In this document: positions 1-64,000 of the stretch, piece by piece
Numbering within the stretch: the first letter of the stretch is position 1
Layout of the letters: every line of letters begins with the position of its first letter
Assembly (NCBI GenBank): GCA_024654445.1
Contig: JANLHP010000017.1
Span: 33,009 to 97,008, forward strand
From: Candidatus Curtissbacteria bacterium
Lineage (GTDB): Bacteria; Patescibacteriota; Microgenomatia; Curtissbacterales; GWA2-41-24
DNA length: 64,000 nucleotides
Direction: 5' to 3'
Notes under the pieces: generated by a model
What the model saw: the letters and a program-made list of their open reading frames with translations, nothing else
What the model was told of the DNA's origin: nothing
Databases searched by the model: none
Translations under genes and position numbers: made by a program

Positions 1-420
1 TCTCTTCGGTTTGGGCAAACGAGCAACATTAATTTAAAGGGTTTGCTGTTAGGCGGAATGATCATCGGGTCGTTGGGTGTTCTTGACGATATTACGACGA
101 GCCTGGTTGCAACGATTTCGGAAATTGCAAAAAGTAATCCGAAATTAAAATTCGCCCAGCTGGCAAAAAGCGGTTACAGGGTGGGTGTTGAGCATATAAC
201 ATCCCTCGTAAATACTTTGGTTCTCGCATATGCAGGAGTTGCTCTTCCAATTTTTCTATTCATTGTTTTGAACCCTACGAAGCAACCACTGTGGTTTATA
301 TTAAATAGCGAATTTTTGGCAGAAGAAGTAATAAGAACTATGGCAGGAAGCTTTGGGTTACTTTTGGCGGTGCCAATTACAACAATTTCTGCCGCTTGGT
401 ATTTTTCAAGAAAAAAATAA
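1..420 (+). CDS. C-terminal fragment of polytopic membrane protein (YibE/F-like); 5' partial, frame open to window start
   Basis: Frame of ORF 43..420 has no stop back to nt 1; hydrophobic helices; resembles YibE/F family C-terminus; TAA stop at 418-420. Confidence 0.4.
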   Translation, partial: SLRFGQTSNINLKGLLLGGMIIGSLGVLDDITTSLVATISEIAKSNPKLKFAQLAKSGYRVGVEHITSLVNTLVLAYAGVALPIFLFIVLNPTKQPLWFILNSEFLAEEVIRTMAGSFGLLLAVPITTISAAWYFSRKK

Positions 421-1140
421 TTACTTTAATTTGTCTAAATTTTCGTAAGCCTTTTTAAACTTGGCTTCATCAAACTTCAACGCATAGAAGTTGTGGACTG
501 TGCCTTCGGCTGTTTTTGCATTGATCACTCCCTCTATGCTGAAGAGACAATCTGGAAAGTCTTTTTTATTACCAGTAATCAAAATTGATTTCCCGCCAGA
601 AAACATTAAGCGGCCAGTTAAATGAAGATCAACAAAGCTCGCGTTTAAGGCAACGTTATTTTGAGCATATATTTTGGAAATTAAAGGGGCGTTCTCTTGA
701 ATTTTCATGAAGATTGATTGATGATTAATGGCTGGCAAAAAGTAAGGTTTCGACAAAAAATCTTGCTTTAATCTCATTTGCTCAGGAAGAAAAACGCTTC
801 TTAAAAACTCAAATTCTGTGGTTGCGTCTATTAACAACCAAGATTGTTTCAGTACGTCATATAGTTGCAGGAAAACTTCTTCGTCGTTAAAAAGCTTACC
901 CAGAAAGTCACAGTCAAGAAAATATATTGGCTGCTTAATAAGTCTTGTAAACCTTCGCTAAAGAAGATCTTGCTTTCGAGGTTCTGGGGTTGGTTCATTC
1001 TCTTTAACGATTTTTCTATTCTTTCTTATAAGATCTAGGGGTTCTTCGAGAACACTTTGTTCGTCGTAAACCTCTTTTGTAGATGTTGTAGGATAATTAT
1101 TTTCGATATGGGGTTTAGGATTTTTAGGAAAATTTGTCAT
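421..1140 (-). pseudogene. Hypothetical protein split by one in-frame TAG (958-960); ORFs 958..1140 and 421..837 are in the same frame with about 40 open codons between TAG and the TTG used by the ORF track
   Basis: Manual translation: ...RKQDLL-TAG-RRFTRLIKQPIYFLDCDFLGKLFNDEEVFLQLYDVLKQSWLLIDATTEF...; no ATG/GTG between TAG and codon 837; function unrecognised. Confidence 0.35.
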
Positions 1141-1184
1141 GAGTATATTTTAACAGATTTTTCAATTAGGCTTTCAGGCCGATT

Positions 1185-1673
1185 TTATTCACTTCGGCGG
1201 AATTTTCTGGATACTTTTTTAGCCCCCCAATATGCTCCTCCTAACATAGCAGCGAGTATACTTAGGCCAACAACAAAATCCCCCGCAGTTACTTCTGTCT
1301 TCGGACTGGAAGGAGATGGACTTGGTGTTATTACTGAAGATTCGCCTTTCACTTCGGGAGACGGGCTTGGTGTAGGAGTCGGGGTTGGCGTTGGAACTTG
1401 AGTTACACTTGGACTAGGCGTGGCTTTAGGTGGAGCAACAACAGGAGTCGTGTTGGGTGTAATAGTATAGTTTGAAGGTGGTGGCGGTAGACTGCCTCCA
1501 TGACTGTGGTATTCTCCGTAATCCAATCCCCAGTCTTCACAATTTGTTCTGCAGGTGTGCCCTCCCGAAGAATCGGTGCGGCCAGGGTGGGCATAGACAG
1601 GTGAACTGCTTATTAACAAAAGTAGTAGGGCAAGAACGACTCGTTTCGAATTTGTTGCTATCTGCTTTGTCAT
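1185..1673 (-). CDS. Secreted surface protein: signal peptide, small Cys/His-rich domain (HPGRTDSSGGH..YGEYHSHGG, YHYH-like), Thr/Pro-rich linker (PTPTPTPTPSPSP), C-terminal TM helix plus basic tail
   Basis: N-terminal hydrophobic leader LALLLLLISSSPVYA; low-complexity PT linker; C-terminal GLSILAAMLGGAYWGAKKVSRKFRRSE anchor; start overlaps next gene by 4 nt. Confidence 0.5.
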   Translation of the reverse strand: MTKQIATNSKRVVLALLLLLISSSPVYAHPGRTDSSGGHTCRTNCEDWGLDYGEYHSHGGSLPPPPSNYTITPNTTPVVAPPKATPSPSVTQVPTPTPTPTPSPSPEVKGESSVITPSPSPSSPKTEVTAGDFVVGLSILAAMLGGAYWGAKKVSRKFRRSE

Positions 1674-1936
1674 GGCAATGTTTCACAAGCAGCACCGTCA
1701 CTATCTCTATCTAAATTGTGATAGTCTCCACTCGATCCTCCTTCGTTTTCAAAGAAATCTTGTGCCTCACTCTGATAGGTGAAGTCGGAACAATCATAAT
1801 CACCAGTCTCTTCAAATGACCTTTCCGTCGTCGGATCGTCGTCTCTGTCAAAAGAATCTGCGCCATTCAAATTTTGGGGGTTACTGCAAGCGGAAAGGAT
1901 TAATGCAATAGTAAAAGCTACAATTATTTGTTTCAA
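1670..1936 (-). CDS. Lipoprotein with Excalibur (extracellular Ca-binding) domain
   Basis: Lipobox LSAC after signal peptide; acidic region; C-terminal motif DYDCSDF...DRDSDGAACE matches the Excalibur DxDxDGxxCE signature. Confidence 0.6.
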   Translation of the reverse strand: MKQIIVAFTIALILSACSNPQNLNGADSFDRDDDPTTERSFEETGDYDCSDFTYQSEAQDFFENEGGSSGDYHNLDRDSDGAACETLP

Positions 1937-2055
1937 TAGTTGGCAGCGGCGTTAGTATAGACTTTTTAGGGAAAAAGTCAAAATTTAACTGTAATTGGTA
2001 ATGGCAGTCACAAAATAATGTCATTTTTAAACGGATTAGTTAAACTGAAGTAGCT

Positions 2056-3504
2056 GTGAAACTCAAAAAGAATTTTGTTTTTCTGTGTGTGGTTTTAACG
2101 CTAGGGCTTTTTATGCGCCTTTCCCGGATTCGAGATTTTTATATTTTCGAAGCCGACCAGGAAATAAATTCTTTCATCGTCAAGGATATTTTTATTGATC
2201 ACCATATAAGGCTCATTGGGCAAATGAGCAGCATCGAAGGGATATTTCTTGGTCCACTACTTAATTATTTTCTTTCTCCTTTCTATGCAATTTTTGGTAT
2301 GGACCCAATTGGAGGAGTGGTTGCTGTTACTCTAATTTCCCTTGCAACAATTGCAAGCATATATTTTGTGTTTTCTGAATTTTTTGACACCGTAACTGCG
2401 AGGGTCGCTACTTTTCTGTATTCTGTTTCTCTTCCAATTGTGTTTATAGACAGATGGGTTGTCCCATCTCAAGGAGTTTTTCTTTGGTCTATTTGGTTTA
2501 TTTTTGCTTTACTTTCAATTCTTCGAGGCAATTTTAAAGCATTAATTTTGATTGGGCTTTTAGCTGGAGTTGCCTGGAATATTCACCCCACACTTGTGCC
2601 ATCATTGCTTCTAGTTCCTGTTGCTGTTTTCCTTTCTAGGAAAAAGCCACATCTTCGAGAAGTAATAATTTCGACTGCCATATTTTTAATTTCTTCACTA
2701 CCACTCTTGGCATTCGAAGCACGACATGGTTTTACTATGTTAAAAGCATTGGGGAAACTTTTTACTTCTTCTGATCCAGGGCTTCCTTTGGCACTGAAGT
2801 TAAACTTAGTCGTTTCGGGTTTTTCTTCCGTTGCAAGCAGAATCTTTTTCGAAGCCCATTTCCCGACTTTGGTAAATTTTGCTTCTCTGGTCTTGGTTGT
2901 CTGGTTTGTATACGCCAGAAAATTAATGGCCAAAAATCAATTTTCGATTATAGTAGGTTGGTTTTTATTAACTGTTGCTGCTCAGCTTTTTTCTAAGCGT
3001 GCAATCAGCGAATATTACTTTAATAATTTAATTATTCTTTCTCTTCTTCTTTTTAGCCTGACTCTTTCTTATTTACATAAAAAATCAAATAATCTATTGG
3101 TCCCAATACTACTTTCCTTGGTTTTAGTTTTTAACGTTTATTCACTTTTTTCTCGCGAAGAGAATAAATTTAATTACCTCTATAAAAAGCAGGTTGTGGA
3201 GTTTATTAAATCGGATTCGATGGCTCGTGGTTACCCGTGTATTGGCATAGATTACATCGCGGATTTTGGGAGAGCTGTTGGATTTCGTTACATTTTTTGG
3301 CAAAAGGGCCTTGTTGCCATTAAGCCGGATAGCGGTGCGCCTGTATACAAAATATTTATTCCCAGAGATGAATTGCCAGATGACGTGACCCCCCAATTTG
3401 GTAAATTAGGAGTAATAAGACCGGAAAGTGTAACTTTTAATAACACATCTGTTTGTACTGATCCCATAAATAATCTAGATTCTTTATGGGGGCTTACACT
3501 GTAG
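2056..3504 (+). CDS. GT-C fold membrane glycosyltransferase, family 39/83-like (PMT/ArnT-like)
   Basis: 482 aa, >10 predicted TM helices, GTG start, TAG stop followed 10 codons later by TAA; architecture typical of GT39 proteins. Confidence 0.5.
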   Translation: MKLKKNFVFLCVVLTLGLFMRLSRIRDFYIFEADQEINSFIVKDIFIDHHIRLIGQMSSIEGIFLGPLLNYFLSPFYAIFGMDPIGGVVAVTLISLATIASIYFVFSEFFDTVTARVATFLYSVSLPIVFIDRWVVPSQGVFLWSIWFIFALLSILRGNFKALILIGLLAGVAWNIHPTLVPSLLLVPVAVFLSRKKPHLREVIISTAIFLISSLPLLAFEARHGFTMLKALGKLFTSSDPGLPLALKLNLVVSGFSSVASRIFFEAHFPTLVNFASLVLVVWFVYARKLMAKNQFSIIVGWFLLTVAAQLFSKRAISEYYFNNLIILSLLLFSLTLSYLHKKSNNLLVPILLSLVLVFNVYSLFSREENKFNYLYKKQVVEFIKSDSMARGYPCIGIDYIADFGRAVGFRYIFWQKGLVAIKPDSGAPVYKIFIPRDELPDDVTPQFGKLGVIRPESVTFNNTSVCTDPINNLDSLWGLTL

Positions 3505-3524
3505 TTGTTTAAAATTAGATTGTT

Positions 3525-5000
3525 ATGGAATTTCTAAAAACTTACACCCCAGTGCTTATGGTACTTGTTCTCTTGAGCTTTTTAAGATTTTGTAGAGTTT
3601 TGGATGTCCCAATATTCCTGGATGAAGCAACTTATTTAAGTTTTGCAGATTCGATAAGAAATAATCCCCACAATTTGTTTGTATCTTTTCCTGCCGCTGT
3701 TCTCCCAGTTTTACCTTGGTTTCTGGCATTATCTTATTTTATTTTCGGAAATGCCTTCAACATTTTTAATGTTGCGCGCATTCTCTTAACCACCACTGAT
3801 ATTATTTCCGCATTTTTTGTTTTTCTTATAGGAAGGGAGTTGGTAGACAAAAGATTCGGATTTTTATCTTTAATACTCTACATGCTGATACCTCTGAATT
3901 TTTTCCATGGGAGATTAATTATGCTTGAGCCTTTAATGGAAATGCTATTTTTAATTGGTTTATATTTCTTAATTAAAATTTACAAGAAAATTTATGATAA
4001 AAAATACAGCATTAAACTAATTCTTACTTCCGCACTATTTTTAAGCTTATCGTTTCTAACCAAACCCCTTGCTCTGGTTTCTTTCGGCTCTCTATTGTTT
4101 TTACCTCCGTTTTTTATCCTCAAAAGAAAAGTGAGCGTCCTAATGGCTATGATAAAAATGATTCCAGCCTTTTTTGTTTTTCTTTTTTTTACGCTTTTAA
4201 TTTTGCCATTTGCGATCGTTATATTCCCTGGGTTTGAGAATTATCATGCTATTGGAGGAAATAATGATGTTGTTTTTAATTTCAAACAAAATTTATGGAG
4301 GTCTTATTGGTGGATTAAAGCGTATTTTCCGATTCCAATTCTTTTTGCTATATTTTTTTCATCCATTTTGGGTCTTTTTAAGAAAGACGTCTTGGTGGTT
4401 TGGTTTTCGTTATGGGCACTTTCTGTAATTCTTATAGACTCTTTAGTTGGGACAAAATTTTTCCCAAGACACTTATTTCCAGTAGCGGCCCCTGCTTCTT
4501 TTCTTCTTGCTTATCTAGTGTATGAAATAATGGCTCTGAGAAGATGGATGGGTTTTTTAGCATTAGGTTTTGTGTTGATCCCGCTTCTGCAAAAAGACTT
4601 GTTAATTTTGTCGGATGCTAAAAATTCGGGGCTGGCTTTAGAGGATAAGCAGCAGTTTTACGAAGATTGGACTTCCGGTGTAGGACTTGCGGAGATTGGT
4701 TCTTTTTTGAACTCGGTTTCGAGAAGGGAAAAAATTACTCTTTTTGTCGAAAACGATACTCTTTTAACATGGGCTTTACCTAATATTTATCTTGAAGAGA
4801 ATGTCATTGTTTACCCCTTACCGAATCATTTTCCGTCTAGCTTAAATAATTTTCTTGAAAATAATTCTAATACCAATATTAATTTCATCCTCTTAAACAA
4901 AACGGCGGATGCGCCTGAAGACTGGCCCGTTTTTTTGATATTATCACAAGATAAGGGGCCACACCGGAAGATAAATCTATACAAGTATCACCAAAAATGA
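3525..5000 (+). CDS. GT-C fold membrane glycosyltransferase, family 39/ArnT-like
   Basis: 491 aa polytopic; N-terminal VPIFLDEATYLSFADSI motif region typical of ArnT/PMT-like enzymes; stop overlaps next gene start. Confidence 0.55.
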   Translation: MEFLKTYTPVLMVLVLLSFLRFCRVLDVPIFLDEATYLSFADSIRNNPHNLFVSFPAAVLPVLPWFLALSYFIFGNAFNIFNVARILLTTTDIISAFFVFLIGRELVDKRFGFLSLILYMLIPLNFFHGRLIMLEPLMEMLFLIGLYFLIKIYKKIYDKKYSIKLILTSALFLSLSFLTKPLALVSFGSLLFLPPFFILKRKVSVLMAMIKMIPAFFVFLFFTLLILPFAIVIFPGFENYHAIGGNNDVVFNFKQNLWRSYWWIKAYFPIPILFAIFFSSILGLFKKDVLVVWFSLWALSVILIDSLVGTKFFPRHLFPVAAPASFLLAYLVYEIMALRRWMGFLALGFVLIPLLQKDLLILSDAKNSGLALEDKQQFYEDWTSGVGLAEIGSFLNSVSRREKITLFVENDTLLTWALPNIYLEENVIVYPLPNHFPSSLNNFLENNSNTNINFILLNKTADAPEDWPVFLILSQDKGPHRKINLYKYHQK

Positions 5001-5632
5001 CTAAGTCTGATCTTTACGAAATTTGGAGTAGGGTTCCTGTTGATTATTACCAAAAAGGTGTTAGAAGGAACCCTTATCAAAGAATTTGGCACGAGCGTAA
5101 GATTAGGAAGGCTAAAAGTATAATTAGGGACCTTAAATTTAAAAAGGTTCTGGATGTTGGTTGCGCAAGTGGTTTTATGCTTTCCCAGATAGCTCGTGAG
5201 TTTCCTAATGCAAAGTATTTTGGAATTGACGCGTATGACAAAGCTATTGAGTTTGCAAATAAAAAATATAGCCATATAAACTTTAAAGTTGGTGTTGCCG
5301 AAAAACTTCCTTATAAAGATGAGTCTTTTGACTTGATAATTTGCTACGAAACGATGGAACACGTGACACATCCCAAAGTGGCACTCCTTGAAATGAGGCG
5401 CGTTCTTAAAAAGGATGGGGCTTTAATTTTGGCCATGGATTCTGGGAGTTTACTTTTTAGAGCAGTTTGGTTTGTGTGGGAAAATACAAAAGGAAGAGTT
5501 TGGCAAGACGCTCATCTTCATCCGTTTCATCATGAGGAACTGGAGGCACTAATAAAACGCACCAAGTGGAAAGTTCGCAAAAAGTTTTTTACTCATTTTG
5601 GAATGGAAGTGGTATTTGTTCTGCAGAAATGA
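4997..5632 (+). CDS. Class I SAM-dependent methyltransferase
   Basis: Motif I VLDVGCASGFM, acidic motif II FDLIICYE; 4-nt overlap with upstream GT39 gene (operon). Confidence 0.75.
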   Translation: MTKSDLYEIWSRVPVDYYQKGVRRNPYQRIWHERKIRKAKSIIRDLKFKKVLDVGCASGFMLSQIAREFPNAKYFGIDAYDKAIEFANKKYSHINFKVGVAEKLPYKDESFDLIICYETMEHVTHPKVALLEMRRVLKKDGALILAMDSGSLLFRAVWFVWENTKGRVWQDAHLHPFHHEELEALIKRTKWKVRKKFFTHFGMEVVFVLQK

Positions 5633-5639
5633 CGATTTC

Positions 5640-6203
5640 TTAGCCGCTTGTACATGAACCCCAAAGCCCTTTTTTAAGATTTTGGGCTTCTTTTTGGGCA
5701 GCTCTTAATTTTTCCTGGTATTTAACGTCGGGCGGATATGAAGACGCGTAGGCAAATCCTTCTCTGACCATATATTCGTTGACGAAAACATCGTCAACGT
5801 ACACATACCTTAAAAGTCGTTCGTATTTGTCTGTTTCGGATACGTCTTTTTCAAGCCTAACAGTTTTTCCTTCGACGAGCTCTTTATTTTTGCTTGACGC
5901 TTCTTTTCCATAACATTCAATACCTCTTTTTGGGTGGACAGTTTCTGGTGTGTCCATGCCGATATAACGGAGTTTTTGTCCTCCTTCTATTTCAATTGTA
6001 TCGCCGTCAATAACTTTAGTTACAGTAACTGTTGCTGCATCGTGCACTTGCGGCAAAGGAGATTCCTGCGTTGACTGGCTCAATACTTCTTCGGGTTTCT
6101 GAGAGTTGAGGTTTAAATCTGATTTTGTGAATGCGTCAGCTAGAGTAATTATTGCAACTGCGATGATTGCTAGTGCGAGTGAGGATTTTTTGCGAATGGA
6201 CAC
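5640..6203 (-). CDS. Thermonuclease (staphylococcal nuclease/SNase-like), membrane-anchored/secreted
   Basis: N-terminal TM anchor; SNase motifs VIDGDTIEI, RYIGMDTPE, RLLRYVYVDD; TAA stop. Confidence 0.8.
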   Translation of the reverse strand: MSIRKKSSLALAIIAVAIITLADAFTKSDLNLNSQKPEEVLSQSTQESPLPQVHDAATVTVTKVIDGDTIEIEGGQKLRYIGMDTPETVHPKRGIECYGKEASSKNKELVEGKTVRLEKDVSETDKYERLLRYVYVDDVFVNEYMVREGFAYASSYPPDVKYQEKLRAAQKEAQNLKKGLWGSCTSG

Positions 6204-6264
6204 TTTTGTGATTTTATCATGCTTCTCCTTTGTAATGCCTCGTTTTTTGTTTTAAGATAGAGTT

Positions 6265-6879
6265 ATGCCTAGACGCGATCTGCTGTACGCTGCTTCTGTT
6301 TCAATTCTCACGACTGTATTCTTATTTCCAACACTGATTAATACCGGTTCTCTGGACAAGTTGCCCTTGTCTCCGATTTTGATACTCGCTGCTTATCCGC
6401 TTTTAGCAACATTTGGGACTTTTGTTGCGTACTTTTTGGGTAAACGCCTCGCTATTCTGTGGCAATTTTCAAAGTTTGCATTGGTTGGAGTTTGCAACAC
6501 AGCAATTGATTTCGGAATACTTAATTTACTTATACTCGTCACTAATATTACGAGCGGCGTGAGAATCATTCCGCTTAATATAACTTCTTACTCGATTGCG
6601 CTTTTAAACAGCTATTTTTGGAACAAAAGGTGGGTTTTTAGTGCTAGTAAGGGTAGCTTTCTCGCATTTGTAGCCGTAACTTTAGTCGGGCTGGGTATCA
6701 ACACGGGGATTGTTTTTGCTTTGACTACGTTTGCTGATCCTATGTTTGGGCTAGATGAAACTTTGTGGGCGAATTTAGCTAAGGTTTTTGCAACAGTTAT
6801 TTCTCTTGTATGGAATTTTATGGGGTACCGTATAATCGTTTTTGGGTCTTCAAAAAAGCAGGCAGCAGTTTCTTCTTAA
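6265..6879 (+). CDS. GtrA family membrane protein (polysaccharide/lipid-linked sugar translocation) with N-terminal TM extension
   Basis: FALVGVCNTAIDFGILNLL, YSIALLNSYFWNKRWVF, VWNFMGYRIIVF - typical GtrA 4-TM core. Confidence 0.7.
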   Translation: MPRRDLLYAASVSILTTVFLFPTLINTGSLDKLPLSPILILAAYPLLATFGTFVAYFLGKRLAILWQFSKFALVGVCNTAIDFGILNLLILVTNITSGVRIIPLNITSYSIALLNSYFWNKRWVFSASKGSFLAFVAVTLVGLGINTGIVFALTTFADPMFGLDETLWANLAKVFATVISLVWNFMGYRIIVFGSSKKQAAVSS

Positions 6880-8087
6880 ACTACCTTTTTATTTCTCAAG
6901 AGTTTGTAGGAATTAAGTTTCTCGCTAACTAAAGCACCAGATCCTATAAGAACTACAAATAGGGTAACAAGCCAGCCAATTACAGGTATCGTTGTAAGAA
7001 TTCCGTAAATTAACAGACCTGCAATAAGAGCTAAATAGTTATTTTCTTTTCCTTGTGCAAATCTAAGAATTATTCTCCCAACCGCGATCGCGACGAATAA
7101 TTTTGCGAGGTAGAGGACAAATATAAAGTCGACAAGTAAGGCTAGAGCAATTGGGATGCCTACGATTGTAATTGTCAAAACAACCACAGCTAAAGGTGTC
7201 ACGACTAGCGTCAAGAGTCCAACGCCAAGATTTTTCAGAGGTCTTTCGACTACGCTGTCCACAGTCCTTTCCGTAAAGTTCGGCAGGAATTTAATGAACA
7301 GGAGGCCGATTATAAGAGCTGCCAAAAAGCTAATTGCTTTGAAGATCAAGAAGGCGGCGCCTAGAGCTTTTTCTGCATCTTGCTGACTTTGCCTTTGAGG
7401 TACATTTTTAACGGTAGAGCCAGTGACTTGTGCTCCTTGTTGGATTTGCGCATCTTTTTCGCTCCAGTAATTTACATCGCCCTTAACTTGAGCTTTTGAT
7501 GTTAAGGTTAACTGTCCTACGCCTGCAGTAATGTTGCTGCCAACCGTATTTCCGATTGTTGCGTCGCCAGACGCTAAGGTTATTCCTTTGCCAACTGGGG
7601 CAAAAAGACTAAAGCTTCCTGAAGCATTAACCACGCTACCTCCGATGTTTGCTGAATCGGTAAAATTAACTGCTCCTGCAGTGGTTGTTACGTTTCCCCC
7701 AATGTCACCTGAAATTATTACTTCCCCGCCAGCCGCTCGGACGTCATTTTTAACATTACCCATGATGTTAACGGAGCCTCCTGCAACCAGAAGGTCGCCG
7801 TTTACTGTGCCTTCAACGATAACGTTTCCACCAGCGGCGTATACGTCCCCATTAACGGTGCCTGCAATGGTAACTTTTTCTCCTGTTGCAAAATAATCAC
7901 CTTCTATCGTTTCTCCTTGAGGTAAAAGCGCAACTTCTTGATGTACCATGTTTGGCGCGGCAAGAGCCGGAGTAACGAGCGTAAACAATGCGATTACTGT
8001 TAAAAATATGGCTGCTATTTTGTTTCTTGTCATCTTTGTCGTCTCTTTCTCGTTCAGAATAGTCCTTTGATTTTTACTTGTCAACAC
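6876..8087 (-). CDS. Bactofilin-like beta-helix repeat protein with signal peptide and C-terminal multi-TM domain
   Basis: Repeats TVNGDVYAAGGNVIVEGTVNGDLLVAGGSVNIMGNVKNDVRAAGGEVIISGDIGGNV (GxVxGDxxxxGGxV periodicity); C-terminal 6 TM helices; overlaps gtrA stop. Confidence 0.5.
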   Translation of the reverse strand: MLTSKNQRTILNEKETTKMTRNKIAAIFLTVIALFTLVTPALAAPNMVHQEVALLPQGETIEGDYFATGEKVTIAGTVNGDVYAAGGNVIVEGTVNGDLLVAGGSVNIMGNVKNDVRAAGGEVIISGDIGGNVTTTAGAVNFTDSANIGGSVVNASGSFSLFAPVGKGITLASGDATIGNTVGSNITAGVGQLTLTSKAQVKGDVNYWSEKDAQIQQGAQVTGSTVKNVPQRQSQQDAEKALGAAFLIFKAISFLAALIIGLLFIKFLPNFTERTVDSVVERPLKNLGVGLLTLVVTPLAVVVLTITIVGIPIALALLVDFIFVLYLAKLFVAIAVGRIILRFAQGKENNYLALIAGLLIYGILTTIPVIGWLVTLFVVLIGSGALVSEKLNSYKLLRNKKVV

Positions 8088-8631
8088 TATTATTTAGATA
8101 GGCTGCGACTTTTTTCAAAGCCTTTGAGCGGTGCGAAATTTTGTTTTTCAATTCCTGCGGCATTTCGGAATAAGTTTGTTTGTAACCATTTGGGATAAAT
8201 ATCCTGTCGAAACCGAATCCTCCCACGCCTCTGTCTTTTTTGGTGATCGTACCGCTCACTTGGCTTTTGAAGATCTTGAGGTTCTTGCCATCGTAAATCG
8301 CGATAGCCGCTGTCACAGTTGCTTCGGGTTTTTTACCGGTTGTGAGTTTAGCAACTCCTTCGGTTCCTAAAGTTTCAAGAAAAAATTTAATAAAAGGTCC
8401 AGGAAGACCTCTTAATTCTTTTATGTCAACGCTTACATCTTCTACAAGTACGGGTTTTTGGATTTTTTCAAATGCGGACTTCGCTTTTGCCGTAATTACC
8501 TTGTCAATATTCATTGACTGGATTTCGGGAATGTTGATTTTTGAAACTTTGTGATTCGTTCCCAAAATCGCGTTTATTTCGGCAATTTTGTTTCTATTGC
8601 TGGTAACAACTACCAAGTCAGAGAGATTCAT
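8074..8631 (-). CDS. rdgB: Non-canonical purine NTP pyrophosphatase (RdgB/HAM1 family, dITP/XTPase)
   Basis: VVVTSNRNKIAE (TGNxxKxxE), FGFDRIFIP, SHRSKAL motifs. Confidence 0.8.
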   Translation of the reverse strand: MNLSDLVVVTSNRNKIAEINAILGTNHKVSKINIPEIQSMNIDKVITAKAKSAFEKIQKPVLVEDVSVDIKELRGLPGPFIKFFLETLGTEGVAKLTTGKKPEATVTAAIAIYDGKNLKIFKSQVSGTITKKDRGVGGFGFDRIFIPNGYKQTYSEMPQELKNKISHRSKALKKVAAYLNNSVDK

Positions 8632-9127
8632 AATTTAGAAACACCTCCACAAGCACAAAACAAGGAGTGTCTTGCTCTTCTAATGCACGCTCTGAGTGTC
8701 CTTGAACACTTAGACTCTGGCAATTATTTTGAAAATCAAGGATTTCGGTGACTCTGGACGGTAGCCTAGAATGCATTAACCTAATTTCAAAGAAAGTTTA
8801 CAAAAACGGGGACCAATTTTCAAGAAGCCAAAAGGAACTAAATTACCTAAAGCCAAAACTCAATTTTATCTCCCGCAGGAAGCAGAACCAAACCTCGGAT
8901 GGGCATCGCTAGTCCAGTAGTAGGGCAACCCCGGCCGACCGTACCACAAGCGCAGAAACGGAGCGCCGCCAGACTCAACTTGTGTGCCAGGTAGATCAAC
9001 ATAATGTTCTTTTAGTATATCGGGGTTGGAAATATAAAGGGCAATTCCATCTAAAATTGTTGCTCCTCTTTCATCGTCTTCGAAATTGAACGCAGATTAT
9101 ATAGCTACTATGGGTTACTTGTCAAGC

Positions 9128-10648
9128 TCATTCGTATTCTATTGTTGCTGGTGGTTTTTGGGTGATGTCGTAAACAACGCGATTGACCCCTCGAACTTCG
9201 TTGACGATTCGGCTGGAGATTTTTTCCAGAACCTCATGTGGAATTTTGGACCAATCGGCGGTCATAAAGTCTGTGGTGTCTACAGATCTAAGGGATACGA
9301 TATAGGAATAAGTGCGGCTATCACCCATTACGCCTACAGACTTGACAGGTAGAAGGGCTGCCAGTGATTGTCCTACCTTATTATATATGTCATGGAATTT
9401 AAGCTCTGAAATGAATATTTCATCGACTTCTCGCAGTATCGAAAGTCTCTCTTCTGTCACCTCACCTAGGACTCTAATCGCGAGGCCTGGTCCTGGAAAT
9501 GGATGGCGGTTTGTAAAATCGCGGCTAATGCCAAGCAGATTGCCTATTTTTCTTACTTCGTCTTTATAGAGGTCGCGTAATGGTTCGATGAGCGTGAGCT
9601 TTAATCCTGAAGGCAGCGTAACGTTGTGATGGCTTTTGATTTTGTCCGCGTGTTTAGATGTCTGAGCAGATTCAATTCGGTCAGGGTAAATTGTTCCCTG
9701 ACCTAAAAACTTAACATTGCCGATTTTCTTGGCTTCTTCTTCTAATATTTTAAAGTAGAGCTTGGCGATAACTTTCCTTTTTTCTTCTGGGTCACTTACG
9801 CCTTTTAACCCTTTGATGAACCTGCTACTTACGTCTGTTATTTTGAAATTCTTAAAGCCTACGGTTTTAATAACGTTTTTAAGGTCGGAAACGTCATAAT
9901 TCCTGAGCAAGCCGGTATTTATAAAAACCATATGAAGATTTTTGGGTACTGCTTCTTTTATGAGTATCGCCGCGACAAGAGAGTCTACTCCACCTGAGAT
10001 TGCCATCAGAACTTTTTCGTCGCCGATTTGGTTTTTGAGATCGGATACGATTTGTTCTTTTACTTTTTTGATTGTCCAATCACGATTGGCACCAGAAACA
10101 CCAAAAAGAAAATTGCTTAGGATTTCCTTACCTTTTGTTGTGTGAGAAACTTCTGTGTGGAATTGAATTCCAAAGAAATTATGTTTGAGATTTTGTATTG
10201 CAGCAAATTTGGCGCTTTGAGTGGATCCTATTGCTGTGAATCCTTGAGGCAGTTTGCTCACCTGGTCTCCATGAGAGAACCAAACAGTTTGTGGGCTTTT
10301 TAGGTTTTTAAACAGTGGAGATTTTGAAATTTTTAACTCGACCTTACCAAATTGTTTTTTGGTGTGCGGAACTACTTTACCCCTCAGTTGATATGCCATT
10401 AGTTGCTGGCCATAACATATACCTAAAATCGGCAACTTGAGTTTGTAAATTTTAGGATCGATTTTTGGCGCTCCTTTTTCGTAACAAGAGTAAGGGCTAC
10501 CGGAAAGTATAATTGCTTCGGGATTTATTTTTTTTATTTCGGTAGGAGATATTTCCGGTGAAACGAGTTCACTTTTAACATCTAGGTCTCTTATTCTTCT
10601 TGCAATAAGGTGGGCAAATTGCCCACCAAAGTTAACAACAATTACCAT
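9128..10648 (-). CDS. guaA: GMP synthase (glutamine-hydrolysing)
   Basis: GATase ICYGQQLM Cys, ATP-PPase P-loop ISGGVDSLV, conserved C-terminal dimerisation domain ...PPATIEYE; TGA stop. Confidence 0.95.
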   Translation of the reverse strand: MVIVVNFGGQFAHLIARRIRDLDVKSELVSPEISPTEIKKINPEAIILSGSPYSCYEKGAPKIDPKIYKLKLPILGICYGQQLMAYQLRGKVVPHTKKQFGKVELKISKSPLFKNLKSPQTVWFSHGDQVSKLPQGFTAIGSTQSAKFAAIQNLKHNFFGIQFHTEVSHTTKGKEILSNFLFGVSGANRDWTIKKVKEQIVSDLKNQIGDEKVLMAISGGVDSLVAAILIKEAVPKNLHMVFINTGLLRNYDVSDLKNVIKTVGFKNFKITDVSSRFIKGLKGVSDPEEKRKVIAKLYFKILEEEAKKIGNVKFLGQGTIYPDRIESAQTSKHADKIKSHHNVTLPSGLKLTLIEPLRDLYKDEVRKIGNLLGISRDFTNRHPFPGPGLAIRVLGEVTEERLSILREVDEIFISELKFHDIYNKVGQSLAALLPVKSVGVMGDSRTYSYIVSLRSVDTTDFMTADWSKIPHEVLEKISSRIVNEVRGVNRVVYDITQKPPATIEYE

Positions 10649-10653
10649 AGTCT

Positions 10654-11625
10654 TTAGATCAGCTTACTGAGCGCATCAACAATCCGTTTCTGGGGATCTT
10701 CTGTCGTGTCTATTTCTAATTTTTCGCCTGTTAACTTTTCGTAAACTTCTATATATCGTTTTGCGATTTTTATAATGAGGTCTGGGGGCATTTGTGGGAT
10801 TTTACCGCGTCCTACAAATCCTTGCTGGCTAAACCAAATTCGCATAAATTCTTTATCGTAATTTTCAACCTCTTGTCCCTTTTTAAACCTTTCTTTGTAA
10901 GTTTCTTTGCGCCAATATCTGCTGCTGTCGGGTGTATGAATTTCGTCTATTAGTGTTAACTTTCCTCTTTTGTCGAGACCGAATTCGTATTTTGTATCCG
11001 CAAGGATAAATCCGGCATTACCAGCAATTTTGGTTCCCCTTTCAAATAATTTCAGGGCTACTTTTTCGATTTGTTTCCAAATTGCAGGAGAAATTATTTT
11101 TTGCTTGAAGATTTCTTGTTTTGTGATTGGTTCATCGTGGCCTCCTTTACCTGTTGCTCTGGTCGTCGGGGTAAGTACGGGTTTTGGTAGTTTTTGATTT
11201 TTAATAAGCTTGTCAGGAAATTTAATTCCGTAAATGATTCTTTTTCCTTCTGAGTATTGCTTCCAAAGAGATGTGTCTGTTACCCCAGTGATGTATCCTC
11301 TCACGACAATTTCAATGGGTAGTGCTTGAGCTTCTGAAACTAGCATGACGTTTGGATCGATCACTCCGATCATGTGGTTTGGAATTATGTCTCTCGTTTC
11401 TTCGAACCAAAACTCCGAGAGCTTATTTAATACTGCGCCTCTAAATGGCACCAACCCTAAAACTCTGTCGAAAGCGGAGATTCTGTCGGTTGCAATTAAG
11501 ATTCGCAAGCCATTTCTGGTGTACCAATCGCGGACCTTACCACTGTTTCTCTTGCCGAGTTGAGGTACCTTTACTGTGCTTACCTCGCGGCCTATGTTAT
11601 TTTTGATTATGCTATCTGAAGTCAT
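10654..11625 (-). CDS. purC: Phosphoribosylaminoimidazole-succinocarboxamide synthase (SAICAR synthetase, long form)
   Basis: [16 protein letters not shown] motifs; 323 aa. Confidence 0.85.
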
Positions 11626-12140
11626 TTTGCTAGCTGTAAATATTTTTTATATCCTGAGTTTTCTAACTTTTTAGCTTTCTCTCCTACTGTCTTTTTCATT
11701 TTGGCTTTGTATCGAGTTAGCTTACTACTTAAATTTTTATTGTTTGTTGCCAGAATTTCGATCGCAAGGAGGGCCGCATTTGTCGAGCCATTGATGGCAA
11801 CTGTTGCAACAGGAATGCCTGGGGGCATTTGAGCTATTGATAAAAAAGAGTCGATGCCATCCATTGTTTTCGTTTTGATAGGGACGCCGATTACTGGAAG
11901 AGTAGTAATGGAAGCTGTCATTCCCGGTAGGTGGGCCGCGCCGCCCGCGCCGGCTATTATTACTTTAATGCCCTTTGATTTTGCGCTTCTTGCGAACTTG
12001 TACATTCTGTCCGGGGTTCTGTGTGCGGAAACCACGGTCAGCTCATAGCCTACGCCAAAATCATCGAGCACAGTAGCTGACTCTTTCATTATTTCCAGAT
12101 CCGAATCGCTGCCCATGATTATCGCTATTTCTTTTTTCAT
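11622..12140 (-). CDS. purE: N5-carboxyaminoimidazole ribonucleotide mutase
   Basis: [30 protein letters not shown] motifs. Confidence 0.9.
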
Positions 12141-13285
12141 ATTGTAATTAGTTTTCTTGCTTTTTGTGCTTTTGCCAGTGCCTCTTTTACATTTTCTCCA
12201 AGCGCGGTTACATGCCCCATTTTGCGTTCTTTTTTAGTCTGGGCTTTGCCGTAAATATGGACAAATACGTTTTCCAGTTTTTGAGCAGATTCGATACCTT
12301 TGGGCACAGCAGGAGAATTTCTTGTGCCCAAGATGTTGACCATGACGGCCGCGGGACTTGTCATTTTAATCGATTTTAAGGGTAATTTACAAACAGCTCT
12401 TACGTGGTGTTCAAACTGTGACGCGTTAGTTGCTTCTATGGTGTAGTGGCCGCTGTTGTGAACGCGGGGAGCAATTTCGTTAACAAGAACTTTGTTATTT
12501 TTTGTCAGGAACATCTCTATCGCGAAGACTCCATTGCCCTTCAACATTTTTGCCACTTTTCCGGTTATTATATTTGCCTGTTTTTTGACCGTGTCGGTCA
12601 CGCGAGCGGGGGCAATTACGATATGGCAGATGTCGTTTTTCTGAATTGTTTCCACAAGAGGATATATTTTGGTTGTTTTGCCGCTTTTGACGACTTGAAT
12701 TGCAAGTTCACTTTTAAAAGGGACTAGCTTTTCGACATAAAGGTCGCGAGTACCTAATTTTAAGAGAGCCTTTTTAATGTCTGACTCTTTGGCAAGCCTC
12801 GCGTTGCCCCGTCCGTCAAATCCGTGATGGCGCGCTTTTATAACGAGAGGAAAGCCGAACTTTTTCGCTGCGCGTTTTATATCATCTATTGTTTCGACAG
12901 ATAAAAAGTCTGGTACGGGTACATTGGCCTTTTTTAAGATTTGTTTTTGGAGATATTTATCTTGGATTATTTTAAGAGTTTTGGGTGAAGGGTGAATTGA
13001 TTTGCCGGCACCTTTAAGTTCCACGAGAGATTGGGCATGCGCCGACTCAATTTCGTATGTTAAAAAATCAACGAGACTTGCAAGTTTTTTAATCATCTTT
13101 GGGTCTTTGTAATTACCCACAACTTGTTTATCTGCAATTTGCCCGGCAGGGCTTTGGGGGGTGGGGTCCAAAACGACAGTTTTTATGTTTAGATTTTGGG
13201 CGGCTTGGACCAACATTCTGCCCAGTTGGCCTCCGCCGATTATCCCTAAGCTGCTTTTTTTATTTTTTGAAGTAATATTTCGCAT
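12137..13285 (-). CDS. purK: N5-carboxyaminoimidazole ribonucleotide synthase (ATP-grasp)
   Basis: [13 protein letters not shown]-terminus, ATP-grasp core; 4-nt overlap with purE. Confidence 0.85.
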
Positions 13286-14634
13286 TTTTCTTTTGCAAGT
13301 CCTATGTGGGTTTTATAATCAGAAAGTTTATCTATATCTTTGCTATTTAAATACTTTGTAATCTTCTCGTCTTTTTTTAAATTTTCAAAAAGGGGATTTG
13401 TTCCAAGCCGGTTATTGAACTCATAAGCGACAAGGGCGTGTTCGCGTAAAACTTCATGCATTTCTTGTCTGTCGGCGCCTCTTTTTGTCGATTCTAGTAA
13501 AATGAGCTCAATCGCGGCAAAGGGGCCGAAATTCTCCAAGTTTTTTTCAATATTTTTTTGGTTAATGACCAGGCCGCTTACAATTGATTTGGTTGATAAT
13601 AGAATTTCATTTGTTGCGAGAAATGCGTCAGGTAGAACTATTCTCCTGGATGCGGAATCGTCAAGGGTCCGCTCCAGTAGTGAATTTGCTGCATTGTCCC
13701 AGGAGACTTTCGTAAGAGATGCAACATATCTTGCGAGTGAACAAATTTTTTCTGCAGTTATTGGGTTTCTTTTAAATGGCATTGCGGAAGACCCTACCTG
13801 CTTCTTCCCGAATGGTTCCATCCACTCTCCAAATCCTGCGGATTGCATGATTCTTAAATCAAAAGCGAATTTGCTTGCGCTCTGCGCGATGGATGACAGC
13901 AAGCTTAAAATTAGAAAATCCAATTTTCTCGGGTATACTTGTCCGGTGACGTCAAACGCTTCAATTCCGAGTTCTGACATCACATCTTCCTCGAAATTTT
14001 TTGCCTTACTTCCAAGTAATGCTACATATGACGCATAAGTTCCAACTGCTCCTTTTGTTCCTTTGCCTTTAACGTTTTCTTTAACAAAGTTAAGTAGTTG
14101 TAGGTCGATTAAAAGGTCCTGAGCATAAAGTGTGAACCTGTAACCCAATGTTGTTGGCTCGGCTGGCTGCAGATGCGTGTAGGCCATACATACCAGCTCT
14201 TTATATTCGCTTATTTTTTTGGAAAATTCGGCAAGAGCTTGTTTTAATTCTGTTTCGATTATTTCCAAAGCAGAAAGTAGAATAATTGCATCTGCGTTGT
14301 CTTCTATGTCCTGCGATGTGGCGCCAAGATGGATTTTACCTCCACCAATTTTTGATTGAGCCGCGAATGTTTTAAGCTCGGCCATTAGATCATGTTTAAT
14401 TTCTGCTTCTATTTCGTGAGCTTTTTCTATGTCGATTTTTTGTGAATTGTCTCTTATATCCAAAAATTCTGCTTTTGTAAGAAGACCTGCTTTATGCTGA
14501 ACTCTGGCGATCGCCGTCCATACTTTGCGCCACGTTTTTCTTCTATTTATTTCGGAGAAAAGTTGCCGCATTTGGTCGCTGCCATAACGCCAGGAAAATG
14601 CGGATTGATATGTGTTGAAATTAATTTCTGTCAT
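13246..14634 (-). CDS. purB: Adenylosuccinate lyase
   Basis: Fumarate-lyase signature GSSAMPFKRNP; 462 aa; TAG stop followed after one codon by TAA. Confidence 0.9.
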   Translation of the reverse strand: MTEINFNTYQSAFSWRYGSDQMRQLFSEINRRKTWRKVWTAIARVQHKAGLLTKAEFLDIRDNSQKIDIEKAHEIEAEIKHDLMAELKTFAAQSKIGGGKIHLGATSQDIEDNADAIILLSALEIIETELKQALAEFSKKISEYKELVCMAYTHLQPAEPTTLGYRFTLYAQDLLIDLQLLNFVKENVKGKGTKGAVGTYASYVALLGSKAKNFEEDVMSELGIEAFDVTGQVYPRKLDFLILSLLSSIAQSASKFAFDLRIMQSAGFGEWMEPFGKKQVGSSAMPFKRNPITAEKICSLARYVASLTKVSWDNAANSLLERTLDDSASRRIVLPDAFLATNEILLSTKSIVSGLVINQKNIEKNLENFGPFAAIELILLESTKRGADRQEMHEVLREHALVAYEFNNRLGTNPLFENLKKDEKITKYLNSKDIDKLSDYKTHIGLAKEKCEILLQKIKKAA

Positions 14635-14646
14635 ATTTTTGATCTC

Positions 14647-14736
14647 GTCATTCTGGAGACCGAAGGTCGATAGAATCTAAACGATTGAGATCCTATTCGT
14701 AGAAAAGCTCTGCTTATCGGTCGTTTCACTCCCTCC
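14647..14736. repeat. Palindromic intergenic repeat family R2, copy A (GTCATTCTGGAG...CGATAGAATCTA...CTCCAGGATGAC)
   Basis: Terminal inverted repeats gtcattctggag / ctccaggatgac; shared core with copies at 17146, 24477, 51897, 56146. Confidence 0.8.
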
Positions 14737-14748
14737 AGGATGACAGTT

Positions 14749-15864
14749 TTACGTTGTCACCTTCTTGAGTTTCCCGCTTCTGATTGCTGTTTTTATTTCC
14801 ATCGCTACGCGCCTCCCCATACTTATGCTTTGACCAAATAAATATCCACTGTAAGGAGTCGCGAAGATTCCGGGAGAACCTGGCATCCTAGGGGAAACGT
14901 CGAAAACAACTATTTCCTTTTTGGGTGGCCCTGGAGTAATGACGGATTGCAAACTGAACGGCCCAATGACCCCTGGGGGGTACATATTTTTTGCAGCCGC
15001 AACAAATTTTTCCCCGGCTTCAAATGCCCCTTCCAGCATTGATTCGAGAGTGGTAACTGCGATGTGTCCCGCTTCTTCGTATTTGATGTCGAAAAACTGT
15101 TGATCGTTAATGGATAATTGTTCGCTGGCCGGAAGTTTAAGAAACCCTTCAAGATTTGTTTGGCGTCTGGTGTCAGTTCCGATCAACTCAAGTCGATTTA
15201 AAATAGGGGAGTAGAAAAAATTAAAATTCACTTGAACGCCCAGAACGAATTCTTCAATCGTTGCAGCGTCTAAATCTTTTTTAGTTATTTTTCCTTCTTT
15301 AATTAATATCCTGGCTCTTTGCTGATATGAAGTGGGGGAGTTAGCTAAAAAGAAGGCTCTCTCGAAGCCTCTTTGCTTTTCGGGAACTTTAACAATTACT
15401 AATCTGTCGATCTCTTGCGGATTTTGATAGATCTTGGGAAAGCGAATAACAGCAGTTTTTAAAATGTCATATTGATTTCTTTCTTCTGTTCGCTCTTCGG
15501 CGCGGAGTAAAAACCTATTTCCAAATATTGGGATTTTAAAATCCTTCTCGATTGCGTCATAATCACCGATGTAAACCTCGAATGAGCGGTGGGGGATAAA
15601 AATTGCATTTTTGGCCTTTAGAATTTTCTGGAATCGGGGGTCTAAAATATCTTTAAACTTGTCGACATATAAAACTTCGTCCACACAGCCCGTAGGTCCT
15701 GAGCTTGCCGAAGGGCTTCTGCTAGTTGTCTTAAAGTACTTTGCGTAAGTCTTGTCTCTCCCCTCCTCTACTATTACAATAGTTGCCAACCCTTCGTCTT
15801 TAGCTCCTCGGCAGACGTCTAAAGCGCTATGGCTTCCTATGACTGCTACCGCTACCCTAGCCAT
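14749..15864 (-). CDS. PurP-like ATP-grasp protein (archaeal-type 5-formaminoimidazole-4-carboxamide ribonucleotide synthetase paralog, divergent)
   Basis: N-terminus VAVIGSHSALDV; IPHRSFEVYIG, FFYSP, SMGRRVAMEIK - same family as the ORF at 17216 but more divergent. Confidence 0.6.
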   Translation of the reverse strand: MARVAVAVIGSHSALDVCRGAKDEGLATIVIVEEGRDKTYAKYFKTTSRSPSASSGPTGCVDEVLYVDKFKDILDPRFQKILKAKNAIFIPHRSFEVYIGDYDAIEKDFKIPIFGNRFLLRAEERTEERNQYDILKTAVIRFPKIYQNPQEIDRLVIVKVPEKQRGFERAFFLANSPTSYQQRARILIKEGKITKKDLDAATIEEFVLGVQVNFNFFYSPILNRLELIGTDTRRQTNLEGFLKLPASEQLSINDQQFFDIKYEEAGHIAVTTLESMLEGAFEAGEKFVAAAKNMYPPGVIGPFSLQSVITPGPPKKEIVVFDVSPRMPGSPGIFATPYSGYLFGQSISMGRRVAMEIKTAIRSGKLKKVTT

Positions 15865-17137
15865 AGATTACCTCGTTTCTTGCGGGTCCGACACCGATAA
15901 AATCAACCGGCACACCCACAAATTCTTCAATCTTCTGGATATATTTTTTGGCGTTTTTGGGAAGGTCGGCAAATTTCCTGACTTTGGTGATGTCTTCTTG
16001 CCATCCCGGCAGAGTTTGATAAACCGGTTTACATTTTTCAAGTTTGTCCGCGTCGCCCGGAATGTATCCTACTTTTTTACCGTTTAGCAAGTAGCCTATG
16101 CAAATTTTAATTTCGTCAAATTCGGTTAAGATATCTAATTTTGTTACGGCAAGATGTTTTATGTTATTTACTTCACAAGCTGCTTTTAATAGGACGAGGT
16201 CCAGCCATCCAGGGTCTCTGACGCGGCCCGACGTTGTTCCCACTTCCCCACCCTTTTCTATAATTATTTTTCTTTCTTTGCCCTTTATTATTGTCGGCAT
16301 TGGGCCCGCGCCTACTCTTGTCGTATAGGCTTTTGTTATACCAATTGGGTGGTTAATAACAGAAGGGTTTAAATCGAACGACCGTAGAATCCCAACTAGC
16401 CCCGGGTTGGAAGAAGTAACGTACGGGTACGTACCCGCGTCGATATCAAGAAAATATCCTTGGGCGCCTTCGAATAGAACGTTTTGCTTGTTTTTAATCG
16501 CTTCATTTAATATTTCGTTGGTATCAGCAACATAAGGCTTAATGATTTTTGCGTAGTCGGTAAATTTTTGGTGAATTTCGCGGTAAGAAAGTTTTAGGTT
16601 GAAAAACTTATTTTGAACCGTGAGTTCTTCTTTTAATTTTTTAGCAAAATCGGCACTTACCAAGTCTTTAACCCGAAGACCAACTCTTTCGGTTCTGTCG
16701 GCGTATGCTGGGCCCACTCCCCTTTTCAGCGTTCCTAATTTGGAACTTCTCATTTGTTCTCGAAGCGCGTCGCGGAGCTTATGCCACGGCATAACTAAAG
16801 TTGCCCTATGATCGATTCTTAAATTTTTCCAAGAAACGCCAGCAGCTCTAAGTTGCTCCAATTCGTCGTCGATAAGCGATTCCAAATCGACCAAGACGTT
16901 TTTGCCAACTAAACATTTTGTTTTTGGGTTAAATATTCCGGAGGGCATTATATGAAGAGCAAAAGTGCCAAATTCGTTTTTGATCGTATGGCCTGTATTT
17001 GATCCGCCGTTAAATCTGGCAACAACGGCTGCCCTTTGTCCTAAATCGTCAATAAGCCGTCCTTTACCCGAGTCTCCCCAATCGACTCCGATTACGGCAG
17101 CAACACCTGACCAGTTTTTTAAATTATTACTTTTCAC
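15857..17137 (-). CDS. purA: Adenylosuccinate synthetase
   Basis: GVDWGDSGKGRLID P-loop, GGSNTGHTI, conserved C-terminus. Confidence 0.95.
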   Translation of the reverse strand: MKSNNLKNWSGVAAVIGVDWGDSGKGRLIDDLGQRAAVVARFNGGSNTGHTIKNEFGTFALHIMPSGIFNPKTKCLVGKNVLVDLESLIDDELEQLRAAGVSWKNLRIDHRATLVMPWHKLRDALREQMRSSKLGTLKRGVGPAYADRTERVGLRVKDLVSADFAKKLKEELTVQNKFFNLKLSYREIHQKFTDYAKIIKPYVADTNEILNEAIKNKQNVLFEGAQGYFLDIDAGTYPYVTSSNPGLVGILRSFDLNPSVINHPIGITKAYTTRVGAGPMPTIIKGKERKIIIEKGGEVGTTSGRVRDPGWLDLVLLKAACEVNNIKHLAVTKLDILTEFDEIKICIGYLLNGKKVGYIPGDADKLEKCKPVYQTLPGWQEDITKVRKFADLPKNAKKYIQKIEEFVGVPVDFIGVGPARNEVIYG

Positions 17138-17145
17138 TAAATTTT

Positions 17146-17208
17146 GTCATTCTGGAGACTGAAGGTCGATAGAATCTATTTGACCCTATCGCTTCGCTCC
17201 AGGGTGAC
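17146..17208. repeat. R2 palindromic repeat, copy B
   Basis: gtcattctggagactgaaggtcgatagaatcta...cgctccagggtgacgg. Confidence 0.8.
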
Positions 17209-17215
17209 GGTAATA

Positions 17216-18229
17216 TTAATCTAAAATTTTGTTTAACTTTTTTGTTCTAATCGCGTCTTTTATTTCCATTGCGATTCTTCTGCCTGTTGAAACGGGTTTA
17301 TCCCAGTAAAGGGCAGCGTATGGTGAACCATTTATAAATAAGTTAGTTCCAGCAACTATTCGGCAGGAGATTTCTATTATAGAAAATTTTTGCTCCGGAG
17401 TGATAATCGTCTCAAGACAAAATGGGCCCCATATTCCCTTTTTCATTAATTTTTGCGAAGTTGCCACAACTCTTTCCCCCATTTCGAACGCTTCTGCAAG
17501 AAGCGACTCTCGCAGAGTTAACGGTGAGTTTCCAACGACGACGAACGACGGTTCTATTCCAAGACCTGTTTGGTTTTGGACTGGGATTCGCCCTAGAGAG
17601 TCTACGTTAGACTCGTATCTTTTGTCTATTGATAAAATCTCGAGTTCTTTTGATATTGGGGAATAAAAATAATGAATATAAAGAGGAACGCCGATGACGT
17701 ACTCTTGGACGATAAACCTTTGTGGTTTAAACCCTTTTAGACGCCTTAGTAACTCTTTTTCGTTTTTTGCAAAAAAGTACCCTTCGCCTCCCGCTGCCCC
17801 AAAAGCTTTAACAATTACCGGGCTGTCTATCTTGTCTCCTTTTTTATAACGCTTTGGGACTGGAATGTCTGATTGTATTAGCCACTCTCTTTGCATTTTG
17901 CGGTCTGATTCCCAGTCTAAAACTTCTTTATTGCCAAAATAAGGAACTTTCATTTTTTTGTTTTCGTCTATACCCAGATAAGCGACAAAAGATCCGTGAG
18001 GAATTATGATGCAGTTTTCTTTTATTAAAGTTTTTTCTACTTGTGGAAATTCCGCGTATGTGGGGATTTCTATTATCTTGTCGATGAAGTTAAAGCGTTT
18101 GTAGAGGTCTAGTCTGTTTGAGGTCGCGACCAGAACTGTTTTGAATTTTTCGTCGTGTGCGCCTTTTAAAATTTGGAGAGCAGAGTGGGAACCGAGAGTT
18201 GCTATTTTGTAGGATTTTCGTCCCGCCAT
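17216..18229 (-). CDS. purP: 5-formaminoimidazole-4-carboxamide-1-beta-D-ribofuranosyl 5'-monophosphate synthetase (archaeal-type, formate/ATP-dependent)
   Basis: Near-collinear to recalled archaeal PurP: IATLGSHSALQILKGA, YKRF, IPHGSFVAY, VPYFGN, LDWESDR, IHYFYSP, DKRYESN, GPFCLE, GRRIAMEIK. Confidence 0.8.
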   Translation of the reverse strand: MAGRKSYKIATLGSHSALQILKGAHDEKFKTVLVATSNRLDLYKRFNFIDKIIEIPTYAEFPQVEKTLIKENCIIIPHGSFVAYLGIDENKKMKVPYFGNKEVLDWESDRKMQREWLIQSDIPVPKRYKKGDKIDSPVIVKAFGAAGGEGYFFAKNEKELLRRLKGFKPQRFIVQEYVIGVPLYIHYFYSPISKELEILSIDKRYESNVDSLGRIPVQNQTGLGIEPSFVVVGNSPLTLRESLLAEAFEMGERVVATSQKLMKKGIWGPFCLETIITPEQKFSIIEISCRIVAGTNLFINGSPYAALYWDKPVSTGRRIAMEIKDAIRTKKLNKILD

Positions 18230-18253
18230 CTTTGTATTCTACAGACTCTGAGG

Positions 18254-19735
18254 CTAAATTGCAAAAAAGGCGGCGGCTAGAACAAGGAGGATATAAAGCA
18301 GAGACCAGGGGATAATTTTTTTAATGATGTGCCTTTCCTTTCCTTTTAAGTCGACTGCTGTTTGGGCGGCAATAATGTTTGGGATTGAAATCATATTTCC
18401 TGCTGTTGCGCCTAGAAGCTGCAATGAAAGGATAATGGAAATATTTATACCTGCTTGTTCTGCGGCATGAGCTTGTGCAGGGCCGAAAAGTAAGTTTGAG
18501 ACCGTTGCGCTTCCCGCGATAAATGCGCCGAATGCTCCTATAAATGGCGACAAAAGCGGCAGTAGGGGTGTCTCTAAGTTTTTAAAGGCTTGGGTCGCTA
18601 GCTGGCTGTTGACCATTACTTGCATTAGCCCCACAACTAAAAAAATTATTGTTGCAATATAGGGTATTTTGACGAAAGCTTCTTTTGCGCCTTTAAAGAC
18701 GTCTCTTAAAGTTAAGCTTGATACAGCAATAATGACGACTGCCGATATCAAAAATATAGTTCCGGGATTAAAAAGGACAAAAGTATGAGAAATGTTCTCG
18801 TTAATTTCTGCCGTTAACCTCAGGGGTATAAGTTTCGCAATTATCAAGAGTGAAACAAGTAAAGCGTAAGGCATTAAAGCTTTAGTCGGCGAAATCCTCA
18901 CTTTGGGTTCTGATGGATCTTTAATTTTGAAGTCATTATTGAATTTAAACAGTCCTAATTTTAGGGCTAAAAGAACAACCGCCGTTCCGATGGTGGCTCC
19001 CGCAATTGATGGAAATTCCAACCCCAGATATAAACCAAAATAATAAGGAATAACAAAACAGAGTCCTGAAAATATGGCAAAGGGCGAAGCTTTTATAAAA
19101 AATTGCCACACTGGTTTCTTTAATGCATAAGTAAGAATTGCCAGTACCATAAGAGGCACAAAAACTCCAACTATTGCTCCTAACTCAACAGTGTTTTGGG
19201 CTATTTCTTGCATATTAAAATTATGAAAACCTATTTTAATTGGAGTTCCTACCGCACCGAAAGTAACAGGTGCGCTGTTTGCAACTAGTGCGATAACCAC
19301 TGCCCAAATCGGTTTTATTCCTGTTCTTAATAAAAGATACGCAACGATTAGTGCCGGGATTCCAAAGCCGGCTGTGCTTTCCAGAAACGCTCCAAAAAAC
19401 CACGCCAATAAAATTGTTTGTACTCGGATGTCTGGTGATATTTTATGCAGGTATGTTTCGAGGGAAGAAATTACGTCCGCTTTTTGCATTAAATATAAAA
19501 AGGTGAGAGCACCGAAAACAATTAACACAATGTCGAGCGAGACAAAAGCGCCTTTTAAGAGGCTTGAAAGAATAACTTGATAGGACGTATGTAGATAAAA
19601 CGTGCTTAAGATTATGGCAGCAAACAAACTTATGAGTGCTGATATTTTTAGCTTGTTTTTGAAGAGTAAAAGGCCACCTACAAGTATTAATATCGGCAGA
19701 AGCGACAAAAAAGTTTGCACAAAATATTTTAACAA
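18254..19735 (-). CDS. L-lactate permease family (LctP) transporter
   Basis: WFFGAFLESTAGFGIPALIVAYLL...ANSAPVTFGAVGTPI and C-terminal LLFGPAQAHAAEQAGI...GNMISIPNIIAA align to the E. coli LldP conserved blocks. Confidence 0.75.
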   Translation of the reverse strand: MLKYFVQTFLSLLPILILVGGLLLFKNKLKISALISLFAAIILSTFYLHTSYQVILSSLLKGAFVSLDIVLIVFGALTFLYLMQKADVISSLETYLHKISPDIRVQTILLAWFFGAFLESTAGFGIPALIVAYLLLRTGIKPIWAVVIALVANSAPVTFGAVGTPIKIGFHNFNMQEIAQNTVELGAIVGVFVPLMVLAILTYALKKPVWQFFIKASPFAIFSGLCFVIPYYFGLYLGLEFPSIAGATIGTAVVLLALKLGLFKFNNDFKIKDPSEPKVRISPTKALMPYALLVSLLIIAKLIPLRLTAEINENISHTFVLFNPGTIFLISAVVIIAVSSLTLRDVFKGAKEAFVKIPYIATIIFLVVGLMQVMVNSQLATQAFKNLETPLLPLLSPFIGAFGAFIAGSATVSNLLFGPAQAHAAEQAGINISIILSLQLLGATAGNMISIPNIIAAQTAVDLKGKERHIIKKIIPWSLLYILLVLAAAFFAI

Positions 19736-19825
19736 ATAATTATTACGAAGTTAACCGAGGGTTGCGATTTTGTAACTTTTTCGTCCCGCCGCCCGAAATT
19801 AAACTTGCAAGTCTTAATCTTTCGC

Positions 19826-20944
19826 TCATCTTAAATCTAGTGATTCGGATTTGAATGTAAGATTTTTGGGCAGAATTTGGACTTCGCGCGGGCCCTTTTT
19901 GACATAGCCTGCATTGTAAATTTTTAACTTTTGAGACTTTGCTGCAGTTTCTACTTTATTCAAATCTTTTGGATTTATAAAAATACCGAAGCCTGCTCCC
20001 ATATTAAAATTTCCATACATATCTTTCTCGCTTATTTGACCTTGCTCTTGCATGAACGTGAATTCTTCCTGAGGAGTTGGGATCATTTCGATTACATATG
20101 ATAATTTTTTTGGATGGCGCATAATTTTTCGCCAACCGTGTCCGGTAATGTTGACCATGTAATGAATGTCTACTTTTTGATCGAACAATTCGTCGATAAA
20201 TTTAGCATATATAATCGTTGGTCTTCTTAGGGCTTCGCCAAACATTTTGCCGCTTGGCATAGGTGTTGCTAGACCTTGAGGTAATTTTTTCGCAATTCTT
20301 CTTGCGAGCGTTAAACCGTTGGCGTGAATGCCTGACGATTCCAACAGGATTATTAAATCCCCAGCTCCTAATTTTTCCCCAAGCACAAGTCTTGATTTTG
20401 GTCTGATTACGCCAGTGGCAGCACCTGCAAGTTCGATTGTGTTTTTGTGAACGATATTGGTTAAGGTGGGCGTCTCTCCCCCGCCCCAGGTTGCCCCAGC
20501 CAGATTACAAGCACGCTTCCATCCTAAGAGCAATTCTCGGACTCTTTTTTTATCACTGAACCAGGAAGAATGACCCACCGCAAAATATGCATTAATGACT
20601 TCGGGCTTTGCGCCAACGGTAATTAAATCGTTTACTATCATTGCTACTGTGTCCTGCGAAATTACACTGTAGTAACTCTTACCGGTAATTTTGATCATCT
20701 CATCTTCTACAATATTTTTAGTACCGAGTCCTTCTATAACAAATGCGCGGTAATGATCGCCGCAATCGTAGACATAGGATGATTCTCCTCTTGATTCGGG
20801 TACTTCTTTTTCTTTTAGTCTCAGGAGGTTTTTGGCAGTAGATTTTGCCAGTTTTTGCGCACTCTTTTTGACAGGATCCATTGCTCTATAAGAGACTCCT
20901 GATTTTTCGTAGATGTCTCGCGGTGTCATATTTGTTTTTGCCAT
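19826..20944 (-). CDS. purM: Phosphoribosylformylglycinamidine cyclo-ligase (AIR synthetase), with ~60-aa divergent N-terminal extension
   Basis: EGLGTK, DTVAMIVNDLITVGAKP, GGETPTL, LIILLESSGIHANGLTLARR, ITGHGW, MYGNFNMGAGF collinear with E. coli PurM blocks; TGA stop. Confidence 0.75.
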   Translation of the reverse strand: MAKTNMTPRDIYEKSGVSYRAMDPVKKSAQKLAKSTAKNLLRLKEKEVPESRGESSYVYDCGDHYRAFVIEGLGTKNIVEDEMIKITGKSYYSVISQDTVAMIVNDLITVGAKPEVINAYFAVGHSSWFSDKKRVRELLLGWKRACNLAGATWGGGETPTLTNIVHKNTIELAGAATGVIRPKSRLVLGEKLGAGDLIILLESSGIHANGLTLARRIAKKLPQGLATPMPSGKMFGEALRRPTIIYAKFIDELFDQKVDIHYMVNITGHGWRKIMRHPKKLSYVIEMIPTPQEEFTFMQEQGQISEKDMYGNFNMGAGFGIFINPKDLNKVETAAKSQKLKIYNAGYVKKGPREVQILPKNLTFKSESLDLR

Positions 20945-21030
20945 GATTGTCCGAAATTGCCAAGACTTTTTGATGCGAGTTTATTGGCAAATTCTGCTGA
21001 CCATTTTAACGATTTGTCTTTTAAAATCCC

Positions 21031-21861
21031 CTATAGAAATCCCGCGGCAAACGTATCCCCTGCCCCCGTTGTATCTACGATATTGTTCACTTTATGTCTG
21101 CCCGTTAAGAACTGCTTTTTGTTTGTGGTAATTAAAGCGCCTTTTTTGGAAAGAGTGCAAACTACAATTTTTGGACCAAATTTAAGTAAATAATTGCTTC
21201 CTGCTCTTGGAGGTTTTCCGGTTAATTTTTTAAGTTCATGCTCATTTAAGAAAATAATATCGCTCTTTTTAATAATGGGTTTAATTTTAGTTTTAGCTCT
21301 TTGAATATAAAAGCCGCTAGGATTAAAACTAATCATTGGGCCTTTTACGCTTTCTAAAAAATCTAGGGTTTTATTAATACCTTTTTCTACATCGACAACA
21401 AGTGGCGTAATGTGAACAATCTTTGCTTTGTTGATAAAGTTGTAATCTAAACTTGAAAAAAAGTCTCTTTCGTGTTTATTTTCTTCTGACAAGAATGTTC
21501 TTTGTTTGCCTACTCTTGTTAGGATACAAGGGCACATCGGTGTTTTGCCGGCTCGTAAGATTTTTGTTTTTTCTAGATTGATATTTTTTATCCAATAATC
21601 GCCGTCTTCATCTTTGCCAATTACTCCAAGATATGCGCTTTTAGTTTTTAACGTGTATAGCGCTGATAGTGTATTTGGCGCAATTCCCCCAGGACTTTTG
21701 GTTGTGGGTTTAAGATGTTTTAAGATCTCTTCCCTGGTTATTTTCTTTTCGGAGAAAAGGAAATCGTCTTCGGGGTTTAAGTTGATGCTTTTTAAAAAGT
21801 CGTTATTTGTTTCGAAAAAATAATCGGTGTAGGCAGATCCGATTCCAACTATGTCTGCCAT
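21031..21861 (-). CDS. PfkB-family carbohydrate/nucleoside kinase (ribokinase/adenosine kinase-like); ORF ends at in-frame TAG 21031-21033 immediately after DTTGAGDTFAAGFL; homologous C-terminal helix continues in frame to 20926
   Basis: Gly-rich N-terminus, anion-hole motif DTTGAGD; readthrough frame encodes GILKDKSLKWSAEFANKLASKSLGNFGQS matching the conserved PfkB C-terminus (..EAIRFAxAAAAxxVxxxGAQ). Confidence 0.7.
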   Translation of the reverse strand: MADIVGIGSAYTDYFFETNNDFLKSINLNPEDDFLFSEKKITREEILKHLKPTTKSPGGIAPNTLSALYTLKTKSAYLGVIGKDEDGDYWIKNINLEKTKILRAGKTPMCPCILTRVGKQRTFLSEENKHERDFFSSLDYNFINKAKIVHITPLVVDVEKGINKTLDFLESVKGPMISFNPSGFYIQRAKTKIKPIIKKSDIIFLNEHELKKLTGKPPRAGSNYLLKFGPKIVVCTLSKKGALITTNKKQFLTGRHKVNNIVDTTGAGDTFAAGFL

Positions 21862-21882
21862 ATTTTTTTGGGGGCAGGAGAA

Positions 21883-22254
21883 CTAATCACTACTATTAGT
21901 TGTGAAAGCATATGCTATGACATTTGAGTGGCTAACTCTTACCATTAAGTCTGGGTTGTCTCTATGATGAATAACGACCATTTCCTCTCCTGTTACTACT
22001 ACTCTGTCGGGCTCAACATATTCCCAATTTGCAAAAGTTTTGTCGGGCGATTTAACAACAACAAGATGATCAAAGTAGCCACCAAAAAGTATGCCGACTT
22101 TGCGGTCTATTTGGTTACAAATAACTGTGATTTCTGCAGGGGAAAATATGTCTAGTACTTTTATCTCGCCTCTGTTCAAAGTGAAATCTCTTTCAGCTCT
22201 GTTTTGACCGATGAGTCTGTCTACTTCTACAGGGGCCATATTAATTTTTAACAA
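21883..22254 (-). CDS. Hypothetical protein (123 aa)
   Basis: Intact ORF, co-directional, tight spacing; no recognisable motif. Confidence 0.4.
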   Translation of the reverse strand: MLKINMAPVEVDRLIGQNRAERDFTLNRGEIKVLDIFSPAEITVICNQIDRKVGILFGGYFDHLVVVKSPDKTFANWEYVEPDRVVVTGEEMVVIHHRDNPDLMVRVSHSNVIAYAFTTNSSD

Positions 22255-22284
22255 AAGGTAGACTTATCTGTCAATAGAGGGAAA

Positions 22285-22485
22285 CTACTTTTCGTCTTTA
22301 AGGTAGAGGCCGAGGACGCCGAGGACCCCCGCGACGAGGAAGAGCTGAGTTGGCGCAAGAGACGTGAAATCGTTTTGGGTTACCGCTTCATACGCCGCCA
22401 CCATTATGACAACAACTGTTGCCGCGATTAAAAATTGCGACAGCGGATTATTTTTAGACCTCTTTGGAAGTAGCTTTTTTGCCAT
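22285..22485 (-). CDS. Small single-pass/2-TM membrane protein (66 aa)
   Basis: Basic N-terminus then hydrophobic helices; weak. Confidence 0.3.
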   Translation of the reverse strand: MAKKLLPKRSKNNPLSQFLIAATVVVIMVAAYEAVTQNDFTSLAPTQLFLVAGVLGVLGLYLKDEK

Positions 22486-22561
22486 ACAACATTATAATTG
22501 CATCTTTTTGCTTCTTAGTCAATCGGTTTGAGTAAATAGTCTAAATTTGGTAAAATACGTA

Positions 22562-23062
22562 GACTTTTGGGAAGAAGGGCGATTAGGTTTGGAAGAGGGG
22601 CAAGCCCCCCTTCCAGCTTTCCCCCACTCGGGGACGGCTGGTCGATAATTTTTTATAATTCCAGATCAGGAAAGTCCGGACAGCAGGAATCAAGGAACGG
22701 ATTTTTGATCCGACGCGTAAGCGCTAGTTTCTTGAGTACCGAAAGGGAAAAAGGACGGGTCCTGAATTGACAGGATTCGAGAGCCACAGTGACGAAAAGA
22801 TCCTAAGTCGTAAGATATGGATTGAAAGTGAAACGGTCTCCTTCGTTCTGCTTTTGCAGAACTTCGGCGGACTAAAGGCAATCCTTCTTGCTGCAACTCA
22901 GAATTGAGCCGCAATTACCATGATTCCGGGAGGCTCTAAGTAGAGGCATTCTGCATAAAGCAGAACGGAGTGACATTTACATCACTTCGAGACAGATGAT
23001 CGCACAAACCCCACGTCGCTAAAGCTATGAGGGGTGAAACAGAATCCGGCTTACTCTCTTCC
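22562..23062 (+). ncRNA. rnpB: RNase P RNA (bacterial type A), ~500 nt with insertions
   Basis: P4 5' strand AGGAAAGUCCGGAC at 22667-22680 and P4 3' strand ACAGAAUCCGGCUUA at 23038-23053; P1/P2 pairing CUUUUGGGAAGAAG (22564-77) with CUCUUCCCAAAAG (23049-61); overlapping ORFs 22567..22770(+) and 22690..22914(-) are spurious. Confidence 0.8.
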
Positions 23063-23068
23063 CAAAAG

Positions 23069-24097
23069 TTAAACTTCTTGAAGTTCTTCTTCCAGTTTTC
23101 TGTCTTCGACTAAAAACTCTTTAAAAATAATTCTTCCAGCGACAAGCAGCGGGATTGCTAGAAATGCTCCCCCGACTCCTGCTAATTTTGCCCCAATCAA
23201 AAGCGCGATTATAACAACAGTCGGCTGAAGACCTACGGCTCTGGACATAACCATTGGTACGATAAGATGATTTTCCAGCTGTTGAACCACCAGGAAAAGC
23301 GCGGCAACGCCAAGACCGACGACTGGAGAAATTGTGAGACCAACTAAGATTGCAGGAACGGCTGCAATAATTGGACCAATAATTGGGATTATTTCCAAAA
23401 TTCCGGTAACGAGCGCAAGGGGCAGCGCGTATGGAATCCCCAGAACCCTCAAGCCAATATAAGTTATTACTCCGACAATTATGGAAAGAGTTAATTGTCC
23501 CCTAACCCATTTACCTAAGCCGCCTTCAACTTTTGCGATTACGTCTTTTACTTTCTTTTCTTGTCTACCGGAAAACGGGGAAGCGATAAGTCTGACGACG
23601 CTTTTCCACTCCAAGAGAAGGTAGAAGGTAAACACAAGGAAAGTTACTATTAAAAATATGCTAGAAAGTATTGCGCTCGAGATTGCGATTAAATTGCCGC
23701 CTATGGCACGAGCTTGAGATGCAACTACGCTGGAAACATTTTCTACCGGTATTTTGTTAAATATAAGGAAGTCATTGATTGTGCCAGTTATTTGTGGAAG
23801 CTTTGTAACGAATTCTGTCGTTTGAGATATTAATGGTGGGAAGATAATTCCGATTGCAAAAGAAATCAATGCAATAAGTATTACGTAAACGATTAATACA
23901 GAAAGGGCTCTCGGGACCCTTCTTTGTGTCAGGTATTCAACCGGGCCAAGAAGAGCAGAGAGAAGAATCAATGATATAAAGATGAGGATAATTATTTCTC
24001 TTATTTGGACAAGAAACCAAAGTCCGATTAATAAACTTACGGCGAAAATTATTGTTTTATACGAAATCTCGACTCTAACGGTTCTGTCGTCTTTCAT
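23069..24097 (-). CDS. AI-2E family transporter (PerM/YhhT, UPF0118)
   Basis: 8 TM helices; conserved GLxxxxPxLxA-like C-terminal region; 342 aa. Confidence 0.7.
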   Translation of the reverse strand: MKDDRTVRVEISYKTIIFAVSLLIGLWFLVQIREIIILIFISLILLSALLGPVEYLTQRRVPRALSVLIVYVILIALISFAIGIIFPPLISQTTEFVTKLPQITGTINDFLIFNKIPVENVSSVVASQARAIGGNLIAISSAILSSIFLIVTFLVFTFYLLLEWKSVVRLIASPFSGRQEKKVKDVIAKVEGGLGKWVRGQLTLSIIVGVITYIGLRVLGIPYALPLALVTGILEIIPIIGPIIAAVPAILVGLTISPVVGLGVAALFLVVQQLENHLIVPMVMSRAVGLQPTVVIIALLIGAKLAGVGGAFLAIPLLVAGRIIFKEFLVEDRKLEEELQEV

Positions 24098-25114
24098 CTA
24101 TTTGAAGTATATATCAGCTTTGTGTGTGATCGCAATTTTTTCATCTAGCTTATTTTCCCAACCTTTTTGACTGATATCGAAGAGTTCGATTGATTTAAAC
24201 TTATTAAACCAGGTTTTTTGTCGGCGGATAAGGCGGTGTAGGTCTCCTTTTGCAAGGTCGACTGATTCTTCTTTCGACGTTTTCCCTAAAATATAGTCTG
24301 CAAGACGCCTGTATTCCAAACCAAGCGAGTTAATCCATTCAGGGCTAATCCCGCCTTTTATTAGACTTTGAATTTCTTCAATCATTCCATGCTCAAGACG
24401 AGCCTTGAAGGATGCGTCGGCTCTTTTAAAAAGAAAATTATTAGGCGCGGTGAGACCGATGATGAGCACTTTTTCTGTCATCCTGGAGCGTAGTGGAACG
24501 GAGCGATGGGATCTAGATTCTATCGTGGTCGATGCCACTCCAGAATGACGACTTTTGCTTGGCGTCTCTATGGATACCTCTATAGCGCGGATGAGCCGGC
24601 GTGGATTTTTTCTGTCGGATTCGTTCATGGACTTTGCCTTTTGAGGATTTAGTTTTCCTAACTTTAGATAAAGCTCCTGCCTTGATAACTTTTCCAGTTT
24701 TGCGCGTAGTTTTTGGTCAGCTTTTATTCCTAGCGTGTCCATACCGTCCACAAGTGCTTTGATATAAAAACCTGTTCCCCCAACAACAATTGGCATTTTT
24801 TTCAGTTCAGTGATCTGAATTACTGAACTATTGGCGAATTTTAAAAAGTCTGCGACCGTGAATTGTTTGCCAGGTTCTATTAGATCGAAACCGCGGATTT
24901 TTACTCCGTCAACGATCCAATAACCGTTGTGTTTTTCAACCTTAGATTTAAAGCTTACTTTACCGGTTCCGATATCTAGACCTTTATAAACCTGTCGGGA
25001 GTCGGCAGAGATTAATTCACCGTTTGCACATTTGGCTAGTTTTATTCCAAGATCAGTTTTGCCGGTTGCCGTCGGACCATATAGTACCAACATCGTAGAT
25101 TTGCCAGTTTTCAT
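24098..25114 (-). CDS. miaA: tRNA dimethylallyltransferase; carries an in-frame 74-nt insertion of the R2 palindromic repeat
   Basis: P-loop GPTATGKT, SADSRQVYKGLDIGTGK; repeat at 24477-24550 translated as RHSGVASTTIESRSHRSVPLRSRMT between RAIEVSIETPSKS and EKVLIIGLTAPNN. Confidence 0.85.
   Translation of the reverse strand: MKTGKSTMLVLYGPTATGKTDLGIKLAKCANGELISADSRQVYKGLDIGTGKVSFKSKVEKHNGYWIVDGVKIRGFDLIEPGKQFTVADFLKFANSSVIQITELKKMPIVVGGTGFYIKALVDGMDTLGIKADQKLRAKLEKLSRQELYLKLGKLNPQKAKSMNESDRKNPRRLIRAIEVSIETPSKSRHSGVASTTIESRSHRSVPLRSRMTEKVLIIGLTAPNNFLFKRADASFKARLEHGMIEEIQSLIKGGISPEWINSLGLEYRRLADYILGKTSKEESVDLAKGDLHRLIRRQKTWFNKFKSIELFDISQKGWENKLDEKIAITHKADIYFK
24477..24550. repeat. R2 palindromic repeat, copy C (inverted relative to A/B), inside the miaA CDS in frame
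   Basis: gtcatcctggagcg...tagattctatcg...ctccagaatgacg. Confidence 0.8.
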
Positions 25115-26696
25115 CTAAATGAATTTGTGGGTACTTTTTAAAATAGCTTTCATTAATACTAAAGAATGTTTTTTCATGAGGACCAATTGTAACGTATTTT
25201 ATCTTGTATTTTGAAATTAATTTTTCCGCTTCCTCTCCCCCAAGATATATTGTTCTGATGTCTTGTGCCCTTTCTTGGTAAGGCAATCCGTGGGTCCAGG
25301 CCCATCCGTGAAAGCCCAATAGTGTGGTGCGGCCACTTAACGCTGGAATTGGGTGATTGTGGACGGGAGCGGTTACAAAGATTGCATCTTTGTCTGTCAG
25401 ATTTTTAGTTAAAGATGCAATTTCTAAATCATTGTTCGAAAAAATTTGGTAACTGCTTACGGGAGTAAAGGTGCGGAAGATATCTATTGACCCCGCCAGT
25501 ATTGTGAATATAACGATAATAGCTCCAAGTATTTTTCTGTTAACATTTTCTGAAAAGAAATTTTCGTGCAAGAAGAGTGCGACGACGATGCATGATGCGA
25601 AAAACCAATAGAGCATTATCTTGCTGTTATCAAATTCCCAGGGCTGGAATATAAAAATGTTAGATAAGAAAAATATAAATAGAAATGGTAGATAAAGCAA
25701 AAATAGGTTTTTGTACTTTTTATAAAGCCATATAAGAGACCATATTAGAAGTGGCGCAAAAAGTCCTAAATTTTTAAGCCAAAACCAGATTATATTCTCT
25801 GCGCTCGTCCAACCGGGGTCTATTCTTATAAACTTTAGGGCATTACTGCTTTGGGAAATTGACGAGAAGAGTACAAATGACAGAATTGCTGATACAACTG
25901 CGAAGGTTGCCCAGCTTTGAATAAGTTTAGATTTCTTCTTCGCTGTCAAAATGGAGGCCGGCGCAAAGAAAAGCGAAAGGAGAAAAATTACGAAAAGACT
26001 GTGGGCCTGAACTATTGGTAAAGCTCCTGTTATTAAACCCGCTTGAGCAAAGGGTATGAGTTTAACTTTTTTATGTCCTTTAAAAAGCAACAGTAAAACA
26101 ACTAGAGTCATTGGAAATGCAATTAAGAATCCTCTTTGTGGAAGAAAGTAGGCTAGCGTAGTGTTTATAAACCAGTATCCACTTTCTTTAATATCGGTGT
26201 ATTCACCCGGTAAATTGCTTAAAAATTGGAGCGGTAACTGGGCAGATTTTAAGAAATCCGAAAAGAAATAGTAAAAACCGAATCCGCCGTTAACCAAGAA
26301 AAGAAGCAACGTTAAAAATACGGTACCTTCACTTTTGGTGAATTTATTAATAAAAAGTCGTGAGGTGAAGATTAAAACGATACCTGCTGTGAAAGTTGTT
26401 ATAAAAAGTGCAAAGTCTATACTTGATATTTGTGCGATTTTGCTCGTTATAAGATCTGCAAAAATGGGATAGTTAGGTTTCGTGCTTGCAAAAATAGGGC
26501 TTGATATTGTCAGGCTATTCGTCTCTAGGAATCTATTAATAAGGCCAAGATGAAAAACTAAATCGCCGTAAAGGTTAACCTGACCTACATACCAACCATC
26601 GCTTCTTATTTGGAGCATCTGTCTTGCCAGGTGAAAAAACAGAAATCCAAAGAAAATAAATGTGAATGCTGGGAAAATCTGAATCGATTTTCGCAT
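25053..26696 (-). CDS. Large polytopic membrane protein, putative GT-C-type glycosyltransferase with C-terminal periplasmic domain
   Basis: 547 aa, >12 TM helices, soluble C-terminal domain; family not firmly assigned; start overlaps miaA end. Confidence 0.4.
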   Translation of the reverse strand: MRKSIQIFPAFTFIFFGFLFFHLARQMLQIRSDGWYVGQVNLYGDLVFHLGLINRFLETNSLTISSPIFASTKPNYPIFADLITSKIAQISSIDFALFITTFTAGIVLIFTSRLFINKFTKSEGTVFLTLLLFLVNGGFGFYYFFSDFLKSAQLPLQFLSNLPGEYTDIKESGYWFINTTLAYFLPQRGFLIAFPMTLVVLLLLFKGHKKVKLIPFAQAGLITGALPIVQAHSLFVIFLLSLFFAPASILTAKKKSKLIQSWATFAVVSAILSFVLFSSISQSSNALKFIRIDPGWTSAENIIWFWLKNLGLFAPLLIWSLIWLYKKYKNLFLLYLPFLFIFFLSNIFIFQPWEFDNSKIMLYWFFASCIVVALFLHENFFSENVNRKILGAIIVIFTILAGSIDIFRTFTPVSSYQIFSNNDLEIASLTKNLTDKDAIFVTAPVHNHPIPALSGRTTLLGFHGWAWTHGLPYQERAQDIRTIYLGGEEAEKLISKYKIKYVTIGPHEKTFFSINESYFKKYPQIHLDENWQIYDVGTIWSDGNRQN

Positions 26697-28030
26697 ACCA
26701 CATATTATATACTCGAAAGATGAACAAAACTTTTCTCTACGTCTTGATTTTCTTAACCTTAGTTTCCTTTGTAATTCGTATCTACCGATTTACATCTCCA
26801 GGCAAATATTACTTCGACGAGGTGTACCACGTTGTAACAGCAAAGGCATATTCTCAAAATAACCCGGCTGCTTATGATCCGTTTGCACCACCACCCGAAC
26901 AAGGCACTGCTTACGATTGGCTTCATCCTCCTTTGGCTAAATTAATACAAGCCGGGTCTATTAAGGTTTTGGGTGATAATCCTGTGGGCTGGAGACTTCC
27001 AAGTGTAATTTTTGGGACAGCAATTATCCCGCTAACTTTTATCTTGGCCACCCTGCTTTTTGGGCCCCTGGTCGGACTTTTTGCAGCTGCTGTGATTTCG
27101 TTTGAAAATTTAACTTTTGTGATGTCGAGAATTACGATGAACGATGTTTTTGTGGTGGTCTTTATCTTGTTGTCTTTAATATTCGCTGCATTCTACGCAA
27201 AGGCAAGTAAGTCGATGCATATAATTTTAAGCAGCATATTTTTGGGACTGGCAATTTCTTCAAAGTGGTCGGGTGTTTACGCCATTCCTTTAGTTTTTGG
27301 ATATTTGTCTTACATTTCTTTCAAGAAAAGGCGGTGGGACACAAAACTTCTTTTAACGCTACTTTTGCCCCCTCTTATATATCTTTTAAGTTATGGACAG
27401 TTCTGGTTGCAAGGGCATTCGGTCCGCCAGTTTATCGATCTTCATAAGCAAATCTTGTGGTATCAGAACCGCCACGATTTAGTTCATTCTTATGGTACTA
27501 CCCCAATTTACTGCGTACCGGAAGGTCTTGGTGGTCAGAAGAGTTTATGCCCTTGGGTTTTTGATGCCCGCGGGGTTTATTTCTCTTACCATGAACAAGG
27601 CGGAAAAGCCGAATACATCTATGCGCTCGGAAATCCCTTAATTTTTTGGGCCGGGTTCGTTGCTTCTTTCTTTTTAATCGGAAGGTTGGTTGAAAAGAGG
27701 GATAAGCAAAGCTTTTCTGTGAATAAGCAAAGCTTTGCTTCGAAAAAAAAGCTCGCCCTTGTACTTGCTGCTTACTTTATTTTTTGGGTGCCCTGGATAT
27801 TTAGCCCAAGAATAATGTTTTTGTATCACTACCTTCCAGCAATTCCATTTCTTTCAATCGCTCTTGGGATAGTTCTTTCTGATATTTATAAAACACGTCG
27901 AAGTTATATTGCCGTATTTGCGTTAGTTGCATTTGCTTTGGTTTTCTTCTATCTATACCCAATTTCCTCAGGATATCCAATCGAGATCAAATCGATTGGT
28001 AGGTATATGTGGTTTGATAGCTGGCGATAG
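26666..28030 (+). CDS. Glycosyltransferase family 39 (PMT-like, phospholipid-carrier-dependent)
   Basis: N-terminal YFDEVYHVVTAKAY...DPF...HPPLAKL loop motif typical of GT39; 454 aa polytopic; TAG stop. Confidence 0.6.
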   Translation: MLGKSESIFAYHILYTRKMNKTFLYVLIFLTLVSFVIRIYRFTSPGKYYFDEVYHVVTAKAYSQNNPAAYDPFAPPPEQGTAYDWLHPPLAKLIQAGSIKVLGDNPVGWRLPSVIFGTAIIPLTFILATLLFGPLVGLFAAAVISFENLTFVMSRITMNDVFVVVFILLSLIFAAFYAKASKSMHIILSSIFLGLAISSKWSGVYAIPLVFGYLSYISFKKRRWDTKLLLTLLLPPLIYLLSYGQFWLQGHSVRQFIDLHKQILWYQNRHDLVHSYGTTPIYCVPEGLGGQKSLCPWVFDARGVYFSYHEQGGKAEYIYALGNPLIFWAGFVASFFLIGRLVEKRDKQSFSVNKQSFASKKKLALVLAAYFIFWVPWIFSPRIMFLYHYLPAIPFLSIALGIVLSDIYKTRRSYIAVFALVAFALVFFYLYPISSGYPIEIKSIGRYMWFDSWR

Positions 28031-28033
28031 ATA

Positions 28034-28129
28034 TTTAAGGAGACAACCTACGGTTTTCTCCTTAATATTCCTCTTTCCCTAAGAGGACAATTTTGAACTA
28101 GCAAAAGCTAGATTCAAAATTAATTTTAG
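28034..28129. repeat. Intergenic structured repeat family R1, copy 1 (between convergent gene ends)
   Basis: tttaaggagacaacctacggttttctccttaatattcctctttccctaagaggacaattttgaactagcaaaagctagattcaaaattaattttag; 6 copies in window. Confidence 0.85.
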
Positions 28130-28133
28130 GTGC

Positions 28134-29333
28134 TTAGTGAATAGCAGAACGAGGATTTGCGTTTTGGTTTATTAGAGAATCGAGAATTTGGAATCTTCGA
28201 TCTTTTTCCTTGTGGGTTATGTTGTCTTCGAATGCTTTTGTGGCTGCTGTATTGGGTCTAAGTGAATATTTGTTAACGTAAGCATAGGTAAAACCAACTT
28301 CCTTGGCGAGCTTTACTGTGTTTTCGAATTGTTCTTTGGTTTCACCCGGAAAACCGACAATTATGTCTGTTGAAATTTGAGCGTCTTTGACTTTGTTTTT
28401 TATTTTTTGGGTCAGCTTAATGTACTGATCTCTTGTGTACCATCTGTTCATTCGTTTTAGAACTGAGTCGTCTCCGGACTGAACTGCAAGATGGATGTTT
28501 CTGTCTACTTTGGGATTCTTCGCGATAGTTTCTATAAGCTCATCCGAAAAATCCCAGGGATTAGAAGAAATAAACTTCACTTTTTCGATTCCGCGAGTTT
28601 TGCAAACTTCTTCCAATAGATAAGGAAAAAGGGTAGGTATTCTGTATCGTCCCAAATGTTTTACCATCACTGGTTTTACCTTTTTACCATTTGGAAGCAA
28701 ATAACCTTTTTGAGCGTTTTTGACTAAATCTGTTCCATAGGAGTTAACGTTTTGACCTAAAAGCGTTACTTGGCGACAGCCGAGTTTTGCTAGTTCATCT
28801 ATTTCACCAAGAATGTCTGCAAATGGTCTAGAGACTTCTCTCCCCCTTGTGAAAGGGACTACGCAGAATGTGCAGAAATTGTTACAACCATTAGAAATTG
28901 GTACCCAGGAATGTTCGACCGTATGTCTCAGCGCCGGGTAATCAAAGCCGACTTCTTCGAGCGGTAAAAATTCGTCGACTTCGGGCATACGATTTCTTAA
29001 GGCTTTTAAATACTTTCCAGTTTCGTCTCTCGCTGCCATTCCAACCATACACCCAGTAATGACGATTTTGGGTTTTTCTTTTCTATTTGCTGTTATATTT
29101 TTGACCAAGCCCGTTACTCTATCTTCTGCGCTTTGACGGATCATGCAGGTATTAATGACAACAGCGCTTGCGGTTTTCATTGATTTTGCAACCTTGTACC
29201 CTCGCGCTACGTAGTAGCTGGAAATCCTTTCGCTGTCAGCTATATTTTGCTGGCAACCAAACGTCTTAATATAAAAAGTAGAATCTTTCATCGCTTGAAA
29301 TTTTAGCACAGAATTAGATGATTTTGGGAGCAA
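28134..29333 (-). CDS. miaB: MiaB-family radical-SAM methylthiotransferase (tRNA 2-methylthio-N6-isopentenyladenosine synthase-like)
   Basis: MTTase N-domain FGCQQN, radical SAM Cys triad NGCNNFCTFC, TRAM-like C-terminus; true start probably M15 (MKDSTFYIKTFGCQ). Confidence 0.7.
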   Translation of the reverse strand: MLPKSSNSVLKFQAMKDSTFYIKTFGCQQNIADSERISSYYVARGYKVAKSMKTASAVVINTCMIRQSAEDRVTGLVKNITANRKEKPKIVITGCMVGMAARDETGKYLKALRNRMPEVDEFLPLEEVGFDYPALRHTVEHSWVPISNGCNNFCTFCVVPFTRGREVSRPFADILGEIDELAKLGCRQVTLLGQNVNSYGTDLVKNAQKGYLLPNGKKVKPVMVKHLGRYRIPTLFPYLLEEVCKTRGIEKVKFISSNPWDFSDELIETIAKNPKVDRNIHLAVQSGDDSVLKRMNRWYTRDQYIKLTQKIKNKVKDAQISTDIIVGFPGETKEQFENTVKLAKEVGFTYAYVNKYSLRPNTAATKAFEDNITHKEKDRRFQILDSLINQNANPRSAIH

Positions 29334-29682
29334 AAATAATTATGCCGATTGCGGCTGCGGCGACTGAAAGAATAAGGACCGCGCCTGCAGCACAGTGCTT
29401 TGCAAGCCTAGCTTTCGGATGCTCGTCTGGATGTAAAATGTCGCATGTTTCTTCGATTGCCGTATTCATTGTTTCTGCAGAAATGACTGCTGATATTGTT
29501 AAAATTAATACTAGCCATTCTAAGGGCGAGACTGTGTAGAAAAGACCCAAAACAACAACGGCAATTGCAGTTATTGTATGAATTTTGAAATGTGTTCCTT
29601 TTTTGAAGCTGTACGCTATTCCTTCAATTGCAAAAGAGAAGCTTTTCACTTGATGGACTAAAAATGAGTCTCGTTTTACCAT
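29314..29682 (-). CDS. dgkA: Diacylglycerol kinase / undecaprenol kinase (DgkA family)
   Basis: 3 TM helices, AIEETCD... motif region, 122 aa. Confidence 0.65.
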   Translation of the reverse strand: MVKRDSFLVHQVKSFSFAIEGIAYSFKKGTHFKIHTITAIAVVVLGLFYTVSPLEWLVLILTISAVISAETMNTAIEETCDILHPDEHPKARLAKHCAAGAVLILSVAAAAIGIIIFAPKII

Positions 29683-29785
29683 TATTTAATTATACATAGC
29701 GGCACATATCTGGCAAGCTATAGGATTTGGCTACGTTGACTTTTAGCCTCGAAAAGAGTATATTTCGGCCAGAAAGAGTAATAAA

Positions 29786-30097
29786 ATGACAGAAAAAGAT
29801 ACAGAGAGACTAGGAACTGTTGTAAGCAACAGTAATGACGACGCCGTCAAAAAAGCGAAGTATGATTCAATACGCGATGAGATTCAGGGTATTTTCCCAA
29901 AACCTCCAATAGACGCAGAACTTTCTGGCGTAGAAATACTCGACCCAAGGACAATAAACGGATCTCACGTTCCATCTACGGTGAAATCTAGTTCATTGAC
30001 TACCCCTGAACAGGTTGGCGATCATGAGTCTAAAAAGGGACTTATAATTTTTGCCGATAGAGCTGCTAGATTAAAAGCTAAAAGGAAAGCTGCTTGA
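29786..30097 (+). CDS. Hypothetical protein (103 aa)
   Basis: ATG-started ORF in otherwise empty gap; no motif. Confidence 0.3.
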   Translation: MTEKDTERLGTVVSNSNDDAVKKAKYDSIRDEIQGIFPKPPIDAELSGVEILDPRTINGSHVPSTVKSSSLTTPEQVGDHESKKGLIIFADRAARLKAKRKAA

Positions 30098-30108
30098 TTC
30101 TTCTTAAA

Positions 30109-30381
30109 TTATTTAATTAGTCTTCTGAGAGTTTTTCCGGCTGTGAAGCCGGGGAGTTTGTGCCCGCCAATTTGTATGGCGTCGCCGGTTTGGGGATTGC
30201 GACCTTTCCTGGTTTTTCGATTTCTAACCTTGAACGTTCCGAAACCCGTAATTACAACTTTATCACCTTTTGCAAGTGATTCACGGATCGTTCCAAAAAC
30301 AGCATTGACTGCGTCAAAACCCGACTTTTTGGTTAAACCTACTTTTTTGGAAACTCTTTCGGCAAGTTCGTTTTTCGTCAT
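30109..30381 (-). CDS. hup: HU family DNA-binding protein
   Basis: MTKNELAERVS..., GFGTFKVRNRKTRKGRNPQTGDAIQI arm motif. Confidence 0.9.
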   Translation of the reverse strand: MTKNELAERVSKKVGLTKKSGFDAVNAVFGTIRESLAKGDKVVITGFGTFKVRNRKTRKGRNPQTGDAIQIGGHKLPGFTAGKTLRRLIK

Positions 30382-30469
30382 AATTTTCCCCTATTTTTTA
30401 GGAAACCTTGCGGTTTCCTTTGACAGTCTTACAAACTAGAATTATATTCACTCAAGCTAAGTTAGTCAA

Positions 30470-31969
30470 TCACTTTGCAATATCGACTGCCCTTGTTTCA
30501 CGAATAACTGTAACGGTTATCTGTCCGGGGTATGCAAGCTCTTTTTCTAATCTTTCTTTAATTTCGTGGGCGAGAATCACGATCTTATCATCGTCTAAAA
30601 TCTGCGGATTAACTATAACTCTTACTTCTCTCCCTGCTTGAATTGCGTAGGCTTTGTCGACACCTTCGTAGTTCATGGCGATATTTTCAATTTCTGTAAG
30701 TCTCTTAATGTAGTCCTCTACTGCTTCATGGCGCGCACCTGGTCTTGCGCCAGAAACCGCGTCTGCGATATGAACGATAATAGATTCGTTATGGGAGAAA
30801 GGCTCGTCTTCATGATGCTGAGCGATACAATCGATAACCTGTTGAGGGAAATTCCATTTTTTGGCCAGCTCCACACCTAGCTGCACATGAGTCCCTTCTT
30901 TGTCTACCTGAGTTTTTCCGATATCATGGAAGAGGCCTCCAGTTGCTGCAATTGTACTGTTTGCCCCTAATTCTTCTGCGAGTTTTTTAGCAATTTTACC
31001 GGTTTCCAAAGACGCGATTAATTGGTTTTGGCCGTATGAATATCGGAATTTGAGTCGACCTAAGGTGTCGAGAGCTTCCTGGGGTAGATTGTAAAGGCCA
31101 AGCTCGTGAGCGGCTTTCCTTCCAGCTTCTGACATGTCTTCTTCGACTTGTTGCCTTGCTTTTTCTACGAGCTGCTCGATCCGAGTTGGTTGGATCCTTG
31201 CATCTTTTACTAACCATTCGAGCGCCATTCTGGCAATTTCCCTTCTTACAGAATCAAAGGAAGAAAGCCTTACTTCACCTTCTATATCACTGTCGAGTTC
31301 AACGTCTACTCCAGTCGCAAGTTCGAAGGCGCGAATGTTTCTGCCTTCTTTCCCGATAATTCGGCCTTTGATATCGTCTGATTCAAGCTTTATTGTGCTA
31401 ACCGTGTATTCCGCGACCCAATCAGTGGCGCCTGCCATCATGGAATTTATTAAAATTTCTTTTGCTTTCTCATCTGCCGATGCTTTAATTTCCTCTTCGG
31501 CTTCTTTAATTCTTTTTGCGATTTCGCTTTTTAATTTTTCTTCTGTATTTTCTAGAATTATTTTCTTGGCTTCTTCGGATGTAAGGCTGGTTACTTTTTG
31601 GAGTTTTTCAGAAAGATCGTCTCTTAGTTTTTCGAGTTCTTTTTCCTGCTTGAGAATCGCTTGGGTTTTACTTTGGAAACTTCCTTCTTGGCGAGACAAT
31701 TCCTCGATCTTTGATTCTAGGGATTCCTCTTTTTGGGCAATCCTCTTTTCAATTTCGAGGGATTCTTGCCTAAGTTTTCTGGCTTCGTCTTCCGCGGCTT
31801 TTTTAATGCGGAAGGCTTCGTCTCTTGCGTCCTGAACTATGTTTCTTGCGTGTGATGATTGATCGCTATTGCCTCCTGAGTTTCCCACAGAAACGACGAC
31901 CTTTTTGGGTTCATTCACTTGGTCTCGTTGATCGTTATATTGAGTTTTTTTACCAAAAACTTTAGCCAT
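30470..31969 (-). CDS. rny: Ribonuclease Y
   Basis: Coiled-coil N-half, KH domain IIGKEGRNIRAFELATGVDV, HD domain GLFHDIGK...HH; 499 aa; the 233-aa Ser-rich antisense ORF 31134..31835 is an artefact. Confidence 0.85.
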   Translation of the reverse strand: MAKVFGKKTQYNDQRDQVNEPKKVVVSVGNSGGNSDQSSHARNIVQDARDEAFRIKKAAEDEARKLRQESLEIEKRIAQKEESLESKIEELSRQEGSFQSKTQAILKQEKELEKLRDDLSEKLQKVTSLTSEEAKKIILENTEEKLKSEIAKRIKEAEEEIKASADEKAKEILINSMMAGATDWVAEYTVSTIKLESDDIKGRIIGKEGRNIRAFELATGVDVELDSDIEGEVRLSSFDSVRREIARMALEWLVKDARIQPTRIEQLVEKARQQVEEDMSEAGRKAAHELGLYNLPQEALDTLGRLKFRYSYGQNQLIASLETGKIAKKLAEELGANSTIAATGGLFHDIGKTQVDKEGTHVQLGVELAKKWNFPQQVIDCIAQHHEDEPFSHNESIIVHIADAVSGARPGARHEAVEDYIKRLTEIENIAMNYEGVDKAYAIQAGREVRVIVNPQILDDDKIVILAHEIKERLEKELAYPGQITVTVIRETRAVDIAK

Positions 31970-32107
31970 TTAATTGTGAGAAATGCAAAATATTTCCTGC
32001 TTCTGAGGAACTGGTGTAAGTTTAAATACGAATGGAGAAAGATCCCGTTTGGTAATTCATTTTTCACACTTACAAAAATGCTATTTCTCTTTCTTTAATT
32101 TAAAATT

Positions 32108-32764
32108 CTAGCCCTTTTTCGGTAAATTTGCAAATATTTCGCGGATTATTTCTACGCTGAATCCTCGCGCCCCTAAATACATATACACCTTTTTTTTAAG
32201 ATCTAAATTGGAAAGATTTTGCCACCTTTTGATCTTTTTTTGAATAGCTTTTTGGGCAAGTTCCAACTCGTTAACTGCACCTTCTAACATCTTCGCAATC
32301 AAATCTTCTTCGACGCCTTTGGCTTTTAATTCGGATCTTAATGCGATTTTCCCTTTTGGCTTAGAGCGCATTCTTGATTCAATGAACCACTTTGCAAACT
32401 GTTGGTCGTTGATGTATTTGTATTTTTTTAACTTTTTTATGACAATTGCTATCTGTAGACTTTCTTTTGCTTCATGGAATTTAATTTTTTGTCTTAGTGA
32501 AATCTTTTTTATCAAATAATCTGCAACTTCTTTTTCGCTTCTCGGCCTGTACGATAAAAAGTGGGCGGCAAGGTCTGTAAGCCTCCCTATTTCTTCTTTG
32601 GCCAAGATATTTGTTACGTCTTCTTCGGTAATGTTTTTACCGATTTTTAAGTTGTGTTCGAAAACGGCAATTTCTTTAACTCCAAAGGCGAATTTTCCAT
32701 CGAGGAAAATATTGAATCTCTGGGGGTTTTTCTTTTGAGGTTCTATAGAAGTTATCTGTGGCAC
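32108..32764 (-). CDS. recX: RecA regulator RecX
   Basis: Immediately downstream of recA; helical-repeat protein of RecX size and composition. Confidence 0.6.
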   Translation of the reverse strand: MPQITSIEPQKKNPQRFNIFLDGKFAFGVKEIAVFEHNLKIGKNITEEDVTNILAKEEIGRLTDLAAHFLSYRPRSEKEVADYLIKKISLRQKIKFHEAKESLQIAIVIKKLKKYKYINDQQFAKWFIESRMRSKPKGKIALRSELKAKGVEEDLIAKMLEGAVNELELAQKAIQKKIKRWQNLSNLDLKKKVYMYLGARGFSVEIIREIFANLPKKG

Positions 32765-32772
32765 AAACAGAT

Positions 32773-33855
32773 TTACACTTGAGGTGATTCTCCTGTTAAT
32801 GACTCTAAAATTTCGTCGTCTTCGCTTTCGTGGTTTATGACTTTTGTTGGCTTAATCCCTGACCCTTTTTTGACTTTTGCCCAAATTTCTTTTTCTAGGC
32901 TTTGGGCTTCTTTTTTATGTTCAGCAAGATATGCCTTGGCGCTTTCTCTACCTTGGCCAATCAGTTTTGTGCCGAGGCGGAAAAATGCGCCTGACTTGGA
33001 GACTAGCCCAAGTTCTACGGCAACATCCAAGAGTCCCGCCTCTCTTGATATGCCTTCTTCGGCCATTATGTCGAATTCTGCAATTCTAAAGGGAGGAGCA
33101 ACTTTATTTTTGACAACTTTTACTCGATGCCGGCTGCCGATTACTTTGTCGCCTTCCTTTATATTATCAATCCTGCGAATATCAAGCCTGACAGAAGAAT
33201 AAAACTTGAGAGCTCGACCACCCGGAGTCACTTCAGGATTCCCAAACATGATGCCGATTTTTTCTCGGAGTTGGTTAGTGAAAATGGCGATGGTTTTGGA
33301 TTTTGAGATTGCACCAGTTAATTTTCTGAGGGCCTGGGACATTAATCTGGCCTGAATTCCCATTACGGAATCGCCCATCTCGCCTTCTATTTCCGCCCTA
33401 GGGACAAGAGCTGCAACCGAATCGATAACTATGACGTCGACTGCCCCAGAGCGAATTAATGTTTCTGTTATTTCCAATGCTTGTTCACCGGTGTCTGGTT
33501 GAGAGATGAGTAGGTCTTCAAGATTAACGCCAATCTTTTGGGCCCATACAGGATCGAGGGCGTGTTCGGCGTCGATTAACGCAACGTTGCCGCCATTTTT
33601 CTGCGCTTGGGCAATTATAGAAAGGGCTACTGAAGTTTTTCCGGAAGCTTCCGGGCCATAAATTTCAATAATTCTACCCCGGGGCAAACCGCCAACGCCG
33701 AGGGCGAGATCTACTGGAATTATCCCTGTGGAGATAACCTCTATGTCCCATTTGCCTACAGATTCCCCCATCTTCATGATGGAGCCTTTCCCATAGGCTT
33801 TTTCTATTTGGGAGATGGCAGTTGCGATTGCTTGTTTTTTAGCGTCGGAACTCAT
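32773..33855 (-). CDS. recA: Recombinase RecA
   Basis: Walker [14 protein letters not shown]1/L2 loops, 360 aa. Confidence 0.97.
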
Positions 33856-34084
33856 TTTTTGAAAGGTAAGGTTCGGAGCAGAGTCAAATCAGGGTTATTT
33901 TTACTACAGTTAATCCTAAAATACAATAAGCAGTTTTACGAGTGAGAAAATTGCCTCGACGATATATAATATCCCCTGTTAGGGGAGCAGTATAAAAACC
34001 TTCTTCGCTCGCAGTATTTGATAATTTTACTGCTCGCTTGAAGAACTTTGATTTTTCGCAAGCGAAAAAGTAGTGGCAGATTTT

Positions 34085-34155
34085 CGGGGTGTAGTATAGT
34101 GGTAGTACGTACGCATGGGGTGTGTATAGTCTCGGTTCGATTCCGAGCACCCCGA
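34085..34155 (+). tRNA. tRNA-Pro (anticodon GGG), 71 nt, CCA not encoded
   Basis: Acceptor CGGGGUG/CACCCCG, D-loop AGUGGUAG, anticodon stem UACGC/GUGUA with loop AUGGGGU, T-arm CUCGG-UUCGAUU-CCGAG, discriminator A. Confidence 0.65.
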
Positions 34156-34308
34156 CATAGCTGTCAAAAAGTGTTGTATCGGGATTCGATTTCGAGCGAA
34201 GCGAAGAAATATCAGGTGAGCTTGCGAGAGCTGATATTCTCCCCTCCCCGACATCTTCTTATGTTTGTGGTTGACTGCTTTTATAAAAGCGCATATCATT
34301 AACTTGAA

Positions 34309-34770
34309 GTGCGTAAGCTGCTCTTATTTGTATTACTATTGATTTTGGTTGGTGTACCCCTCATTTACTTTTTGTATTCAAAGGGATACCTTAGTAGATC
34401 TGATTCTTCGCAAGTTACCAGTCAACTTACTCCGGGCATAGAAGGATTTGAACTCATACAGCTTAACTCTGTTGGAAATGTTGAAGGGACATTACATTCA
34501 TCAAGAAACTATGACGGAAAATGGTTTAGGCACAGTGTGTCGGGGGAGCTCCCGAGTCCTCCAGAGGGAAAATTTTATGAGGCTTGGTTGGCGAAGGGGA
34601 ATTTATTTCTTTCAACTGGTGAACTTTATCCTGAAGGAGCCGAAATGAGAATTGATTTTCGAGATGATATAGATCTAACAGATTACAATAAAGTTGTTGT
34701 TACTCTTGAAACTAGGTTAAATGGTCTGGATGGAAAACCTGAAGAGCATATTTTTGAAGGAAATTTCTAA
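34309..34770 (+). CDS. Hypothetical secreted/membrane-anchored protein (153 aa)
   Basis: N-terminal signal/anchor MRKLLLFVLLLILVGVPLIYFL; no known motif. Confidence 0.4.
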   Translation: MRKLLLFVLLLILVGVPLIYFLYSKGYLSRSDSSQVTSQLTPGIEGFELIQLNSVGNVEGTLHSSRNYDGKWFRHSVSGELPSPPEGKFYEAWLAKGNLFLSTGELYPEGAEMRIDFRDDIDLTDYNKVVVTLETRLNGLDGKPEEHIFEGNF

Positions 34771-34821
34771 TATCGCTGGATTACTTCTTCGCTCATTAAA
34801 TTTGCTTTCCATAGGATAAGT

Positions 34822-35276
34822 TTGAGAAACTATGTAGACCTACGAGGTGTTTTTTTTATGCCTAAAAAGATAAGAAAAAATAAATTGGACGTTCTGGAAG
34901 GATTCTCTTTCCAACTTACTCATTGGATTGGTACTCCATTGTCTATAATCTTGCATACTTTATTATTCATGGGGATTTTTGCGCTCTCAATTTTTGGTGT
35001 CAGCACAGATAAGATTCTACTCATTTTGACAACAGCTGTATCGCTTGAAGCAATTTACATGGCAATTTTTATTCAAATGACGGTTAATAGAAATACTGCA
35101 TCCCTGGAAGCAGTTGAGGATGAAATCGAAGATATCCGGTGAAAGTTGAAGAAATATCTGAGGACATCGAAGAGGATGACACGCAAGATAAAGCAATAAT
35201 GGCAACGCTAAATCAAATAAATCAGGGTCTCAAAAAGTTACAGCGAGATATATCTTTGCTCGTTGGGAAAAAATGA
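34822..35276 (+). pseudogene. DUF1003-family membrane protein with apparent +2 frameshift near 35140 (ORF track stops at 35142; coiled-coil C-terminus continues in another frame to 35276)
   Basis: TM core FSFQLTHWIGTPLSIIL...; after EDEIEDIR-TGA the shifted frame reads VKVEEISEDIEEDDTQDKAIMATLNQINQGLKKLQRDISLLVGKK, typical acidic/coiled tail of this family. Confidence 0.45.
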
Positions 35277-35284
35277 TTTGAGCT

Positions 35285-35737
35285 TTATCGCTTTGGAGAT
35301 TGTTTCCCTTTTCGCGCTTTTTGCGCGTTTCCGTACTTTCGTCTTTCTTTAACTCTGGGGTCGCGTGTCAAAAGATGAGCTTTTTTAAGAATCGCTCTAT
35401 ATTCTGGACTCGCCGCACTCAACGCTCTTGATAGTCCAAGTATTATCGCGTCGATCTGGCTGGCTTTGCCTGAACCCACAACCCTGATTGTCGCGTAAAA
35501 TGTATCGTTTGTTTTAGTTAACCTGAAAGGCTTTTGCCACATGCTTTTGGCGACTGCTGACGTGAAGTATTTTTCTGCAGGAGTATCATTTACAAGTGTC
35601 TCTCCTTTACCCGTAAAAAGTCTTATGCTCGCAGTTGCTTCTTTCCTTCGTCCGTGCACGGAAATATATCCGGGTGTTTTTTTGTTTGTAGTTATTGGCG
35701 GTGATGCTACCTCAGTTGTTTTTAATTCGTCGTTCAT
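35285..35737 (-). CDS. rpsI: 30S ribosomal protein S9 (with N-terminal extension)
   Basis: C-terminal KARKGKQSPKR; conserved S9 core. Confidence 0.9.
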   Translation of the reverse strand: MNDELKTTEVASPPITTNKKTPGYISVHGRRKEATASIRLFTGKGETLVNDTPAEKYFTSAVAKSMWQKPFRLTKTNDTFYATIRVVGSGKASQIDAIILGLSRALSAASPEYRAILKKAHLLTRDPRVKERRKYGNAQKARKGKQSPKR

Positions 35738-36150
35738 TTTGGTTTAGAAAATTTATCTTGAAAAGGGTTTTCGGAACCAGGAAAAATGTAAAGTTTTTTA
35801 AGCATACCTCTTGCTAATTTATTTTTCGGTAACATTCCTTTGACTGAATGCCTAATTAACTCCTCACTTTTTTGGCTTCTTACTTGTTGTGCAGTTTTAA
35901 CCTTAAGGCCGCCTGGGTACCCTGAATGTCGATAATAAGGTTTATTAATTTCTTTCTTTCCAGACAGTTCGACTTTCGCTGAGTTAACCACAACAACGTT
36001 ATCTCCACAATCCATATACGGCGCGTAGTAAGGTTTGTTTTTACCCATAAGGATGTGCGCGACTTCTGTGGAGAGTCTTCCTAGTATTTTTCCTTTTGCG
36101 TCTATTTGGCGCCACTCTCTTTTTATTTCTGCAGCTTTCGGGTTTTTCAT
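35734..36150 (-). CDS. rplM: 50S ribosomal protein L13
   Basis: REWRQIDAKGKILGRLSTEVA... Confidence 0.9.
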   Translation of the reverse strand: MKNPKAAEIKREWRQIDAKGKILGRLSTEVAHILMGKNKPYYAPYMDCGDNVVVVNSAKVELSGKKEINKPYYRHSGYPGGLKVKTAQQVRSQKSEELIRHSVKGMLPKNKLARGMLKKLYIFPGSENPFQDKFSKPK

Positions 36151-36632
36151 TTCTTTTTGACTTCTGTTGACTTTGGCTTGGCAGATTTGGTCGTTTCTGT
36201 ATCTACCGGTTTTTTGGCTAGAGTGGCCGCCCCTTTAGCTGTCTCCGGTTTGCTAGCCACGACAGCGACTTTAGGTTTTTCGAATTCTAAAATCTCTAGT
36301 CTTGCCATCGGAGAAGAATCTCCGGTCCTTGTATTTAGCTTGATAATTCGAGTGTAACCACCCGGTCTCTCTTTAAAGCCTGGTCCAATTTCCCTAATTA
36401 GTTTTTGGAAGGCATCTCGACTAAGAGTCGCGGCCAGACGTCTATTTTTGGATAACTTATTTTTAGCCGCAAGTGTAATGAGTTCTTCGATGTGGCCTTT
36501 TGCGAACTTCGCTTTTGTCAGAGTTGTCGTAATTTTTCCAGACACAAGTAGAGCGCTTGCTAAATTGTTCGTAAGCGCCTTTCTTGCGTTAGTATCCCTT
36601 CCAAGTTTGCGTCCAGAGTTTAAGTGTCTCAC
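36147..36632 (-). CDS. rplQ: 50S ribosomal protein L17 with ~40-aa Lys/Ala/Thr-rich C-terminal tail
   Basis: MRHLNSGRKLGRDTNARKAL L17 N-terminus. Confidence 0.9.
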   Translation of the reverse strand: MRHLNSGRKLGRDTNARKALTNNLASALLVSGKITTTLTKAKFAKGHIEELITLAAKNKLSKNRRLAATLSRDAFQKLIREIGPGFKERPGGYTRIIKLNTRTGDSSPMARLEILEFEKPKVAVVASKPETAKGAATLAKKPVDTETTKSAKPKSTEVKKK

Positions 36633-37552
36633 TTTGCCTCTATTCCTTTCTCTCTAAGCTTTTCCTCAACGAGGGAAATCGATTTAGGACCCATATTTTT
36701 CATCTTTAAGAGTTCTCTTCTGTCTCTGTCCAGAAAATCTCCTATCGTTTCTATCTTTCCCGATTTAAGACTATTTGTGAGTCTTACGGGAAGGTCGAGT
36801 TCTTCAAGAGAAGTGTTTCTTAGTTCACCAGTTACTTCAGTAACTTGTGTTTCTGGGACCTCTTTTTTCTTCGCCTGCTGAGGTTCGTAAATTGTTGCAA
36901 AATGATCTACCAAAATCTTAGCTGATTGTCTTAGTGCGTCTGACGCTTTTATGGTTCCGTCCGTTGTTATTTCCAGTGTTAATTTGTCAAAGTTTGTAAC
37001 CCTTCCGATACGTGTTGCTTCTACTTTGTAATTAACATTAATAACGGGTGAAAAATTGGCATCCAGAGGAATTAATCCAATTTCGCCGGTTTTTCTCTCT
37101 GTTGCAAGAGAATAACCACTGCCGACTTCTGCAACCATTTGTACGGAAAGTCTGCTCTTGCTGTCTGCAAGATGTGCGATAGTCAAATCGGCATTGACTA
37201 TTTCTACGCCTGCGCTTCTTTCAATATCGCTAGCCTTAACTTCTTTTGGACCTCTTACATCAAGAGATAATTTAACTGGCTTGTCTGAAGTTATTTTTAA
37301 TCTTACTTTTTTGAGATTAAGAATAAATTCGACAATATCCTCGGACATTCCGGAAAGGGTAGAAAATTGATGACGAACACCAGCTATTTTGACTTGAGTA
37401 ATAGCTGCGCCGGAAAGAGAACTTAAGAGTACTCTTCTGAGGGAATTTCCGATTGTGTGACCATATCCTTGATCTAAAGGTTCAATAATAAACTTACCAA
37501 AATTTGGTGTTTCTTTTTCTGTTTGGACTTCTATCTGTGATAAATCAAGCAT
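36629..37552 (-). CDS. rpoA: DNA-directed RNA polymerase subunit alpha
   Basis: alpha NTD plus CTD (ELDLPVRLTNSLKSGKIETIGDF). Confidence 0.95.
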   Translation of the reverse strand: MLDLSQIEVQTEKETPNFGKFIIEPLDQGYGHTIGNSLRRVLLSSLSGAAITQVKIAGVRHQFSTLSGMSEDIVEFILNLKKVRLKITSDKPVKLSLDVRGPKEVKASDIERSAGVEIVNADLTIAHLADSKSRLSVQMVAEVGSGYSLATERKTGEIGLIPLDANFSPVINVNYKVEATRIGRVTNFDKLTLEITTDGTIKASDALRQSAKILVDHFATIYEPQQAKKKEVPETQVTEVTGELRNTSLEELDLPVRLTNSLKSGKIETIGDFLDRDRRELLKMKNMGPKSISLVEEKLREKGIEAK

Positions 37553-37573
37553 CTAATTCACCTCCTTTTTTTA

Positions 37574-37680
37574 ATTTAAGGGACAACCTACGGCCTGCCT
37601 GTCGGCAGACAGGTTTTCCCTTAATATTCCTTTTCCTTTAATGGACAAAATTAAACTGGCTAAGCCAGATTTAATTTTAG
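37574..37680. repeat. R1 repeat, copy 2 (with extra internal hairpin ctgtcggcagacag)
   Basis: tttaagggacaacctacggcctgcctgtcggcagacaggttttcccttaatattccttttcctttaatggacaaaattaaactggctaagccagatttaattttag. Confidence 0.85.
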
Positions 37681-37706
37681 ATTTTATGATAGCTCTTTCC
37701 ATAATT

Positions 37707-38315
37707 TTATCTTGAATAGAACTCAACGATTAATCTTTCGTTTACTTCAACGTCTAAATCTTCACGTTTGGGCATAGCTGCAACTTTTCCAACAGTAGCT
37801 TTTCTTTCCAGCCACGGAGGAAGTTTCGCATCTTTTGTGTCCTCTATCAGTTTTTTAATGAAATCGAGGTTGGCAGTTTTTGTCGACAGAGAAATGACAT
37901 CACCAATTTTAACATTGAAGGATGGTATTGTCACTTTCTTTCCGTTGACTAAGACGTGCCCGTGCGAAACGAGTTGCCTTGCTTGACTTCGGCTTGATGC
38001 AAGGTTTAAGCGATAAACGACGTTGTCGAGTCGGGTTTCCAGAATACTAAGAAGTGCCTCGCCGGTTGCGACTTTCTTGCCCGCCGCCATTTTATAGTAC
38101 TTGGCGAATTGTCGTTCTAATATGCCGTACATTCTTTTTACTTTTTGTTTTTCTCGCAACTGAATTCCGTATTCGGAAAGCTTTCTTCTCATCTTTGCAC
38201 CGTGCTGACCTGGAGGTCCTGCATTTTTTCTAGTAACTGGACACTTGGGTGAACCACAAAGGGCAACGCCTTCTGCTCGACAAAGTCTATGTTTTGGTCC
38301 TGTATATCTTGCCAT
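37707..38315 (-). CDS. rpsD: 30S ribosomal protein S4
   Basis: MARYTGPKHRLCR, Zn-ribbon-like Cys, S4 domain. Confidence 0.95.
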   Translation of the reverse strand: MARYTGPKHRLCRAEGVALCGSPKCPVTRKNAGPPGQHGAKMRRKLSEYGIQLREKQKVKRMYGILERQFAKYYKMAAGKKVATGEALLSILETRLDNVVYRLNLASSRSQARQLVSHGHVLVNGKKVTIPSFNVKIGDVISLSTKTANLDFIKKLIEDTKDAKLPPWLERKATVGKVAAMPKREDLDVEVNERLIVEFYSR

Positions 38316-38316
38316 T

Positions 38317-38712
38317 TTATGCTCTTCTCCTTTTTGTTGCTCTTGGCCCGTTGTGTGGAATCGGCGTTACGTCTGCAATCATTGTTATATCCAGACCGGC
38401 AGACTTGAATGCTCTAATTGCTCCATCTCTCCCCGGCCCGGGACCTTTAATATAAAGCTCGATTTTCGTGACTCCGAGTTCTTTGGCTTTTTTGGCTAGG
38501 TTATCAACTGTTGAAGTTGCAGCATAAGGAGTCGCTTTTCTTGCGCCCTTAAATCCGGATGCCCCAGCAGATCCCCATAAAACAGTATTACCGTTTTCAT
38601 CGGTAATTGTGATTATGGTGTTGTTGAAAGTTGCAGTAACGTAAGCCCTTGCAGTGCTTAAACTTTTTCTACTTCTTTCTTTTGGCTTTGATTTGGTTTT
38701 TGCTTGTGCCAT
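38317..38712 (-). CDS. rpsK: 30S ribosomal protein S11
   Basis: Conserved S11 core and C-terminus. Confidence 0.95.
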   Translation of the reverse strand: MAQAKTKSKPKERSRKSLSTARAYVTATFNNTIITITDENGNTVLWGSAGASGFKGARKATPYAATSTVDNLAKKAKELGVTKIELYIKGPGPGRDGAIRAFKSAGLDITMIADVTPIPHNGPRATKRRRA

Positions 38713-38715
38713 ATA

Positions 38716-39114
38716 TTATTGCTGTTTAGGTGGTTGGTTTGTAACCACTTCTTTTCTGACAGTTCCTATTGTTATTCGTTTGCCTCTTTTGGTTCTGGCG
38801 TTGGTTCTGGTTCTTTGTCCTCGTGCCGGTAAATTTTTCGTGTGTCTCGTACCCCTGTAGCTTCCAATTTCTTGCAACCTTTTAATGTTTCCTTGAACTT
38901 CGCGCCTTAGGTCGCCTTCGACTTTATATTCTTCAAGCGCTTTTTGCAACTTGCTTACTTCACCTTCCGTTAAGTTCTTCGTTCTTGTGCTTGGGTCTAT
39001 TTGACATTTAATTAGAATATCTTTTGTCACCTTTGGCCCAACTCCATATATATAAGGAAGGGAGGCTTCTATTCGTTTTTCGTTTGGTAAGTCTACTCCT
39101 GCAATTCTTGCCAT
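38716..39114 (-). CDS. rpsM: 30S ribosomal protein S13 (true start [10 protein letters not shown]; track ORF begins 36 nt upstream at a GTG inside rpmJ)
   Basis: [17 protein letters not shown]13 N-terminus. Confidence 0.9.
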
Positions 39115-39115
39115 G

Positions 39116-39229
39116 TTATCCTTGTCTTTGCTTATGACGAGGGTTAACACAAATTACGTAAAGGACCCCTCGTCTTTTGACGATTTTACAATTTACACAT
39201 CTTTTTCTAACGCTTGCTTGAACTTTCAT
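39116..39229 (-). CDS. rpmJ: 50S ribosomal protein L36 (37 aa; absent from the ORF track)
   Basis: Manual translation [37 protein letters not shown]; Zn-ribbon C..C..C..H; TAA stop one nt before rpsM ATG. Confidence 0.9.
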
Positions 39230-39234
39230 ACACT

Positions 39235-39328
39235 TTAAAGGGACACCTACGGTTTCCCTTTAATATTTCCTTTCTCTTTTAGTGGACGATTTTGTACTGG
39301 CAAAGCCAGATCCAAAATTAATTTTATA
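39235..39328. repeat. R1 repeat, copy 3 (between infA and rpmJ)
   Basis: tttaaagggacacctacggtttccctttaatatttcctttctcttttagtggacgattttgtactggcaaagccagatccaaaattaatttta. Confidence 0.8.
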
Positions 39329-39341
39329 TTTTAAACTCATA

Positions 39342-39581
39342 TTACCTAAGTCTGTACGATATTCTCCCTTTTGTTAAATCGTAAGGCGTCATTTCAATCC
39401 TAACTCTGTCTCCGGGAAGGATTCTTACATAATGGATTCTCATTTTTCCGGAAAGATGGCAGAGAACAACCTTGTCTTCTTCAACGCTTGGCAGCGATCC
39501 TCTTGCGATTTTAACCCTAAACATTGTGTTGGGCAGAGCTTCAATTACTTCTCCTTCGACTTCAATGATTCCTGGCTTCAT
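39342..39581 (-). CDS. infA: Translation initiation factor IF-1
   Basis: [20 protein letters not shown]...[33 protein letters not shown]. Confidence 0.95.
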
Positions 39582-39613
39582 GACTTTTGATCCGAAACTG
39601 TATTGTACATAAT

Positions 39614-40363
39614 TTAAAGATACGGCGTCAAGACTATAGGGCCACTTTTTGTGACTGCTATTGTTTTTTCAAACAACCCTCCGAGCGATCCGTCTTCAGT
39701 ACTTATGGTCCAACCATCAGATTCCATCATTATATTACCAGAGCCTTCAGCGTAAATCGCTTCGACTGCAAGCGTCATACCTTCTTTAATTTTTAGTCCT
39801 GTTCCTTCTTCCCCAAAACCTGGAACCATTGGCTCTTCATGAAGTTCTCTACCAATCCCGTGACCCGTCAAGTTTTTTACAACAGAATACCCAGCTTCTT
39901 CTATATTTATTTGCAATGTCGCTGAAATATCTCCGATATGATTGCCTGGCTTTGCCTTTTTGATGGCTTCCTCCAAAGCTTTCCGGCCAACTTCTAAAAA
40001 CTTTTCAGTGGACGGTTTGACTTTGCCTACCGGAACAGAAATAGCCATGTCACTATGGAAACCTTCGTAAAGTGCCCCTGTGTCGATGCTCAAAATATCG
40101 CCCTCCTCTAATTTTCTCTCTGTTGGTATGCCATGTACCACCTGATTATTTATCGTAATGCACGTCGCCCATTTGTAATCTTCGACTGTCGGAAAGGAAA
40201 GTTTCGCTCCATGTTTTTCTATTTCGTCTTGCGCGATTTTATCAAGATCTATACACTTTGCTCCGACTTTTACATTTTGTAAGACTTTTTTTAGAGCAAG
40301 GGCGGCAATTTTCCCAGAAATCTTCATTGACTCTATTTGCTTATCATTTTTTACCATCTTCAT
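39614..40363 (-). CDS. map: Methionine aminopeptidase type I
   Basis: Pita-bread fold metal ligands D..D..H..E..E pattern; 249 aa. Confidence 0.9.
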
Positions 40364-40892
40364 TTTCTTGTACTCTTGCCCTTATGTCTTCGTGAATTTC
40401 CTCAATAGTTCTTTCGCCGTCGATTTCAATTAACATTCCACTTTTTTCAAATTCAGAAATAAGTGGTTCAGTTTCCGAATGAAATAATTCCAGTCTTCTT
40501 TTTATAATATCTTCGCTGTCATCATGCCTTCCCCTTTTTGTGAGCCTTGTGAGCGCCTCATCGTCCGACACCTTAACGTAAATTGCTTTGTCTGCTTTGT
40601 AAGGCAGCTGTTCAAGTTGGGTTATGTTTCTTGGATAACCGTCCAAAACAAAACCACCTTTTGCGTCTGGTTTCTCTAACCTTTGTTTGAGTGCTTCTAT
40701 TGTTATTTCGTTCGGAACAAGATTTCCTGTTTCGAGCGCGTATCTAATTTTTGCCGCATCTTCGTCATTGTCTTCGGCTTTATCCCTAAGAATTTGGCCC
40801 ATTTCGACGTAAGGCAAATTTAATTTCTCTGCAAGCATTTTTGCCTGCGTCGATTTTCCTGATCCCTGAGGGCCAAGAAATATTAGTTTCAT
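40344..40892 (-). CDS. adk: Adenylate kinase (short form)
   Basis: P-loop GPQGSGKSTQA; 182 aa. Confidence 0.9.
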   Translation of the reverse strand: MKLIFLGPQGSGKSTQAKMLAEKLNLPYVEMGQILRDKAEDNDEDAAKIRYALETGNLVPNEITIEALKQRLEKPDAKGGFVLDGYPRNITQLEQLPYKADKAIYVKVSDDEALTRLTKRGRHDDSEDIIKRRLELFHSETEPLISEFEKSGMLIEIDGERTIEEIHEDIRARVQENEDGKK

Positions 40893-42181
40893 TATTTGCG
40901 CCTCCTCAAAAATGAATCATAATCTCTCATTACAAGTTGTGATCCTACCTGCTTGGTTGTTTCCAAAACTACCGAAACGACTATTAAAAGACCTGTACCC
41001 CCAACCATAAGCGTTGAAATCCCCGTTAGTCTTTGACCGATTGACGGAAGAATTGCGATAAGTCCTAAAAATAAAGCGCCAAAAAGCGTGATCCGAAGCG
41101 AGACATAATCCAAAAATGCTTTTGTTGGTTTTCCGGGACGAATTCCGGGGAGAAATCCTCCTTGTTTCATTAACATTTCGGAAATTTGTTTTGTGTTAAA
41201 AGCGACTGTGGTGTAGAAATACGTGAAAGCAACCACAAGTACAAAATATGTGACGTTATAGGCGATGCCTACAGGATTGAATGCTCTTTGAATGGTTTGT
41301 GCTAAATTTGCGACAAAAACGTTCGGTGATGATTGAAGAAAATTTGCAAATGTAGTTGGTAAGAGAATCAATGATACTGCGAAAATTATTGGTATAACAC
41401 CTGCTTGATTTACTCTTAGTGGTATGTAACTTGAAACGACACTAGTTGCCGCATTTGCTGCCCTTCTTGAGTAATTTACAGGAATTGGCCTTCGTGCTTC
41501 CGTAACTATAACTATGGAGACGATGACCAAAAGAGCCATTGCTAAAAAGATTAGGATATTTCTGATTTGACTCGGGTCGAAAACGGACGCGGTCTGAAAT
41601 AAAGTTACGGGTAACCTTGCTACTATTCCTGCGAAAATTATCATTGATATTCCGTTGCCTATGCCCTTTTCTGTAATCAGTTCTCCTAACCACATCAACA
41701 GAATCGTGCCGGCGGCCATCGTCGCGACGAGTGAAAGAAGGCTTAAGGGTGTAATCGTAGAGATGATTTGAGAGTTTCTCAAAAGAATATACATACCAAA
41801 TGACTGCATTACAGCAAGGGGAACAGTGAGGTACCTTGTGTACTGGTTAATTTTCTCTCTACCCGATTCTCCTTCCTTTGCCATCTCGTCTAGTTTTGGA
41901 ATTACCAATTGCAAAAGCTGCATGATAATGCTGGCGTTAATGTAAGGATTTAGGCCGAGGGACATAACAGAAAAATTAGCTAAGGTTCCGCCGGAAAAAA
42001 TGTCGAGAAGAGAGAGTAGCTGACTTTGAGCAAAAATGTTTTTGATTGATGCTAAGTCGACACCTGGAACAGGGACGAAGGCGAAAATTCTAAACACGAG
42101 AAATATAAATGCTGTGAAAAGTATTTTCTTTCTTAATTCTTTTACTCTGAATATTTTCCTGATTAGTTCTAAATATTTCAT
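40892..42181 (-). CDS. secY: Preprotein translocase subunit SecY
   Basis: 10 TM, conserved SecY blocks; 429 aa. Confidence 0.95.
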   Translation of the reverse strand: MKYLELIRKIFRVKELRKKILFTAFIFLVFRIFAFVPVPGVDLASIKNIFAQSQLLSLLDIFSGGTLANFSVMSLGLNPYINASIIMQLLQLVIPKLDEMAKEGESGREKINQYTRYLTVPLAVMQSFGMYILLRNSQIISTITPLSLLSLVATMAAGTILLMWLGELITEKGIGNGISMIIFAGIVARLPVTLFQTASVFDPSQIRNILIFLAMALLVIVSIVIVTEARRPIPVNYSRRAANAATSVVSSYIPLRVNQAGVIPIIFAVSLILLPTTFANFLQSSPNVFVANLAQTIQRAFNPVGIAYNVTYFVLVVAFTYFYTTVAFNTKQISEMLMKQGGFLPGIRPGKPTKAFLDYVSLRITLFGALFLGLIAILPSIGQRLTGISTLMVGGTGLLIVVSVVLETTKQVGSQLVMRDYDSFLRRRK

Positions 42182-42702
42182 TTGCTAGGTATTTCTTTTT
42201 TAGGTGAAGGTTTAACTGGTTTTTTGGTTGTTGTTTTTTCTGTCTTTTGGACATCACCAGGTAGGATTTTACCTCCTGCTTGGGTGATTTTTTCTGCTGC
42301 GCTTTTTGATGTCGGGAGAGCAATGTTAAGAGAATTTGTTAGAATTCCTTCGCCTAAAATTTTGACTCCATAGACTTTTGCATCTGCCTTATCAACGATT
42401 CTTAATTCTATTAGGGTCTCTAGATTAACTGCTGATCCTTTGGGAATGCTACTTAAGTCGCGCAGGTTTACAACTAGAGGTTTTTTAGATATCTTTTTAT
42501 TCCCTTTGCCTCTTCTATAGGGGAGCCTTTTGAAAAGAGGCCTTTGACCACCTTCAAAATGAGGATGTCCAATTGATAGTTTTCCTCTTGCATTTTGACC
42601 TTTTTGCCCCCTGCCGCTGGTTTTCCCTTTCCCTGATCCCGGCCCTCGGCCAATCCTTTTCGGGGAGTTCTTTTTTAGTTTTGGTAATTTATCAAGTTTC
42701 AT
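42178..42702 (-). CDS. rplO: 50S ribosomal protein L15 with Lys/Pro-rich C-terminal tail
   Basis: GRGPGSGKGKTSGRGQKGQ; directly follows rpsE with no L30 gene between. Confidence 0.9.
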   Translation of the reverse strand: MKLDKLPKLKKNSPKRIGRGPGSGKGKTSGRGQKGQNARGKLSIGHPHFEGGQRPLFKRLPYRRGKGNKKISKKPLVVNLRDLSSIPKGSAVNLETLIELRIVDKADAKVYGVKILGEGILTNSLNIALPTSKSAAEKITQAGGKILPGDVQKTEKTTTKKPVKPSPKKEIPSK

Positions 42703-43154
42703 CTTTCAAGACTTTTAAGCGCTTCCAAAGTTGCGTAAACGTTGGAAGCTTGATTTTTAGTTCCAAGAACTTTACTTGAAATATTCCTAATTCCAGCTGC
42801 TTCTACTACGCTTCTTACTGCGCCGCCTGCAATTACACCCGAACCTTCGGGAGCGGGTTTAAGGATGATTTTTGCGGCTCCTCTTTTAATATAAACATCG
42901 TGAGGAATCGTTCCGTTTACCAAAGGCACCTCTATTAAATGCTTTTTGGCGTAAGCGATTCCTTTTCTTATTCCAGAAGATACGTCTTTTGCTTTTCCAA
43001 GACCCACACCTACTCTGCCTTTTTTATCGCCTATTACCATCAAAACGGAAAAGCCTATTTTGTTTCCGCCCTGAGTTTTTTTGGATACCCTGTTGACTTG
43101 AATGACTTTTTCGTCGAATTCTTTAGGTTGGTCTTGATAATATGGATTTGCCAT
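42699..43154 (-). CDS. rpsE: 30S ribosomal protein S5
   Basis: dsRBD plus S5 C-domain. Confidence 0.95.
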   Translation of the reverse strand: MANPYYQDQPKEFDEKVIQVNRVSKKTQGGNKIGFSVLMVIGDKKGRVGVGLGKAKDVSSGIRKGIAYAKKHLIEVPLVNGTIPHDVYIKRGAAKIILKPAPEGSGVIAGGAVRSVVEAAGIRNISSKVLGTKNQASNVYATLEALKSLER

Positions 43155-43156
43155 TT

Positions 43157-43504
43157 TTAGAAGATTAACCCTCCTTCTCTCGCGCCTTCTGCGAGCGCTT
43201 TAACTCTTCCACTATATTTGTAGCCTCCACGGTCGAAAACTACTTTTTTGATTTTTTTAACAAGCGCGGCTTTTGCGAGTTCTGTTCCTACCTTCTTCGC
43301 TTTTTCGACTTTATTTTCCTTCTCGCCAGACTTGATGGCACTTGATGCCGCAACAAGCGTTTTAGAGTTTGTGTCGTCTATTATTTGTGCGTACAAGAAT
43401 TTATTAGATCTGTACACAGTCAGTCGTGGCTGTTCGCTGGTTCCCGAAATTCTTCTTCTTATTTTGAAATGTCGCTTTTGTCTTTTAAGTTGTTTGTTTA
43501 CCAT
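43157..43504 (-). CDS. rplR: 50S ribosomal protein L18
   Basis: L18 conserved core. Confidence 0.9.
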
Positions 43505-43507
43505 AGA

Positions 43508-44050
43508 TTATTGCGCAGTTTTGACTGCTTTGCCTGCCTTTCTTCTTACAATCTCACCGGCGTATTTGATACCTTTCCCTTTGTAAGGCTCAGGCGGTCT
43601 TACTCTTCTGATTTTAGCGGCTACTTCACCGACCAGAACTTTATCGGCGCCGCTTATTATTATTTTGTTTTCTTTGGCTTCGATATTTATACCTTTGATT
43701 TGTTCAAAGGTCACGGGATGCGAATATCCAATATTCAATACCAGACTCTCGCCTTGTTTTGCTGCGCGGTAACCAACACCAACGAGTTCCAAAACTTTTT
43801 CGTGCCCATCTGTTACACCCTTTACCATATTTGCAATAACGCTTCTGGTTAACCCGTGAAGAGATTTAGCAAATTTTGTTTCTGAAAGGCGATTTACGTC
43901 TACTTTCCCGTCATTCACATCGACTTTTATTTCTGGACGAATTTGGAATGACAATTCACCCTTTGGGCCCACTACGTTAATTTGAGAATCCATCACGGAA
44001 ACCGTAACGCCTTGTGGGATCGGTACTGGTTGTTTTCCTATCTTTGACAT
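43508..44050 (-). CDS. rplF: 50S ribosomal protein L6
   Basis: MSKIGKQPVPIPQGVTV. Confidence 0.95.
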   Translation of the reverse strand: MSKIGKQPVPIPQGVTVSVMDSQINVVGPKGELSFQIRPEIKVDVNDGKVDVNRLSETKFAKSLHGLTRSVIANMVKGVTDGHEKVLELVGVGYRAAKQGESLVLNIGYSHPVTFEQIKGINIEAKENKIIISGADKVLVGEVAAKIRRVRPPEPYKGKGIKYAGEIVRRKAGKAVKTAQ

Positions 44051-44110
44051 AATATGCTCCTTTCAGTCGCAAGAATCTCAAAGTTCAAAGTGCAAAGTTC
44101 AAAATTGAGG
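44051..44110. promoter_or_regulatory. Conserved leader motif R3 upstream of rplF (minus-strand sense TTTGAACTTTGCACTTTGAACTTTGAG...TGCGACTGAAAGGAGCA-ATG)
   Basis: Same 45-60 nt motif with SD GAAAGGAG recurs at 44547..44607 and 46880..46945. Confidence 0.6.
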
Positions 44111-44170
44111 AAGCCAAAAGATTTTTGGCTTTTTATTTTGATATTTGATATTTGATATTTGATATTTTTG
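44111..44170. repeat. Hairpin (gccaaaagatttttggc) followed by microsatellite (TTTGATA)x4-5
   Basis: gccaaaagatttttggctttttattttgatatttgatatttgatatttgatattttt. Confidence 0.8.
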
Positions 44171-44171
44171 G

Positions 44172-44546
44172 TTACCATACAATACATATCACTTCTCCCC
44201 CTAATTTTTTAGACCTTGCATCGCTTCCCGTCATAACACCTTGAGGTGTAGAAACAATTGTTATGCCTCTTCCGCCTTTTATAGACTTAATATCTTTGCT
44301 TTTTGTGTAAACTCTAAGACCTAATTTAGAGACTTTTTTGACTTCTTTTAACTTTGGTTTATTGTTTTCGTATAAGAGACCTACTTCGAGTTTAGTGTCT
44401 GTTTTTTGAACGCTAGCGATAAATTTACTTTTTTCTAAAACTTTAGCAATCTCAAATTTGAATTTTGAATGCGGCATAGAAACGGTTTGTTTCCGGGCCA
44501 TATAACCATTTTTTATCGCAACTAACATGTCTGCTATTGGATCCAC
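44172..44546 (-). CDS. rpsH: 30S ribosomal protein S8
   Basis: MDPIADMLVAIKNG. Confidence 0.95.
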   Translation of the reverse strand: MDPIADMLVAIKNGYMARKQTVSMPHSKFKFEIAKVLEKSKFIASVQKTDTKLEVGLLYENNKPKLKEVKKVSKLGLRVYTKSKDIKSIKGGRGITIVSTPQGVMTGSDARSKKLGGEVICIVW

Positions 44547-44607
44547 TGTTTTGCTCCTTTCTGTCGCAAAAATTTTAAATTTAAAATTTCAAATTTAAAG
44601 TTAATTA
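44547..44607. promoter_or_regulatory. R3 leader motif upstream of rpsH
   Basis: minus-sense ...TTTAAATTTGAAATTTTAAATTTAAAATTTTTGCGACAGAAAGGAGCAAAACA-ATG. Confidence 0.55.
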
Positions 44608-44793
44608 TTACCATGATGATTTTTTCACTCCTGGCACTTCTCCTTTATGAACAAGTTCCCTGAAACAAAGCCTGCACATACCAAATTTTCTTAGATAAGC
44701 CCTTGGCCTGCCGCATAGACGGCAACGGTTTCTGTGCCTTACTTCAAATTTCTGCTTTTTATCGTTTTTAATAACTTTAGATTTTCTTGCCAT
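44608..44793 (-). CDS. rpsN: 30S ribosomal protein S14 type Z (Zn-binding)
   Basis: [23 protein letters not shown]; 61 aa. Confidence 0.95.
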
Positions 44794-44795
44794 TT

Positions 44796-45338
44796 TTAAA
44801 CTTTTCTAAATGGAACTCCAATTTGTTCCAATAATTTTTTGGATTTCTCTGGATCACTATTTTTGATAACGATTGTGACAACTAAACCTCTAACTTTGTC
44901 TACTTTCGAATAATCAACTTCCGAAAATAGAACTTGTTCCGCAATACCGAGACTGTAATTGCCCGCACGGTCAAATTTATCTGTCGTAAGCCCGCGGAAA
45001 TCTCTCATTTTTGGTAGAACTATAATTGTTAATTTTTCTAAAAAGTTCCATGCCTTCTTGCCTCTTAGGGTAACTGCAAGTCCTATTTCGTCTCCTTGTC
45101 TCAGAGAGAATCCCGAGATAGCTTTTTTTGCTTTCGTAACCCTTGGTTTTTGTCCAGAAATAGCTGCCAGTTGTTCCGCTGCTTTTGCCATTACTTCTTT
45201 GTTCCCTGCAGCTTCTGCTAGCCCCATATTCAAAACGACTTTTTCGATACGGGGAACCGAGAGGTTGTTCGTAAGTTTTAATTCCTCTTTTAACTTTGGT
45301 AACACTTGTTCGTTGTATATTGCCTGCAGTGATGCCAT
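44796..45338 (-). CDS. rplE: 50S ribosomal protein L5
   Basis: L5 core. Confidence 0.95.
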
Positions 45339-45339
45339 T

Positions 45340-45645
45340 TTATATTTCTCCTTTACACTTCTTGCATATCCTTTTTTTAGTTTTACCTTCTATTTGAAAC
45401 CCAACCCTTGTCGGTTTACCGCATTTAGGGCAAATAAGAGCTGCTTTAGATATAACAATTGGTCTTGTTATTTCATATATACCGGCCTTTTGAGTTGCGG
45501 TCGCTTTTTTATGCCTTTTATAAACGTTTACTCCAGCGACCACTATTTTGCTTTCTTTGGCCAAAACTTTTTCGACTTTGCCTTTTTTACCTTTGTCTTT
45601 GCCTACGTTTATTAAGACTTCATCACCGGCTTTAATTTTTAACAT
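45340..45645 (-). CDS. rplX: 50S ribosomal protein L24 (start taken as MLKIKAGDEV)
   Basis: KOW motif KIKAGDEVLINVGKDKGKKGKV. Confidence 0.9.
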   Translation of the reverse strand: MLKIKAGDEVLINVGKDKGKKGKVEKVLAKESKIVVAGVNVYKRHKKATATQKAGIYEITRPIVISKAALICPKCGKPTRVGFQIEGKTKKRICKKCKGEI

Positions 45646-45646
45646 T

Positions 45647-46015
45647 TTAAACGACCTCCTTGGCGAGTGACGCAATTTTAGCGAAACCTTTTTCTTTTAC
45701 TTCCTGCGCGATGGGTCCGAATATTCTGGTTCCCCTAGGTGCTTTTGTTTGGTCTATTATCACGGCAGCGTTTTCGGAAAACCTGACGTATGAGCCGTCT
45801 CTTCTTCTCGTTTCTTTTCTTGTTCTGACAATTACAGCCTTAACCTTTTCGTGATCTTTAACTTGTCCTGTTGGACTTGCTCCGTGGACAACACACGTCG
45901 CAATTTCTCCAAGCCTGAGAAACCTTTTCCCTGTGCCCTTACCCATACCAATTACATAGAGACCTTTTGCGCCACTATTGTCTGCAACAATTAGTTTTGA
46001 TCTTTTAATGAGCAT
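45647..46015 (-). CDS. rplN: 50S ribosomal protein L14
   Basis: MLIKRSKLIVADNSGAK. Confidence 0.95.
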   Translation of the reverse strand: MLIKRSKLIVADNSGAKGLYVIGMGKGTGKRFLRLGEIATCVVHGASPTGQVKDHEKVKAVIVRTRKETRRRDGSYVRFSENAAVIIDQTKAPRGTRIFGPIAQEVKEKGFAKIASLAKEVV

Positions 46016-46246
46016 TTAAGATACAACCTCCAAAACTTTAAAATGGACATCTTTTGAAAAAGGTTTTGATTCTATGATTTTGACGGTTTGACCAACCTTA
46101 ACTTCTAGATCGTTATGCGCTTTAAATTTTTTGGTTCTTGTAATTTGCTTTTTGTACAGAGGATGCTTTATCTTGCTTGCTACATTAACAACGACTGTGT
46201 TTTGCATTTTGACAGAAACCACTGTACCTTGTTTAACTTGTGGCAT
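46016..46246 (-). CDS. rpsQ: 30S ribosomal protein S17
   Basis: S17 OB fold; 76 aa. Confidence 0.95.
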   Translation of the reverse strand: MPQVKQGTVVSVKMQNTVVVNVASKIKHPLYKKQITRTKKFKAHNDLEVKVGQTVKIIESKPFSKDVHFKVLEVVS

Positions 46247-46469
46247 TTTTGTCCTCCTTCGCTACTTTGTCTGCACTTATTTTTGCCGAAAGTATAGTCT
46301 TAGCTATTGCTATTTCTTTTCTCTTTGAATTTGCCATGTGTACGTTTTTAACTTTTCCCATTCTTGTTTCTAGCTGAGTGTTAGCAACTTCTTTTCTAAA
46401 ATCTTGAATTGTTTTTTTAAGATCATCTACTGTTTTATTTTTTAAACTATCAAATTCGTTTTTTTTCAT
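46233..46469 (-). CDS. rpmC: 50S ribosomal protein L29
   Basis: Position between rplP and rpsQ, helical 78-aa protein. Confidence 0.85.
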   Translation of the reverse strand: MKKNEFDSLKNKTVDDLKKTIQDFRKEVANTQLETRMGKVKNVHMANSKRKEIAIAKTILSAKISADKVAKEDKNATS

Positions 46470-46471
46470 CT

Positions 46472-46879
46472 TTATCCTTTTGTTACTATTTTTGTCTTAA
46501 GTGGTAACTTATGAGCTGCAAGTCTCATTGCCTCCATGGCAACTTTTTCCTCTACTGCTCCCATTTCAAAAATGATTACTCCAGGTCTTACAACTGCAAC
46601 GTATTGGTCAACGTCACCTTTACCAGAACCCATACGGGTTTCTGCTGGCTTTTTGGTAACAGGTTTGTCTGGAAAAATCCTAATCCAAATACGCCCACCT
46701 CTTTTGGTATAGTGAGTCATTGCGCGCCTTGCCGCTTCAATTTGCCTGGCAGTCACCCAACCCGCCGCCTGACTTTTGAGTCCATATGAACCAAAGGCGA
46801 GGACGCTGCCTCTTATCGAGACGCCACCCATTTTCCCTCTAAATTGTTTCCTAAATTTTGCTCTTTTTGGCGCTAACAT
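46472..46879 (-). CDS. rplP: 50S ribosomal protein L16
   Basis: [17 protein letters not shown]. Confidence 0.95.
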
Positions 46880-46945
46880 GGTTTGCTCCTTTCAGTCGCA
46901 GAAAGTTTAAAGTTCAAAGTGCAAAGTTCAAAGTTAAGGAGGTTA
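46880..46945. promoter_or_regulatory. R3 leader motif upstream of rplP; followed (46990..47030) by tttgatttttgacttttgatttttgatg short tandem repeats
   Basis: minus-sense TTTGAACTTTGCACTTTGAACTTTAAACTTTCTGCGACTGAAAGGAGCAAACC-ATG. Confidence 0.6.
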
Positions 46946-47033
46946 ACTTCGTTAACTTTTAATTTTATTGTTCGAGCGAAGTCGAGAACTTCCATAAATT
47001 TGATTTTTGACTTTTGATTTTTGATGTTGTTAT

Positions 47034-47675
47034 TCATGCTTCTTGTTTTAATATCCAAACTTTTACTCCCACGATTCCTGCTTTTGGAACTTTAACGTGT
47101 ATTTTGGCAAAGTCTATTTCCGCTCTAATTGTGTGCAGTGGTATGGCACCGTCTTTTACAGTTTCACGACGTGCTATTTCCGAACCACCAAGTCTTCCTG
47201 CAAGCGATATTCTTACGCCTTTTGCGCCCGATCTTTTTGCTCGTTCCAAAGATTGAGACATTACTCTCCTAAACGGTATTCTTCTTGTCAGCTGGTCGCC
47301 GATGTTTGTCGCAACCAGATAGGCATTTAGGTCCGGAGATTTAACTTCCTCAAATTTTATTTCTAATTTACCCGGATCCGAGATTTTAAATTTTTTGATT
47401 AACGCTTCTTTAAGTTGTTCAATCCCCGTACCTCCTCTGCCGATTGCGACACCGGGTCTTGCTACGTGAATAAATATGGTTCTTTTGTCGAAGGACCTTT
47501 CGATTTCTACTTCAGTTATACCTGCAGCTCTAAGGTTTTCCATTAAGTACTTTCTCAGCTGTTGATCTTCAAGTAGCTGCTTTGCGTATACTTCACCCTT
47601 TGGCGCAAACCATCTTGACTTCCAGGTGTAAACGGTTCCTAATCTGAATCCGAAAGGACTAACTTTTTGTCCCAT
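47034..47675 (-). CDS. rpsC: 30S ribosomal protein S3 (start taken as MGQKVSPFGFRLG)
   Basis: KH and S3-C domains. Confidence 0.95.
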   Translation of the reverse strand: MGQKVSPFGFRLGTVYTWKSRWFAPKGEVYAKQLLEDQQLRKYLMENLRAAGITEVEIERSFDKRTIFIHVARPGVAIGRGGTGIEQLKEALIKKFKISDPGKLEIKFEEVKSPDLNAYLVATNIGDQLTRRIPFRRVMSQSLERAKRSGAKGVRISLAGRLGGSEIARRETVKDGAIPLHTIRAEIDFAKIHVKVPKAGIVGVKVWILKQEA

Positions 47676-48054
47676 TTTCCCCTCCTTCAATAACTTTTTC
47701 TTTTGGCTCTGACTTTGCTTTTGGCTGACCTTCAAGAACAATCCTTATGTGGCTTGTCCGTTTAAGAATCGGGTGAGCTCTGCCTCTTGAGACTGCTCTG
47801 TATCTTTTAAACACGGGTCCTTTTGTCACTATTATTGACTTGAACGATAATGTGCCTTCATCTAAATTAAAATTATTCTTGGCGTTTGCTATTGCCGATG
47901 CAATTACCTTCTTTACGGGTTTTGCCGCAGATTTGTCAACAAAATCCAGGACTGCAATGCCGTCAGCCGGTTTTACTTTTTTGATTTGATCAGTAACAAT
48001 GCTGACTTTTTGCGGTGATATTCTTATGTTTTTAGCTGTTGCAATTACTTCCAT
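47659..48054 (-). CDS. rplV: 50S ribosomal protein L22 (with C-terminal extension)
   Basis: L22 core; 131 aa. Confidence 0.9.
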   Translation of the reverse strand: MEVIATAKNIRISPQKVSIVTDQIKKVKPADGIAVLDFVDKSAAKPVKKVIASAIANAKNNFNLDEGTLSFKSIIVTKGPVFKRYRAVSRGRAHPILKRTSHIRIVLEGQPKAKSEPKEKVIEGGENGTKS

Positions 48055-48075
48055 TTGTAACCTCCGGTTACTTAC

Positions 48076-48118
48076 TAATTTGAACTAATTTTGCTAATTT
48101 ATACGAATATTTGTTCAT
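48076..48118. promoter_or_regulatory. Conserved leader motif R4 upstream of rplV (TAATTTGAACTAATTTTGCTAATTTATACGAATATTTGTTCAT; SD ACCGGAGGTT)
   Basis: Near-identical 43-nt element at 56953..56996 upstream of rpsG. Confidence 0.6.
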
Positions 48119-48153
48119 ATTCGGTTTAATTTGTTCGTATTCGTTAAAAAATT

Positions 48154-48438
48154 TCATTTTTTTGCTGATGATTTTTCTGTCATTTTGCCGTGTCCTCTAA
48201 AAGTTCTGGTTGGCGCGAATTCACCGAGCCTGTGACCTACCATTGGTTCGGAAACGAAAACATTAATGAATGTTCTGCCGTTATGAACGGAGAACGTATG
48301 ATTTACAAATTCGGGCGCAATCTGGCTAGCCCTAGCCCAAGTTTTAATAGGTGCTTTTTGTGCAGCCTGTTTTTGGGCCATAACTTTCTTCATTAATTTT
48401 TCGTCAACGTATGGACCTTTCTTACTCGATCTACTCAT
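48154..48438 (-). CDS. rpsS: 30S ribosomal protein S19
   Basis: [15 protein letters not shown]; TGA stop. Confidence 0.95.
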
Positions 48439-48443
48439 TTTGA

Positions 48444-48539
48444 CTTTAAGGGCAAACCTAACGGTTTTCCCTTAATATTCCCTTTCCCTTTATTGGACAA
48501 ATTTGGACTGGCAAACCCAGATCCAAATTTTAATTTTAG
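48444..48539. repeat. R1 repeat, copy 4 (between rplB and rpsS)
   Basis: ctttaagggcaaacctaacggttttcccttaatattccctttccctttattggacaaatttggactggcaaacccagatccaaattttaattttag. Confidence 0.85.
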
Positions 48540-48556
48540 ATTTTTAAAATTAATTG

Positions 48557-49384
48557 TCATTTACGTCGTCTCGATAATATGAATTTGCTTGATGGCTTAT
48601 TCCTGTTTCTTGTTTTCTTACCCATTGCCGGTTTACCCCATGGAGTTTTTGGATTCATTCCTGTGCCGGATTTTGCTTCTCCACCACCGTGTGGATGAGA
48701 ACCGGGATCCATGGCAACACCTCTAACTTTTGGTTTCATGCCCATGTGTCTGGCCCTTCCCGCTTTTCCGATTGAAATCTTTTTCCATTCGACGTTTCCC
48801 ACTTGGCCAACTGTTGCATAACAGGTAGCGTTAACTTTTCTGACTTCTTTTGAGGGAAGTTTTATGTGTACCCAAGTTCCTTCTTTTGCGGCAACTATTG
48901 CTCCCGCCCCTGCACTTCTAACGATCTGGCCGCCTCTGCCGGGAATGAGTTCTACATTGTGGATTACAGTCCCAATAGGCATTCTGCCAAGAGGTAGCGC
49001 GTTACCCGGTTTGATCACTGCAGCTTGGCCGCTGACCACGTTAATATTTACATTCAGACCAACTGGAGCAAGAATATATCTTTTTTCGCCGTCGACATAA
49101 TGCAAAAGGGCGATATTTGCAGATCTGTTAGGATCGTATTCAATGCTAGCTACTTTTGCCATAATTTCCCTTTTGTTTCTTTTAAAATCTACTTGCCTAA
49201 AATTTCTTTTATGGCCGCCACCCTTTCCTCTGACCGACACTTTACCGGTGCCTGCCCTTCCCCCTGTTTTGTTGAGTGCGGAGACAAGAGTTTTTTCGGG
49301 CTTTGTTTTTGTTATTTCTTCAAACGTTAGCCCTGATTTAAATCTTTGTCCTGGTGTTGTTGGTCTGTAAATTTTAATTGCCAT
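48557..49384 (-). CDS. rplB: 50S ribosomal protein L2
   Basis: [14 protein letters not shown]; 275 aa. Confidence 0.97.
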
Positions 49385-49750
49385 TTATTTTTCCTTCCCT
49401 TCTATATTTGCTATTTCGACGTCTTTTTCTTTGCCGGATGTTTTTGTTTTTTTGGAAGCGGTTTTTGGTGAAAGTATTGCAATCTTTTGGCCCGCTTTTA
49501 AAGTTACTATTGCTTTTTTGCCCCCTCCGCTTTTTGTGAATTTTTTAGTTTTGTTGACCCTTTTTGTTTTTGGTTTAACAGAGGCAATGTTTACGTTGAC
49601 AACGTCTACTGAAAATAAGTTTTGGACATATTTTGCAATTTCTTCTTTTGTAGAGTGCTTTTCTACCATAAAAGTGTAGATACCTTTTTCCATGAGGCCA
49701 TACGCTTTTTCAGAAAGTATTGCTTTTTGCACTATGTTTTTATTTGTCAT
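49385..49750 (-). CDS. rplW: 50S ribosomal protein L23 with Lys-rich C-terminal tail
   Basis: L23 core; 121 aa. Confidence 0.9.
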   Translation of the reverse strand: MTNKNIVQKAILSEKAYGLMEKGIYTFMVEKHSTKEEIAKYVQNLFSVDVVNVNIASVKPKTKRVNKTKKFTKSGGGKKAIVTLKAGQKIAILSPKTASKKTKTSGKEKDVEIANIEGKEK

Positions 49751-50444
49751 TAAATTTTTCTACCGCCTCCTTCGAGAGTAAAAGGTTTCTTACTTGTAAT
49801 ACTCGATACGCGTTAAGTCCCTGAGGAGTGTCGATAAGAATTCCTTTGATATTTCTGGATGCGAGTTTTATATTTTGGCTTTTTTGTGAAACTACAAGTA
49901 TCGTTTTTCCAGAAATTTCCAGCCTTTTCAAAAGATTTGCAACGATTTTTGTTTTTGGTTCAACTTTTTCTAAATTAGTAATTACTTTTATTTGTCCTGC
50001 TTCAGTTTTAGTGGAGAGAGCGGAGATTAATGCTTTGTGCTTCATTTTTTTAGGCAGGGATAACTTCACAATTTTTGTTTGTGGCCCAAATGTTATTCCT
50101 CCACCAACCCAAAGCGGAGACCTTCGAGACCCCGCTCGTGCCCTTCCTGTTCCCTTTTGTCTCCATGGCTTCGCTCCTCCACCTCTTACTTCACCACGGG
50201 TTTTGGTATTTGCAGTATTGCTTGCTTCATTGAACCTATAGATTCTGAGGGCTTGCGTTAAAAGCTTCTCGTTCGGCTCTTGACCAAATATTTCTTTTGG
50301 CAGTGCCACCACTCCGGCTGCCTTTCCTTGCATGTCGAAAGCTTTTGCACTTGGTCTTTTAACAGCCGCAGTTTTTGCGACAGGTTTTTTAGCAACTGCC
50401 ACTTTTGGTTTTAGTTCAGTTTGAGCTTTAACACTTTCACTCAT
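49740..50444 (-). CDS. rplD: 50S ribosomal protein L4 with ~35-aa N-terminal Ala/Lys/Pro-rich extension
   Basis: L4 core; 234 aa. Confidence 0.9.
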   Translation of the reverse strand: MSESVKAQTELKPKVAVAKKPVAKTAAVKRPSAKAFDMQGKAAGVVALPKEIFGQEPNEKLLTQALRIYRFNEASNTANTKTRGEVRGGGAKPWRQKGTGRARAGSRRSPLWVGGGITFGPQTKIVKLSLPKKMKHKALISALSTKTEAGQIKVITNLEKVEPKTKIVANLLKRLEISGKTILVVSQKSQNIKLASRNIKGILIDTPQGLNAYRVLQVRNLLLSKEAVEKFNDK

Positions 50445-51259
50445 TTATCTTTCCCTCCGCTTTGATCAGGTCGTTCGACTCTGAGGGATGAGCCCTCGGG
50501 CTCAGATTCGATGAGACCTTCGTCTTTTTGCTCAGTTTTTTGGGGTTTTTCTTCCCCCTTTGGTTTATCGCCATCTTCGGACTTGCCTTCAGTCTTCTTT
50601 TCTCCTTCTCCTTCTCCTTCATCTTCATCCGGTTTTTCTTCCGGAGGCGCAATATATCTTTTAACTTTTCCTGTTTTTTCGATTATTAAATAGCCGTTTT
50701 TGGCGCCTGGCACTGCTCCTTTTACTAGTAGCAAGTTGTTGGCAATATCAACTTCTATTACTTCCAGCCCTATCGTTGTTGATTGTGCGCTCCCATAATG
50801 CCCCGCCATTTTTTTGCCTTTTAAAACCCGCCCCGGCGTTGTTCCCTGCCCGATAGATCCTGGAGCACGATGTCTGTCTGATTGTCCATGGGTTTTAGGA
50901 CCTCCGTGGAATCCCCATCTTTTAATTCCCCCTGCAAAACCTTTTCCTTTTGATATTCCAGTTACTTTAACGGCATCTCCTTTTGCAAAAAGGGAGACAG
51001 TTATCTTATCTCCAATTTTTATTTCGCCTTCACTTTTAACTTCTTTTCTAAACTTTGGTGCGTAGCCAAGATCTGTTATAAATTTATTGTCAGTTTTTTT
51101 GACTTGTTTCTTTGTGCCAAAGCCTAAAAGGACTTTCTTATCCCTTAACTGAGCAATAACGTTCGGTTCAACGCGCAAAACAGTAACGGGGATTCTTTGA
51201 CCCCTCGTGTCATAGCCTGATTTCATTTCTCCTTTTATTCCAATAATTGTGTTTAACAT
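50441..51259 (-). CDS. rplC: 50S ribosomal protein L3 with ~65-aa acidic/Lys-rich C-terminal tail
   Basis: L3 core then PPEEKPDEDEGEGEGEKKTEGKSEDGDKPKGEEKPQK... Confidence 0.9.
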   Translation of the reverse strand: MLNTIIGIKGEMKSGYDTRGQRIPVTVLRVEPNVIAQLRDKKVLLGFGTKKQVKKTDNKFITDLGYAPKFRKEVKSEGEIKIGDKITVSLFAKGDAVKVTGISKGKGFAGGIKRWGFHGGPKTHGQSDRHRAPGSIGQGTTPGRVLKGKKMAGHYGSAQSTTIGLEVIEVDIANNLLLVKGAVPGAKNGYLIIEKTGKVKRYIAPPEEKPDEDEGEGEGEKKTEGKSEDGDKPKGEEKPQKTEQKDEGLIESEPEGSSLRVERPDQSGGKDK

Positions 51260-51532
51260 TTAAGTTTCCCAAAAAGTACTAAAAAAGCAGGACTCCTTGA
51301 AATTAATCACATTCCTGTGAGTTTCAGGTGCCCCACCAATTAACGTCTCTCGTTAATCGATTATTATTTAATTGTTTTTTCGCCTCTCGATGTACTCATT
51401 ACATCTTTAGCTCAATATCAACTCCAGCCGGGAGTTCCAAATGAGTCAAGGAATCAACTGTTTTTAGAGAGTGAAACACTATCAAACAACGACTTTGATA
51501 GTAGTGAAACTCTCGCAAGACAGTTGACGAAC

Positions 51533-51841
51533 TTACATCTTAAGTTCTATATCCACACCTGCTGGCAATTCAAGATGAGTAAGTGAGTCAATTGTCTTAT
51601 TCGTTGGTTCGATGATGTCAATAAAGCGTTTATGGATTCTCATTTCGAATTGCTCTCTCGCGTCTTTGTCTGTATGAGGCGAAGTGAGTACGGTGAATTT
51701 TCCGATTTTGGTCGGGAGTGGAACTGGCCCGGAAATTTTGGCTCCGGTTGAGAGCCCAGTATTTATAATATCCCGACAAGCAATATCGATTACCCTGCCG
51801 TCGTACGCTTTAAGTTTTATTCTAATTCTACCTTTAGGCAT
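51533..51841 (-). CDS. rpsJ: 30S ribosomal protein S10
   Basis: [14 protein letters not shown]. Confidence 0.95.
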
Positions 51842-51896
51842 CTTTTAATGTGCTCCTTTTTTCCCTTCGACTACGCTCAGGGAATATTTACTTTTT

Positions 51897-51953
51897 GTCA
51901 TCCTGAACTCGATTCAGGATCCAGATTCTATCGCTTCGCTCCAGAATGACAGT
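51897..51953. repeat. R2 palindromic repeat, copy D (tuf-rpsJ spacer)
   Basis: gtcatcctgaactcgattcaggatccagattctatcgcttcgctccagaatgacag. Confidence 0.8.
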
Positions 51954-52191
51954 TATTGGTCGAGAAATTCTGTAGTGCAAAAAGAGCCGAGAGTTAATTA
52001 ACTTAAGCGGTTAGGCTTGAAGATTAAACTGGTTGAATTCATGTAATGTGTTCTTTCTTCGACTCGACTCGAACAAAATCACTCGAACAATTGTAACAGT
52101 GCAAATTGTACAAAAAAAGACCTCTTTGTGCAACTTATCTGCAAGCTTCTGTTAGGCTTGTAGTAAGTGGCTGTTTGAGATCTTGTCTTAT

Positions 52192-53373
52192 TTAGGCAAC
52201 TATCTTGCTTACAACGCCGGCACCAACAGTGTGGCCGCCTTCACGAATTGCGAATCTAAGGCCCTCGTCCATAGCAACTGGAGCAATTAACTTGACCTTC
52301 ATTTTGACGTTGTCGCCAGGCATAACCATTTCGGTTCCTTCAGGAAGTGTGGCTTCACCTGTGACGTCTGTGGTTCTAATGTAGAATTGTGGCCTGTAAC
52401 CAGTGAAAAATGGTGTGTGCCTTCCGCCTTCTTCTTTAGTTAAGATGTAGACTTCTGCTTCGAATTCGGTGTGAGGTGTAGCGGTACCCGGTTTTGCCAA
52501 AACTTGTCCTCTTTCAACATCGTCTTTTTCAACGCCTCGAAGAAGAACGCCGACGTTGTCACCGGCTTGACCTTCATCGAGTTGTTTTCGGAACATTTCG
52601 ACACCTGTAACGACAGTTTTCTTGGTTGGTCTGATTCCAACAATTTCGATTTCGTCGTTAACTTTTACGATTCCCCGCTCTACTCTTCCTGTAACAACTG
52701 TTCCTCGGCCTTTAATAGAAAAGACGTCTTCTACAGGCATAATAAATGGTTTGTCGAGGTCTCTTACTGGTGTTGGAATCTTTTCGTCGACTGCTGCCAT
52801 CAGATCTTCGATCGCTTTTTCCGATTCTGCATCGCCTTCGAGGGCCTTTTTTGCGGATCCGCGGATGATTGTTGCGTTTTTACCGTCGAATTCGTATTTG
52901 TCCAAAAGCTCCCTGACTTCTAGTTCGACCAAGTCGAGCAGTTCAGGGTCGTCTACCATGTCGACTTTGTTGAGGAAAACGACGATCGCTGGAACATTGA
53001 CCTGTTTGGCAAGAAGTACATGCTCTCGTGTTTGAGGCATAGGGCCGTCTGGTGCGCTAACAACTAGAATCGCACCATCCATTTGTGCTGCACCTGTAAT
53101 CATGTTTTTGATGTAATCAGCGTGACCCGGGGCGTCGATGTGGGCGTAGTGCCTTTTTTCTGTTTCGTATTCTACGTGGGTAATATTAATAGTAATTCCA
53201 CGTTGTCGCTCTTCTGGAGCGCTGTCGATCTGCTCAAAGCTTCGGGCTTCGGCGTGACCTTTTTTGGCAAGAACAGTGGTAATCGCACTTGTAAGCGTGG
53301 TTTTACCGTGGTCGACGTGACCAATTGTTCCAATATTTACGTGCGGTTTAGTTCTTTCAAATTTTTCAGCCAT
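52192..53373 (-). CDS. tuf: Elongation factor Tu
   Basis: [19 protein letters not shown]; 393 aa. Confidence 0.99.
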
Positions 53374-53478
53374 GTTTCTTTTTAAAACAACAGATCAGCC
53401 AAAAGAGGCTGATTCGTTTGCTAAGTTTAATATAAAAACTTTCCCAAATGCAAGTAGTTAAAACGTTTTATGTCGGTT

Positions 53479-55626
53479 TTAACTTTCTTTGCTTTCGCCT
53501 CTATTTTTAGCAACTATTTTATCTGCTATATTACTTGGTACTTCTTCGTAGTGGGATGGTTCCATATAAGCGGACCCTCGACCTTGAGTCATTGAGCGGA
53601 GAGTTGTGACGTAGCCGGACATTTCTGCAAGAGGAACGATGGCGTTGATGATGACGCTGTTGCCATGGTGGTCAGAACCGTGAATTTGAGCCCGTTTTGC
53701 GGAAAGATCACCAATGACATCGCCCATAAATTCTTCGGGGATTGTTACTTCAACTTTCATAATTGGCTCGATTAGCACGAGTTCGGCGTTTTTTGCGGCC
53801 GCTTCTAAGGCCATGCTGCCCGCGATTTTAAAGGCGATGTCACTTGAATCAACGTCGTGGAAACTACCGTCGTAGACTGCTGCTTTTACGTCAACAAGCG
53901 GATAGCCTGCAAGAACTCCCATGTCGAGTTTTTCCTTTACACCTTTTTCGACTGAGCCGATAAATTCCTGAGGAATCGCACCACCTTTAATTTCGGAAAC
54001 AAATTGAGAACCTTCACCTCTTGGTTGCGGCTCGACCCTGATGAAACAATGTCCGTATTGACCGCGGCCGCCGGATTGTTTGATGTATTTGCCTTCGCCC
54101 TTACCGGTTTGCTTGATCGTTTCGCGGTAAGCAACTTGTGGGCTACCGATATTTGCAGAAACTTGGAATTCCCTTTTCATCCTGTCTACCAAAATTTCTA
54201 GGTGGAGTTCACCCATACCTGAAATAATAGTTTGGCCTGTTTCCGGATCTCCTTTTATACGGAATGTTGGATCTTCTTCGGAAAGTCTGCCCAGAGCATA
54301 ACCGAGTTTTTCCTGGTCGGCTTTAGTTGTCGGTTCGATAGCAAGAGAAATAACAGGTTCTGGGAAAGAAATATTTTCGAGAACAATAGGGGCTGCGGGG
54401 TCGCAAAGAGTGTCACCAGTTACAGTATTTTTGAGCCCGACGACGGCGACGATTTCACCGGCGTATGATTCCGGGATTTCTTCCCTTGTGTTTGCGTGCA
54501 TCAAAAGAATTCTTCCGATTCGCTCTGTATTCTTTTTAGTGGAGTTCATAACGGAAGCACCGGCCTTCATAACTCCAGAATAAACCCGAACGTAAGTAAT
54601 TTTACCGACATGGGGGTCGATTTGGATTTTGAAAGCAATTCCACAAAATGGAGAATCTTTATCTTGTTTTCTTTTTTCCGCCTCTCCCGTTTTTGGATTG
54701 ATACCTTCGATTTCCGGAATATCCATAGGGGACGGCAAGTATTCAACAACTGCGTCAAGAAGTGGCTGGACGCCTTTGTTTCTAAGGCTAGATCCTGCCA
54801 GAACAGGGACAATTTTGTAATCGATTACTGCTTTTCTTAAAACCTTTTTGAGTTCTTCGACAGATAATTCCTCGCCTGCGAGATATTTCTCGAGTAGTGT
54901 GTCGTCACCTTCGGCAATTTTTTCAATAAGTTCGTGTCTGTATTTTTCGACGTTTTCTTTTTCGCTATCTGGAATCGGTACTTCTGTAAATTTCATTCCG
55001 GATTTATCGCCTTCATCCCAGGTGTATGCTTTTTGAGTTAAAAGATCGATTATGCCTTTAAAATCATTTTCTTTCCCAAGCGGAAGATTATAAGGATAAG
55101 CAGGGGCTCCAAGTTTATCACGAATGGACTTTAAGGTAGCGTAGTAGTCTGCGCCAAGTTTATCCATTTTGTTAACAAAACATACTCTTGGAACTTTGTA
55201 TTTGTCAGCTTGTCTCCAAACCGTTTCAGATTGCGACTGAACTCCTTCTTCGGCATCCAAGACTGTAACGCCACCGTCCAAAACGCGAAGCGATCTTTCG
55301 ACTTCTGCGGTGAAGTCAACGTGTCCTGGCGTGTCGATAATATTGATTCTAGTTTCTACGTCTTTATAAGGACCGGACTTTGGAGTCCAAAAAGTAGTGA
55401 CAGCTGCAGAAACTATGGTAATTCCTCTTTCTCTTTCCTGCTCCATCCAATCTGTTACCGTTGTTCCTTCATCGATGTTGCCGAGTTTGTAAGATCTACC
55501 TGTGTAATAGAGAATTCGCTCTGTAGTCGTCGTTTTGCCCGCGTCGATGTGGGCAATAATGCCAATGTTCCTTATTCTATCCAGCGGATACAACCTATTT
55601 GTTTTTTCCTGTTGAGCTTGGGCCAT
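53479..55626 (-). CDS. fusA: Elongation factor G
   Basis: AHIDAGKTT, DTPGHVDF, NKMD; 715 aa. Confidence 0.99.
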   Translation of the reverse strand: MAQAQQEKTNRLYPLDRIRNIGIIAHIDAGKTTTTERILYYTGRSYKLGNIDEGTTVTDWMEQERERGITIVSAAVTTFWTPKSGPYKDVETRINIIDTPGHVDFTAEVERSLRVLDGGVTVLDAEEGVQSQSETVWRQADKYKVPRVCFVNKMDKLGADYYATLKSIRDKLGAPAYPYNLPLGKENDFKGIIDLLTQKAYTWDEGDKSGMKFTEVPIPDSEKENVEKYRHELIEKIAEGDDTLLEKYLAGEELSVEELKKVLRKAVIDYKIVPVLAGSSLRNKGVQPLLDAVVEYLPSPMDIPEIEGINPKTGEAEKRKQDKDSPFCGIAFKIQIDPHVGKITYVRVYSGVMKAGASVMNSTKKNTERIGRILLMHANTREEIPESYAGEIVAVVGLKNTVTGDTLCDPAAPIVLENISFPEPVISLAIEPTTKADQEKLGYALGRLSEEDPTFRIKGDPETGQTIISGMGELHLEILVDRMKREFQVSANIGSPQVAYRETIKQTGKGEGKYIKQSGGRGQYGHCFIRVEPQPRGEGSQFVSEIKGGAIPQEFIGSVEKGVKEKLDMGVLAGYPLVDVKAAVYDGSFHDVDSSDIAFKIAGSMALEAAAKNAELVLIEPIMKVEVTIPEEFMGDVIGDLSAKRAQIHGSDHHGNSVIINAIVPLAEMSGYVTTLRSMTQGRGSAYMEPSHYEEVPSNIADKIVAKNRGESKES

Positions 55627-55717
55627 ATTTTTATTGTGTCAATGTGTCAAAGTATCATGTATCACTGTTTATGCTTTGACACTTTAAGTCTTAGACGCTT
55701 TGATTCATTTTAATCTC

Positions 55718-55993
55718 TTACTTGGAAAGCTTTTCTTTGGTGGAGTTAGCTTGACCGATTCCAATTGGAGGACGTTCTATCTTTCTTATTTCTGCTTTAA
55801 TTTCGGCAACCATGGCCCGAAGCACAGAAACTTCTTCGTCCGCGAGTTCCCAGGCGGCGTTTTCGTTCCAAGCAGCACCAGAATCTTGATAAGCTTCTCC
55901 ATAACGAGTCAGAGCATCTTTGAGTTTGACCTCCTCGAGCTCTTTTAGCTTTGTCCTAAGTTGTTTTAACTTCTGTCCTTTTGATAATGCCAT
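55718..55993 (-). CDS. Hypothetical small coiled-coil protein inserted between rpsG and fusA (start taken at MALSKGQKLK; track ORF extends into R1 repeat)
   Basis: 91 aa, Lys/Glu heptad-like N-half, acidic Trp-containing middle (AAWNENAAWELADEE); no recognisable family. Confidence 0.45.
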   Translation of the reverse strand: MALSKGQKLKQLRTKLKELEEVKLKDALTRYGEAYQDSGAAWNENAAWELADEEVSVLRAMVAEIKAEIRKIERPPIGIGQANSTKEKLSK

Positions 55994-56001
55994 GTTTCTG
56001 A

Positions 56002-56134
56002 TTTTAAGGGACAACCTAATAAGCAAAGCTTGCGGTCCTCGTCCTTCGGACTGCGGGCCTAACGGTTTTCCCTTAATATTCCCTTTCCCTTAATGGAGAA
56101 ATTTAAACTAGCAAAGCTAGATTTAAATTTCGAT
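56002..56134. repeat. R1 repeat, copy 5 (with extra internal UUCG-tetraloop hairpin gtccttcggac)
   Basis: ttttaagggacaacctaataagcaaagcttgcggtcctcgtccttcggactgcgggcctaacggttttcccttaatattccctttcccttaatggagaaatttaaactagcaaagctagatttaaattt. Confidence 0.85.
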
Positions 56135-56145
56135 TGTATTGCACT

Positions 56146-56199
56146 GTCATTCTGAATGAAATGAAGAATCTAGATCCTTCGCTGCGCTCAGGATGACAT
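56146..56199. repeat. R2 palindromic repeat, copy E
   Basis: gtcattctgaatgaaatgaagaatctagatccttcgctgcgctcaggatgacat. Confidence 0.75.
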
Positions 56200-56319
56200 T
56201 TATACGCAAATTTCATTTAAGCAGAAAATGCTTCCCTTATACAAGGGTCATTTCGGCTTGTTCCGCGACATCCGTTTTGAGCAAAATCCAAGAGGATAAC
56301 GGAGGATTCTTAAGCGGGA

Positions 56320-56349
56320 ATTATATGCTAGACATTTGGTAAAAGTCAA
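56320..56349 (-). promoter_or_regulatory. Near-consensus sigma70 promoter (minus strand): -35 TTGACT, 18-nt spacer, -10 TATAAT; drives small ORF-fusA-tuf with R2+R1 copies in the 5' UTR
   Basis: revcomp of 56318-56350 = aTTGACTtttaccaaatgtctagcaTATAATtc. Confidence 0.6.
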
Positions 56350-56437
56350 TTTGTTAATTTACCATCTGAAATGGGAAAAAGCTTTTAGATAGTTACTACG
56401 GACCGAAAGGTCCGGAACTATCGCAAGGCGGAACACA

Positions 56438-56932
56438 TTACCACCGGAAATGTGAGAACGCCTTATTCGCCTCTGCCATGCGATGCATTTCTTCCCTTTT
56501 GGCGACAGCTTTACCTGCACCTTGAGCTGCTTCTTGAAGTTCGGCCACGATTTTCGCGGCAATCGGTGGTAATTTGCCTATTTTTTCGACGTCTTTTGGA
56601 GACCTGCTTCTAGCTGCATCTACCAACCAAGTTAAGGCAAGAGATTGCCTTCTTGGTCCACGTACTTCAATAGGCACCATGTAAGAGGCACCGCCAACTC
56701 TTCTTGGTTTAACTTCCATTTTAGGGGTGATATTTTCGAGGGCTCTTTCGAATAAAACGATTGGGTCTTCGCCTTTTCTCTCTATTTCTGCAAAAGCTCC
56801 GTAAACCGCTTTTTCGGCGATGGTTTTTTTACCGTCTTTCATTACCTTGTTGATGAATTTGGTCACAAGAGGGCTATTGTAGATTGGGTCTGCGCCCACT
56901 TGCCTTTTTATGATTTTTCCGGTTCTAGGCAT
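56438..56932 (-). CDS. rpsG: 30S ribosomal protein S7
   Basis: MPRTGKIIKRQ...ANKAFSHFRW; TAA stop then hairpin CCGGACCUUUCGGUCCG. Confidence 0.97.
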   Translation of the reverse strand: MPRTGKIIKRQVGADPIYNSPLVTKFINKVMKDGKKTIAEKAVYGAFAEIERKGEDPIVLFERALENITPKMEVKPRRVGGASYMVPIEVRGPRRQSLALTWLVDAARSRSPKDVEKIGKLPPIAAKIVAELQEAAQGAGKAVAKREEMHRMAEANKAFSHFRW

Positions 56933-56952
56933 AGAAACCTCCGGTTTCTTGC

Positions 56953-56996
56953 AAATTTGAACTAATTTTGACTAATTTAATCGAATATTCGTTCAT
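56953..56996. promoter_or_regulatory. R4 leader motif upstream of rpsG
   Basis: aatttgaactaattttgactaatttaatcgaatattcgttcat; SD ccggaggtt. Confidence 0.6.
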
Positions 56997-57025
56997 GGTA
57001 GGTTCATTCGTTTGCATTTGTAGCG

Positions 57026-57505
57026 TTAGCCTTCGGCTGGCGGAGCTGCTGCTGCAGATGCTCCGGCTGTCGTGGCTGCTTGAGCGCCGCTTGTCGCGCC
57101 AGATTTCTTAGTTCCATAAAGGGATCTTCCTTGTTTTCTGTTGTTAACGCCAGTTGTGTCGTATTTACCGCGAATAATGTGATATTTAACGCCGGGTAAA
57201 TCTTTGACACGTCCGCCTCTGACTAAAACTACAGAGTGCTCTGCAAGTTCGTGTCCGATTCCCGGAATGTAAGCTGTAATTTCTTGTTTGTTGGAAAGCC
57301 TTACACGTGCGACTTTTCGAAGAGCAGAATTTGGTTTTTTAGGAGTCATTGTTTTTACCACGACACAAACTCCCCTCTTTTGTCCGGAAGGATAGCTTGT
57401 GTATCTATTAGTTCTAGAGTTGAAGGCACGTCTCAAAGCGGTTGCCCTAATGCGCTTTATCTTAGACGTCCTGCCTTTTCTAATTAATTGATTTACTGTT
57501 GGCAT
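57026..57505 (-). CDS. rpsL: 30S ribosomal protein S12 with ~35-aa Ala/Gly/Thr-rich C-terminal tail
   Basis: [12 protein letters not shown]...[10 protein letters not shown]; 159 aa vs ~124 typical. Confidence 0.95.
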
Positions 57506-57579
57506 AATTTATCTCAATTTCAAAATTTAAAGTTTAAAAGTCAAAATTACAACTCAAAACTTAAAAGTTGCGTTGGGAG

Positions 57580-57608
57580 ATTATAACAATCTGGGCGTAG
57601 TATGTCGA
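57580..57608 (-). promoter_or_regulatory. Sigma70-like promoter for rpsL-rpsG: -35 TCGACA, 17-nt spacer, -10 TATAAT
   Basis: minus-sense ctCGACAtactacgcccagattgtTATAATctcccaacgc; ~67-nt AT-rich leader with TTTTGA/TTTAAA repeats. Confidence 0.55.
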
Positions 57609-57825
57609 GATCTGGTAGTAAAATAAAAATTTGATCCGAACAATTTTAAGGCTTGAGGGGCTGGCAATATTTCTTTTATCCTTTCAGCTTCAGCCATATT
57701 TGTGATTAAATCTAGCTTTCTGTTGGACGATTTTGGCGCGGTCGGGGTTGGTTGGAATCAGGTGACCGATGATATCAGCAGGTCGCTTCGCGCTCCTCTG
57801 ATATAATTTTTGTTTCTAATGGAGT

Positions 57826-60800
57826 TTAAGACTCGGTGCTTATTTTTGCCCTATCAGGGCTCGTAGGAATTAACCTACCAATTATGACGTTTTCCTTTAG
57901 ACCAAGAAGCGGATCGTACTTGCCTTCGCTAGCTGCGTCTGTAAGGATTCTAGTTGTTTCCTGGAAGGATGCAGCAGACAAGAAGCTTTCTGTGTAAAGG
58001 GCAGCTCTCGTGATACCAAGGATAACAACTTGGGCTGTCGCTGGCTCTCCGCCTTCTGCCAAGACTTTTCCGTTTTCGCCTTCGAATCGGTTCTTGTCGA
58101 CTAACTCGCCCGGTAGAAGAGTCGTGTCGCCGGATGTTTCGATTCTGACTTTTTCGCTCATCTTTCTGACGATTGCCTCAAAATGCTTGTCGTTAATTGC
58201 AACACCCTGGCTTTCGTACACTTGTTGAGCACCCGCAATTATGTACTTCTGAGCTGCGCGCAAGCCGGAAATTGCCAGAACCTCTTTGATGTCGAGATAT
58301 CCAGATGAAAGAGGAGTACCGGCCGCAATTAAGTCTCCGTCTGCGACTAAAAGGTCGACTGCGGATGGAATAAAGTATTCTTTTTCTTGGGCTGGTTTGA
58401 TTCTGGTGCTTTTAATTGTGACGGCGTAACCTTCTTCGTTCTCTTCGACTTTAACTTTGCCGGCAATTTCTGCAAGCTGAGCGACAAATTTTGGAACTCT
58501 TGCTTCAAAGAGTTCTTCGACCCTTGGAAGACCCTGAGTAATATCGAGACCTACGATACCACCAGTGTGGAACGTTCTCATAGTAAGCTGCGTTCCAGGT
58601 TCTCCGATACTCTGGGCGGCAATTACGCCAACTGGTGTTCCAATTTTAACTAACTCTCTGGTTACCAAATCTCTTCCGTAACACAATGCGCAGAGGCCAT
58701 GCTTTGCCTGGCAAGTAAGAACGGACCTTACAAGTACTTCTTCTATGCCGGCCTTTTCGATTTCTGCGACTTTTTCTTCGGTGATTTCTTCGCCTGCTTT
58801 TACAATCGCATTTTTGCCCTTTGATGAAAGTACATCTTTGGCAGCGTATCTTCCGTGAATCCTTGAAGCAAGGGGCGCTTGTCTTTTGTCACGTTTGGAG
58901 AATTCTATTCCTTCTGTCGTACCGCAGTCTTCAAGTCTAATTATCGCATCGTGAGCAACGTCAACAAGCCTTCGAGTTAGATATCCAGATTCCGCTGTCT
59001 TAATAGCCCGATCGGCTAGTCCCTTCCTTGCGCCTCGGGCACTTGTGAAGTACTCGAATACGGAAAGACCTTCACGGAAGTTGGATTTAACTGGCAGTGG
59101 AACGATTTGACCTGATGGGTCTGTAACGAGTCCTCGAATTGCTGAAAGCTGTTTAATCTGCTCTGCGGTTGCCCTTGAACCGCCGGAATCCGAGATAATC
59201 TTGATGGCGTTTGTCCCGGGAAGATTTCTCCATGTCAGGTCTGCAAGTTCGTTGGTTGTTGTAAGCCATACTTCCTGGGATAGGCGTCTTTCTTCTTCTT
59301 TTGTGATAAGACCCATCTTGAAGTTCTTTTCGATCGCTTCGACTTCTTTTTCGGCTTTGGCAATAATATTCGGTTTGTCTCCTACAATCTGACAGTCAAA
59401 AACAGAAACCGAAAGACCTGAGAACGTTGCGCCTTCGAACCCTAAGCTCTTAAGTCTGTCGATAATTCCAAGAACTTCTTCTTCGGGGAGTGTGTCGATA
59501 CTCTTGTTGATGATGCCTTTGATTGCAGCAGCTGTTATGGGTTCGTTTATGAACCGGAGTGACTCCGGAAGTTGAATGTTAAAAATAACTCTGCCCGCCG
59601 TTGTGTCAATGATTTCTTTTCCGAGTTTGATTTTAATTCTTTGTCTTATGCCAACCCTTCCGGTCGCGACCCCAATTACAACTTCTTCTTCGTCGCGGAA
59701 GATGCCTTCGTAAGGTTCTTTCCCCTCGTCGATAGAAGTTAAGTAGTAAACACCTAGCGCCATTTCTTTATTTGGCAAAGTAATTGGAGAGCCGTCTGCG
59801 GGTCTAAGCAAGTTTTTAGAAGCAACCATCAGGCTTATCGCTTCTGCTTGAGACGCTTCAGAAAGAGGAACATGAACCGCCATTTGGTCTCCGTCGAAGT
59901 CGGCGTTAAACCCGGCACATATACAAGGGTGAATTCTGATCGCGTCGCCTTCTATTAGAATCGGGTAGAAAGCTTGGATACCAAGGCGGTGGAGAGTCGG
60001 GGCTCTATTTAAAAGAACTGGATGATTTTTAGTAATTTCTTCGAGGATATCCCAAATTTCTCCGCTTCTTCTCTCTAAAAAGTGTTTCGCGCTTTTGACA
60101 TTCGGGGCATGACCTCTTGATATGATTTCGCGCAGTACAAATGGCTTAAACATTTCGAGCGCCATTTCTTTAGGAATACCTGTTTGGTGCAGGTCGAGTT
60201 CCGGTCCGACGACGATTACGGACCTACCGGAGTAATCAACACGTTTTCCAAGAAGGTTTTGTCTGAATCTTCCCTGTTTTCCTCGAAGCATGTCAGAAAG
60301 TGATCTTAGTTCTTGTGATGCCCGAGTTGTTTTAACTTTTTGAGAATCGATGAGAGCATCGACTGCTTCTTGGAGCATTCTTTTTTCGTTTCTCAGAATG
60401 ATCTCCGGAGCCCCAAGCTCTATTAACTTTTTGAGTCGGTTATTTCTGTTGATGACTCTTCTGTAAAGATCGTTAAGGTCCGAAGTTGCGAACCTTCCAC
60501 CTGAAAGCTGAACCATAGGGCGAAGATCTGGCGGCAGAACAGGGAGAGTTTTTATAATCATCCAGGTTGGGGAAATTTGCGCCTTTCGCATTCCTTCAAC
60601 AACCCTCAATCTTTTTGCGGCTTTGATGTATTTCTGGCTGCTGGCGGTCGTTAATTCTTTTCTAAGATTAGCCGCAAGTTGTGCAAGGTCTATTTTCTCA
60701 AGAACAGCCAGGACGGATTCAGCACCCATTCCAACTTTTAAGAACTCGTGCGCTTCGTAGTCTGCAATTTTTTGATATTCGTCTTCAGAAATTAAATCGA

Positions 60801-61518
60801 GAGGTTTGACAGAGTTGACCATACTGGTAATGCTCTTGTAGATTTCCTCGAGTCTGGAAACTTCCTTGGCGTTTTCGTCCCGGAGCATTGCCTGTCTTTG
60901 GCGCGTGATCAGCTGCATTTCTTCGATTTTAAGTTCTGATTGTTCTTTTGCTGTCGATTTACCTTTGACTTCCGCGACCTCTTTTTTGCCTTCTTTTTCC
61001 TGCTCTTCTAAGTTTTTCTTTAAAAGTACTTGTTGTTCTTTTCTCTTTGCTTCCAGATCCTGTTCTAAGCGTTTTATGATTTCTGCTCTTTTATCTTCGT
61101 CGAGGTCGATGACGATGTATGACGCGAAATAAATTACAGCGTCTAAGCTCCTTGGGGAAACATCAAGAAGAAGCCCGAGCTTCGACGGGCTGCCTTTGAA
61201 AAACCAGTTGTGAACAACCGGAGCAGCAAGTGTAATGTGGCCCATTCTTTCACGACGGACTCTAGATTGGGTTACTTCAACGCCACATTTGTCACAAATT
61301 ATTCCGCGGTACCTGATCCTTTTGTATTTACCGCAGTAACACTCCCAGTCTTTTGTGGGGCCGAAAATGCGTTCGTCGAAAAGTCCGTCTTTTTCCGGCT
61401 TCAGCGTTCTGTAGTTAATGGTTTCAGGTTTTGTGACCTCACCAAAAGACCACGTCTTGATGTCGTCTGCTGACGCGAGTGTTAATTTTAAGGCTTCAAA
61501 ATCGATTAGTTCGTTCAT
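57826..61518 (-). CDS. rpoC: DNA-directed RNA polymerase subunit beta'
   Basis: Zn-binding CxxC..CxxC N-terminus, NADFDGD catalytic motif; 1230 aa. Confidence 0.99.
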   Translation of the reverse strand: MNELIDFEALKLTLASADDIKTWSFGEVTKPETINYRTLKPEKDGLFDERIFGPTKDWECYCGKYKRIRYRGIICDKCGVEVTQSRVRRERMGHITLAAPVVHNWFFKGSPSKLGLLLDVSPRSLDAVIYFASYIVIDLDEDKRAEIIKRLEQDLEAKRKEQQVLLKKNLEEQEKEGKKEVAEVKGKSTAKEQSELKIEEMQLITRQRQAMLRDENAKEVSRLEEIYKSITSMVNSVKPLDLISEDEYQKIADYEAHEFLKVGMGAESVLAVLEKIDLAQLAANLRKELTTASSQKYIKAAKRLRVVEGMRKAQISPTWMIIKTLPVLPPDLRPMVQLSGGRFATSDLNDLYRRVINRNNRLKKLIELGAPEIILRNEKRMLQEAVDALIDSQKVKTTRASQELRSLSDMLRGKQGRFRQNLLGKRVDYSGRSVIVVGPELDLHQTGIPKEMALEMFKPFVLREIISRGHAPNVKSAKHFLERRSGEIWDILEEITKNHPVLLNRAPTLHRLGIQAFYPILIEGDAIRIHPCICAGFNADFDGDQMAVHVPLSEASQAEAISLMVASKNLLRPADGSPITLPNKEMALGVYYLTSIDEGKEPYEGIFRDEEEVVIGVATGRVGIRQRIKIKLGKEIIDTTAGRVIFNIQLPESLRFINEPITAAAIKGIINKSIDTLPEEEVLGIIDRLKSLGFEGATFSGLSVSVFDCQIVGDKPNIIAKAEKEVEAIEKNFKMGLITKEEERRLSQEVWLTTTNELADLTWRNLPGTNAIKIISDSGGSRATAEQIKQLSAIRGLVTDPSGQIVPLPVKSNFREGLSVFEYFTSARGARKGLADRAIKTAESGYLTRRLVDVAHDAIIRLEDCGTTEGIEFSKRDKRQAPLASRIHGRYAAKDVLSSKGKNAIVKAGEEITEEKVAEIEKAGIEEVLVRSVLTCQAKHGLCALCYGRDLVTRELVKIGTPVGVIAAQSIGEPGTQLTMRTFHTGGIVGLDITQGLPRVEELFEARVPKFVAQLAEIAGKVKVEENEEGYAVTIKSTRIKPAQEKEYFIPSAVDLLVADGDLIAAGTPLSSGYLDIKEVLAISGLRAAQKYIIAGAQQVYESQGVAINDKHFEAIVRKMSEKVRIETSGDTTLLPGELVDKNRFEGENGKVLAEGGEPATAQVVILGITRAALYTESFLSAASFQETTRILTDAASEGKYDPLLGLKENVIIGRLIPTSPDRAKISTES

Positions 61519-61524
61519 TTTTGA

Positions 61525-61620
61525 CTTTAAGGAGACAACCTACGATTTTCTCCTTAATATTCCTCTTTCCCTAAAAAGATAATTTTAAACTGGCAAATCT
61601 AGATTTAAAATTCATTTTAG
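61525..61620. repeat. R1 repeat, copy 6 (between rpoB and rpoC)
   Basis: tttaaggagacaacctacgattttctccttaatattcctctttccctaaaaagataattttaaactggcaaatctagatttaaaattcattttag. Confidence 0.85.
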
Positions 61621-64000
61621 TCACTTCTCTACTTCTGCAAGGTCCATGCCGCTTGCAGCTTCAGGCGTAAGGCCGCCTTCTGTTGCAATAATTTCTGCTC
61701 CTGATTCTCGAGCAAGTTCGGCTGCTTCTTTTGAGACCTCTTCCTCTTTAGGCGAAACTTCCGCTTCTAAGGTTTTTGCGCCAATTGTCTGGACGTTTAA
61801 GGAAAGACTGTTTAATTCTTTAACCAAAACCTTAAATGATTCCGGAATAAGGGCTTGTGGAATTTCGGTTCCTTTGATGATAGCTTCAAACGCTTTTGCG
61901 CGTCCTACAATGTCGTCGGATTTAATCGTTAACATTTCTTGCAGGGTGTAAGCAGCTCCATACGCTTCGAGCGCCCAGACTTCCATTTCTCCAAGTCTCT
62001 GACCACCCATTTGAGCTTTTCCACCCAAAGGCTGTTGGGTAATTAGAGAGTACGGGCCTGTGCTTCTTGCGTGAGTTTTGTCTTCGACCATGTGAATTAA
62101 TTTCATAATATAGCCGCGACCAACAACGATTGGGCGATCGAAGGCTTTACCGGTTCGGCCATCGTAAAGTGTGAGCCTGCCGTCTTCAGGAAGGTTTGCT
62201 TTTCGGAGCTCATCGGTAATTCGATCTTCCGAAATGTGTTCGAAAACTGGAAGAGCAACTTTATAGTTTAGTTTATCTACGGCAAGACCAAGATGAGCTT
62301 CCAGAAGCTGGCCCAAGTTCATACGCGAAAGAACAGAAAGCGGACTGATGATGATATCAACTGGGGTGCCATCTGAAAGGTATGGCATATCTTGAGCGGC
62401 AACGATTTTCGAAATAACACCTTTGTTTCCGTGGCGTCCCGCTAATTTGTCACCGACTACTACTTTTCGCATTTGGGCAACTTTTACGTATATTTTGGAA
62501 ATTGCGCCGTGTTCCAACTCGTCGCCTTTTTCGCGCGACAGAATCTTAACGTCTATTACTGTTCCTTTTTCTCCGTGAGACATGCGAAGAGACGTGTCTC
62601 TTACTTCCCTTGCCTTTTCTCCAAAGATCGCACGAAGTAGTCTTTCTTCTGCTGTTAATTCTGTTTCGCCTTTTGGAGCAATTTTGCCGACTAAAATATC
62701 ATTTTGGCCGACTTCTGCTCCGACTACAACAATTCCGTTTTCGTCTAAGTTTCTAAGATCTTCTTCGGAAACGTTGGGGATGTCTCTTGTAGTTTCTTCC
62801 GGACCAAGCTTTGTTTCGACAACGGAAGTTTCATACTCTTCAATGTGAATTGAAGTCAAAACGTCTTCTTTGAAAAGCTTGTCGGAAATGACGATTGAAT
62901 CCTCGTAACCCAGACCGTCGAAGCTCATGTAGGCAATTGTTAAGTTTTGACCAAGCGCTAGCTCTCCATTTTGGGTCGCGGGACCATCTACCAAAACATC
63001 GCCGCGCTTAACTTTTTGACCCACGGTTACAATGGGTTTTTGAGAATAACACGTGCTTTGAGGAGATCTTAAGAATTTCTGAATGGGGATCGTAATTTCG
63101 CGAGAGTTATTTCCATCCTTAATTGTGTAAACTACTTTCTTGCTGTCCGCGTAAGTTACTTCACCGTCGCCTTCTGCGATAGAAACTCTACCCATATTTT
63201 TACCAACCACTTCTTCCATTCCAGTCCCGACGACGGGAGAATTAGGGCTGATAAGAGGTACTGCTTGGCACTGCATGTGTGTTCCCATGAGTGCCCGGTT
63301 TGCTTCGTCATGAGCCAAAAATGGAATTAGGGCGGCTGATGTACCTGTGATTTGTCTGGGGATAACGTCTATGTAATCGACAACGTTTTGGGGGGCAGTT
63401 GTAAATTCCCCTTTGTATCTTACTGGCAACCTGTCTTCCACAAAGTAACCTTTGCCGTCTAGTGGCACCTGTGCATGTGTAATGTAGTAATCTTCTTCGT
63501 CGTCTGCTGCCAGATAAACGATTTCGTCTGTTACTCTACCTTTTCCGTTTTGGTCTTTTTCAACTTTTCTGTAAGGAGCTTCTAAAAATCCGTACTCGTT
63601 AATTTTGGCGTAAAGCGACATGTAGGTAACAAGACCGATGTTGGGACCTTCGGGCGAACGAATTGGACAAATTCTGGAGTACTGAGAATGGTTGATGTCA
63701 CGAATCGAAAACGCAGCTCTTTCTCTTGCAATTCCGCCAGTGCCCATAACTGTAAGTCTTCTTAAATTGTCTAGTTCGGAAAGTGGGTTGGTCTGGTCTA
63801 GAATTGTCGAAAGTTGGGAAGATCGGAAAAATTCGTTGACCGCAGAAATCACCGGTCTTGCGTTAATTAATGATGATGGGGTAGGGGTTGTATCTGTTGG
63901 GGTCAAGCTCATTCTTTCCCTAATTACTCTTTCTAACCTCAAAATTCCGACCCTGAAAGCATTTTGAGAAACGAGTTCACCTACTCTTCTTACTCTTCGG
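61621..64000 (-). CDS. rpoB: DNA-directed RNA polymerase subunit beta (3' portion; N-terminus beyond window)
   Basis: Frame open to window edge (..RRVRRVGELVSQNAFRVGILRLERVIRERMSL..); conserved C-terminal blocks; TGA stop. Confidence 0.98.
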   Translation of the reverse strand, partial: RRVRRVGELVSQNAFRVGILRLERVIRERMSLTPTDTTPTPSSLINARPVISAVNEFFRSSQLSTILDQTNPLSELDNLRRLTVMGTGGIARERAAFSIRDINHSQYSRICPIRSPEGPNIGLVTYMSLYAKINEYGFLEAPYRKVEKDQNGKGRVTDEIVYLAADDEEDYYITHAQVPLDGKGYFVEDRLPVRYKGEFTTAPQNVVDYIDVIPRQITGTSAALIPFLAHDEANRALMGTHMQCQAVPLISPNSPVVGTGMEEVVGKNMGRVSIAEGDGEVTYADSKKVVYTIKDGNNSREITIPIQKFLRSPQSTCYSQKPIVTVGQKVKRGDVLVDGPATQNGELALGQNLTIAYMSFDGLGYEDSIVISDKLFKEDVLTSIHIEEYETSVVETKLGPEETTRDIPNVSEEDLRNLDENGIVVVGAEVGQNDILVGKIAPKGETELTAEERLLRAIFGEKAREVRDTSLRMSHGEKGTVIDVKILSREKGDELEHGAISKIYVKVAQMRKVVVGDKLAGRHGNKGVISKIVAAQDMPYLSDGTPVDIIISPLSVLSRMNLGQLLEAHLGLAVDKLNYKVALPVFEHISEDRITDELRKANLPEDGRLTLYDGRTGKAFDRPIVVGRGYIMKLIHMVEDKTHARSTGPYSLITQQPLGGKAQMGGQRLGEMEVWALEAYGAAYTLQEMLTIKSDDIVGRAKAFEAIIKGTEIPQALIPESFKVLVKELNSLSLNVQTIGAKTLEAEVSPKEEEVSKEAAELARESGAEIIATEGGLTPEAASGMDLAEVEK

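What the first reader, a model, noticed from the sequence alone, without database searches (positions are those of the whole stretch)
1185..8087. Cell-surface/glycosylation locus: Excalibur lipoprotein, YHYH-like PT-linker surface protein, two GT39 transferases, methyltransferase, thermonuclease, GtrA and bactofilin-like membrane protein
Eight adjacent genes encode envelope-exposed or envelope-modifying functions. A Ca-binding Excalibur lipoprotein is translationally coupled to a secreted protein with a C-terminal TM/basic anchor and a (PT)n linker. Two tandem GT-C glycosyltransferases are coupled to a SAM methyltransferase. A GtrA-type flippase component is also present, which could supply methylated glycans for O-linked decoration of PT-rich proteins. 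A membrane-anchored SNase-like nuclease is relevant to an episymbiont scavenging host or environmental DNA. Two more GT-C genes lie at 25-28 kb. The 403-aa bactofilin-like beta-helix repeat protein fused to a 6-TM domain is an unusual architecture. It could be a cytoskeletal anchor or an adhesin.
Basis: partly seen in the sequence, partly recalled or inferred. Interest (0 to 1): 0.5.

Follow-up and report, generated by a model that had tools for sequence, protein, structure and literature searches.

The report
Ordinary envelope gene cluster with halofilin
This stretch of a Curtissbacteria (CPR) genome holds eight real but mostly independent cell-envelope genes, and the "odd" beta-helix/membrane fusion belongs to the already described HalB halofilin family, so the region is well annotated rather than new.

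Summary
All eight ORFs exist at the stated coordinates. Seven domain calls hold: YHYH, Excalibur with a lipobox, two PMT_2-type GT-C enzymes, a class I SAM methyltransferase, an SNase with an intact active site, and GtrA.

Corrections:
- The two GT-C genes are not demonstrable GT39. The only true PMT (PMT plus PMT_4TMC) lies at 26666-28030.
- The "403-aa bactofilin/6-TM" gene is probably 385 aa. It has a Sec signal peptide, about ten 17-residue beta-helix windings outside the cell, and five TM helices plus one short amphipathic helix.
- It carries DUF8173. Its family profile aligns end to end with haloarchaeal bactofilin-TM proteins (E 1e-36). It has the architecture of halofilin HalB (PNAS 2024). 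The family has about 20,000 cluster representatives.

The "locus" is five transcription units, and synteny holds only partly, within Curtissbacteria. The halofilin gene has no conserved neighbour across 80 genomes. The Excalibur-YHYH pairing is not conserved. The GT-C/GT-C/methyltransferase trio does recur, inside larger sugar-biosynthesis clusters with GT2 enzymes. [quoted passage not shown]

Verdict: new members of known kinds, with low to moderate interest.

The parts
1185..1673 (-). g1: 162-aa type I membrane protein. It has a signal peptide (..SPVYA|HPG), a YHYH_alt His-rich domain, a Pro/Thr/Ser stalk (PTPTPTPTPSPSP) and a C-terminal TM helix with a basic tail.
   Evidence: NF033223 YHYH_alt, 39.6 bits, cut-off 30. 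No Pfam hit. Sequence read directly.
1670..1936 (-). g2: 88-aa acidic lipoprotein with an Excalibur Ca-binding motif (DRDSDGAACE). Its stop codon overlaps the g1 start (ATGA).
   Evidence: PF05901, 23.3 bits (cut-off 22), and LPAM_1, 21.1 bits. Nineteen of 21 homologues carry PF05901. Overlap seen. Promoter-like site at 1981-1954, 10 of 12 matches.
2056..3504 (+). g3: 482-aa GT-C-type membrane glycosyltransferase (PMT_2) with about 9 TM helices and the acidic loop-1 motif EADQE.
   Evidence: PF13231, 33.8 bits. Remote relation to the g4 family, hhalign E 7e-4. A g3-like GT-C is coupled to a methyltransferase in L085.
3525..5000 (+). g4: 491-aa GT-C-fold glycosyltransferase (PMT_2) with an invariant D33-E34 in loop 1. 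It starts 20 nt after g3, and its stop overlaps the g5 start.
4997..5632 (+). g5: 211-aa cytoplasmic class I SAM-dependent methyltransferase, translationally coupled to g4.
   Evidence: Methyltransf_31, 84.5 bits, and Methyltransf_11, 83.5 bits. No hydrophobic segment. A 40%-identical homologue in L086 is coupled to an NDP-sugar epimerase next to a g4 homologue.
5640..6203 (-). g6: 187-aa secreted or N-terminally anchored staphylococcal-type (thermo)nuclease with intact Ca2+ and catalytic residues.
   Evidence: PF00565, 89.6 bits. NucI-like, 125 bits, below the equivalog cut-off. The alignment to S. aureus nuclease conserves IDGDT, R..DTPE and DKY.R, the equivalents of D21, R35, D40, T41, E43 and R87.
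6265..6879 (+). g7: 204-aa GtrA-family membrane protein, a candidate polyprenyl-phosphate-sugar flippase, with a conserved extension of about 65 aa and 2 TM helices at the N-terminus. It is convergent with g8, with a 4-nt overlap.
   Evidence: PF04138, 69.9 bits, residues 70-193. Full-length orthologues lie next to the halofilin gene in L003, L004 and L010.
6876..8033 (-). g8: 385-aa HalB-type halofilin (DUF8173). It has a Sec signal peptide (1-25, ALA|A), about ten 17-residue beta-helix windings (44-213) predicted to be outside the cell, and five TM helices plus one short cytoplasmic amphipathic helix (217-381). The longest ORF reaches 8087, but that start lies inside the Ham1 gene.
   Evidence: 100% identical to a 385-aa NCBI Curtissbacteria protein; homologues carry PF26514. 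AF2 pLDDT 93.6. Positive-inside analysis. A1 profile against haloarchaeal bactofilin-TM proteins: E 1.3e-36 and 3.2e-23. Relatives pass PF04519. Start-codon context.
8074..8631 (-). Context: Ham1/ITPase gene, the last gene of the purine operon. It lies directly upstream of g8 in all 7 Curtissbacteria loci examined.
   Evidence: PF01725, 146 bits. Synteny.
26666..28030 (+). Context, outside the finding: the only bona fide GT39-type protein O-mannosyltransferase in the window (motif FDEVYH). It is the likelier enzyme for O-glycosylating Pro/Thr stalks.
   Evidence: PF02366, 77.6 bits; PMT_4TMC PF16192, 76.9 bits.

Best explanation
The region is a mosaic of five separate transcription units. All encode cell-envelope proteins of a Candidatus Curtissbacteria (Microgenomates/CPR) genome. 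It is not one integrated system.

1. g2->g1: a small acidic Excalibur lipoprotein is co-translated with a type I membrane protein. That protein holds a His-rich YHYH domain at the tip of a Pro/Thr/Ser stalk.

2. g3->g4->g5, with g7 nearby: two divergent PMT_2-type GT-C glycosyltransferases, a cytoplasmic class I methyltransferase and a GtrA-type protein. [quoted passage not shown]
   - Inferred steps: a GT2 enzyme encoded elsewhere loads a sugar onto undecaprenyl phosphate. The sugar may be methylated by g5 at the nucleotide- or lipid-linked stage.
   - GtrA then flips the lipid-linked sugar, and g3 and g4 transfer it to wall-polymer or protein acceptors outside the membrane.

3. g6: a secreted or anchored Ca2+-dependent SNase that degrades extracellular nucleic acid.

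4. g8: a bacterial HalB-type halofilin. It is exported by Sec. A rigid bactofilin-type beta-helix about 5 nm long sits on the outer face of the membrane on a five-helix membrane domain. By analogy with Haloferax HalB, it acts as an envelope scaffold that can polymerise and mechanically couples the membrane to the wall or S-layer.

Shown: the domains, folds, topology logic, gene overlaps and synteny.
Inferred: the substrates, the flipping step, polymerisation, and any cooperation between the units.
For: Gene arrangement:
- Strand alternation gives at least 5 transcription units.
- ATGA overlaps join g2/g1 and g4/g5.

GT-C enzymes:
- g4 homologues sit in clusters with GT2 enzymes, NDP-sugar epimerases, DegT, acetyltransferases, further PMT_2 genes and class I methyltransferases.
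- A g3-like GT-C overlaps a methyltransferase in L085. A g5 homologue is coupled to an epimerase in L086.
- The review PMC8035078 shows that PMT_2 GT-C enzymes work with a GT-A and a GtrA flippase to decorate wall polymers. It also shows that one GtrA can serve several GT-A/GT-C pairs.

g8:
- AF2 pLDDT is 93.6. The signal peptide is conserved across the family. The loops follow the positive-inside rule.
- The family profile matches haloarchaeal SP+bactofilin+TM proteins end to end (E 1.3e-36 and 3.2e-23).
- Those proteins and the Curtissbacteria relative P0024 (49% identical to g8) pass Pfam Bactofilin (49.9 and 39.5 bits).
- The best PDB sequence hit of the profile is the Thermus bactofilin (E 0.0016).
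- The HalB description in PMC11459167 matches feature for feature: Sec/SPI signal, an extracellular bactofilin domain of 5-10 windings, 5 TM helices plus a short inner-leaflet helix, mostly bacterial members, and candidate phyla included.

SNase: the active-site residues are conserved.
Against: - No GT2 polyprenyl-phosphate glycosyltransferase is in the window. The glycosylation route is therefore incomplete here, and the link between GtrA and g3/g4 rests on proximity only.
- GtrA lies next to the halofilin gene, rather than next to GT-C genes, in L010.
- H. volcanii HalB (D4GX31) itself could not be fetched, so membership rests on haloarchaeal homologues assumed to be in the HalB cluster.
- g8 lacks the long flexible linker and the disordered C-tail described for H. 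volcanii HalB.
- HalB's own molecular function is still a model, so the scaffold role is an analogy.
Confidence: 0.65

Rival explanations
1. One reading: one dedicated cell-surface glycosylation locus. In it, two GT39 protein O-mannosyltransferases, the methyltransferase and GtrA supply methylated O-glycans to the PT-rich stalk of the neighbouring g1 protein.
For: - All the parts lie within 7 kb.
- g1 has a Pro/Thr/Ser stalk of the kind that actinobacterial PMTs mannosylate (established knowledge; sequence).
- GT-C, methyltransferase and GtrA genes are present.
- NCBI names g4 'glycosyltransferase family 39 protein'.
Against: - g3 and g4 fail the PMT (PF02366) threshold and lack PMT_4TMC. A true PMT exists at 26666-28030.
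- The g2/g1 pair is divergent from g3-g5. It is absent from the other six Curtissbacteria loci and from all g4-homologue contexts.
- Excalibur homologues have unrelated neighbours.
- In studied Gram-positive bacteria, PMT_2 GT-C enzymes modify wall polymers, not proteins.
Confidence: 0.12
2. g8 is a monomeric surface adhesin or receptor. Its beta-helix binds a host cell or a polymer. It is not a polymer-forming scaffold.
For: - The beta-helix is extracellular.
- CPR bacteria are often attached to hosts (general knowledge).
Against: - The family is conserved at 35-55% identity, with invariant Gly/Asp turn residues, in very different free-living lineages such as Nitrospirota, Binatia, Clostridia and haloarchaea. 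That pattern is unlike fast-evolving adhesins.
- The sequence-level affinity is to bactofilin.
- The beta-helix is short, about 10 windings, with almost no stalk.
- The HalB beta-helix domain polymerises in vitro.
Confidence: 0.12
3. g8 is a classical cytoplasmic bactofilin cytoskeleton element, tethered to the membrane by a C-terminal 6-TM anchor.
For: - JGI and NCBI names are 'CcmA (bactofilin family)', 'FapA family' and 'polymer-forming cytoskeletal protein'.
- Relatives hit PF04519.
Against: - A conserved N-terminal signal peptide with an A-x-A site precedes the beta-helix in all 58 aligned members.
- All K/R-rich loops fall on the side opposite the beta-helix.
- HaloTag experiments placed the HalB bactofilin domain outside the cell.
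- g8 itself fails PF04519.
Confidence: 0.04
4. The adjacency has no functional meaning. In a small, gene-dense genome, unrelated envelope genes happen to lie side by side.
For: - There are five transcription units.
- The halofilin gene has no conserved neighbour across 80 loci.
- The run of 7 of 8 membrane or secreted genes has P of about 1e-4 to 1e-3 per position. That is near one expected per genome at the upper background.
Against: - DUF8173-GtrA-SNase(-GT-C) order recurs in 3-4 Curtissbacteria genomes.
- The GT-C/GT-C/methyltransferase trio recurs in unrelated contigs.
- So at least two sub-modules are more than chance.
Confidence: 0.07

Closest known systems
Halofilin B (HalB, HVO_1237 / UniProt D4GX31) of Haloferax volcanii; Pfam DUF8173 (PF26514)
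   Same: - A Sec signal peptide.
- An extracellular bactofilin-type right-handed beta-helix. The paper reports 5-10 windings across the family; g8 has about 10.
- Five TM helices plus one short helix at the inner leaflet.
- The C-terminus is in the cytoplasm.
- The family is mainly bacterial and includes candidate phyla.
- The g8 family profile aligns over both domains with haloarchaeal members (E 1e-36).
   Different: - g8 has twice the windings of H. volcanii HalB.
- The linker between beta-helix and membrane is only about 6 residues, not a long flexible one.
- The C-terminus is a short basic tail, not a disordered acidic one.
- g8 itself is too divergent to hit PF04519.
- The host is a bacterium with a (presumed) peptidoglycan envelope.
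- No experimental data exist for any bacterial member.
Canonical bactofilins (BacA, CcmA, TtBac; PF04519)
   Same: [quoted passage not shown]
- Weak but top-ranking sequence similarity (6RIA, E 0.0016).
   Different: - Canonical bactofilins are cytoplasmic and have about 6 windings.
- They attach to the membrane through a short N-terminal peptide and have no TM domain or signal peptide.
- g8 fails the Pfam model.
Multi-component (three-component) transmembrane glycosylation systems: GtrABC, CsbB-GtcA-YfhO, GtlA-GtcA-GtlB, CsdAB/CD/EF-CflA, ArnC-ArnEF-ArnT
   Same: - A GtrA-family small membrane protein.
- PMT_2-type GT-C enzymes with an acidic loop-1 motif and 9-10 TM helices.
- Relatives of the GT-C genes sit beside GT2 enzymes and NDP-sugar-modifying enzymes.
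   Different: - No GT2/GT-A partner is in this window.
- Two tandem, very divergent GT-C genes are present, with a translationally coupled class I methyltransferase.
- GtrA is a separate, convergently oriented gene with a 2-TM N-terminal extension.
- The sugar and the acceptor are unknown.
GT39 protein O-mannosyltransferases (yeast Pmt1/2/4; actinobacterial Pmt)
   Same: - A loop-1 Asp-Glu motif.
- A polyprenyl-phosphate-sugar donor is expected.
   Different: - g3 and g4 do not reach the PF02366 threshold and lack the PMT_4TMC domain.
- The genuine family member in this window is the 26666-28030 gene.
Staphylococcal nuclease / thermonuclease (Nuc, NucI; PF00565)
   Same: - A full SNase domain with conserved Ca2+ ligands and catalytic Arg/Glu residues.
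- An N-terminal signal sequence or anchor.
   Different: - The score is below the NCBIfam NucI equivalog cut-off (125 against 250 bits).
- In two related genomes the gene is longer and overlaps a GT-C gene.

Membership tests
HalB-type halofilin (DUF8173) | N-terminal Sec/SPI signal peptide | tested here: met
   The sequence MTRNKIAAIFLTVIALFTLVTPALA|AP has basic n-, hydrophobic h- and A-x-A c-regions. It is conserved in all 58 aligned members. In the AF2 model, helix 3-18 is followed by a low-confidence segment. No dedicated signal-peptide predictor was available.
HalB-type halofilin (DUF8173) | Extracytoplasmic bactofilin-type beta-helix of 5-10 windings | tested here: met
   - AF2 beta-helix spans 34-210 at pLDDT about 98, with ten 17-residue repeats.
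- The family profile's best PDB hit is TtBac (E 0.0016).
- Relatives P0024, P0118 and the Haloarcula homologue pass PF04519 (39.5, 31.5 and 49.9 bits).
- g8 itself does not hit PF04519.
- The outside location is inferred from the signal peptide and the positive-inside rule.
HalB-type halofilin (DUF8173) | C-terminal membrane domain of five TM helices plus a short helix at the inner leaflet | tested here: met
   The AF2 helices are 217-249, 251-263 (short and charged), 265-287, 292-325, 332-348 and 352-381. K/R residues cluster at 250-264, 320-331 and the C-terminus. No solved structure matches this domain.
HalB-type halofilin (DUF8173) | Sequence homology to archaeal HalB over both domains | tested here: inconclusive
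   hhalign of A1 against Haloarcula pelagica WP_284011324.1 gives probability 99.9% and E 1.3e-36 over 322 columns. Against Halobaculum WP_276239617.1 it gives E 3.2e-23. These proteins have the HalB architecture, but H. volcanii D4GX31 itself could not be retrieved, and the afdb50 library was unavailable.
HalB-type halofilin (DUF8173) | Long unstructured linker between the beta-helix and the TM domain; disordered cytoplasmic tail | tested here: not met
   The linker is about 6 residues (211-216) and the C-tail is a short basic stretch. The paper states that the tail varies or is absent in homologues, so this is a variable feature rather than a defining one.
HalB-type halofilin (DUF8173) | Self-assembly into polymers or foci; role in envelope and shape integrity | not testable with these tools
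   Known only for H. volcanii HalB.
Canonical bactofilin (PF04519) | Matches the Pfam Bactofilin model above the gathering score | tested here: not met
   No PF04519 hit for g8, even at E<=10.
Canonical bactofilin (PF04519) | Cytoplasmic, soluble or peripherally membrane-bound, about 6 windings | tested here: not met
   g8 has a signal peptide, a 5-TM domain and about 10 windings.
GT39 protein O-mannosyltransferase | PMT domain (PF02366) above threshold | tested here: not met
   g3 has no hit. g4 scores 19.0 bits against a cut-off of 22.7. By contrast, 26666-28030 scores 77.6 bits.
GT39 protein O-mannosyltransferase | C-terminal PMT_4TMC domain (PF16192) | tested here: not met
   Absent from g3 and g4. 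Present in 26666-28030 at 76.9 bits.
GT39 protein O-mannosyltransferase | GT-C fold with an Asp-Glu motif in the first extracytoplasmic loop | tested here: met
   [not shown]
Multi-component transmembrane glycosylation system (GT-A + GtrA + GT-C) | Multi-spanning GT-C glycosyltransferase with an acidic extracellular-loop motif | tested here: met
   g3 and g4.
Multi-component transmembrane glycosylation system (GT-A + GtrA + GT-C) | GtrA-type small membrane protein (putative flippase) | tested here: met
   g7, PF04138 at 69.9 bits. Flipping activity was not tested.
Multi-component transmembrane glycosylation system (GT-A + GtrA + GT-C) | Membrane-associated GT-A/GT2 enzyme that makes the C55-P-sugar | tested here: not met
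   No GT2 was found among the window ORFs scanned. GT2 genes are adjacent to g4 homologues in L084-L086. The partner may lie elsewhere on the 268-kb contig.
SNase / thermonuclease | SNase domain with Ca2+ ligands and catalytic Arg/Glu residues | tested here: met
   PF00565 at 89.6 bits. Equivalents of D21, R35, D40, T41, E43 and R87 are conserved.
Excalibur domain lipoprotein | Excalibur DxDxDGxxCE motif above the Pfam threshold, plus a lipobox | tested here: met
   23.3 bits against a cut-off of 22, which is marginal. The motif DRDSDGAACE is present. LPAM_1 and the lipobox LSAC are present. Homologues carry PF05901.
YHYH_alt domain protein | NF033223 above the cut-off | tested here: met
   39.6 bits against a cut-off of 30, residues 26-58.

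The most novel reading that the evidence does not exclude
In Curtissbacteria and other Microgenomates, the HalB-type protein polymerises on the outer face of the membrane into an extracellular bactofilin lattice. This lattice would position or template envelope assembly in ultra-small cells, including the GtrA/GT-C glycosylation machinery that lies next to it in several Curtissbacteria. It would be a true 'exo-cytoskeleton' in bacteria. The GT-C/GT-C/methyltransferase module would build a methylated wall glycan peculiar to CPR.
Probability: 0.1. Interest if true: 0.6.

Novelty: new member of a known kind. Interest (0 to 1): 0.25.

Why it matters
The main value is corrective.
- It shows which gene is the real protein O-mannosyltransferase.
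- It shows that 'glycosyltransferase family 39' labels on PMT_2 proteins should not be read as protein O-mannosylation.
- It shows that the apparently exotic beta-helix/TM fusion belongs to the halofilin HalB family described in 2024.

A modest positive point also emerges. HalB-type proteins are abundant: about 20,000 cluster representatives at 50% identity. They are strongly conserved in Microgenomates, yet no bacterial member has been studied. CPR cells, with their minimal envelopes, could be a useful place to ask what an extracellular bactofilin does.

The recurring GT-C/GT-C/methyltransferase trio points to an uncharacterised, probably methylated, envelope glycan in these bacteria.

Tried and rejected
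- An exact look-up of the window's own halofilin protein in the assembly index found nothing.
- A metagenome scan with the single g4 protein found no relatives.
- The AlphaFold-database fold search, needed to hit D4GX31 directly, was not available. The paper's supplements are not held. No paper mentions DUF8173.
- Guilt by association for g8 failed. ORFs within +/-5 kb of the gene in 80 genome loci were clustered, and the most frequent neighbour family occurs in only 11 loci.
- phmmer of g3, g4 and the 26.7-kb PMT against PDB sequences gave nothing useful.
- I tested whether 25053-26696 is a GT-C and could not confirm it. Pfam gave nothing at E<=10, and hhalign to the g4 family gave probability 0.6%.
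- I tested whether Excalibur-YHYH is a conserved cassette and rejected it.
- Promoter and terminator scans were at or below shuffle expectation, so they are used only as hints.

Full report
**Source and layout**

The window comes from a Candidatus Curtissbacteria (Microgenomates, CPR) genome. Three of its proteins (g2, g4 and g8) are each 100% identical to NCBI MAG proteins on a 268-kb contig. The rest of the window holds a purine operon, recA, the ribosomal-protein operon, EF-Tu and rpoBC.

Their strands alternate (-,-,+,+,+,-,+,-), so the region contains at least five transcription units:
- g2->g1
- g3->g4->g5
- g6
- g7
- g8

The two claimed translational couplings are real ATGA overlaps, for g2/g1 and for g4/g5. 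g3 and g4 are separated by 20 nt.

**Domain checks**

| Gene | Family | Score (cut-off) |
|---|---|---|
| g1 | NCBIfam YHYH_alt | 39.6 bits (30) |
| g2 | Excalibur | 23.3 bits (22) |
| g3 | PMT_2 | 33.8 bits |
| g4 | PMT_2 | 27.1 bits (26.1) |
| g5 | Methyltransf_11/31 | about 84 bits |
| g6 | SNase | 89.6 bits |
| g7 | GtrA | 69.9 bits, residues 70-193 |

- **g1** has a signal peptide, a PTPTPTPTPSPSP-type stalk and a C-terminal TM helix with a basic tail.
- **g2** passes Excalibur only narrowly. It has a clear DRDSDGAACE motif, an LSAC lipobox and an LPAM_1 hit. Nineteen of its 21 homologues carry PF05901.
- **g5** is a class I SAM methyltransferase with no hydrophobic segment.
- **g6** keeps the Ca2+ ligands and catalytic residues of S. 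aureus nuclease. It has an N-terminal signal sequence or anchor.
- **g7** has a conserved 2-TM N-terminal extension.

**The 'GT39' call**

- g3 has no PMT (PF02366) hit. g4 scores 19.0 bits against a cut-off of 22.7. Neither has PMT_4TMC.
- The g4 family has an invariant loop-1 D33-E34.
- g3, g4 and the 26.7-kb gene are only remotely related to one another (hhalign E 7e-4 and 1e-4).
- The gene at 26666-28030 is the genuine PMT: PF02366 at 77.6 bits, PMT_4TMC at 76.9 bits, and the motif FDEVYH.
- The other '25-28 kb GT-C', 25053-26696, has no family assignment at all.
- NCBI does call g4 'glycosyltransferase family 39 protein'. In Gram-positive bacteria, though, PMT_2 GT-C enzymes such as GtlB, GttB, YkcB, CsdD/F, GtsC and GacL decorate wall polymers. 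They do so within multi-component transmembrane glycosylation systems, together with a GT-A and a GtrA-type flippase (PMC8035078).

**Is the GT-C/GT-C/methyltransferase operon a real module?**

g4 has only nine detectable relatives. In three independent contigs these relatives sit inside sugar-biosynthesis clusters. The clusters contain GT2 enzymes, NDP-sugar epimerases/dehydratases, a DegT aminotransferase, a hexapeptide acyltransferase, DUF2142, DUF2079, further PMT_2 genes and class I methyltransferases.
- L085 has a g3-like GT-C (29% identity) whose end overlaps a methyltransferase gene. This is the same arrangement as g4/g5.
- L084 has a methyltransferase overlapping a g3-like GT-C.
- L086 has a full-length g5 homologue (40% identity) overlapping an NDP-sugar epimerase next to the g4 homologue.

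So the trio recurs, and the methyltransferase is tied to sugar metabolism. The window itself has no GT2, so the pathway is incomplete here.

My inference is as follows. A GT2 encoded elsewhere makes a C55-P-sugar. g5 may methylate the sugar in the cytoplasm; Haloferax AglP, which methylates a lipid-linked glycan, is a precedent from my own knowledge. g7 flips the lipid-linked sugar, and g3 and g4 transfer it outside. The acceptor is unknown. The Pro/Thr stalk of g1 is more plausibly a substrate of the true PMT at 26.7 kb.

**The beta-helix/TM fusion (g8)**

- **Start codon.** The longest ORF (403 aa) starts inside the Ham1 gene. The ATG at 8033 has a purine-rich (AG-rich) stretch immediately upstream, which I read as ribosome-binding-site-like. 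It matches the 385-aa NCBI protein and all homologues.
- **Family.** g8 has no hit in the local Pfam copy, even at E<=10. Its homologues carry PF26514 (DUF8173), and some also carry PF04519 or PF03961.
- **Structure.** With a 58-sequence alignment, AF2 gives pLDDT 93.6. The model has a signal-peptide helix, a beta-helix at 34-210 made of ten 17-residue windings, and then helices at 217-249, 251-263 (short and charged), 265-287, 292-325, 332-348 and 352-381.
- **Topology.** The signal peptide with its A-x-A site is conserved family-wide. All K/R-rich segments lie on the side opposite the beta-helix. The beta-helix is therefore predicted to be extracytoplasmic.
- **Sequence evidence is clearer.**
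  - The family profile's best PDB hit is the Thermus bactofilin (E 0.0016).
  - tblastn against plasmids finds haloarchaeal 'polymer-forming cytoskeletal proteins'.
  - The profile aligns end to end, over both beta-helix and TM domain, with the Haloarcula pelagica protein (probability 99.9%, E 1.3e-36) and the Halobaculum protein (E 3.2e-23).
  - Those proteins, a Curtissbacteria relative 49% identical to g8, and a Nitrospirota member all pass Pfam Bactofilin (49.9, 27.7, 39.5 and 31.5 bits; the 27.7 is just under the 27.9 cut-off).

**Comparison with halofilin HalB**

This is the architecture published for halofilin HalB of Haloferax volcanii (PMC11459167). HalB has:
- a Sec/SPI signal;
- five TM helices plus a short inner-leaflet helix.

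Its topology was verified with HaloTag. The isolated domain polymerises in vitro, and filaments appear after S-layer removal. Deletion deforms disk cells. The family has 2,304 UniProt members, 1,813 of them bacterial, including candidate phyla.

I could not obtain D4GX31 itself. The fold library was unavailable and the paper's supplements are not held. Direct membership is therefore inferred through haloarchaeal homologues.

g8 differs from H. volcanii HalB in having about 10 windings, almost no linker and a short basic C-tail. The family is large: 20,806 cluster representatives at E<=1e-3, and 7,600 at E<=1e-30. The architecture is real but not unusual.

**Neighbourhood conservation**

- Across 80 genome loci holding g8 homologues (Microgenomates, Nitrospirota, Dadabacteria, Binatia, Clostridia and others), none of the other seven genes is a regular neighbour.
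- De novo clustering of neighbours finds no family in more than 11 of the 80 loci.
- Within Curtissbacteria, g8 follows the purine operon and Ham1 in 7 of 7 loci.
- GtrA is the convergent neighbour in 4 of 7 loci.
- SNase follows in 4 of 7 loci.
- In L003 and L004 the SNase gene overlaps a 10-11-TM GT-C-like gene.
- Excalibur and YHYH genes are absent from those loci. Three Excalibur homologues elsewhere have unrelated neighbours.
- Seven membrane or secreted genes out of eight has P of about 1e-4 per position, given the 20% background in this window. This is not compelling genome-wide.

**Verdict**

- 'GT39' should be generic PMT_2 GT-C.
- '403 aa / 6 TM' should be 385 aa with a signal peptide and 5 TM helices plus an amphipathic helix.
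- 'unusual cytoskeletal anchor or adhesin' should be a HalB-type extracellular halofilin.

The idea of a single integrated glycosylation locus is not supported. Two sub-modules have comparative support: GT-C/GT-C/methyltransferase, and the Curtissbacteria-specific DUF8173-GtrA-SNase(-GT-C) order. Everything present is a new member of a known kind, and interest is low to moderate.

Noticed in passing
window 26666-28030 (+): This is the only bona fide GT39-type protein O-mannosyltransferase in the window (PMT 77.6 bits, PMT_4TMC 76.9 bits, motif FDEVYH). Its longest ORF overlaps the divergent ORF 25053-26696 by 31 nt, so the true start is probably the ATG at 26717.
   Followed up: partly
window 25053-26696 (-): A 547-aa protein with about 9 TM helices and no Pfam hit even at E<=10. 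It shows no profile similarity to the g4 GT-C family. It is an unassigned membrane protein placed head to head with the PMT gene.
   Followed up: partly
window 8074-18229 (-); L001, L003-L006, L010: A de novo purine gene string (GuaA, PurC, PurE, adenylosuccinate lyase and synthetase). It includes two PurP-like ATP-grasp genes (DUF1246/DUF1297, the archaeal-type FAICAR synthetase) and ends in Ham1/ITPase. In all 7 Curtissbacteria loci examined it is followed directly by the HalB-type gene. No functional reason for this linkage is apparent.
   Followed up: partly
L003 7998-10168; L004 11866-14051: In two related Curtissbacteria the SNase gene is longer (259-264 aa, with a weak ArfC hit in L003). 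It overlaps the start of a 10-11-TM GT-C-like gene (PMT_2 in L003). This suggests that a nuclease and a GT-C glycosyltransferase are co-transcribed.
   Followed up: no
window 6265-6470 (+): The GtrA-family protein carries an N-terminal extension of about 65 residues with two extra predicted TM helices. The extension is conserved in the orthologues of L003, L004 and L010. Typical GtrA proteins have 3-4 TM helices.
   Followed up: no
window 421-837 (-) and 21883-22254 (-): Two ORFs, of 138 and 123 aa, with no Pfam family at E<=0.01.
   Followed up: no
window 34085-34770 (+): tRNA-Pro(GGG) is followed by a 153-aa protein with an RskA_C anti-sigma-factor-like domain (31.4 bits).
   Followed up: no
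L084-L086 (metagenome contigs holding g4 homologues): Large CPR-type glycan clusters combine several PMT_2 GT-C genes, DUF2142, DUF2079, GT2 enzymes, DegT, an acetyltransferase and up to two class I methyltransferases. They would encode an uncharacterised modified-sugar envelope glycan pathway.
   Followed up: partly

Follow-up and report, generated by a model that had tools for sequence, protein, structure and literature searches.

The eleven co-directional genes at positions 9128–21861 of a 64,000-nucleotide stretch of Candidatus Curtissbacteria DNA (the window) are in all likelihood the ordinary, vertically inherited purine operon of this lineage, and not a foreign island. What is unusual in this copy is that the early-step genes are missing beside the late block, and that the embedded kinase gene carries a premature stop. 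All eleven genes lie on the minus strand, in the order PfkB, purM, LctP, purPB, purA, purPA, purB, purK, purE, purC, guaA, and all except the PfkB gene are intact.

The source is a CPR genome, as the preliminary description had proposed. The best matches are to Candidatus Curtissbacteria, with others to Levyibacteria and 'Patescibacteria group', and 100%-identical NCBI proteins (MCR4324533-35) carry the label 'Candidatus Curtissbacteria bacterium'. The ribosomal locus agrees with this placement. The genes for L15 (42178–42702) and S5 (42699–43154) overlap, so that there is no L30 gene between them.

Gene content and conservation of the block

The genes assigned earlier from the DNA sequence are borne out, in identity and in position, by Pfam and NCBIfam matches. 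An additional gene, ham1, belongs with the block beyond the eleven and is the last gene of the conserved region. The features are as follows.

8074–8631, minus strand: ham1, Ham1/RdgB non-canonical purine NTP (ITP/XTP) pyrophosphatase (ITPase); PF01725 146 bits, NF011396 160 bits
9128–10648, minus strand: guaA, glutamine-hydrolysing GMP synthase; NF000848 691 bits, cut-off 400
10654–11625, minus strand: purC, SAICAR synthetase; NF009251 404 bits, cut-off 371
11622–12140, minus strand: purE, class I N5-CAIR mutase; TIGR01162 219 bits, cut-off 150
12137–13285, minus strand: purK, N5-CAIR synthetase; TIGR01161 411 bits, cut-off 318
13246–14634, minus strand: purB, adenylosuccinate lyase; TIGR00928 407 bits, cut-off 326
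14749–15864, minus strand: purPA, PurP paralogue A; DUF1246 and DUF1297
15857–17137, minus strand: purA, adenylosuccinate synthetase; NF002223 483 bits, cut-off 402
17216–18229, minus strand: purPB, PurP paralogue B; best PDB match 2R84 (PF1517), 362 bits
18254–19735, minus strand: LctP-family transporter; PF02652 277 bits
19826–20944, minus strand: purM, AIR synthetase; AIRS and AIRS_C
21031–21861 as an ORF, 20927–21861 with the frame after the stop, minus strand: PfkB-family kinase; PF00294 102 bits

The genes of the block are tightly packed or overlapping, and they are probably co-transcribed. From the gene identities, the block is predicted to encode AIR synthesis (PurM) and the conversion of AIR to AICAR (PurK, PurE, PurC, and PurB). 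Formate- and ATP-dependent formylation of AICAR would presumably fall to an archaeal-type PurP pair, consisting of a cluster Ib and a cluster II member. The branches from IMP to AMP (PurA and PurB) and from XMP to GMP (GuaA) would follow, and the ITP/XTP pyrophosphatase would clean the purine nucleotide pool. The late pathway had been called complete-looking. The eleven genes are indeed present, but the term overstates the case, as tblastn finds neither guaB nor a PurH-type gene (bifunctional AICAR transformylase/IMP cyclohydrolase) in the 64 kb.

The order purM-(slot)-purPB-purA-purPA-purB-(purK)-purE-purC-guaA-ham1 is common to the window and to its Curtissbacteria-type relatives. From purPB to guaA, and on to ham1 where the locus reaches that far, every one of the 15 Curtissbacteria-type loci of sufficient length (L001-L012, L073, L074, and L078) keeps this synteny. 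The cluster is thus essentially universal in the lineage as sampled, the loci having been recovered through PurP itself, so that the sample comprises PurP-carrying Curtissbacteria. The block proteins are 55–82% identical to their syntenic counterparts, and GuaA is 67–74% identical. The ham1 gene directly follows guaA in L003, L004, L005, L006, L008, and L073, and lies one ORF further on in L011. Both flanks, miaA-AI-2E-rnpB on one side and ham1-orf403 on the other, are conserved as well.

In the wider set of Microgenomatia and other CPR purine clusters (L001-L016 and L073-L078), order and orientation from purM to ham1 are the same as in the window, and so are the upstream landmarks orf547-miaA-AI-2E transporter-rnpB-66-aa ORF. 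The window differs in having no purSL-purQ (or purN-purD) beside purM, in the LctP gene that occupies a variable slot, and in the amber codon in the PfkB gene. In L013-L016 a single cluster holds the complete de novo pathway, and Levyi- and Gottesmanbacteria-type clusters also contain purF, purN, purD, purSL, purQ, and purH.

Individual positions vary within this framework. Orthologues of purK are found in only some loci (L004, L006, L013-15, and L074), and in L003 and L008-L012 the position is empty, with purB leading directly to purE. The purB position is taken by a distantly related lyase (26–29% identity) in L001, L002, L005, L007, and L012, and the lyase at this position in L078 has the C-terminal domain ASL_C, not ADSL_C. 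The PurM of the window is a second type, found in a minority of Curtissbacteria. It is 49–53% identical to the common Curtissbacteria PurM and 65–73% identical to P0242-P0255 and the type in L074, L076, and L078. It scores 198 bits on TIGR00878, under the cut-off of 236; the PurM proteins of relatives score 182–187.

The composition of the block is that of its surroundings. Its GC content is 0.411 against 0.409 for the rest of the window, its GC3 is 0.385 against 0.360 ± 0.036 for the other window genes, and its codon-usage distance is 0.143 against 0.150 ± 0.041, all less than one standard deviation from the other genes, which include ribosomal and housekeeping genes. The comparison of GC and codon usage that had been suggested as a check therefore gives no island signal.

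Early pathway genes and the interrupted kinase gene

The PfkB reading frame stops at an in-frame TAG at 21031–21033, whereas the same frame continues with conserved sequence to 20927. The intact orthologue in L073 (314 aa, 70% identity) has a tyrosine, in the motif GFLYG, where the window has TAG. TAG is a normal stop codon in this genome, where it ends 9 of the 47 window genes. The frame is thus not uninterrupted through the C-terminal helix; a Tyr-to-amber mutation truncates the protein 35 codons before its normal end.

PfkB recurs at the cluster in three relatives, beside purM in L073 and beside purSL in L074 and L012, and it is part of a recurrent accessory module with a HAD-like protein in this lineage. 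In NCBIfam it comes closest to ribose-1-phosphate kinase and ribokinase, but every score falls well short of its cut-off (best scores 65–77 bits, equivalog cut-offs 330–500). The best PDB matches are the adenosine-kinase-like 4E3A (64 bits), 3UBO, a fructokinase, and the M. jannaschii nucleoside kinase MJ0406. The PfkB fold and the anion-hole motif DTTGAGD are shared with 4E3A, 3UBO, MJ0406 (2C49), and archaeal ribose-1-phosphate kinases. An aminoimidazole-riboside kinase, as had been suggested, is not what these matches point to. The Salmonella AIRs kinase STM4066 (1TYY) is a weak partial match of 26 bits over 77 residues, ranking about 52nd, and the gene carries the premature stop. PfkB probably phosphorylates nucleosides or ribose(-phosphate) and so feeds salvage or PRPP supply, although it is truncated in this genome.

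Upstream of the PfkB gene, the synteny with L073 seen by blastn is interrupted in the stretch from the start of PfkB to the rnpB segment. The features of this region are given below.

21862–22284: junction, from the blastn comparison with L073; relatives hold purN, purD, purSL, and purQ here (with a HAD-like gene in L073 and L074), the window only an orphan ORF
21883–22254, within the junction: orphan ORF orf123, 123 aa
22285–22485, minus strand: 66-aa small membrane-protein ORF, DNA conserved with L001, L003, L074, L076, and L078
22628–23069, plus strand: RNase P RNA (divergent bacterial class A); RF00010 full length 1–367, 45 bits, E 2e-11, under the gathering score of 100

Synteny upstream reaches as far as the 66-aa ORF, and gene calls in L074 and L078 place genes of 66–68 aa at this position. 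The RNase P RNA separates the AI-2E transporter gene from the purine region and lies in a segment conserved in L008, L010, L011, L073, and L074. No remnants of early genes were found at the junction by tblastn, nor was any homologue of orf123.

In all 15 purM-containing relatives, purSL-purQ (purSL being a PurS-PurL fusion), often together with purN-purD, lies directly upstream of purM or at most ~2.2 kb from it. It was not found near purM in the window, where only ~0.4 kb of orphan sequence occupies the junction. Moreover, tblastn detects no purN, purD, purSL, purQ, purF, or purH anywhere in the 64 kb. Because these genes are absent from the window and yet kept in 15 of 15 relatives, a complete pathway in this organism is putative. 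The early genes are, however, variably placed in the lineage. No Curtissbacteria locus has purF within 10 kb, the L008 and L010 clusters lack purN and purD, L073 carries purSL-purQ-purN as an inverted block, and in L005 the 4.3 kb upstream of purPB contain no purM. This variation makes relocation plausible. The early genes have been either relocated or lost, and we favour a position elsewhere in the genome over loss.

The other reading holds that the early steps have really been lost at a conserved site and that PfkB has only just been inactivated, leaving a reductive snapshot or a shunt from a scavenged intermediate such as AICA-riboside or AICAR. It is possible, though the less likely of the two. 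Of 16 purM-containing loci, that of the window alone lacks purSL-purQ beside purM, and its junction is clean, with 0.4 kb of orphan sequence and no trace of the early genes; on the other hand, the early genes are already scattered in related genomes, and the 64 kb are part of a contig of at least 268 kb. The nonsense mutation in the adjacent PfkB gene is fresh and speaks for loss, but the broken gene is the very kinase that a riboside-salvage shunt would need. There is a precedent in Korarchaeum cryptofilum, which keeps only two purP-like genes and the enzymes from IMP to AMP and GMP, and for which a shunt from a scavenged intermediate has been proposed (PMC3261824). Against loss, none of the nine late genes is shortened, not even purM, whose product would have no use in the absence of FGAM, and they match their orthologues with identities as high as those among the relatives themselves. 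In its most specific form, this reading has a Curtissbacterium that deleted the first half of purine synthesis and knocked out the kinase while keeping nine late genes, and that is caught giving up the pathway or runs a shortened one through PurP Ib and II. We regard this form as rather doubtful, slightly more so than loss in general. If the shortened pathway were true, the PurP Ib and II pair would also supply the missing IMP cyclohydrolase step. The pair is said to have been speculated on as a source of this activity in Crenarchaeota.

The LctP-family permease

The LctP protein matches the Pfam family Lactate_perm (PF02652) across its length, with 277 bits against a gathering score of 27. 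It falls below the subfamily cut-off of TIGR00795 (262 against 341 bits) and far below the equivalog cut-offs for LldP (124 against 918) and GlcA (106 against 1121). Domain and length (488–493 aa) are like those of the LctP family (TC 2.A.14) members LldP and GlcA of E. coli, whereas the protein of the window sits in a subgroup rich in CPR and DPANN sequences and its substrate is putative. The composition of the gene looks native. The nearest homologue is 59% identical, and the nearest homologues (55–59%) lie in non-purine neighbourhoods.

The slot between purM and purPB, which LctP occupies in the window, is variable among relatives, where it holds MgsA, restriction-enzyme fragments, a PD-(D/E)XK nuclease, an acetyltransferase, AHSA1, or a glycosylase. 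None of the 27 other CPR purine loci contains LctP. The gene is accessory, an insertion into this recombination-prone slot, and characterised LctP-family members carry lactate or glycolate. Most likely, the permease performs ordinary monocarboxylate transport of the lactate/glycolate type for a fermentative cell and would have no part in purine chemistry.

It had been suggested that the transporter brings in a formyl donor for PurP. Extended to its wider form, in which LctP imports formate for PurP or exports or exchanges a carboxylate by-product such as the fumarate that PurB releases twice, a tie to the operon is improbable. The gene is co-directional with purPB and lies 24 nt upstream of it with no convincing terminator between, so that the two are probably co-expressed and some functional link is conceivable. 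However, LctP accompanies purine genes in one of 28 CPR purine loci, and the slot holds unrelated cargo elsewhere. A weak match to the C4-dicarboxylate permease DctM speaks for the tie, and the substrates of characterised family members speak against it. Homologues with 55–57% identity adjoin a dihydroorotate dehydrogenase gene, and hence a gene of nucleotide synthesis, in another Patescibacteria lineage; this dehydrogenase is of the quinone type, not the fumarate type. We therefore keep to the reading of LctP as a slot insert with ordinary monocarboxylate transport.

The PurP pair

By their diagnostic residues, the two PurP proteins of the window are assigned to the archaeal cluster Ib and cluster II pair. 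The residue at position 258 (MJ0136 numbering) and the loop length distinguish the PurP clusters (PMC3261824). PurP-A has a histidine at this position, conserved H27 and R314, and a 13-residue loop (PEKQRGFERAFFL). This loop is two residues longer than the P-loop and has few glycines, which places PurP-A in cluster II, or PurP III (PF0421 type), with a putative catalytic role. Over 110 PurP sequences, the correlation of His258 with the longer loop is perfect. PurP-B has N258, H27, R314, and an 11-residue loop, and thus falls in cluster Ib, or PurP II (PF1517 type). Its P-loop, GAAGGEG, does not match the consensus (K/R)GG(K/R)G, as the K/R residues are absent. In all 15 Curtissbacteria PurP-B orthologues, Ala or Ser stands at the first basic position of this consensus and a non-basic residue at the second, giving (A/S)GGxG with a non-basic x. 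PurP-B is presumed to be a formate-dependent FAICAR synthetase (EC 6.3.4.23). This activity has been demonstrated only for the cluster Ia protein MJ0136, and PF1517 and PF0421 are reported to be inactive (PMC3261824).

MJ0136 of M. jannaschii (PDB 2R7K) is of the same ATP-grasp fold family (DUF1246/DUF1297), and both window proteins, which score 304 bits (PurP-B) and 242 bits (PurP-A) against it, keep the formate-contacting residues H27 and R314. It is a single-copy cluster Ia protein that occurs together with PurO, whereas neither window paralogue is in cluster Ia. The closer parallel is the pair PF1517 and PF0421 of P. furiosus. There, too, one paralogue of each type occurs in a purine context, with the same N258/11-residue and H258/13-residue diagnostics and with H27 and R314 in both. 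As in Crenarchaeota and Pyrococci, neither purH nor purO is found nearby, PurO having had no query of its own in the window. Archaeal PurP II and PurP III genes are adjacent in Sulfolobales, Pyrobaculum, and Korarchaeum (PMC3261824, PMC6486802), whereas purA stands between the two paralogues of the window. The host is also a bacterium, in contrast to a 2019 survey that found PurP in Archaea only. Among CPR bacteria, Microgenomates and Peregrinibacteria carry the Ib and II pair, either as direct neighbours or with purA or purH between them.

The preliminary description had seen the block as a metabolic island acquired horizontally by an otherwise reduced CPR genome, and this is very improbable: the PurP pair is archaeal in type, a rough NJ tree places it within archaeal sequences, and across 1,403 complete genomes PurP was reported from Archaea alone (PMC6486802), but any transfer of PurP is ancient and common to Microgenomates and Peregrinibacteria, the block was not seen to be absent from the same locus in any related genome recovered, and both its 15-fold synteny and its native composition argue against the island. 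The capacity itself is also on record, as Microgenomatia are able to make IMP from PRPP (PMC9166423) and Peribacteria possess nucleotide synthesis (PMC4736985).

The framing as a surprising island thus matters little for a vertically inherited operon that is the norm in its class and whose capacity is already published. The bacterial PurP pairs matter more, as they bring many bacterial genomes to bear on the old question of the roles of the two paralogues and of the source of IMP cyclohydrolase without PurH or PurO. Should a full assembly confirm the loss of the early genes, this genome would be a clean natural example of a CPR lineage giving up its nucleotide autonomy step by step.

The purine block and its counterparts in other genomes

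Open reading frame listing and profile searches confirm the eleven-gene purine block recorded in the preliminary description. The genes are co-directional, and the majority overlap or lie less than 115 nt apart.

9128–21861, minus strand: guaA, purC, purE, purK, purB, PurP-A, purA, PurP-B, LctP, purM and PfkB
8074–8631, after guaA: ham1, a Ham1/RdgB ITP/XTP pyrophosphatase gene
14749–15864, minus strand: PurP-A
17216–18229, minus strand: PurP-B (purPB)
18254–19735, minus strand: LctP-family permease
19826–20944, minus strand: PurM
20927–21861, minus strand: PfkB kinase

All the late-pathway genes that had been named are thus present, but the pathway is not complete as described, as neither a PurH-type IMP cyclohydrolase gene nor guaB is detectable anywhere in the 64-kb window. 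The placement of the host in the CPR is supported. PurP-B, LctP and PurM are 100% identical to proteins from a MAG labelled Candidatus Curtissbacteria bacterium (NCBI MCR4324533-35) and encoded there on one contig of 268,154 bp, and the genes for S5 (42699–43154) and L15 (42178–42702) overlap by 4 nt, so that no L30 gene separates them. The absence of the L30 gene is a CPR hallmark. The L15 protein is long (174 aa, with the Pfam domain beginning only at residue 77), in keeping with the extended tails of ribosomal proteins noted previously.

The block had been read as a metabolic island in a reduced genome. A scan with PurP-B of one genome per GTDB species yielded 69 loci, onto which the window proteins and then the early-pathway proteins were mapped. 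The order purPB-purA-purPA-purB-(purK)-purE-purC-guaA is the same in 12 of 12 comparator loci (L001–L012, taken from records that either bear the name Curtissbacteria or are mislabelled), together with ham1 where the locus reaches that far, and it is also found in three further contigs (L073, L074 and L078). Protein identities between the block and its orthologues are 55–82%, which is the range among the relatives themselves. The upstream landmarks orf547, miaA, an AI-2E transporter gene, RNase P RNA and a 66-aa ORF are also common to the relatives. The GC content of the block is 0.411 against 0.409 for the other window genes, GC3 is 0.385 against 0.360 ± 0.036, and the codon-usage distance is 0.143 against 0.150 ± 0.041. 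The block therefore does not deviate from the rest of the window, in agreement with a native origin.

Published work indicates that Microgenomatia can make IMP from PRPP (PMC9166423), and nucleotide synthesis is essentially complete in Peribacteria (PMC4736985). Together with the synteny in all 15 Curtissbacteria-type loci and the native composition, the published Microgenomatia IMP synthesis leaves the island interpretation without support. Universality in the lineage had been named beforehand as the outcome that would refute the island, and the cluster is universal among the loci found through PurP, a sample made up of PurP-carrying genomes. In other Microgenomates, the whole pathway is present in one cluster. 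L013 and L014 contain a PurF-PurN fusion, a 1,406-aa PurD-PurS-PurL fusion and PurQ, as well as PurP-B, PurH, PurP-A, PurB, PurK, PurE and PurC; the L013 cluster includes PurM, and L014 ends at purC. The L015 cluster has purF, purN, purD, purSL (a PurS-PurL fusion) and purQ, and that of L016 has purF, glyA, purN and purD. The block is the standard purine operon of Microgenomatia and includes a PurP pair of archaeal type. It is locally peculiar in three respects: an apparently accessory LctP permease gene, a PfkB gene interrupted by a nonsense codon, and early genes that are missing from the place where they are conserved.

Several members of the operon vary among the relatives. The purB position of L001, L002, L005, L007 and L012 is occupied by a distant lyase, 26–29% identical to the window PurB, and the lyase at this position in L078 (15400–16812) has the C-terminal domain ASL_C, not ADSL_C. 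This looks like gene displacement of adenylosuccinate lyase inside a conserved operon. Only some members have purK. Unusual purine-enzyme fusions are the Levyibacteria-type PurF-PurN (699 aa; L013 2768–4867, L014 361–2457) and PurD-PurS-PurL (~1,406–1,420 aa; L013 4946–9166, L014 2463–6713), and a PurN-PurD fusion of ~635 aa in L001 and L074.

The window PurM scores below the TIGR00878 cut-off, and because the PurM proteins of its relatives, including all CPR PurM examined, do likewise, the low score is a lineage trait. It is 49–53% identical to the PurM common among the relatives, whose sequences are 65–81% identical to one another, and 65–73% identical to a second PurM type found in other Curtissbacteria with full clusters. 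Decay of PurM was rejected on the basis of these full clusters and the shared low scores. Comparison of 19826–20944 with L001–L012 and L073 and with L074, L076 and L078 shows that two PurM types coexist in Curtissbacteria, ~50% identical to each other and 65–81% identical within each type. The two types are not distributed in line with PurP-B similarity, a pattern suggestive of replacement or recombination at the cluster's left end.

At the other end, the spacer between guaA and ham1 (8632–9127, 0.5 kb) is non-coding and contains a perfect TTGACA-18-TATAAT at 9125–9096 on the minus strand. It has no credible Rfam match, its sequence is not conserved in the relatives, and its predicted folding is no stronger than that of shuffled sequence (z = +1.0). 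In most relatives guaA and ham1 are direct or near neighbors, and in L011 a single ORF separates them. Terminator-like sites occur at chance level (17 found, 16.4 expected), and the terminator and promoter scans do not inform the operon structure.

The permease and the kinase

A functional link between the LctP permease and PurP chemistry had been proposed, and the comparison argues against it. LctP is present in none of 27 other CPR purine loci. The interval between purM and purPB in which it lies measures 0.3–4.4 kb in the relatives, where it contains sequences unrelated to LctP (MgsA ATPase, type I restriction fragments, PD-(D/E)XK nucleases, an acetyltransferase, AHSA1 and a glycosylase). 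The nearest LctP homologue is only 59% identical, and those homologues that could be placed have as neighbors either unrelated genes or, in another Patescibacteria lineage, a gene for a quinone-type dihydroorotate dehydrogenase. From its sequence and surroundings, we read LctP as an accessory lactate/glycolate-family permease that landed in a variable slot. Its composition is native, and its position only 24 nt ahead of purPB makes co-transcription with the operon probable. Nothing conserved supports a functional tie to the operon, which seems improbable rather than impossible.

The 55–57% identical LctP homologues in L070 (6180–8914), L071, L079 and L080 are always situated ~175 nt upstream of the quinone-type dihydroorotate dehydrogenase gene. 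This enzyme is odd there, as to our knowledge the lineage is not expected to have quinones. Fumarate export via LctP, considered because of this neighbor, is weakened by the dehydrogenase being of the quinone type.

Unlike LctP, PfkB recurs at purine clusters. An intact orthologue (314 aa, 70% identity) directly precedes purM in L073, a homologue with 53% identity precedes purSL in L074, and another is present in L012. Both L073 and L074 have a ~410-aa HAD-like protein followed by PfkB. The window frame is cut by an in-frame TAG (21031–21033) at the Tyr codon of a GFLYG motif; the next 34 codons are still conserved, and conserved PfkB sequence runs on in frame to overlap the purM start. Genome-wide reassignment or readthrough of TAG was rejected, because TAG terminates 9 of 47 ordinary window genes. 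The interruption stems from a recent nonsense mutation that has made the gene a pseudogene, from a polymorphism among strains, or from an error in sequencing or in the consensus. The earlier assignment as an aminoimidazole-riboside-type kinase is not borne out: the Salmonella AIR-riboside kinase 1TYY gives a weak partial match (26 bits), and the best structural relatives by sequence are adenosine-kinase-like proteins and nucleoside/ribose kinases. In NCBIfam the top matches, to ribose-1-phosphate kinases and ribokinase, all fall well short of the respective cut-offs.

The junction upstream of purM

The feature that is actually unusual is that the early genes are missing where the relatives have them. 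In the comparators, purQ and the purS-purL fusion are found directly upstream of purM, often accompanied by purN and purD, and 15 of 15 purM-containing loci keep purQ and purSL near. Only L073 differs in arrangement: there purQ and purSL are inverted and lie ~2.2 kb from purM on its upstream side, with the HAD-like gene and PfkB in between. The conserved upstream landmarks of the window extend as far as 22285, and the start of PfkB is at 21861, which leaves 0.4 kb in which the sole feature is an orphan 123-aa ORF with no homologue in any comparator locus. Searches by tblastn with six sets of early-pathway proteins gave no match, either at the junction or in the rest of the 64 kb, and no remnants were detected in the 0.9-kb junction region even at E = 10. 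A single deletion of ~5.8 kb from an L073-like ancestor would yield the window arrangement.

The early genes were more probably relocated elsewhere in the genome than lost. All nine late genes are intact and show a normal degree of conservation; this holds for purM too, whose product needs FGAM. The early genes are also already scattered in the lineage: purF never occurs in Curtissbacteria clusters, purN and purD are absent from those of L008 and L010, the purSL-purQ block is inverted in L073, and the 4.3 kb upstream of purPB in L005 contain no purM. True loss is the less likely explanation; it would be in line with the window being the sole exception among 16 loci and with the nonsense mutation that has just hit the neighboring PfkB.

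Two landmarks next to the junction were examined further. The 66-aa ORF (22285–22485, minus strand) has the look of a small membrane protein, and its DNA is conserved in several Curtissbacteria loci, where a gene of 66–68 aa is called at the equivalent place. A divergent bacterial class A RNase P RNA (22628–23069, plus strand) has the AI-2E transporter gene on one side and the purine genes on the other, and this segment is kept in related loci. It matches RF00010 over the full length, but its score of 45 bits (E 2e-11) falls far short of the gathering score of 100, and a default Rfam scan therefore does not report it.

The PurP pair

The two PurP paralogues were classified using the cluster diagnostics of Brown et al. 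(PMC3261824). PurP-B has Asn258 (MJ0136 numbering) and a loop of cluster I length, and its best match is Pyrococcus furiosus PF1517 (2R84, 362 bits), so that it is assigned by sequence to cluster Ib, or PurP II. PurP-A, with His258 and a loop that is longer by two residues, belongs to cluster II, or PurP III. The correlation between residue 258 and the loop is perfect in 110 CPR and archaeal sequences. Both paralogues keep the formate-contacting residues H27 and R314. In PurP-B of the window (17216–18229) and its orthologues in L001–L012, L073, L074 and L078, the P-loop reads GA(A/S)GGxG (GAAGGEG in the window); Ala or Ser stands in place of the first K/R of (K/R)GG(K/R)G, and the residue at the second K/R position is likewise non-basic. 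At least one basic residue is kept in this loop by some other CPR proteins and by the archaeal ones.

The pair is adjacent or nearly so in CPR and archaeal loci throughout. In a rough neighbor-joining tree, which carries no bootstrap support, the CPR members of both clades branch from within the archaeal diversity, which is consistent with the pair having been transferred long ago. In a 2019 survey that covered 1,403 complete genomes, PurP was reported in Archaea only (PMC6486802). Our literature search found no paper joining purP with Patescibacteria or Curtissbacteria with purine. FAICAR synthetase activity has been demonstrated for the cluster Ia protein MJ0136 only, and PF1517 and PF0421 were reported inactive (PMC3261824).

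Levyibacteria-type and Peregrinibacteria loci have purH beside the PurP pair, and none of the Curtissbacteria loci has purH within 10 kb. The enzymatic functions of PurP-A and PurP-B are putative. One of the PurP paralogues has reportedly been speculated to supply the IMP cyclohydrolase. Because of the missing purH in Curtissbacteria loci and the inferred nature of the functions, this older speculation stays alive, and it now has bacterial cases.

What the first reader, a model, noticed from the sequence alone, without database searches (positions are those of the whole stretch)
14647..56199. R2: palindromic GTCATTCTGGAG...CTCCAGAATGAC repeat family, 5 copies with variable internal cargo
Copies lie at 14647-14736, 17146-17208, 24477-24550 (inverted), 51897-51953 and 56146-56199. 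All are bounded by a 12-13-nt terminal inverted repeat (gtcat[tc]ctgga[ga] / [ct]tccag[ag]atgac). Most share an internal CGATAGAATCTA / TAGATTCTATCG core. Length varies from 54 to 90 nt because the middle differs between copies. Terminal inverted repeats with a variable core is the signature of a MITE or Rickettsia-RPE-like selfish element. Two copies flank purA (purB|purP and purA|purP junctions), one is in the tuf-rpsJ spacer and one is in the fusA 5' UTR next to an R1 copy.
Basis: seen in the sequence. Interest (0 to 1): 0.7.

Follow-up and report, generated by a model that had tools for sequence, protein, structure and literature searches.

The report
Paired hairpin repeats of Ssn nucleases
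The five "R2" copies are back-to-back pairs of a small DNA hairpin repeat that in many bacteria marks the cutting site of a tiny single-strand-DNA nuclease (Ssn); the kind is already known, but here it occurs in an ultra-small Candidatus Curtissbacteria genome, and one copy is read through as part of a protein.

Summary
Five copies sit at the stated places, and a covariance model finds exactly ten half-sites in the 64 kb. The anatomy is not "terminal inverted repeat plus cargo". Each copy is a head-to-head pair of ~28-58-nt hairpin units: (C/T)GTC tag, 5-bp stem ATYCT/AGRAT, a conserved G.T/G.A/A.G block, a variable apical mini-hairpin, then an invariant C. Compensatory changes support pairing within each half, not between the termini. 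The same unit occurs across Patescibacteria, Clostridia, Fibrobacter, Gammaproteobacteria and others. In 8 of 12 independent loci, including a Curtissbacteria genome, a ~95-aa GIY-YIG nuclease gene lies exactly between the two halves. This matches the published Ssn/SRM system (Chenal 2025) and the CGTC-tagged REP superfamily (Di Nocera 2013), which includes Neisseria dRS3 and Rickettsia RPE-4/-6. R2 is therefore a gene-less doublet of Ssn-type hairpins. Copy 3 lies in frame inside miaA, in a predicted disordered loop, and is shared with other Curtissbacteria. Copy 2 is absent from a syntenic relative. No ssn gene lies in the window, and the published SRM search string misses these units. Verdict: a new member of a known kind, of moderate interest.

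The parts
14646..14745 (.). R2 copy 1: head-to-head doublet. It fills the purP|purB spacer, starting 3 nt after the purP stop and ending 11 nt before the purB ATG.
14646..14679 (+). Copy 1, half A: CGTC-ATTCT-GGAG-ACCGAAGGT-CGAT-AGAAT-CTA
   Evidence: CM hit, E 5.5e-7; the MFE fold is the expected hairpin
14687..14745 (-). Copy 1, half B: TGTC-ATCCT-GGAG...AGGAT-C with a long, partly duplicated apical insert. The CM sees only 14708-14745.
   Evidence: E 0.48; read by eye (stem ATCCT at 14690-14694, AGGAT at 14737-14741)
17145..17209 (.). R2 copy 2: doublet filling the purP2|purA spacer, 6 nt after the stop and 7 nt before the GTG start. It is absent from the syntenic relative L150.
17145..17178 (+). 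Copy 2, half A (ATTCT/AGAAT stem)
   Evidence: CM, E 3.9e-7
17180..17209 (-). Copy 2, half B: CGTC-ACCCT-GGAG-CGAAG-CGAT-AGGGT-CAA (compensated stem variant)
   Evidence: CM, E 1.7e-10
24476..24550 (.). R2 copy 3: doublet inside the miaA ORF, in frame. It encodes residues 188-213 of the 338-aa MiaA.
24514..24550 (-). Copy 3, half A (ATTCT stem; apical hairpin TGGCATCGACCA)
   Evidence: CM, E 4.7e-7
24476..24515 (+). Copy 3, half B (ATCCT/GGGAT stem, one mismatch)
   Evidence: CM, E 5e-8
51896..51951 (.). R2 copy 4: doublet in the tuf|rpsJ spacer, 54 nt upstream of the rpsJ ATG
51922..51951 (-). Copy 4, half A: TGTC-ATTCT-GGAG-CGAAG-CGAT-AGAAT-CTG (the family consensus)
   Evidence: CM, E 1.2e-11
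51896..51923 (+). Copy 4, half B: TGTC-ATCCTGAA-CTCGA-TTCAGGAT-CCA. A perfect 8-bp stem, 5-nt loop and CCA tail, which is the classical CGTC-REP form.
   Evidence: z -3.57; E 0.05; for the published description
56145..56198 (.). R2 copy 5: doublet of the GA-type variant in the rpsG|fusA spacer, next to an R1 repeat
56145..56172 (+). Copy 5, half A: TGTC-ATTCT-GA-AT-GAA-AT-GA-AGAAT-CTA
   Evidence: CM, E 1.3e-3
56171..56198 (-). Copy 5, half B: TGTC-ATCCT-GA-GC-GCA-GC-GA-AGGAT-CTA
   Evidence: CM, E 8.1e-7
24098..25114 (-). miaA, the host gene of copy 3 (TIGR00174, E 1.2e-46). The insert maps to the only internal low-confidence loop of the model.

Best explanation
Each R2 copy is a head-to-head doublet, with the tags on the outside, of an Ssn-related hairpin motif. 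Di Nocera would call this a CGTC/TGTC-tagged REP; Chenal would call it an SRM.

The unit is (C/T)GTC, then an imperfect hairpin, then an invariant C. The hairpin has a 5-bp stem ATYCT/AGRAT, a conserved G.T + G.A + A.G block, and a variable apical mini-hairpin. The unit is directional: only the strand carrying the GTC tag forms the purine-rich hairpin. In a doublet, each DNA strand therefore carries one such hairpin at its 5' end.

In other genomes the same two halves enclose a ~95-aa single-domain GIY-YIG nuclease gene (ssn). The start codon abuts the left half and the stop codon lies in or just before the right half. R2 is the same doublet without the gene, that is, the non-autonomous form.

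By analogy with the characterised Neisseria SsnA, the hairpin would be bound only when the DNA is single-stranded (replication, DNA uptake, possibly cruciform extrusion) and nicked a few nucleotides 5' of the tag.

Shown here: the anatomy, the covariation, the cross-phylum distribution, the nested ssn gene (including in Curtissbacteria), presence/absence between related genomes, and one tolerated in-frame insertion.

Inferred: that a Curtissbacteria Ssn acts on these five copies, and how the copies spread. A nick followed by repair or copying is the likeliest route; no transposition chemistry is known for this fold.
For: 1. Ten halves forming five doublets, and no solo halves in the window.
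2. Pairing within each half. Five stem variants are all Watson-Crick (ATTCT/AGAAT 132, ATCCT/AGGAT 49, ACTCT/AGAGT 8, ATGCT/AGCAT 5, ACCCT/AGGGT 3) and mispaired combinations are rare. In pattern hits where both positions were free, T..A occurs 114 times, C..G 42, C..A 2 and T..G 0. The count of structure pairs gives 97.7% of cells paired, 24 double-sided changes, and 0 of 500 shuffles as high. Apical segments are self-complementary with unrelated sequences (mean 2.0 nested pairs against 0.44 when shuffled).
3. In partner halves not constrained by the search, the GTC tag is present in 29/29 and the C after the palindrome in 29/29. SsnA mutagenesis found these two features critical for cleavage and binding respectively (PMC11893778).
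4. The only gene family found in more than four loci that spans several phyla is a PF01541 GIY-YIG protein of 90-100 aa. It is bracketed by a same-strand half <=35 nt upstream and an opposite-strand half <=30 nt downstream (or overlapping the stop) in 8 of 12 independent loci. These include Curtissbacteria L170 and Roizmanbacteria L162. Invariant Y7, Y18 and E65 have the same spacing as the catalytic Y6, Y17 and E64 of SsnA.
5. The literature describes the same system: NTS = CGTCATTCCCGCGMAVGCGGGAATCYRG, the NTS-ssnA-NTS arrangement, and ssDNA-only, strand-specific cleavage upstream of the hairpin. CGTC/TGTC-tagged REPs have stems starting with AT, are mostly tags-out dimers and often heterodimers, and include intragenic copies.
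6. Doublets here are 5/5 heterodimers; in the other loci they are 26/30 heterodimers, and 30 are tags-out against 2 tags-in.
7. Presence/absence: the purP2|purA junction of syntenic L150 has no spacer and no element. miaA of L149 and L150 lacks copy 3, while L148 has it.
Against: - No ssn homologue lies in the 64-kb window (tblastn, E<1e-3). The rest of this genome could not be read.
- The published degenerate SRM search string has 0 matches in the window, so R2 units lie outside the operational definition used by Chenal et al.
- Membership of the flanked proteins in cd10448, and homology to Neisseria SsnA, was not tested directly. The nearest solved structures are UPF0213 proteins, E 9e-8.
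- Folding energies of single halves are not better than shuffles in 9 of 10 cases. The structural evidence is covariation only.
- Population variants of two ssn loci show one fixed position each, so there is no sign of recent movement.
- No biochemical data exist for this subfamily.
Confidence: 0.72

Rival explanations
1. Orphan relics. The doublets descend from an Ssn/SRM element, but this genome no longer encodes the nuclease. The copies are inert spacer filler, or a tolerated peptide, decaying neutrally.
For: - No ssn in the window.
- One half of copy 1 carries a disrupting insert and one half of copy 3 has a stem mismatch.
- 52 kb from other Curtissbacteria (L149-L151) hold no halves at all, so the family is patchy.
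Against: - Eight of ten halves keep tag, stem and trailing C intact.
- The intragenic copy is more conserved between species than its host gene: 90% against 45-59% at the DNA level. Neutral decay would not give this.
- Another Curtissbacteria genome has an intact ssn bracketed by R2-type halves.
Confidence: 0.15
2. RNA-level elements. The doublets act in the transcripts of the operons they sit in, as long hairpins that control mRNA stability, processing or translational coupling, independently of any nuclease.
For: - Four copies lie between co-directional genes of operons. Copies 1 and 2 fill the whole spacer, 3-6 nt after a stop and 7-11 nt before the next start.
- The whole doublet can fold as one long hairpin (copy 2 z -4.45).
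- REPs are known to act this way in E. coli (established knowledge; discussed in PMC3733652).
Against: - No Rfam match, even at E<=1.
- No terminator-like site at any copy.
- Compensatory changes support the half-hairpins, not the long inter-half stem. In most copies the inter-half stem carries systematic T.G and A.C or other mismatches.
- One copy is coding.
- The purine-rich structured strand of the two halves lies on opposite strands, which fits DNA recognition rather than a single transcript.
- Characterised SsnA does not bind RNA.
Confidence: 0.06
3. REP/REPIN doublets mobilised by a RAYT (an IS200/IS605-type HUH tyrosine transposase).
For: - The architecture (imperfect hairpin with an unpaired tag, inverted doublets, clusters) is that of REPINs and BIMEs.
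Against: - The tag is YGTC, not GTAG.
- Di Nocera found no RAYT flanked by CGTC repeats.
- The recurrent bracketed gene is GIY-YIG.
Confidence: 0.04
4. A classical MITE: a deletion derivative of an insertion sequence, with 12-13-nt terminal inverted repeats recognised by a DDE transposase supplied in trans.
For: - Terminal inverted repeats ending TG...CA-like (TGTCAT...ATGACA).
- Variable length.
- Presence/absence polymorphism.
Against: - No target-site duplication seen at the five copies on reading the flanks.
- Halves occur alone and in direct tandem.
- Covariation is internal to each half.
- The full-length unit encodes a 95-aa GIY-YIG nuclease, not a transposase.
Confidence: 0.03

Closest known systems
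Ssn nuclease / SRM repeat system (Neisseria SsnA with NTS = extended dRS3; Chenal et al. 2025, PMC11893778)
   Same: - A directional hairpin repeat with a (H)GTC flank just 5' of the palindrome and a C just 3' of it.
- A stem beginning ATTC.
- A repeat-ssn-repeat arrangement around a ~94-aa single-domain GIY-YIG gene.
- Hundreds of gene-less copies elsewhere.
- Wide phylogenetic spread.
   Different: - R2 units have a longer, imperfect stem (5 bp + G.T + tandem G.A/A.G + 2 or more bp) and a variable apical hairpin.
- They do not match the published SRM search string.
- They occur in Patescibacteria, Clostridia and Fibrobacter, none of which is named in the main text of the paper.
- In the window they occur only as doublets.
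- No nuclease gene is in the window.
- The Neisseria function (modulating transformation) is untested here.
CGTC-tagged REP superfamily (Di Nocera et al. 2013, PMC3733652)
   Same: - An unpaired CGTC/TGTC tag.
- A stem starting A-T, T-A.
- A short 3' tail.
- Predominantly tags-out (HH) dimers, often heterodimers.
- Intragenic in-frame copies.
- No RAYT association.
- One half (51896-51923) fits the classical form exactly: 8-bp stem, 5-nt loop, CCA tail.
   Different: - The described families have 8-9-bp perfect stems and 4-5-nt loops. Most R2 halves do not.
- The tail is CTN rather than CCA.
- The paper found no dedicated enzyme; here and in Chenal 2025 it is a GIY-YIG nuclease.
Rickettsia palindromic elements (RPE; Ogata et al. 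2000, cited from my own knowledge; RPE-4 and RPE-6 assigned to CGTC-4 and CGTC-1 in PMC3733652)
   Same: A palindromic repeat inserted in frame in a conserved housekeeping gene, tolerated as an extra surface peptide, in a reduced genome.
   Different: - Only 1 of 5 copies is intragenic.
- Sequence similarity to any RPE was not tested.
- The host is a free-living or episymbiotic CPR bacterium, not an obligate intracellular alphaproteobacterium.
REP / REPIN / BIME with RAYT transposases (E. coli, Pseudomonas)
   Same: Small imperfect hairpins with an unpaired tag, inverted doublets as the common unit, mostly extragenic, and an enzyme gene bracketed by its own repeats.
   Different: The tag is GTAG, and the enzyme is a HUH Y1 transposase that forms a covalent intermediate. 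Neither is present here.
Bacterial MITEs (e.g. Correia/NEMIS, RUP, Nezha)
   Same: Short, non-coding, bounded by inverted repeats, dispersed, and polymorphic between relatives.
   Different: MITEs have target-site duplications and a parent IS with a DDE transposase. R2 has neither, and its inverted 'ends' are self-folding units.

Membership tests
Ssn-related motif (SRM) repeats, Chenal 2025 | 20-50-nt imperfect palindrome able to form a hairpin | tested here: met
   Covariation within halves. The expected MFE hairpin appears in 7 of 10 halves, though the energies are not significant.
Ssn-related motif (SRM) repeats, Chenal 2025 | Conserved oriented flank (H)GTC immediately 5' of the palindrome (critical for cleavage) | tested here: met
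   GTC is invariant in A6. It is present in 29/29 unconstrained partner halves. The preceding base is T 109, C 35, A 12, G 2.
Ssn-related motif (SRM) repeats, Chenal 2025 | Cytosine immediately 3' of the palindrome (critical for binding) | tested here: met
   29/29 unconstrained partner halves. The column is at least 90% C in A6. All ten window halves have it.
Ssn-related motif (SRM) repeats, Chenal 2025 | Match to the published search string HGTCWYN(0-2)YYVSBRHN(0-5)WNVSBRGN(0-2)RNCYNB | tested here: not met
   0 matches on either strand of the window. The R2 stem is longer and less G+C-rich than the string allows.
Ssn-related motif (SRM) repeats, Chenal 2025 | Repeats flank an ssn gene (single-domain ~94-aa GIY-YIG) on both sides | tested here: met
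   Met for the family: 8 of 12 independent ssn loci have the canonical bracket, including Curtissbacteria L170 and Roizmanbacteria L162. Not met inside this window, which has no ssn.
Ssn-related motif (SRM) repeats, Chenal 2025 | The flanked protein belongs to the Ssn clade (CDD cd10448) and is homologous to N. meningitidis SsnA | tested here: inconclusive
   Pfam GIY-YIG, E 1e-17 to 1e-21. Length 90-100 aa. Invariant Y7/Y18/E65 have the spacing of catalytic Y6/Y17/E64. The nearest PDB entries are UPF0213 proteins. No CDD library or SsnA sequence was available.
Ssn-related motif (SRM) repeats, Chenal 2025 | Strand-specific cleavage of single-stranded DNA a few nt upstream of the motif; no activity on dsDNA or RNA | not testable with these tools
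   Needs biochemistry.
CGTC-tagged REP superfamily, Di Nocera 2013 | Unpaired terminal CGTC (or TGTC/CCTC) tag | tested here: met
   TGTC 109, CGTC 35 of 158. Window: six TGTC and four CGTC.
CGTC-tagged REP superfamily, Di Nocera 2013 | Stem of 8-9 bp starting with complementary A-T, T-A; loop of 4-5 nt; 3-nt tail near CCA | tested here: inconclusive
   The start of the stem fits: A-T in 38/43, then T-A 35 or C-G 7. Stem length and loop are met exactly only by 51896-51923. Other halves have an imperfect, longer stem with a 3-nt loop or an apical hairpin. The tail is C-T-N.
CGTC-tagged REP superfamily, Di Nocera 2013 | Tags-out (HH) dimers predominate; heterodimers common; intragenic units exist | tested here: met
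   5/5 HH heterodimers in the window. In the loci, 30 HH against 2 TT, and 26 heterodimers against 4 homodimers. The miaA copy is intragenic.
MITE | Target-site duplication flanking the element | tested here: not met
   Flanks of the five copies share no direct repeat, judged by reading.
MITE | Parent insertion sequence with the same ends encoding a DDE transposase | tested here: not met
   The only gene bracketed by the ends is a GIY-YIG nuclease.
REP/REPIN-RAYT | GTAG tag and a Y1 (HUH) transposase gene flanked by the repeats | tested here: not met
   The tag is YGTC. No such ORF cluster was found.
Rickettsia RPE | In-frame insertion in conserved genes, with the peptide tolerated at the surface | tested here: met
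   Copy 3 in miaA. Residues 186-211 are the only internal segment with pLDDT <50 in a model of mean pLDDT 84. Sequence relatedness to RPEs was not tested.

The most novel reading that the evidence does not exclude
The half-ssn-half unit may be an autonomous mobile element of a class with no described transposition chemistry: a GIY-YIG single-strand nickase nested in the loop of its own hairpin doublet. On this reading, R2 doublets are its non-autonomous derivatives, still being copied or homogenised in Patescibacteria. That would explain three things: why an in-frame copy in miaA is more conserved than the gene around it, why almost identical 30-nt halves occur in unrelated phyla, and why the doublets are nearly always heterodimers.
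Probability: 0.3. Interest if true: 0.65.

Novelty: new member of a known kind. Interest (0 to 1): 0.42.

Why it matters
- It assigns an unexplained repeat in a candidate-phyla-radiation genome to a system characterised only in 2025.
- It shows that the published SRM search string misses a whole subfamily, the extended-stem GGAG...CGAT type. That subfamily is abundant in Patescibacteria, Clostridia, Fibrobacter and Gammaproteobacteria MAGs, so Ssn/SRM systems are probably more widespread than counted.
- It offers a compact pair for testing a new ssDNA-nuclease specificity: Curtissbacteria Ssn P0327 and its own halves.
- For annotation: R2 doublets create spurious ORF extensions and an extra 26-residue loop in MiaA. 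They occupy whole intergenic spacers in purine and ribosomal operons of a very small genome.
- If the elements are still active, they would be a rare case of selfish DNA proliferating in, and writing itself into the proteins of, a streamlined episymbiont.

Tried and rejected
- **Rfam.** Neither the gathering threshold nor E<=1 gave a match at any copy.
- **Literature search by 12-mers.** Only unrelated primers were found.
- **Looking up this genome by exact proteins.** It failed, so the rest of the MAG could not be scanned for ssn.
- **Published SRM regex.** No hits in the window.
- **Thermodynamic support for single halves.** Not significant. I rely on covariation instead.
- **Terminator and promoter scans.** No terminator lies at any copy. 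Two promoter-like matches overlap the ATGACA terminus but are consensus noise.
- **RAYT search.** Negative.
- **ORF upstream of purQ in the window (21883-22254).** I checked it because ssn sits upstream of purQ in L170. It is not a GIY-YIG protein.
- **Population variants of two ssn loci.** They showed no positional polymorphism.
- **Supplementary tables of both key papers.** They held no repeat sequences I could compare.
- **A correction.** My first estimate of chance matches for the genome-wide pattern (0.2, in the notebook) was wrong. The right figure is about 2 for 596 Gb, still far below the more than 150 observed.
- **Long-hairpin model.** I considered that the terminal 12-mers pair with each other as the functional stem. 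I rejected it because the two ends usually differ at positions that are compensated within each half.

Full report
**1. Observation**

Reading the five places shows the described sequences. GTCATYCTGRA with up to one mismatch occurs 11 times against 3.35 expected, and 0 of 100 shuffles reach that number. Ten of those hits are the two ends of the five copies. Oriented and aligned, the copies share TGTCATTCTGGAG...CGATAGAATCTAGAT...CGCTCCAGGATGACA.

The window is about 40% G+C. Its genes are nearly all on the minus strand. Copy 3 is different: it lies inside the miaA ORF and is translated in frame. The closest MiaA in the protein database is 100% identical and comes from a Candidatus Curtissbacteria MAG, so the window is from a member of the Patescibacteria/CPR.

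**2. Anatomy: two hairpin units, not TIR plus cargo**

My own estimate is that chance would give about two matches.

Listing the 154 oriented matches shows a modular unit:
- (C/T)GTC
- ATYCT
- GGAG
- a variable segment
- CGAT
- AGRAT
- C

The unit occurs alone, in direct tandem (L043, L058, L061, L138), or most often as an inverted pair with the GTC ends outward.

The pyrimidine in ATYCT always matches the purine in AGRAT of the same half. Counts are T..A 114, C..G 42, C..A 2 and T..G 0, although the search left both positions free. With all five stem positions free, five variants appear and each is fully complementary: ATTCT/AGAAT 132, ATCCT/AGGAT 49, ACTCT/AGAGT 8, ATGCT/AGCAT 5, ACCCT/AGGGT 3.

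The two halves of one doublet usually carry different variants: 26 of 30 in the loci and 5 of 5 in the window. Pairing between the termini would therefore be systematically mismatched, whereas pairing within a half is perfect.

On 43 distinct 30-nt units the hairpin ....((((((..((...))..))))))... is 97.7% paired. It has 24 double-sided changes at two pairs. No shuffle out of 500 reaches this, and slid controls reach at most 52% paired. The variable segments are themselves small hairpins of unrelated sequence, for example GGCC-GAA-GGCC, CCATG-TATT-CATGG and TTTTC-GCTA-GAAAA.

Nearest-neighbour energies of single halves are not better than shuffles, except for one perfect hairpin. The evidence for the fold is therefore comparative, not thermodynamic.

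A covariance model built from these units finds the ten halves as its ten best hits in the window. Nine have E between 1e-11 and 0.05, the degenerate right half of copy 1 has E 0.48, and the next hit has E 0.58.

**3. The associated gene**

I clustered all ORFs of 100 aa or more from the 120 loci. Two families recurred in more than four loci. One is a ~95-aa protein present in nine loci from Komeilibacteria, Saccharibacteria, other Patescibacteria, Gammaproteobacteria MAGs, Fibrobacterales and Clostridia. The other is confined to Clostridia MAGs. The cross-phylum protein is a GIY-YIG catalytic domain, Pfam E 1e-17 to 1e-21.

Its position is very regular. A half on the coding strand ends 0-35 nt before the start codon. 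A half on the other strand begins at or within 30 nt of the stop codon. This holds in L064, L092, L113, L120, L126 and L147.

It also holds in Roizmanbacteria L162, where ...GATAGAATCT is followed directly by ATG and the right half overlaps the stop codon. It holds again in Curtissbacteria RIFCSPLOWO2_01_FULL_42_26 (L170 1549-1923), just upstream of purQ and purM. Four further loci (L060, L084, L124, L135) have halves or whole doublets next to the gene in other arrangements.

The family is large. There are 9,877 representatives at 50% identity with E<=1e-3, and 3,063 with E<=1e-10. The window itself has no homologue, and the rest of its genome was not retrievable.

**4. What is known**

Di Nocera et al. 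2013 (PMC3733652) defined a superfamily of REPs with an unpaired CGTC or TGTC tag. Their stems begin with A-T and T-A and they have a 3-nt tail. They occur mostly as dimers with the tags outside, often as heterodimers, and sometimes inside genes. The superfamily includes Neisseria dRS3 and Rickettsia RPE-4 and RPE-6, and it was reported to lack a dedicated transposase.

Chenal et al. 2025 (PMC11893778) then showed that a 94-aa single-domain GIY-YIG protein, SsnA, binds the extended dRS3 (NTS, CGTCATTCCCGCGMAVGCGGGAATCYRG). It binds only as single-stranded DNA and only on one strand, and it cuts a few nucleotides upstream. The three bases before the palindrome matter most for cutting, and the C after it matters most for binding.

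They also showed that ssn homologues across phyla are flanked by such SRM repeats in an IS-like repeat-gene-repeat arrangement. R2 halves keep exactly those two critical features: 29 of 29 each in halves not constrained by my search. The bracketed proteins have invariant Y7, Y18 and E65 with the spacing of the catalytic Y6, Y17 and E64 of SsnA.

I therefore read R2 as gene-less head-to-head doublets of Ssn-type hairpins.

Two membership points are not satisfied or not tested. The published degenerate SRM string finds nothing in the window, because the R2 stem is longer, imperfect (G.T plus tandem G.A/A.G) and A+T-richer. I also could not test assignment of the proteins to cd10448. The nearest solved structures are UPF0213 proteins.

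The main text of the paper does not mention Patescibacteria, Fibrobacter or Bacillota. No other paper in the library treats SsnA or such repeats in CPR genomes.

**5. Behaviour in Curtissbacteria**

L150 is a syntenic relative with miaA, an AI-2E transporter, purL/Q/M and purP2-purA-purP. Its purP2 stop and purA start are adjacent (19358|19360). The window has a 78-nt spacer there, almost entirely made up of copy 2, and a GTG start for purA.

miaA in L149 and L150 lacks copy 3. L148 and the proteins P0002, P0003, P0004, P0006 and P0007 (57-65% identical) have it at the same site and in the same frame.

Between the window and L148, the element is 66/73 identical while the flanking coding DNA is 29/64 and 32/54 identical. 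The encoded peptide is 72-81% identical against 56-61% for the rest of the protein.

An AlphaFold model of the window's MiaA is confident overall (mean pLDDT 84). Besides the chain ends, the exception is residues 186-211, which are the inserted peptide, lying between a helix and a strand. The insertion is thus tolerated as a disordered loop. Why it is better conserved than its host gene is unexplained.

About 52 kb from three other Curtissbacteria contigs (L149-L151) hold no halves, so abundance is lineage-specific.

**6. Rivals**

- **Classical MITE.** Disfavoured by the lack of target duplications on reading the flanks, by solo and tandem halves, by within-half covariation, and by the nature of the full-length unit.
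- **RAYT-driven REPIN.** Disfavoured by the tag, by the published lack of association, and by a negative, admittedly weak, tblastn.
- **Purely RNA-level role.** Not excluded as a side effect, since copies 1 and 2 fill whole operon spacers. However, there is no Rfam match, no terminator signature, no orientation rule, and the covariation does not support the long stem.
- **Orphan relics.** This remains a real possibility for this particular genome.

**7. Verdict**

R2 is a new subfamily and host range of a known kind of system (CGTC-REP / Ssn-SRM), not a new kind of element. The mechanism at these five sites is inferred by analogy. How such elements spread is unknown for the whole family.

Noticed in passing
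All copies lie in spacers of the ribosomal-protein and rpoBC operons. One abuts R2 copy 5 (D1/D2).
   Followed up: no
window 44047-44111, 44544-44608, 46876-46940, 57522-57557: A third repeat family, GTCGCAAGAATCTCAAAGTTCAAAGTGCAAAGTTCAAAG, upstream of ribosomal-protein genes (D3/D4).
   Followed up: no
window 51860-51886 (-): A tag-less SRM-like hairpin, TTCCCTGAGCGTAGTCGAAGGGAA, between R2 copy 4 and the rpsJ start. It is unique in the window.
   Followed up: partly
window 22628-23069 (+): Match to bacterial RNase P RNA class A over the full model, but far below the gathering score (45 against 100 bits, E 8.6e-11). Probably a divergent CPR RNase P RNA.
   Followed up: no
window 14749-15864 and 17216-18229 (-): Two paralogous purP-type genes (formate-dependent FAICAR synthetase, typically archaeal) flank purA.
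   Followed up: no
L149 about 10540-10590; proteins P0005, P0008, P0017, P0055: The same MiaA linker holds other repeat-derived inserts in other Curtissbacteria: tandem AAGTATCA octamers (KYQVSSIKYQ) and SEESKPTSEV-type peptides. The linker is therefore a hotspot for repeat insertion.
   Followed up: partly
window 24476-24550 versus L148 10560-10660: The in-frame R2 doublet is 90% identical at the DNA level between two species whose flanking miaA sequence is 45-59% identical. Gene conversion, re-insertion and selection on the DNA all remain open.
   Followed up: partly
L099 5464-5682 (-): A weak GIY-YIG-like ORF (34% identity to an Ssn query, E 2e-6) lodged between tRNA-like sequences in a Curtissbacteria contig. 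It may be an endonuclease gene in or next to a tRNA gene.
   Followed up: no
L045 585-664: An R2-type doublet on a contig binned as a Bathyarchaeia archaeon. This could be horizontal transfer or mis-binning.
   Followed up: no
L001-L027, e.g. L021 8924-9429: 27 IMG/VR 'viral' contigs carry doublets of the same superfamily (54 covariance-model hits). One has five doublets in tandem. None carries an ssn homologue.
   Followed up: partly
window 55627-56437: The rpsG-fusA spacer is unusually long (811 nt). It holds an R1 copy, R2 copy 5 and an unannotated 102-aa ORF at 55718-56026 on the minus strand.
   Followed up: no
P0339, P0342, P0346, P0349 and many others: Many database Ssn-like proteins are 120-170 aa with the domain at the C-terminus. 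This is probably start-codon miscalling that reads through the upstream hairpin half, as in my own ORF extensions (e.g. VILERAQRSDRIS...).
   Followed up: no
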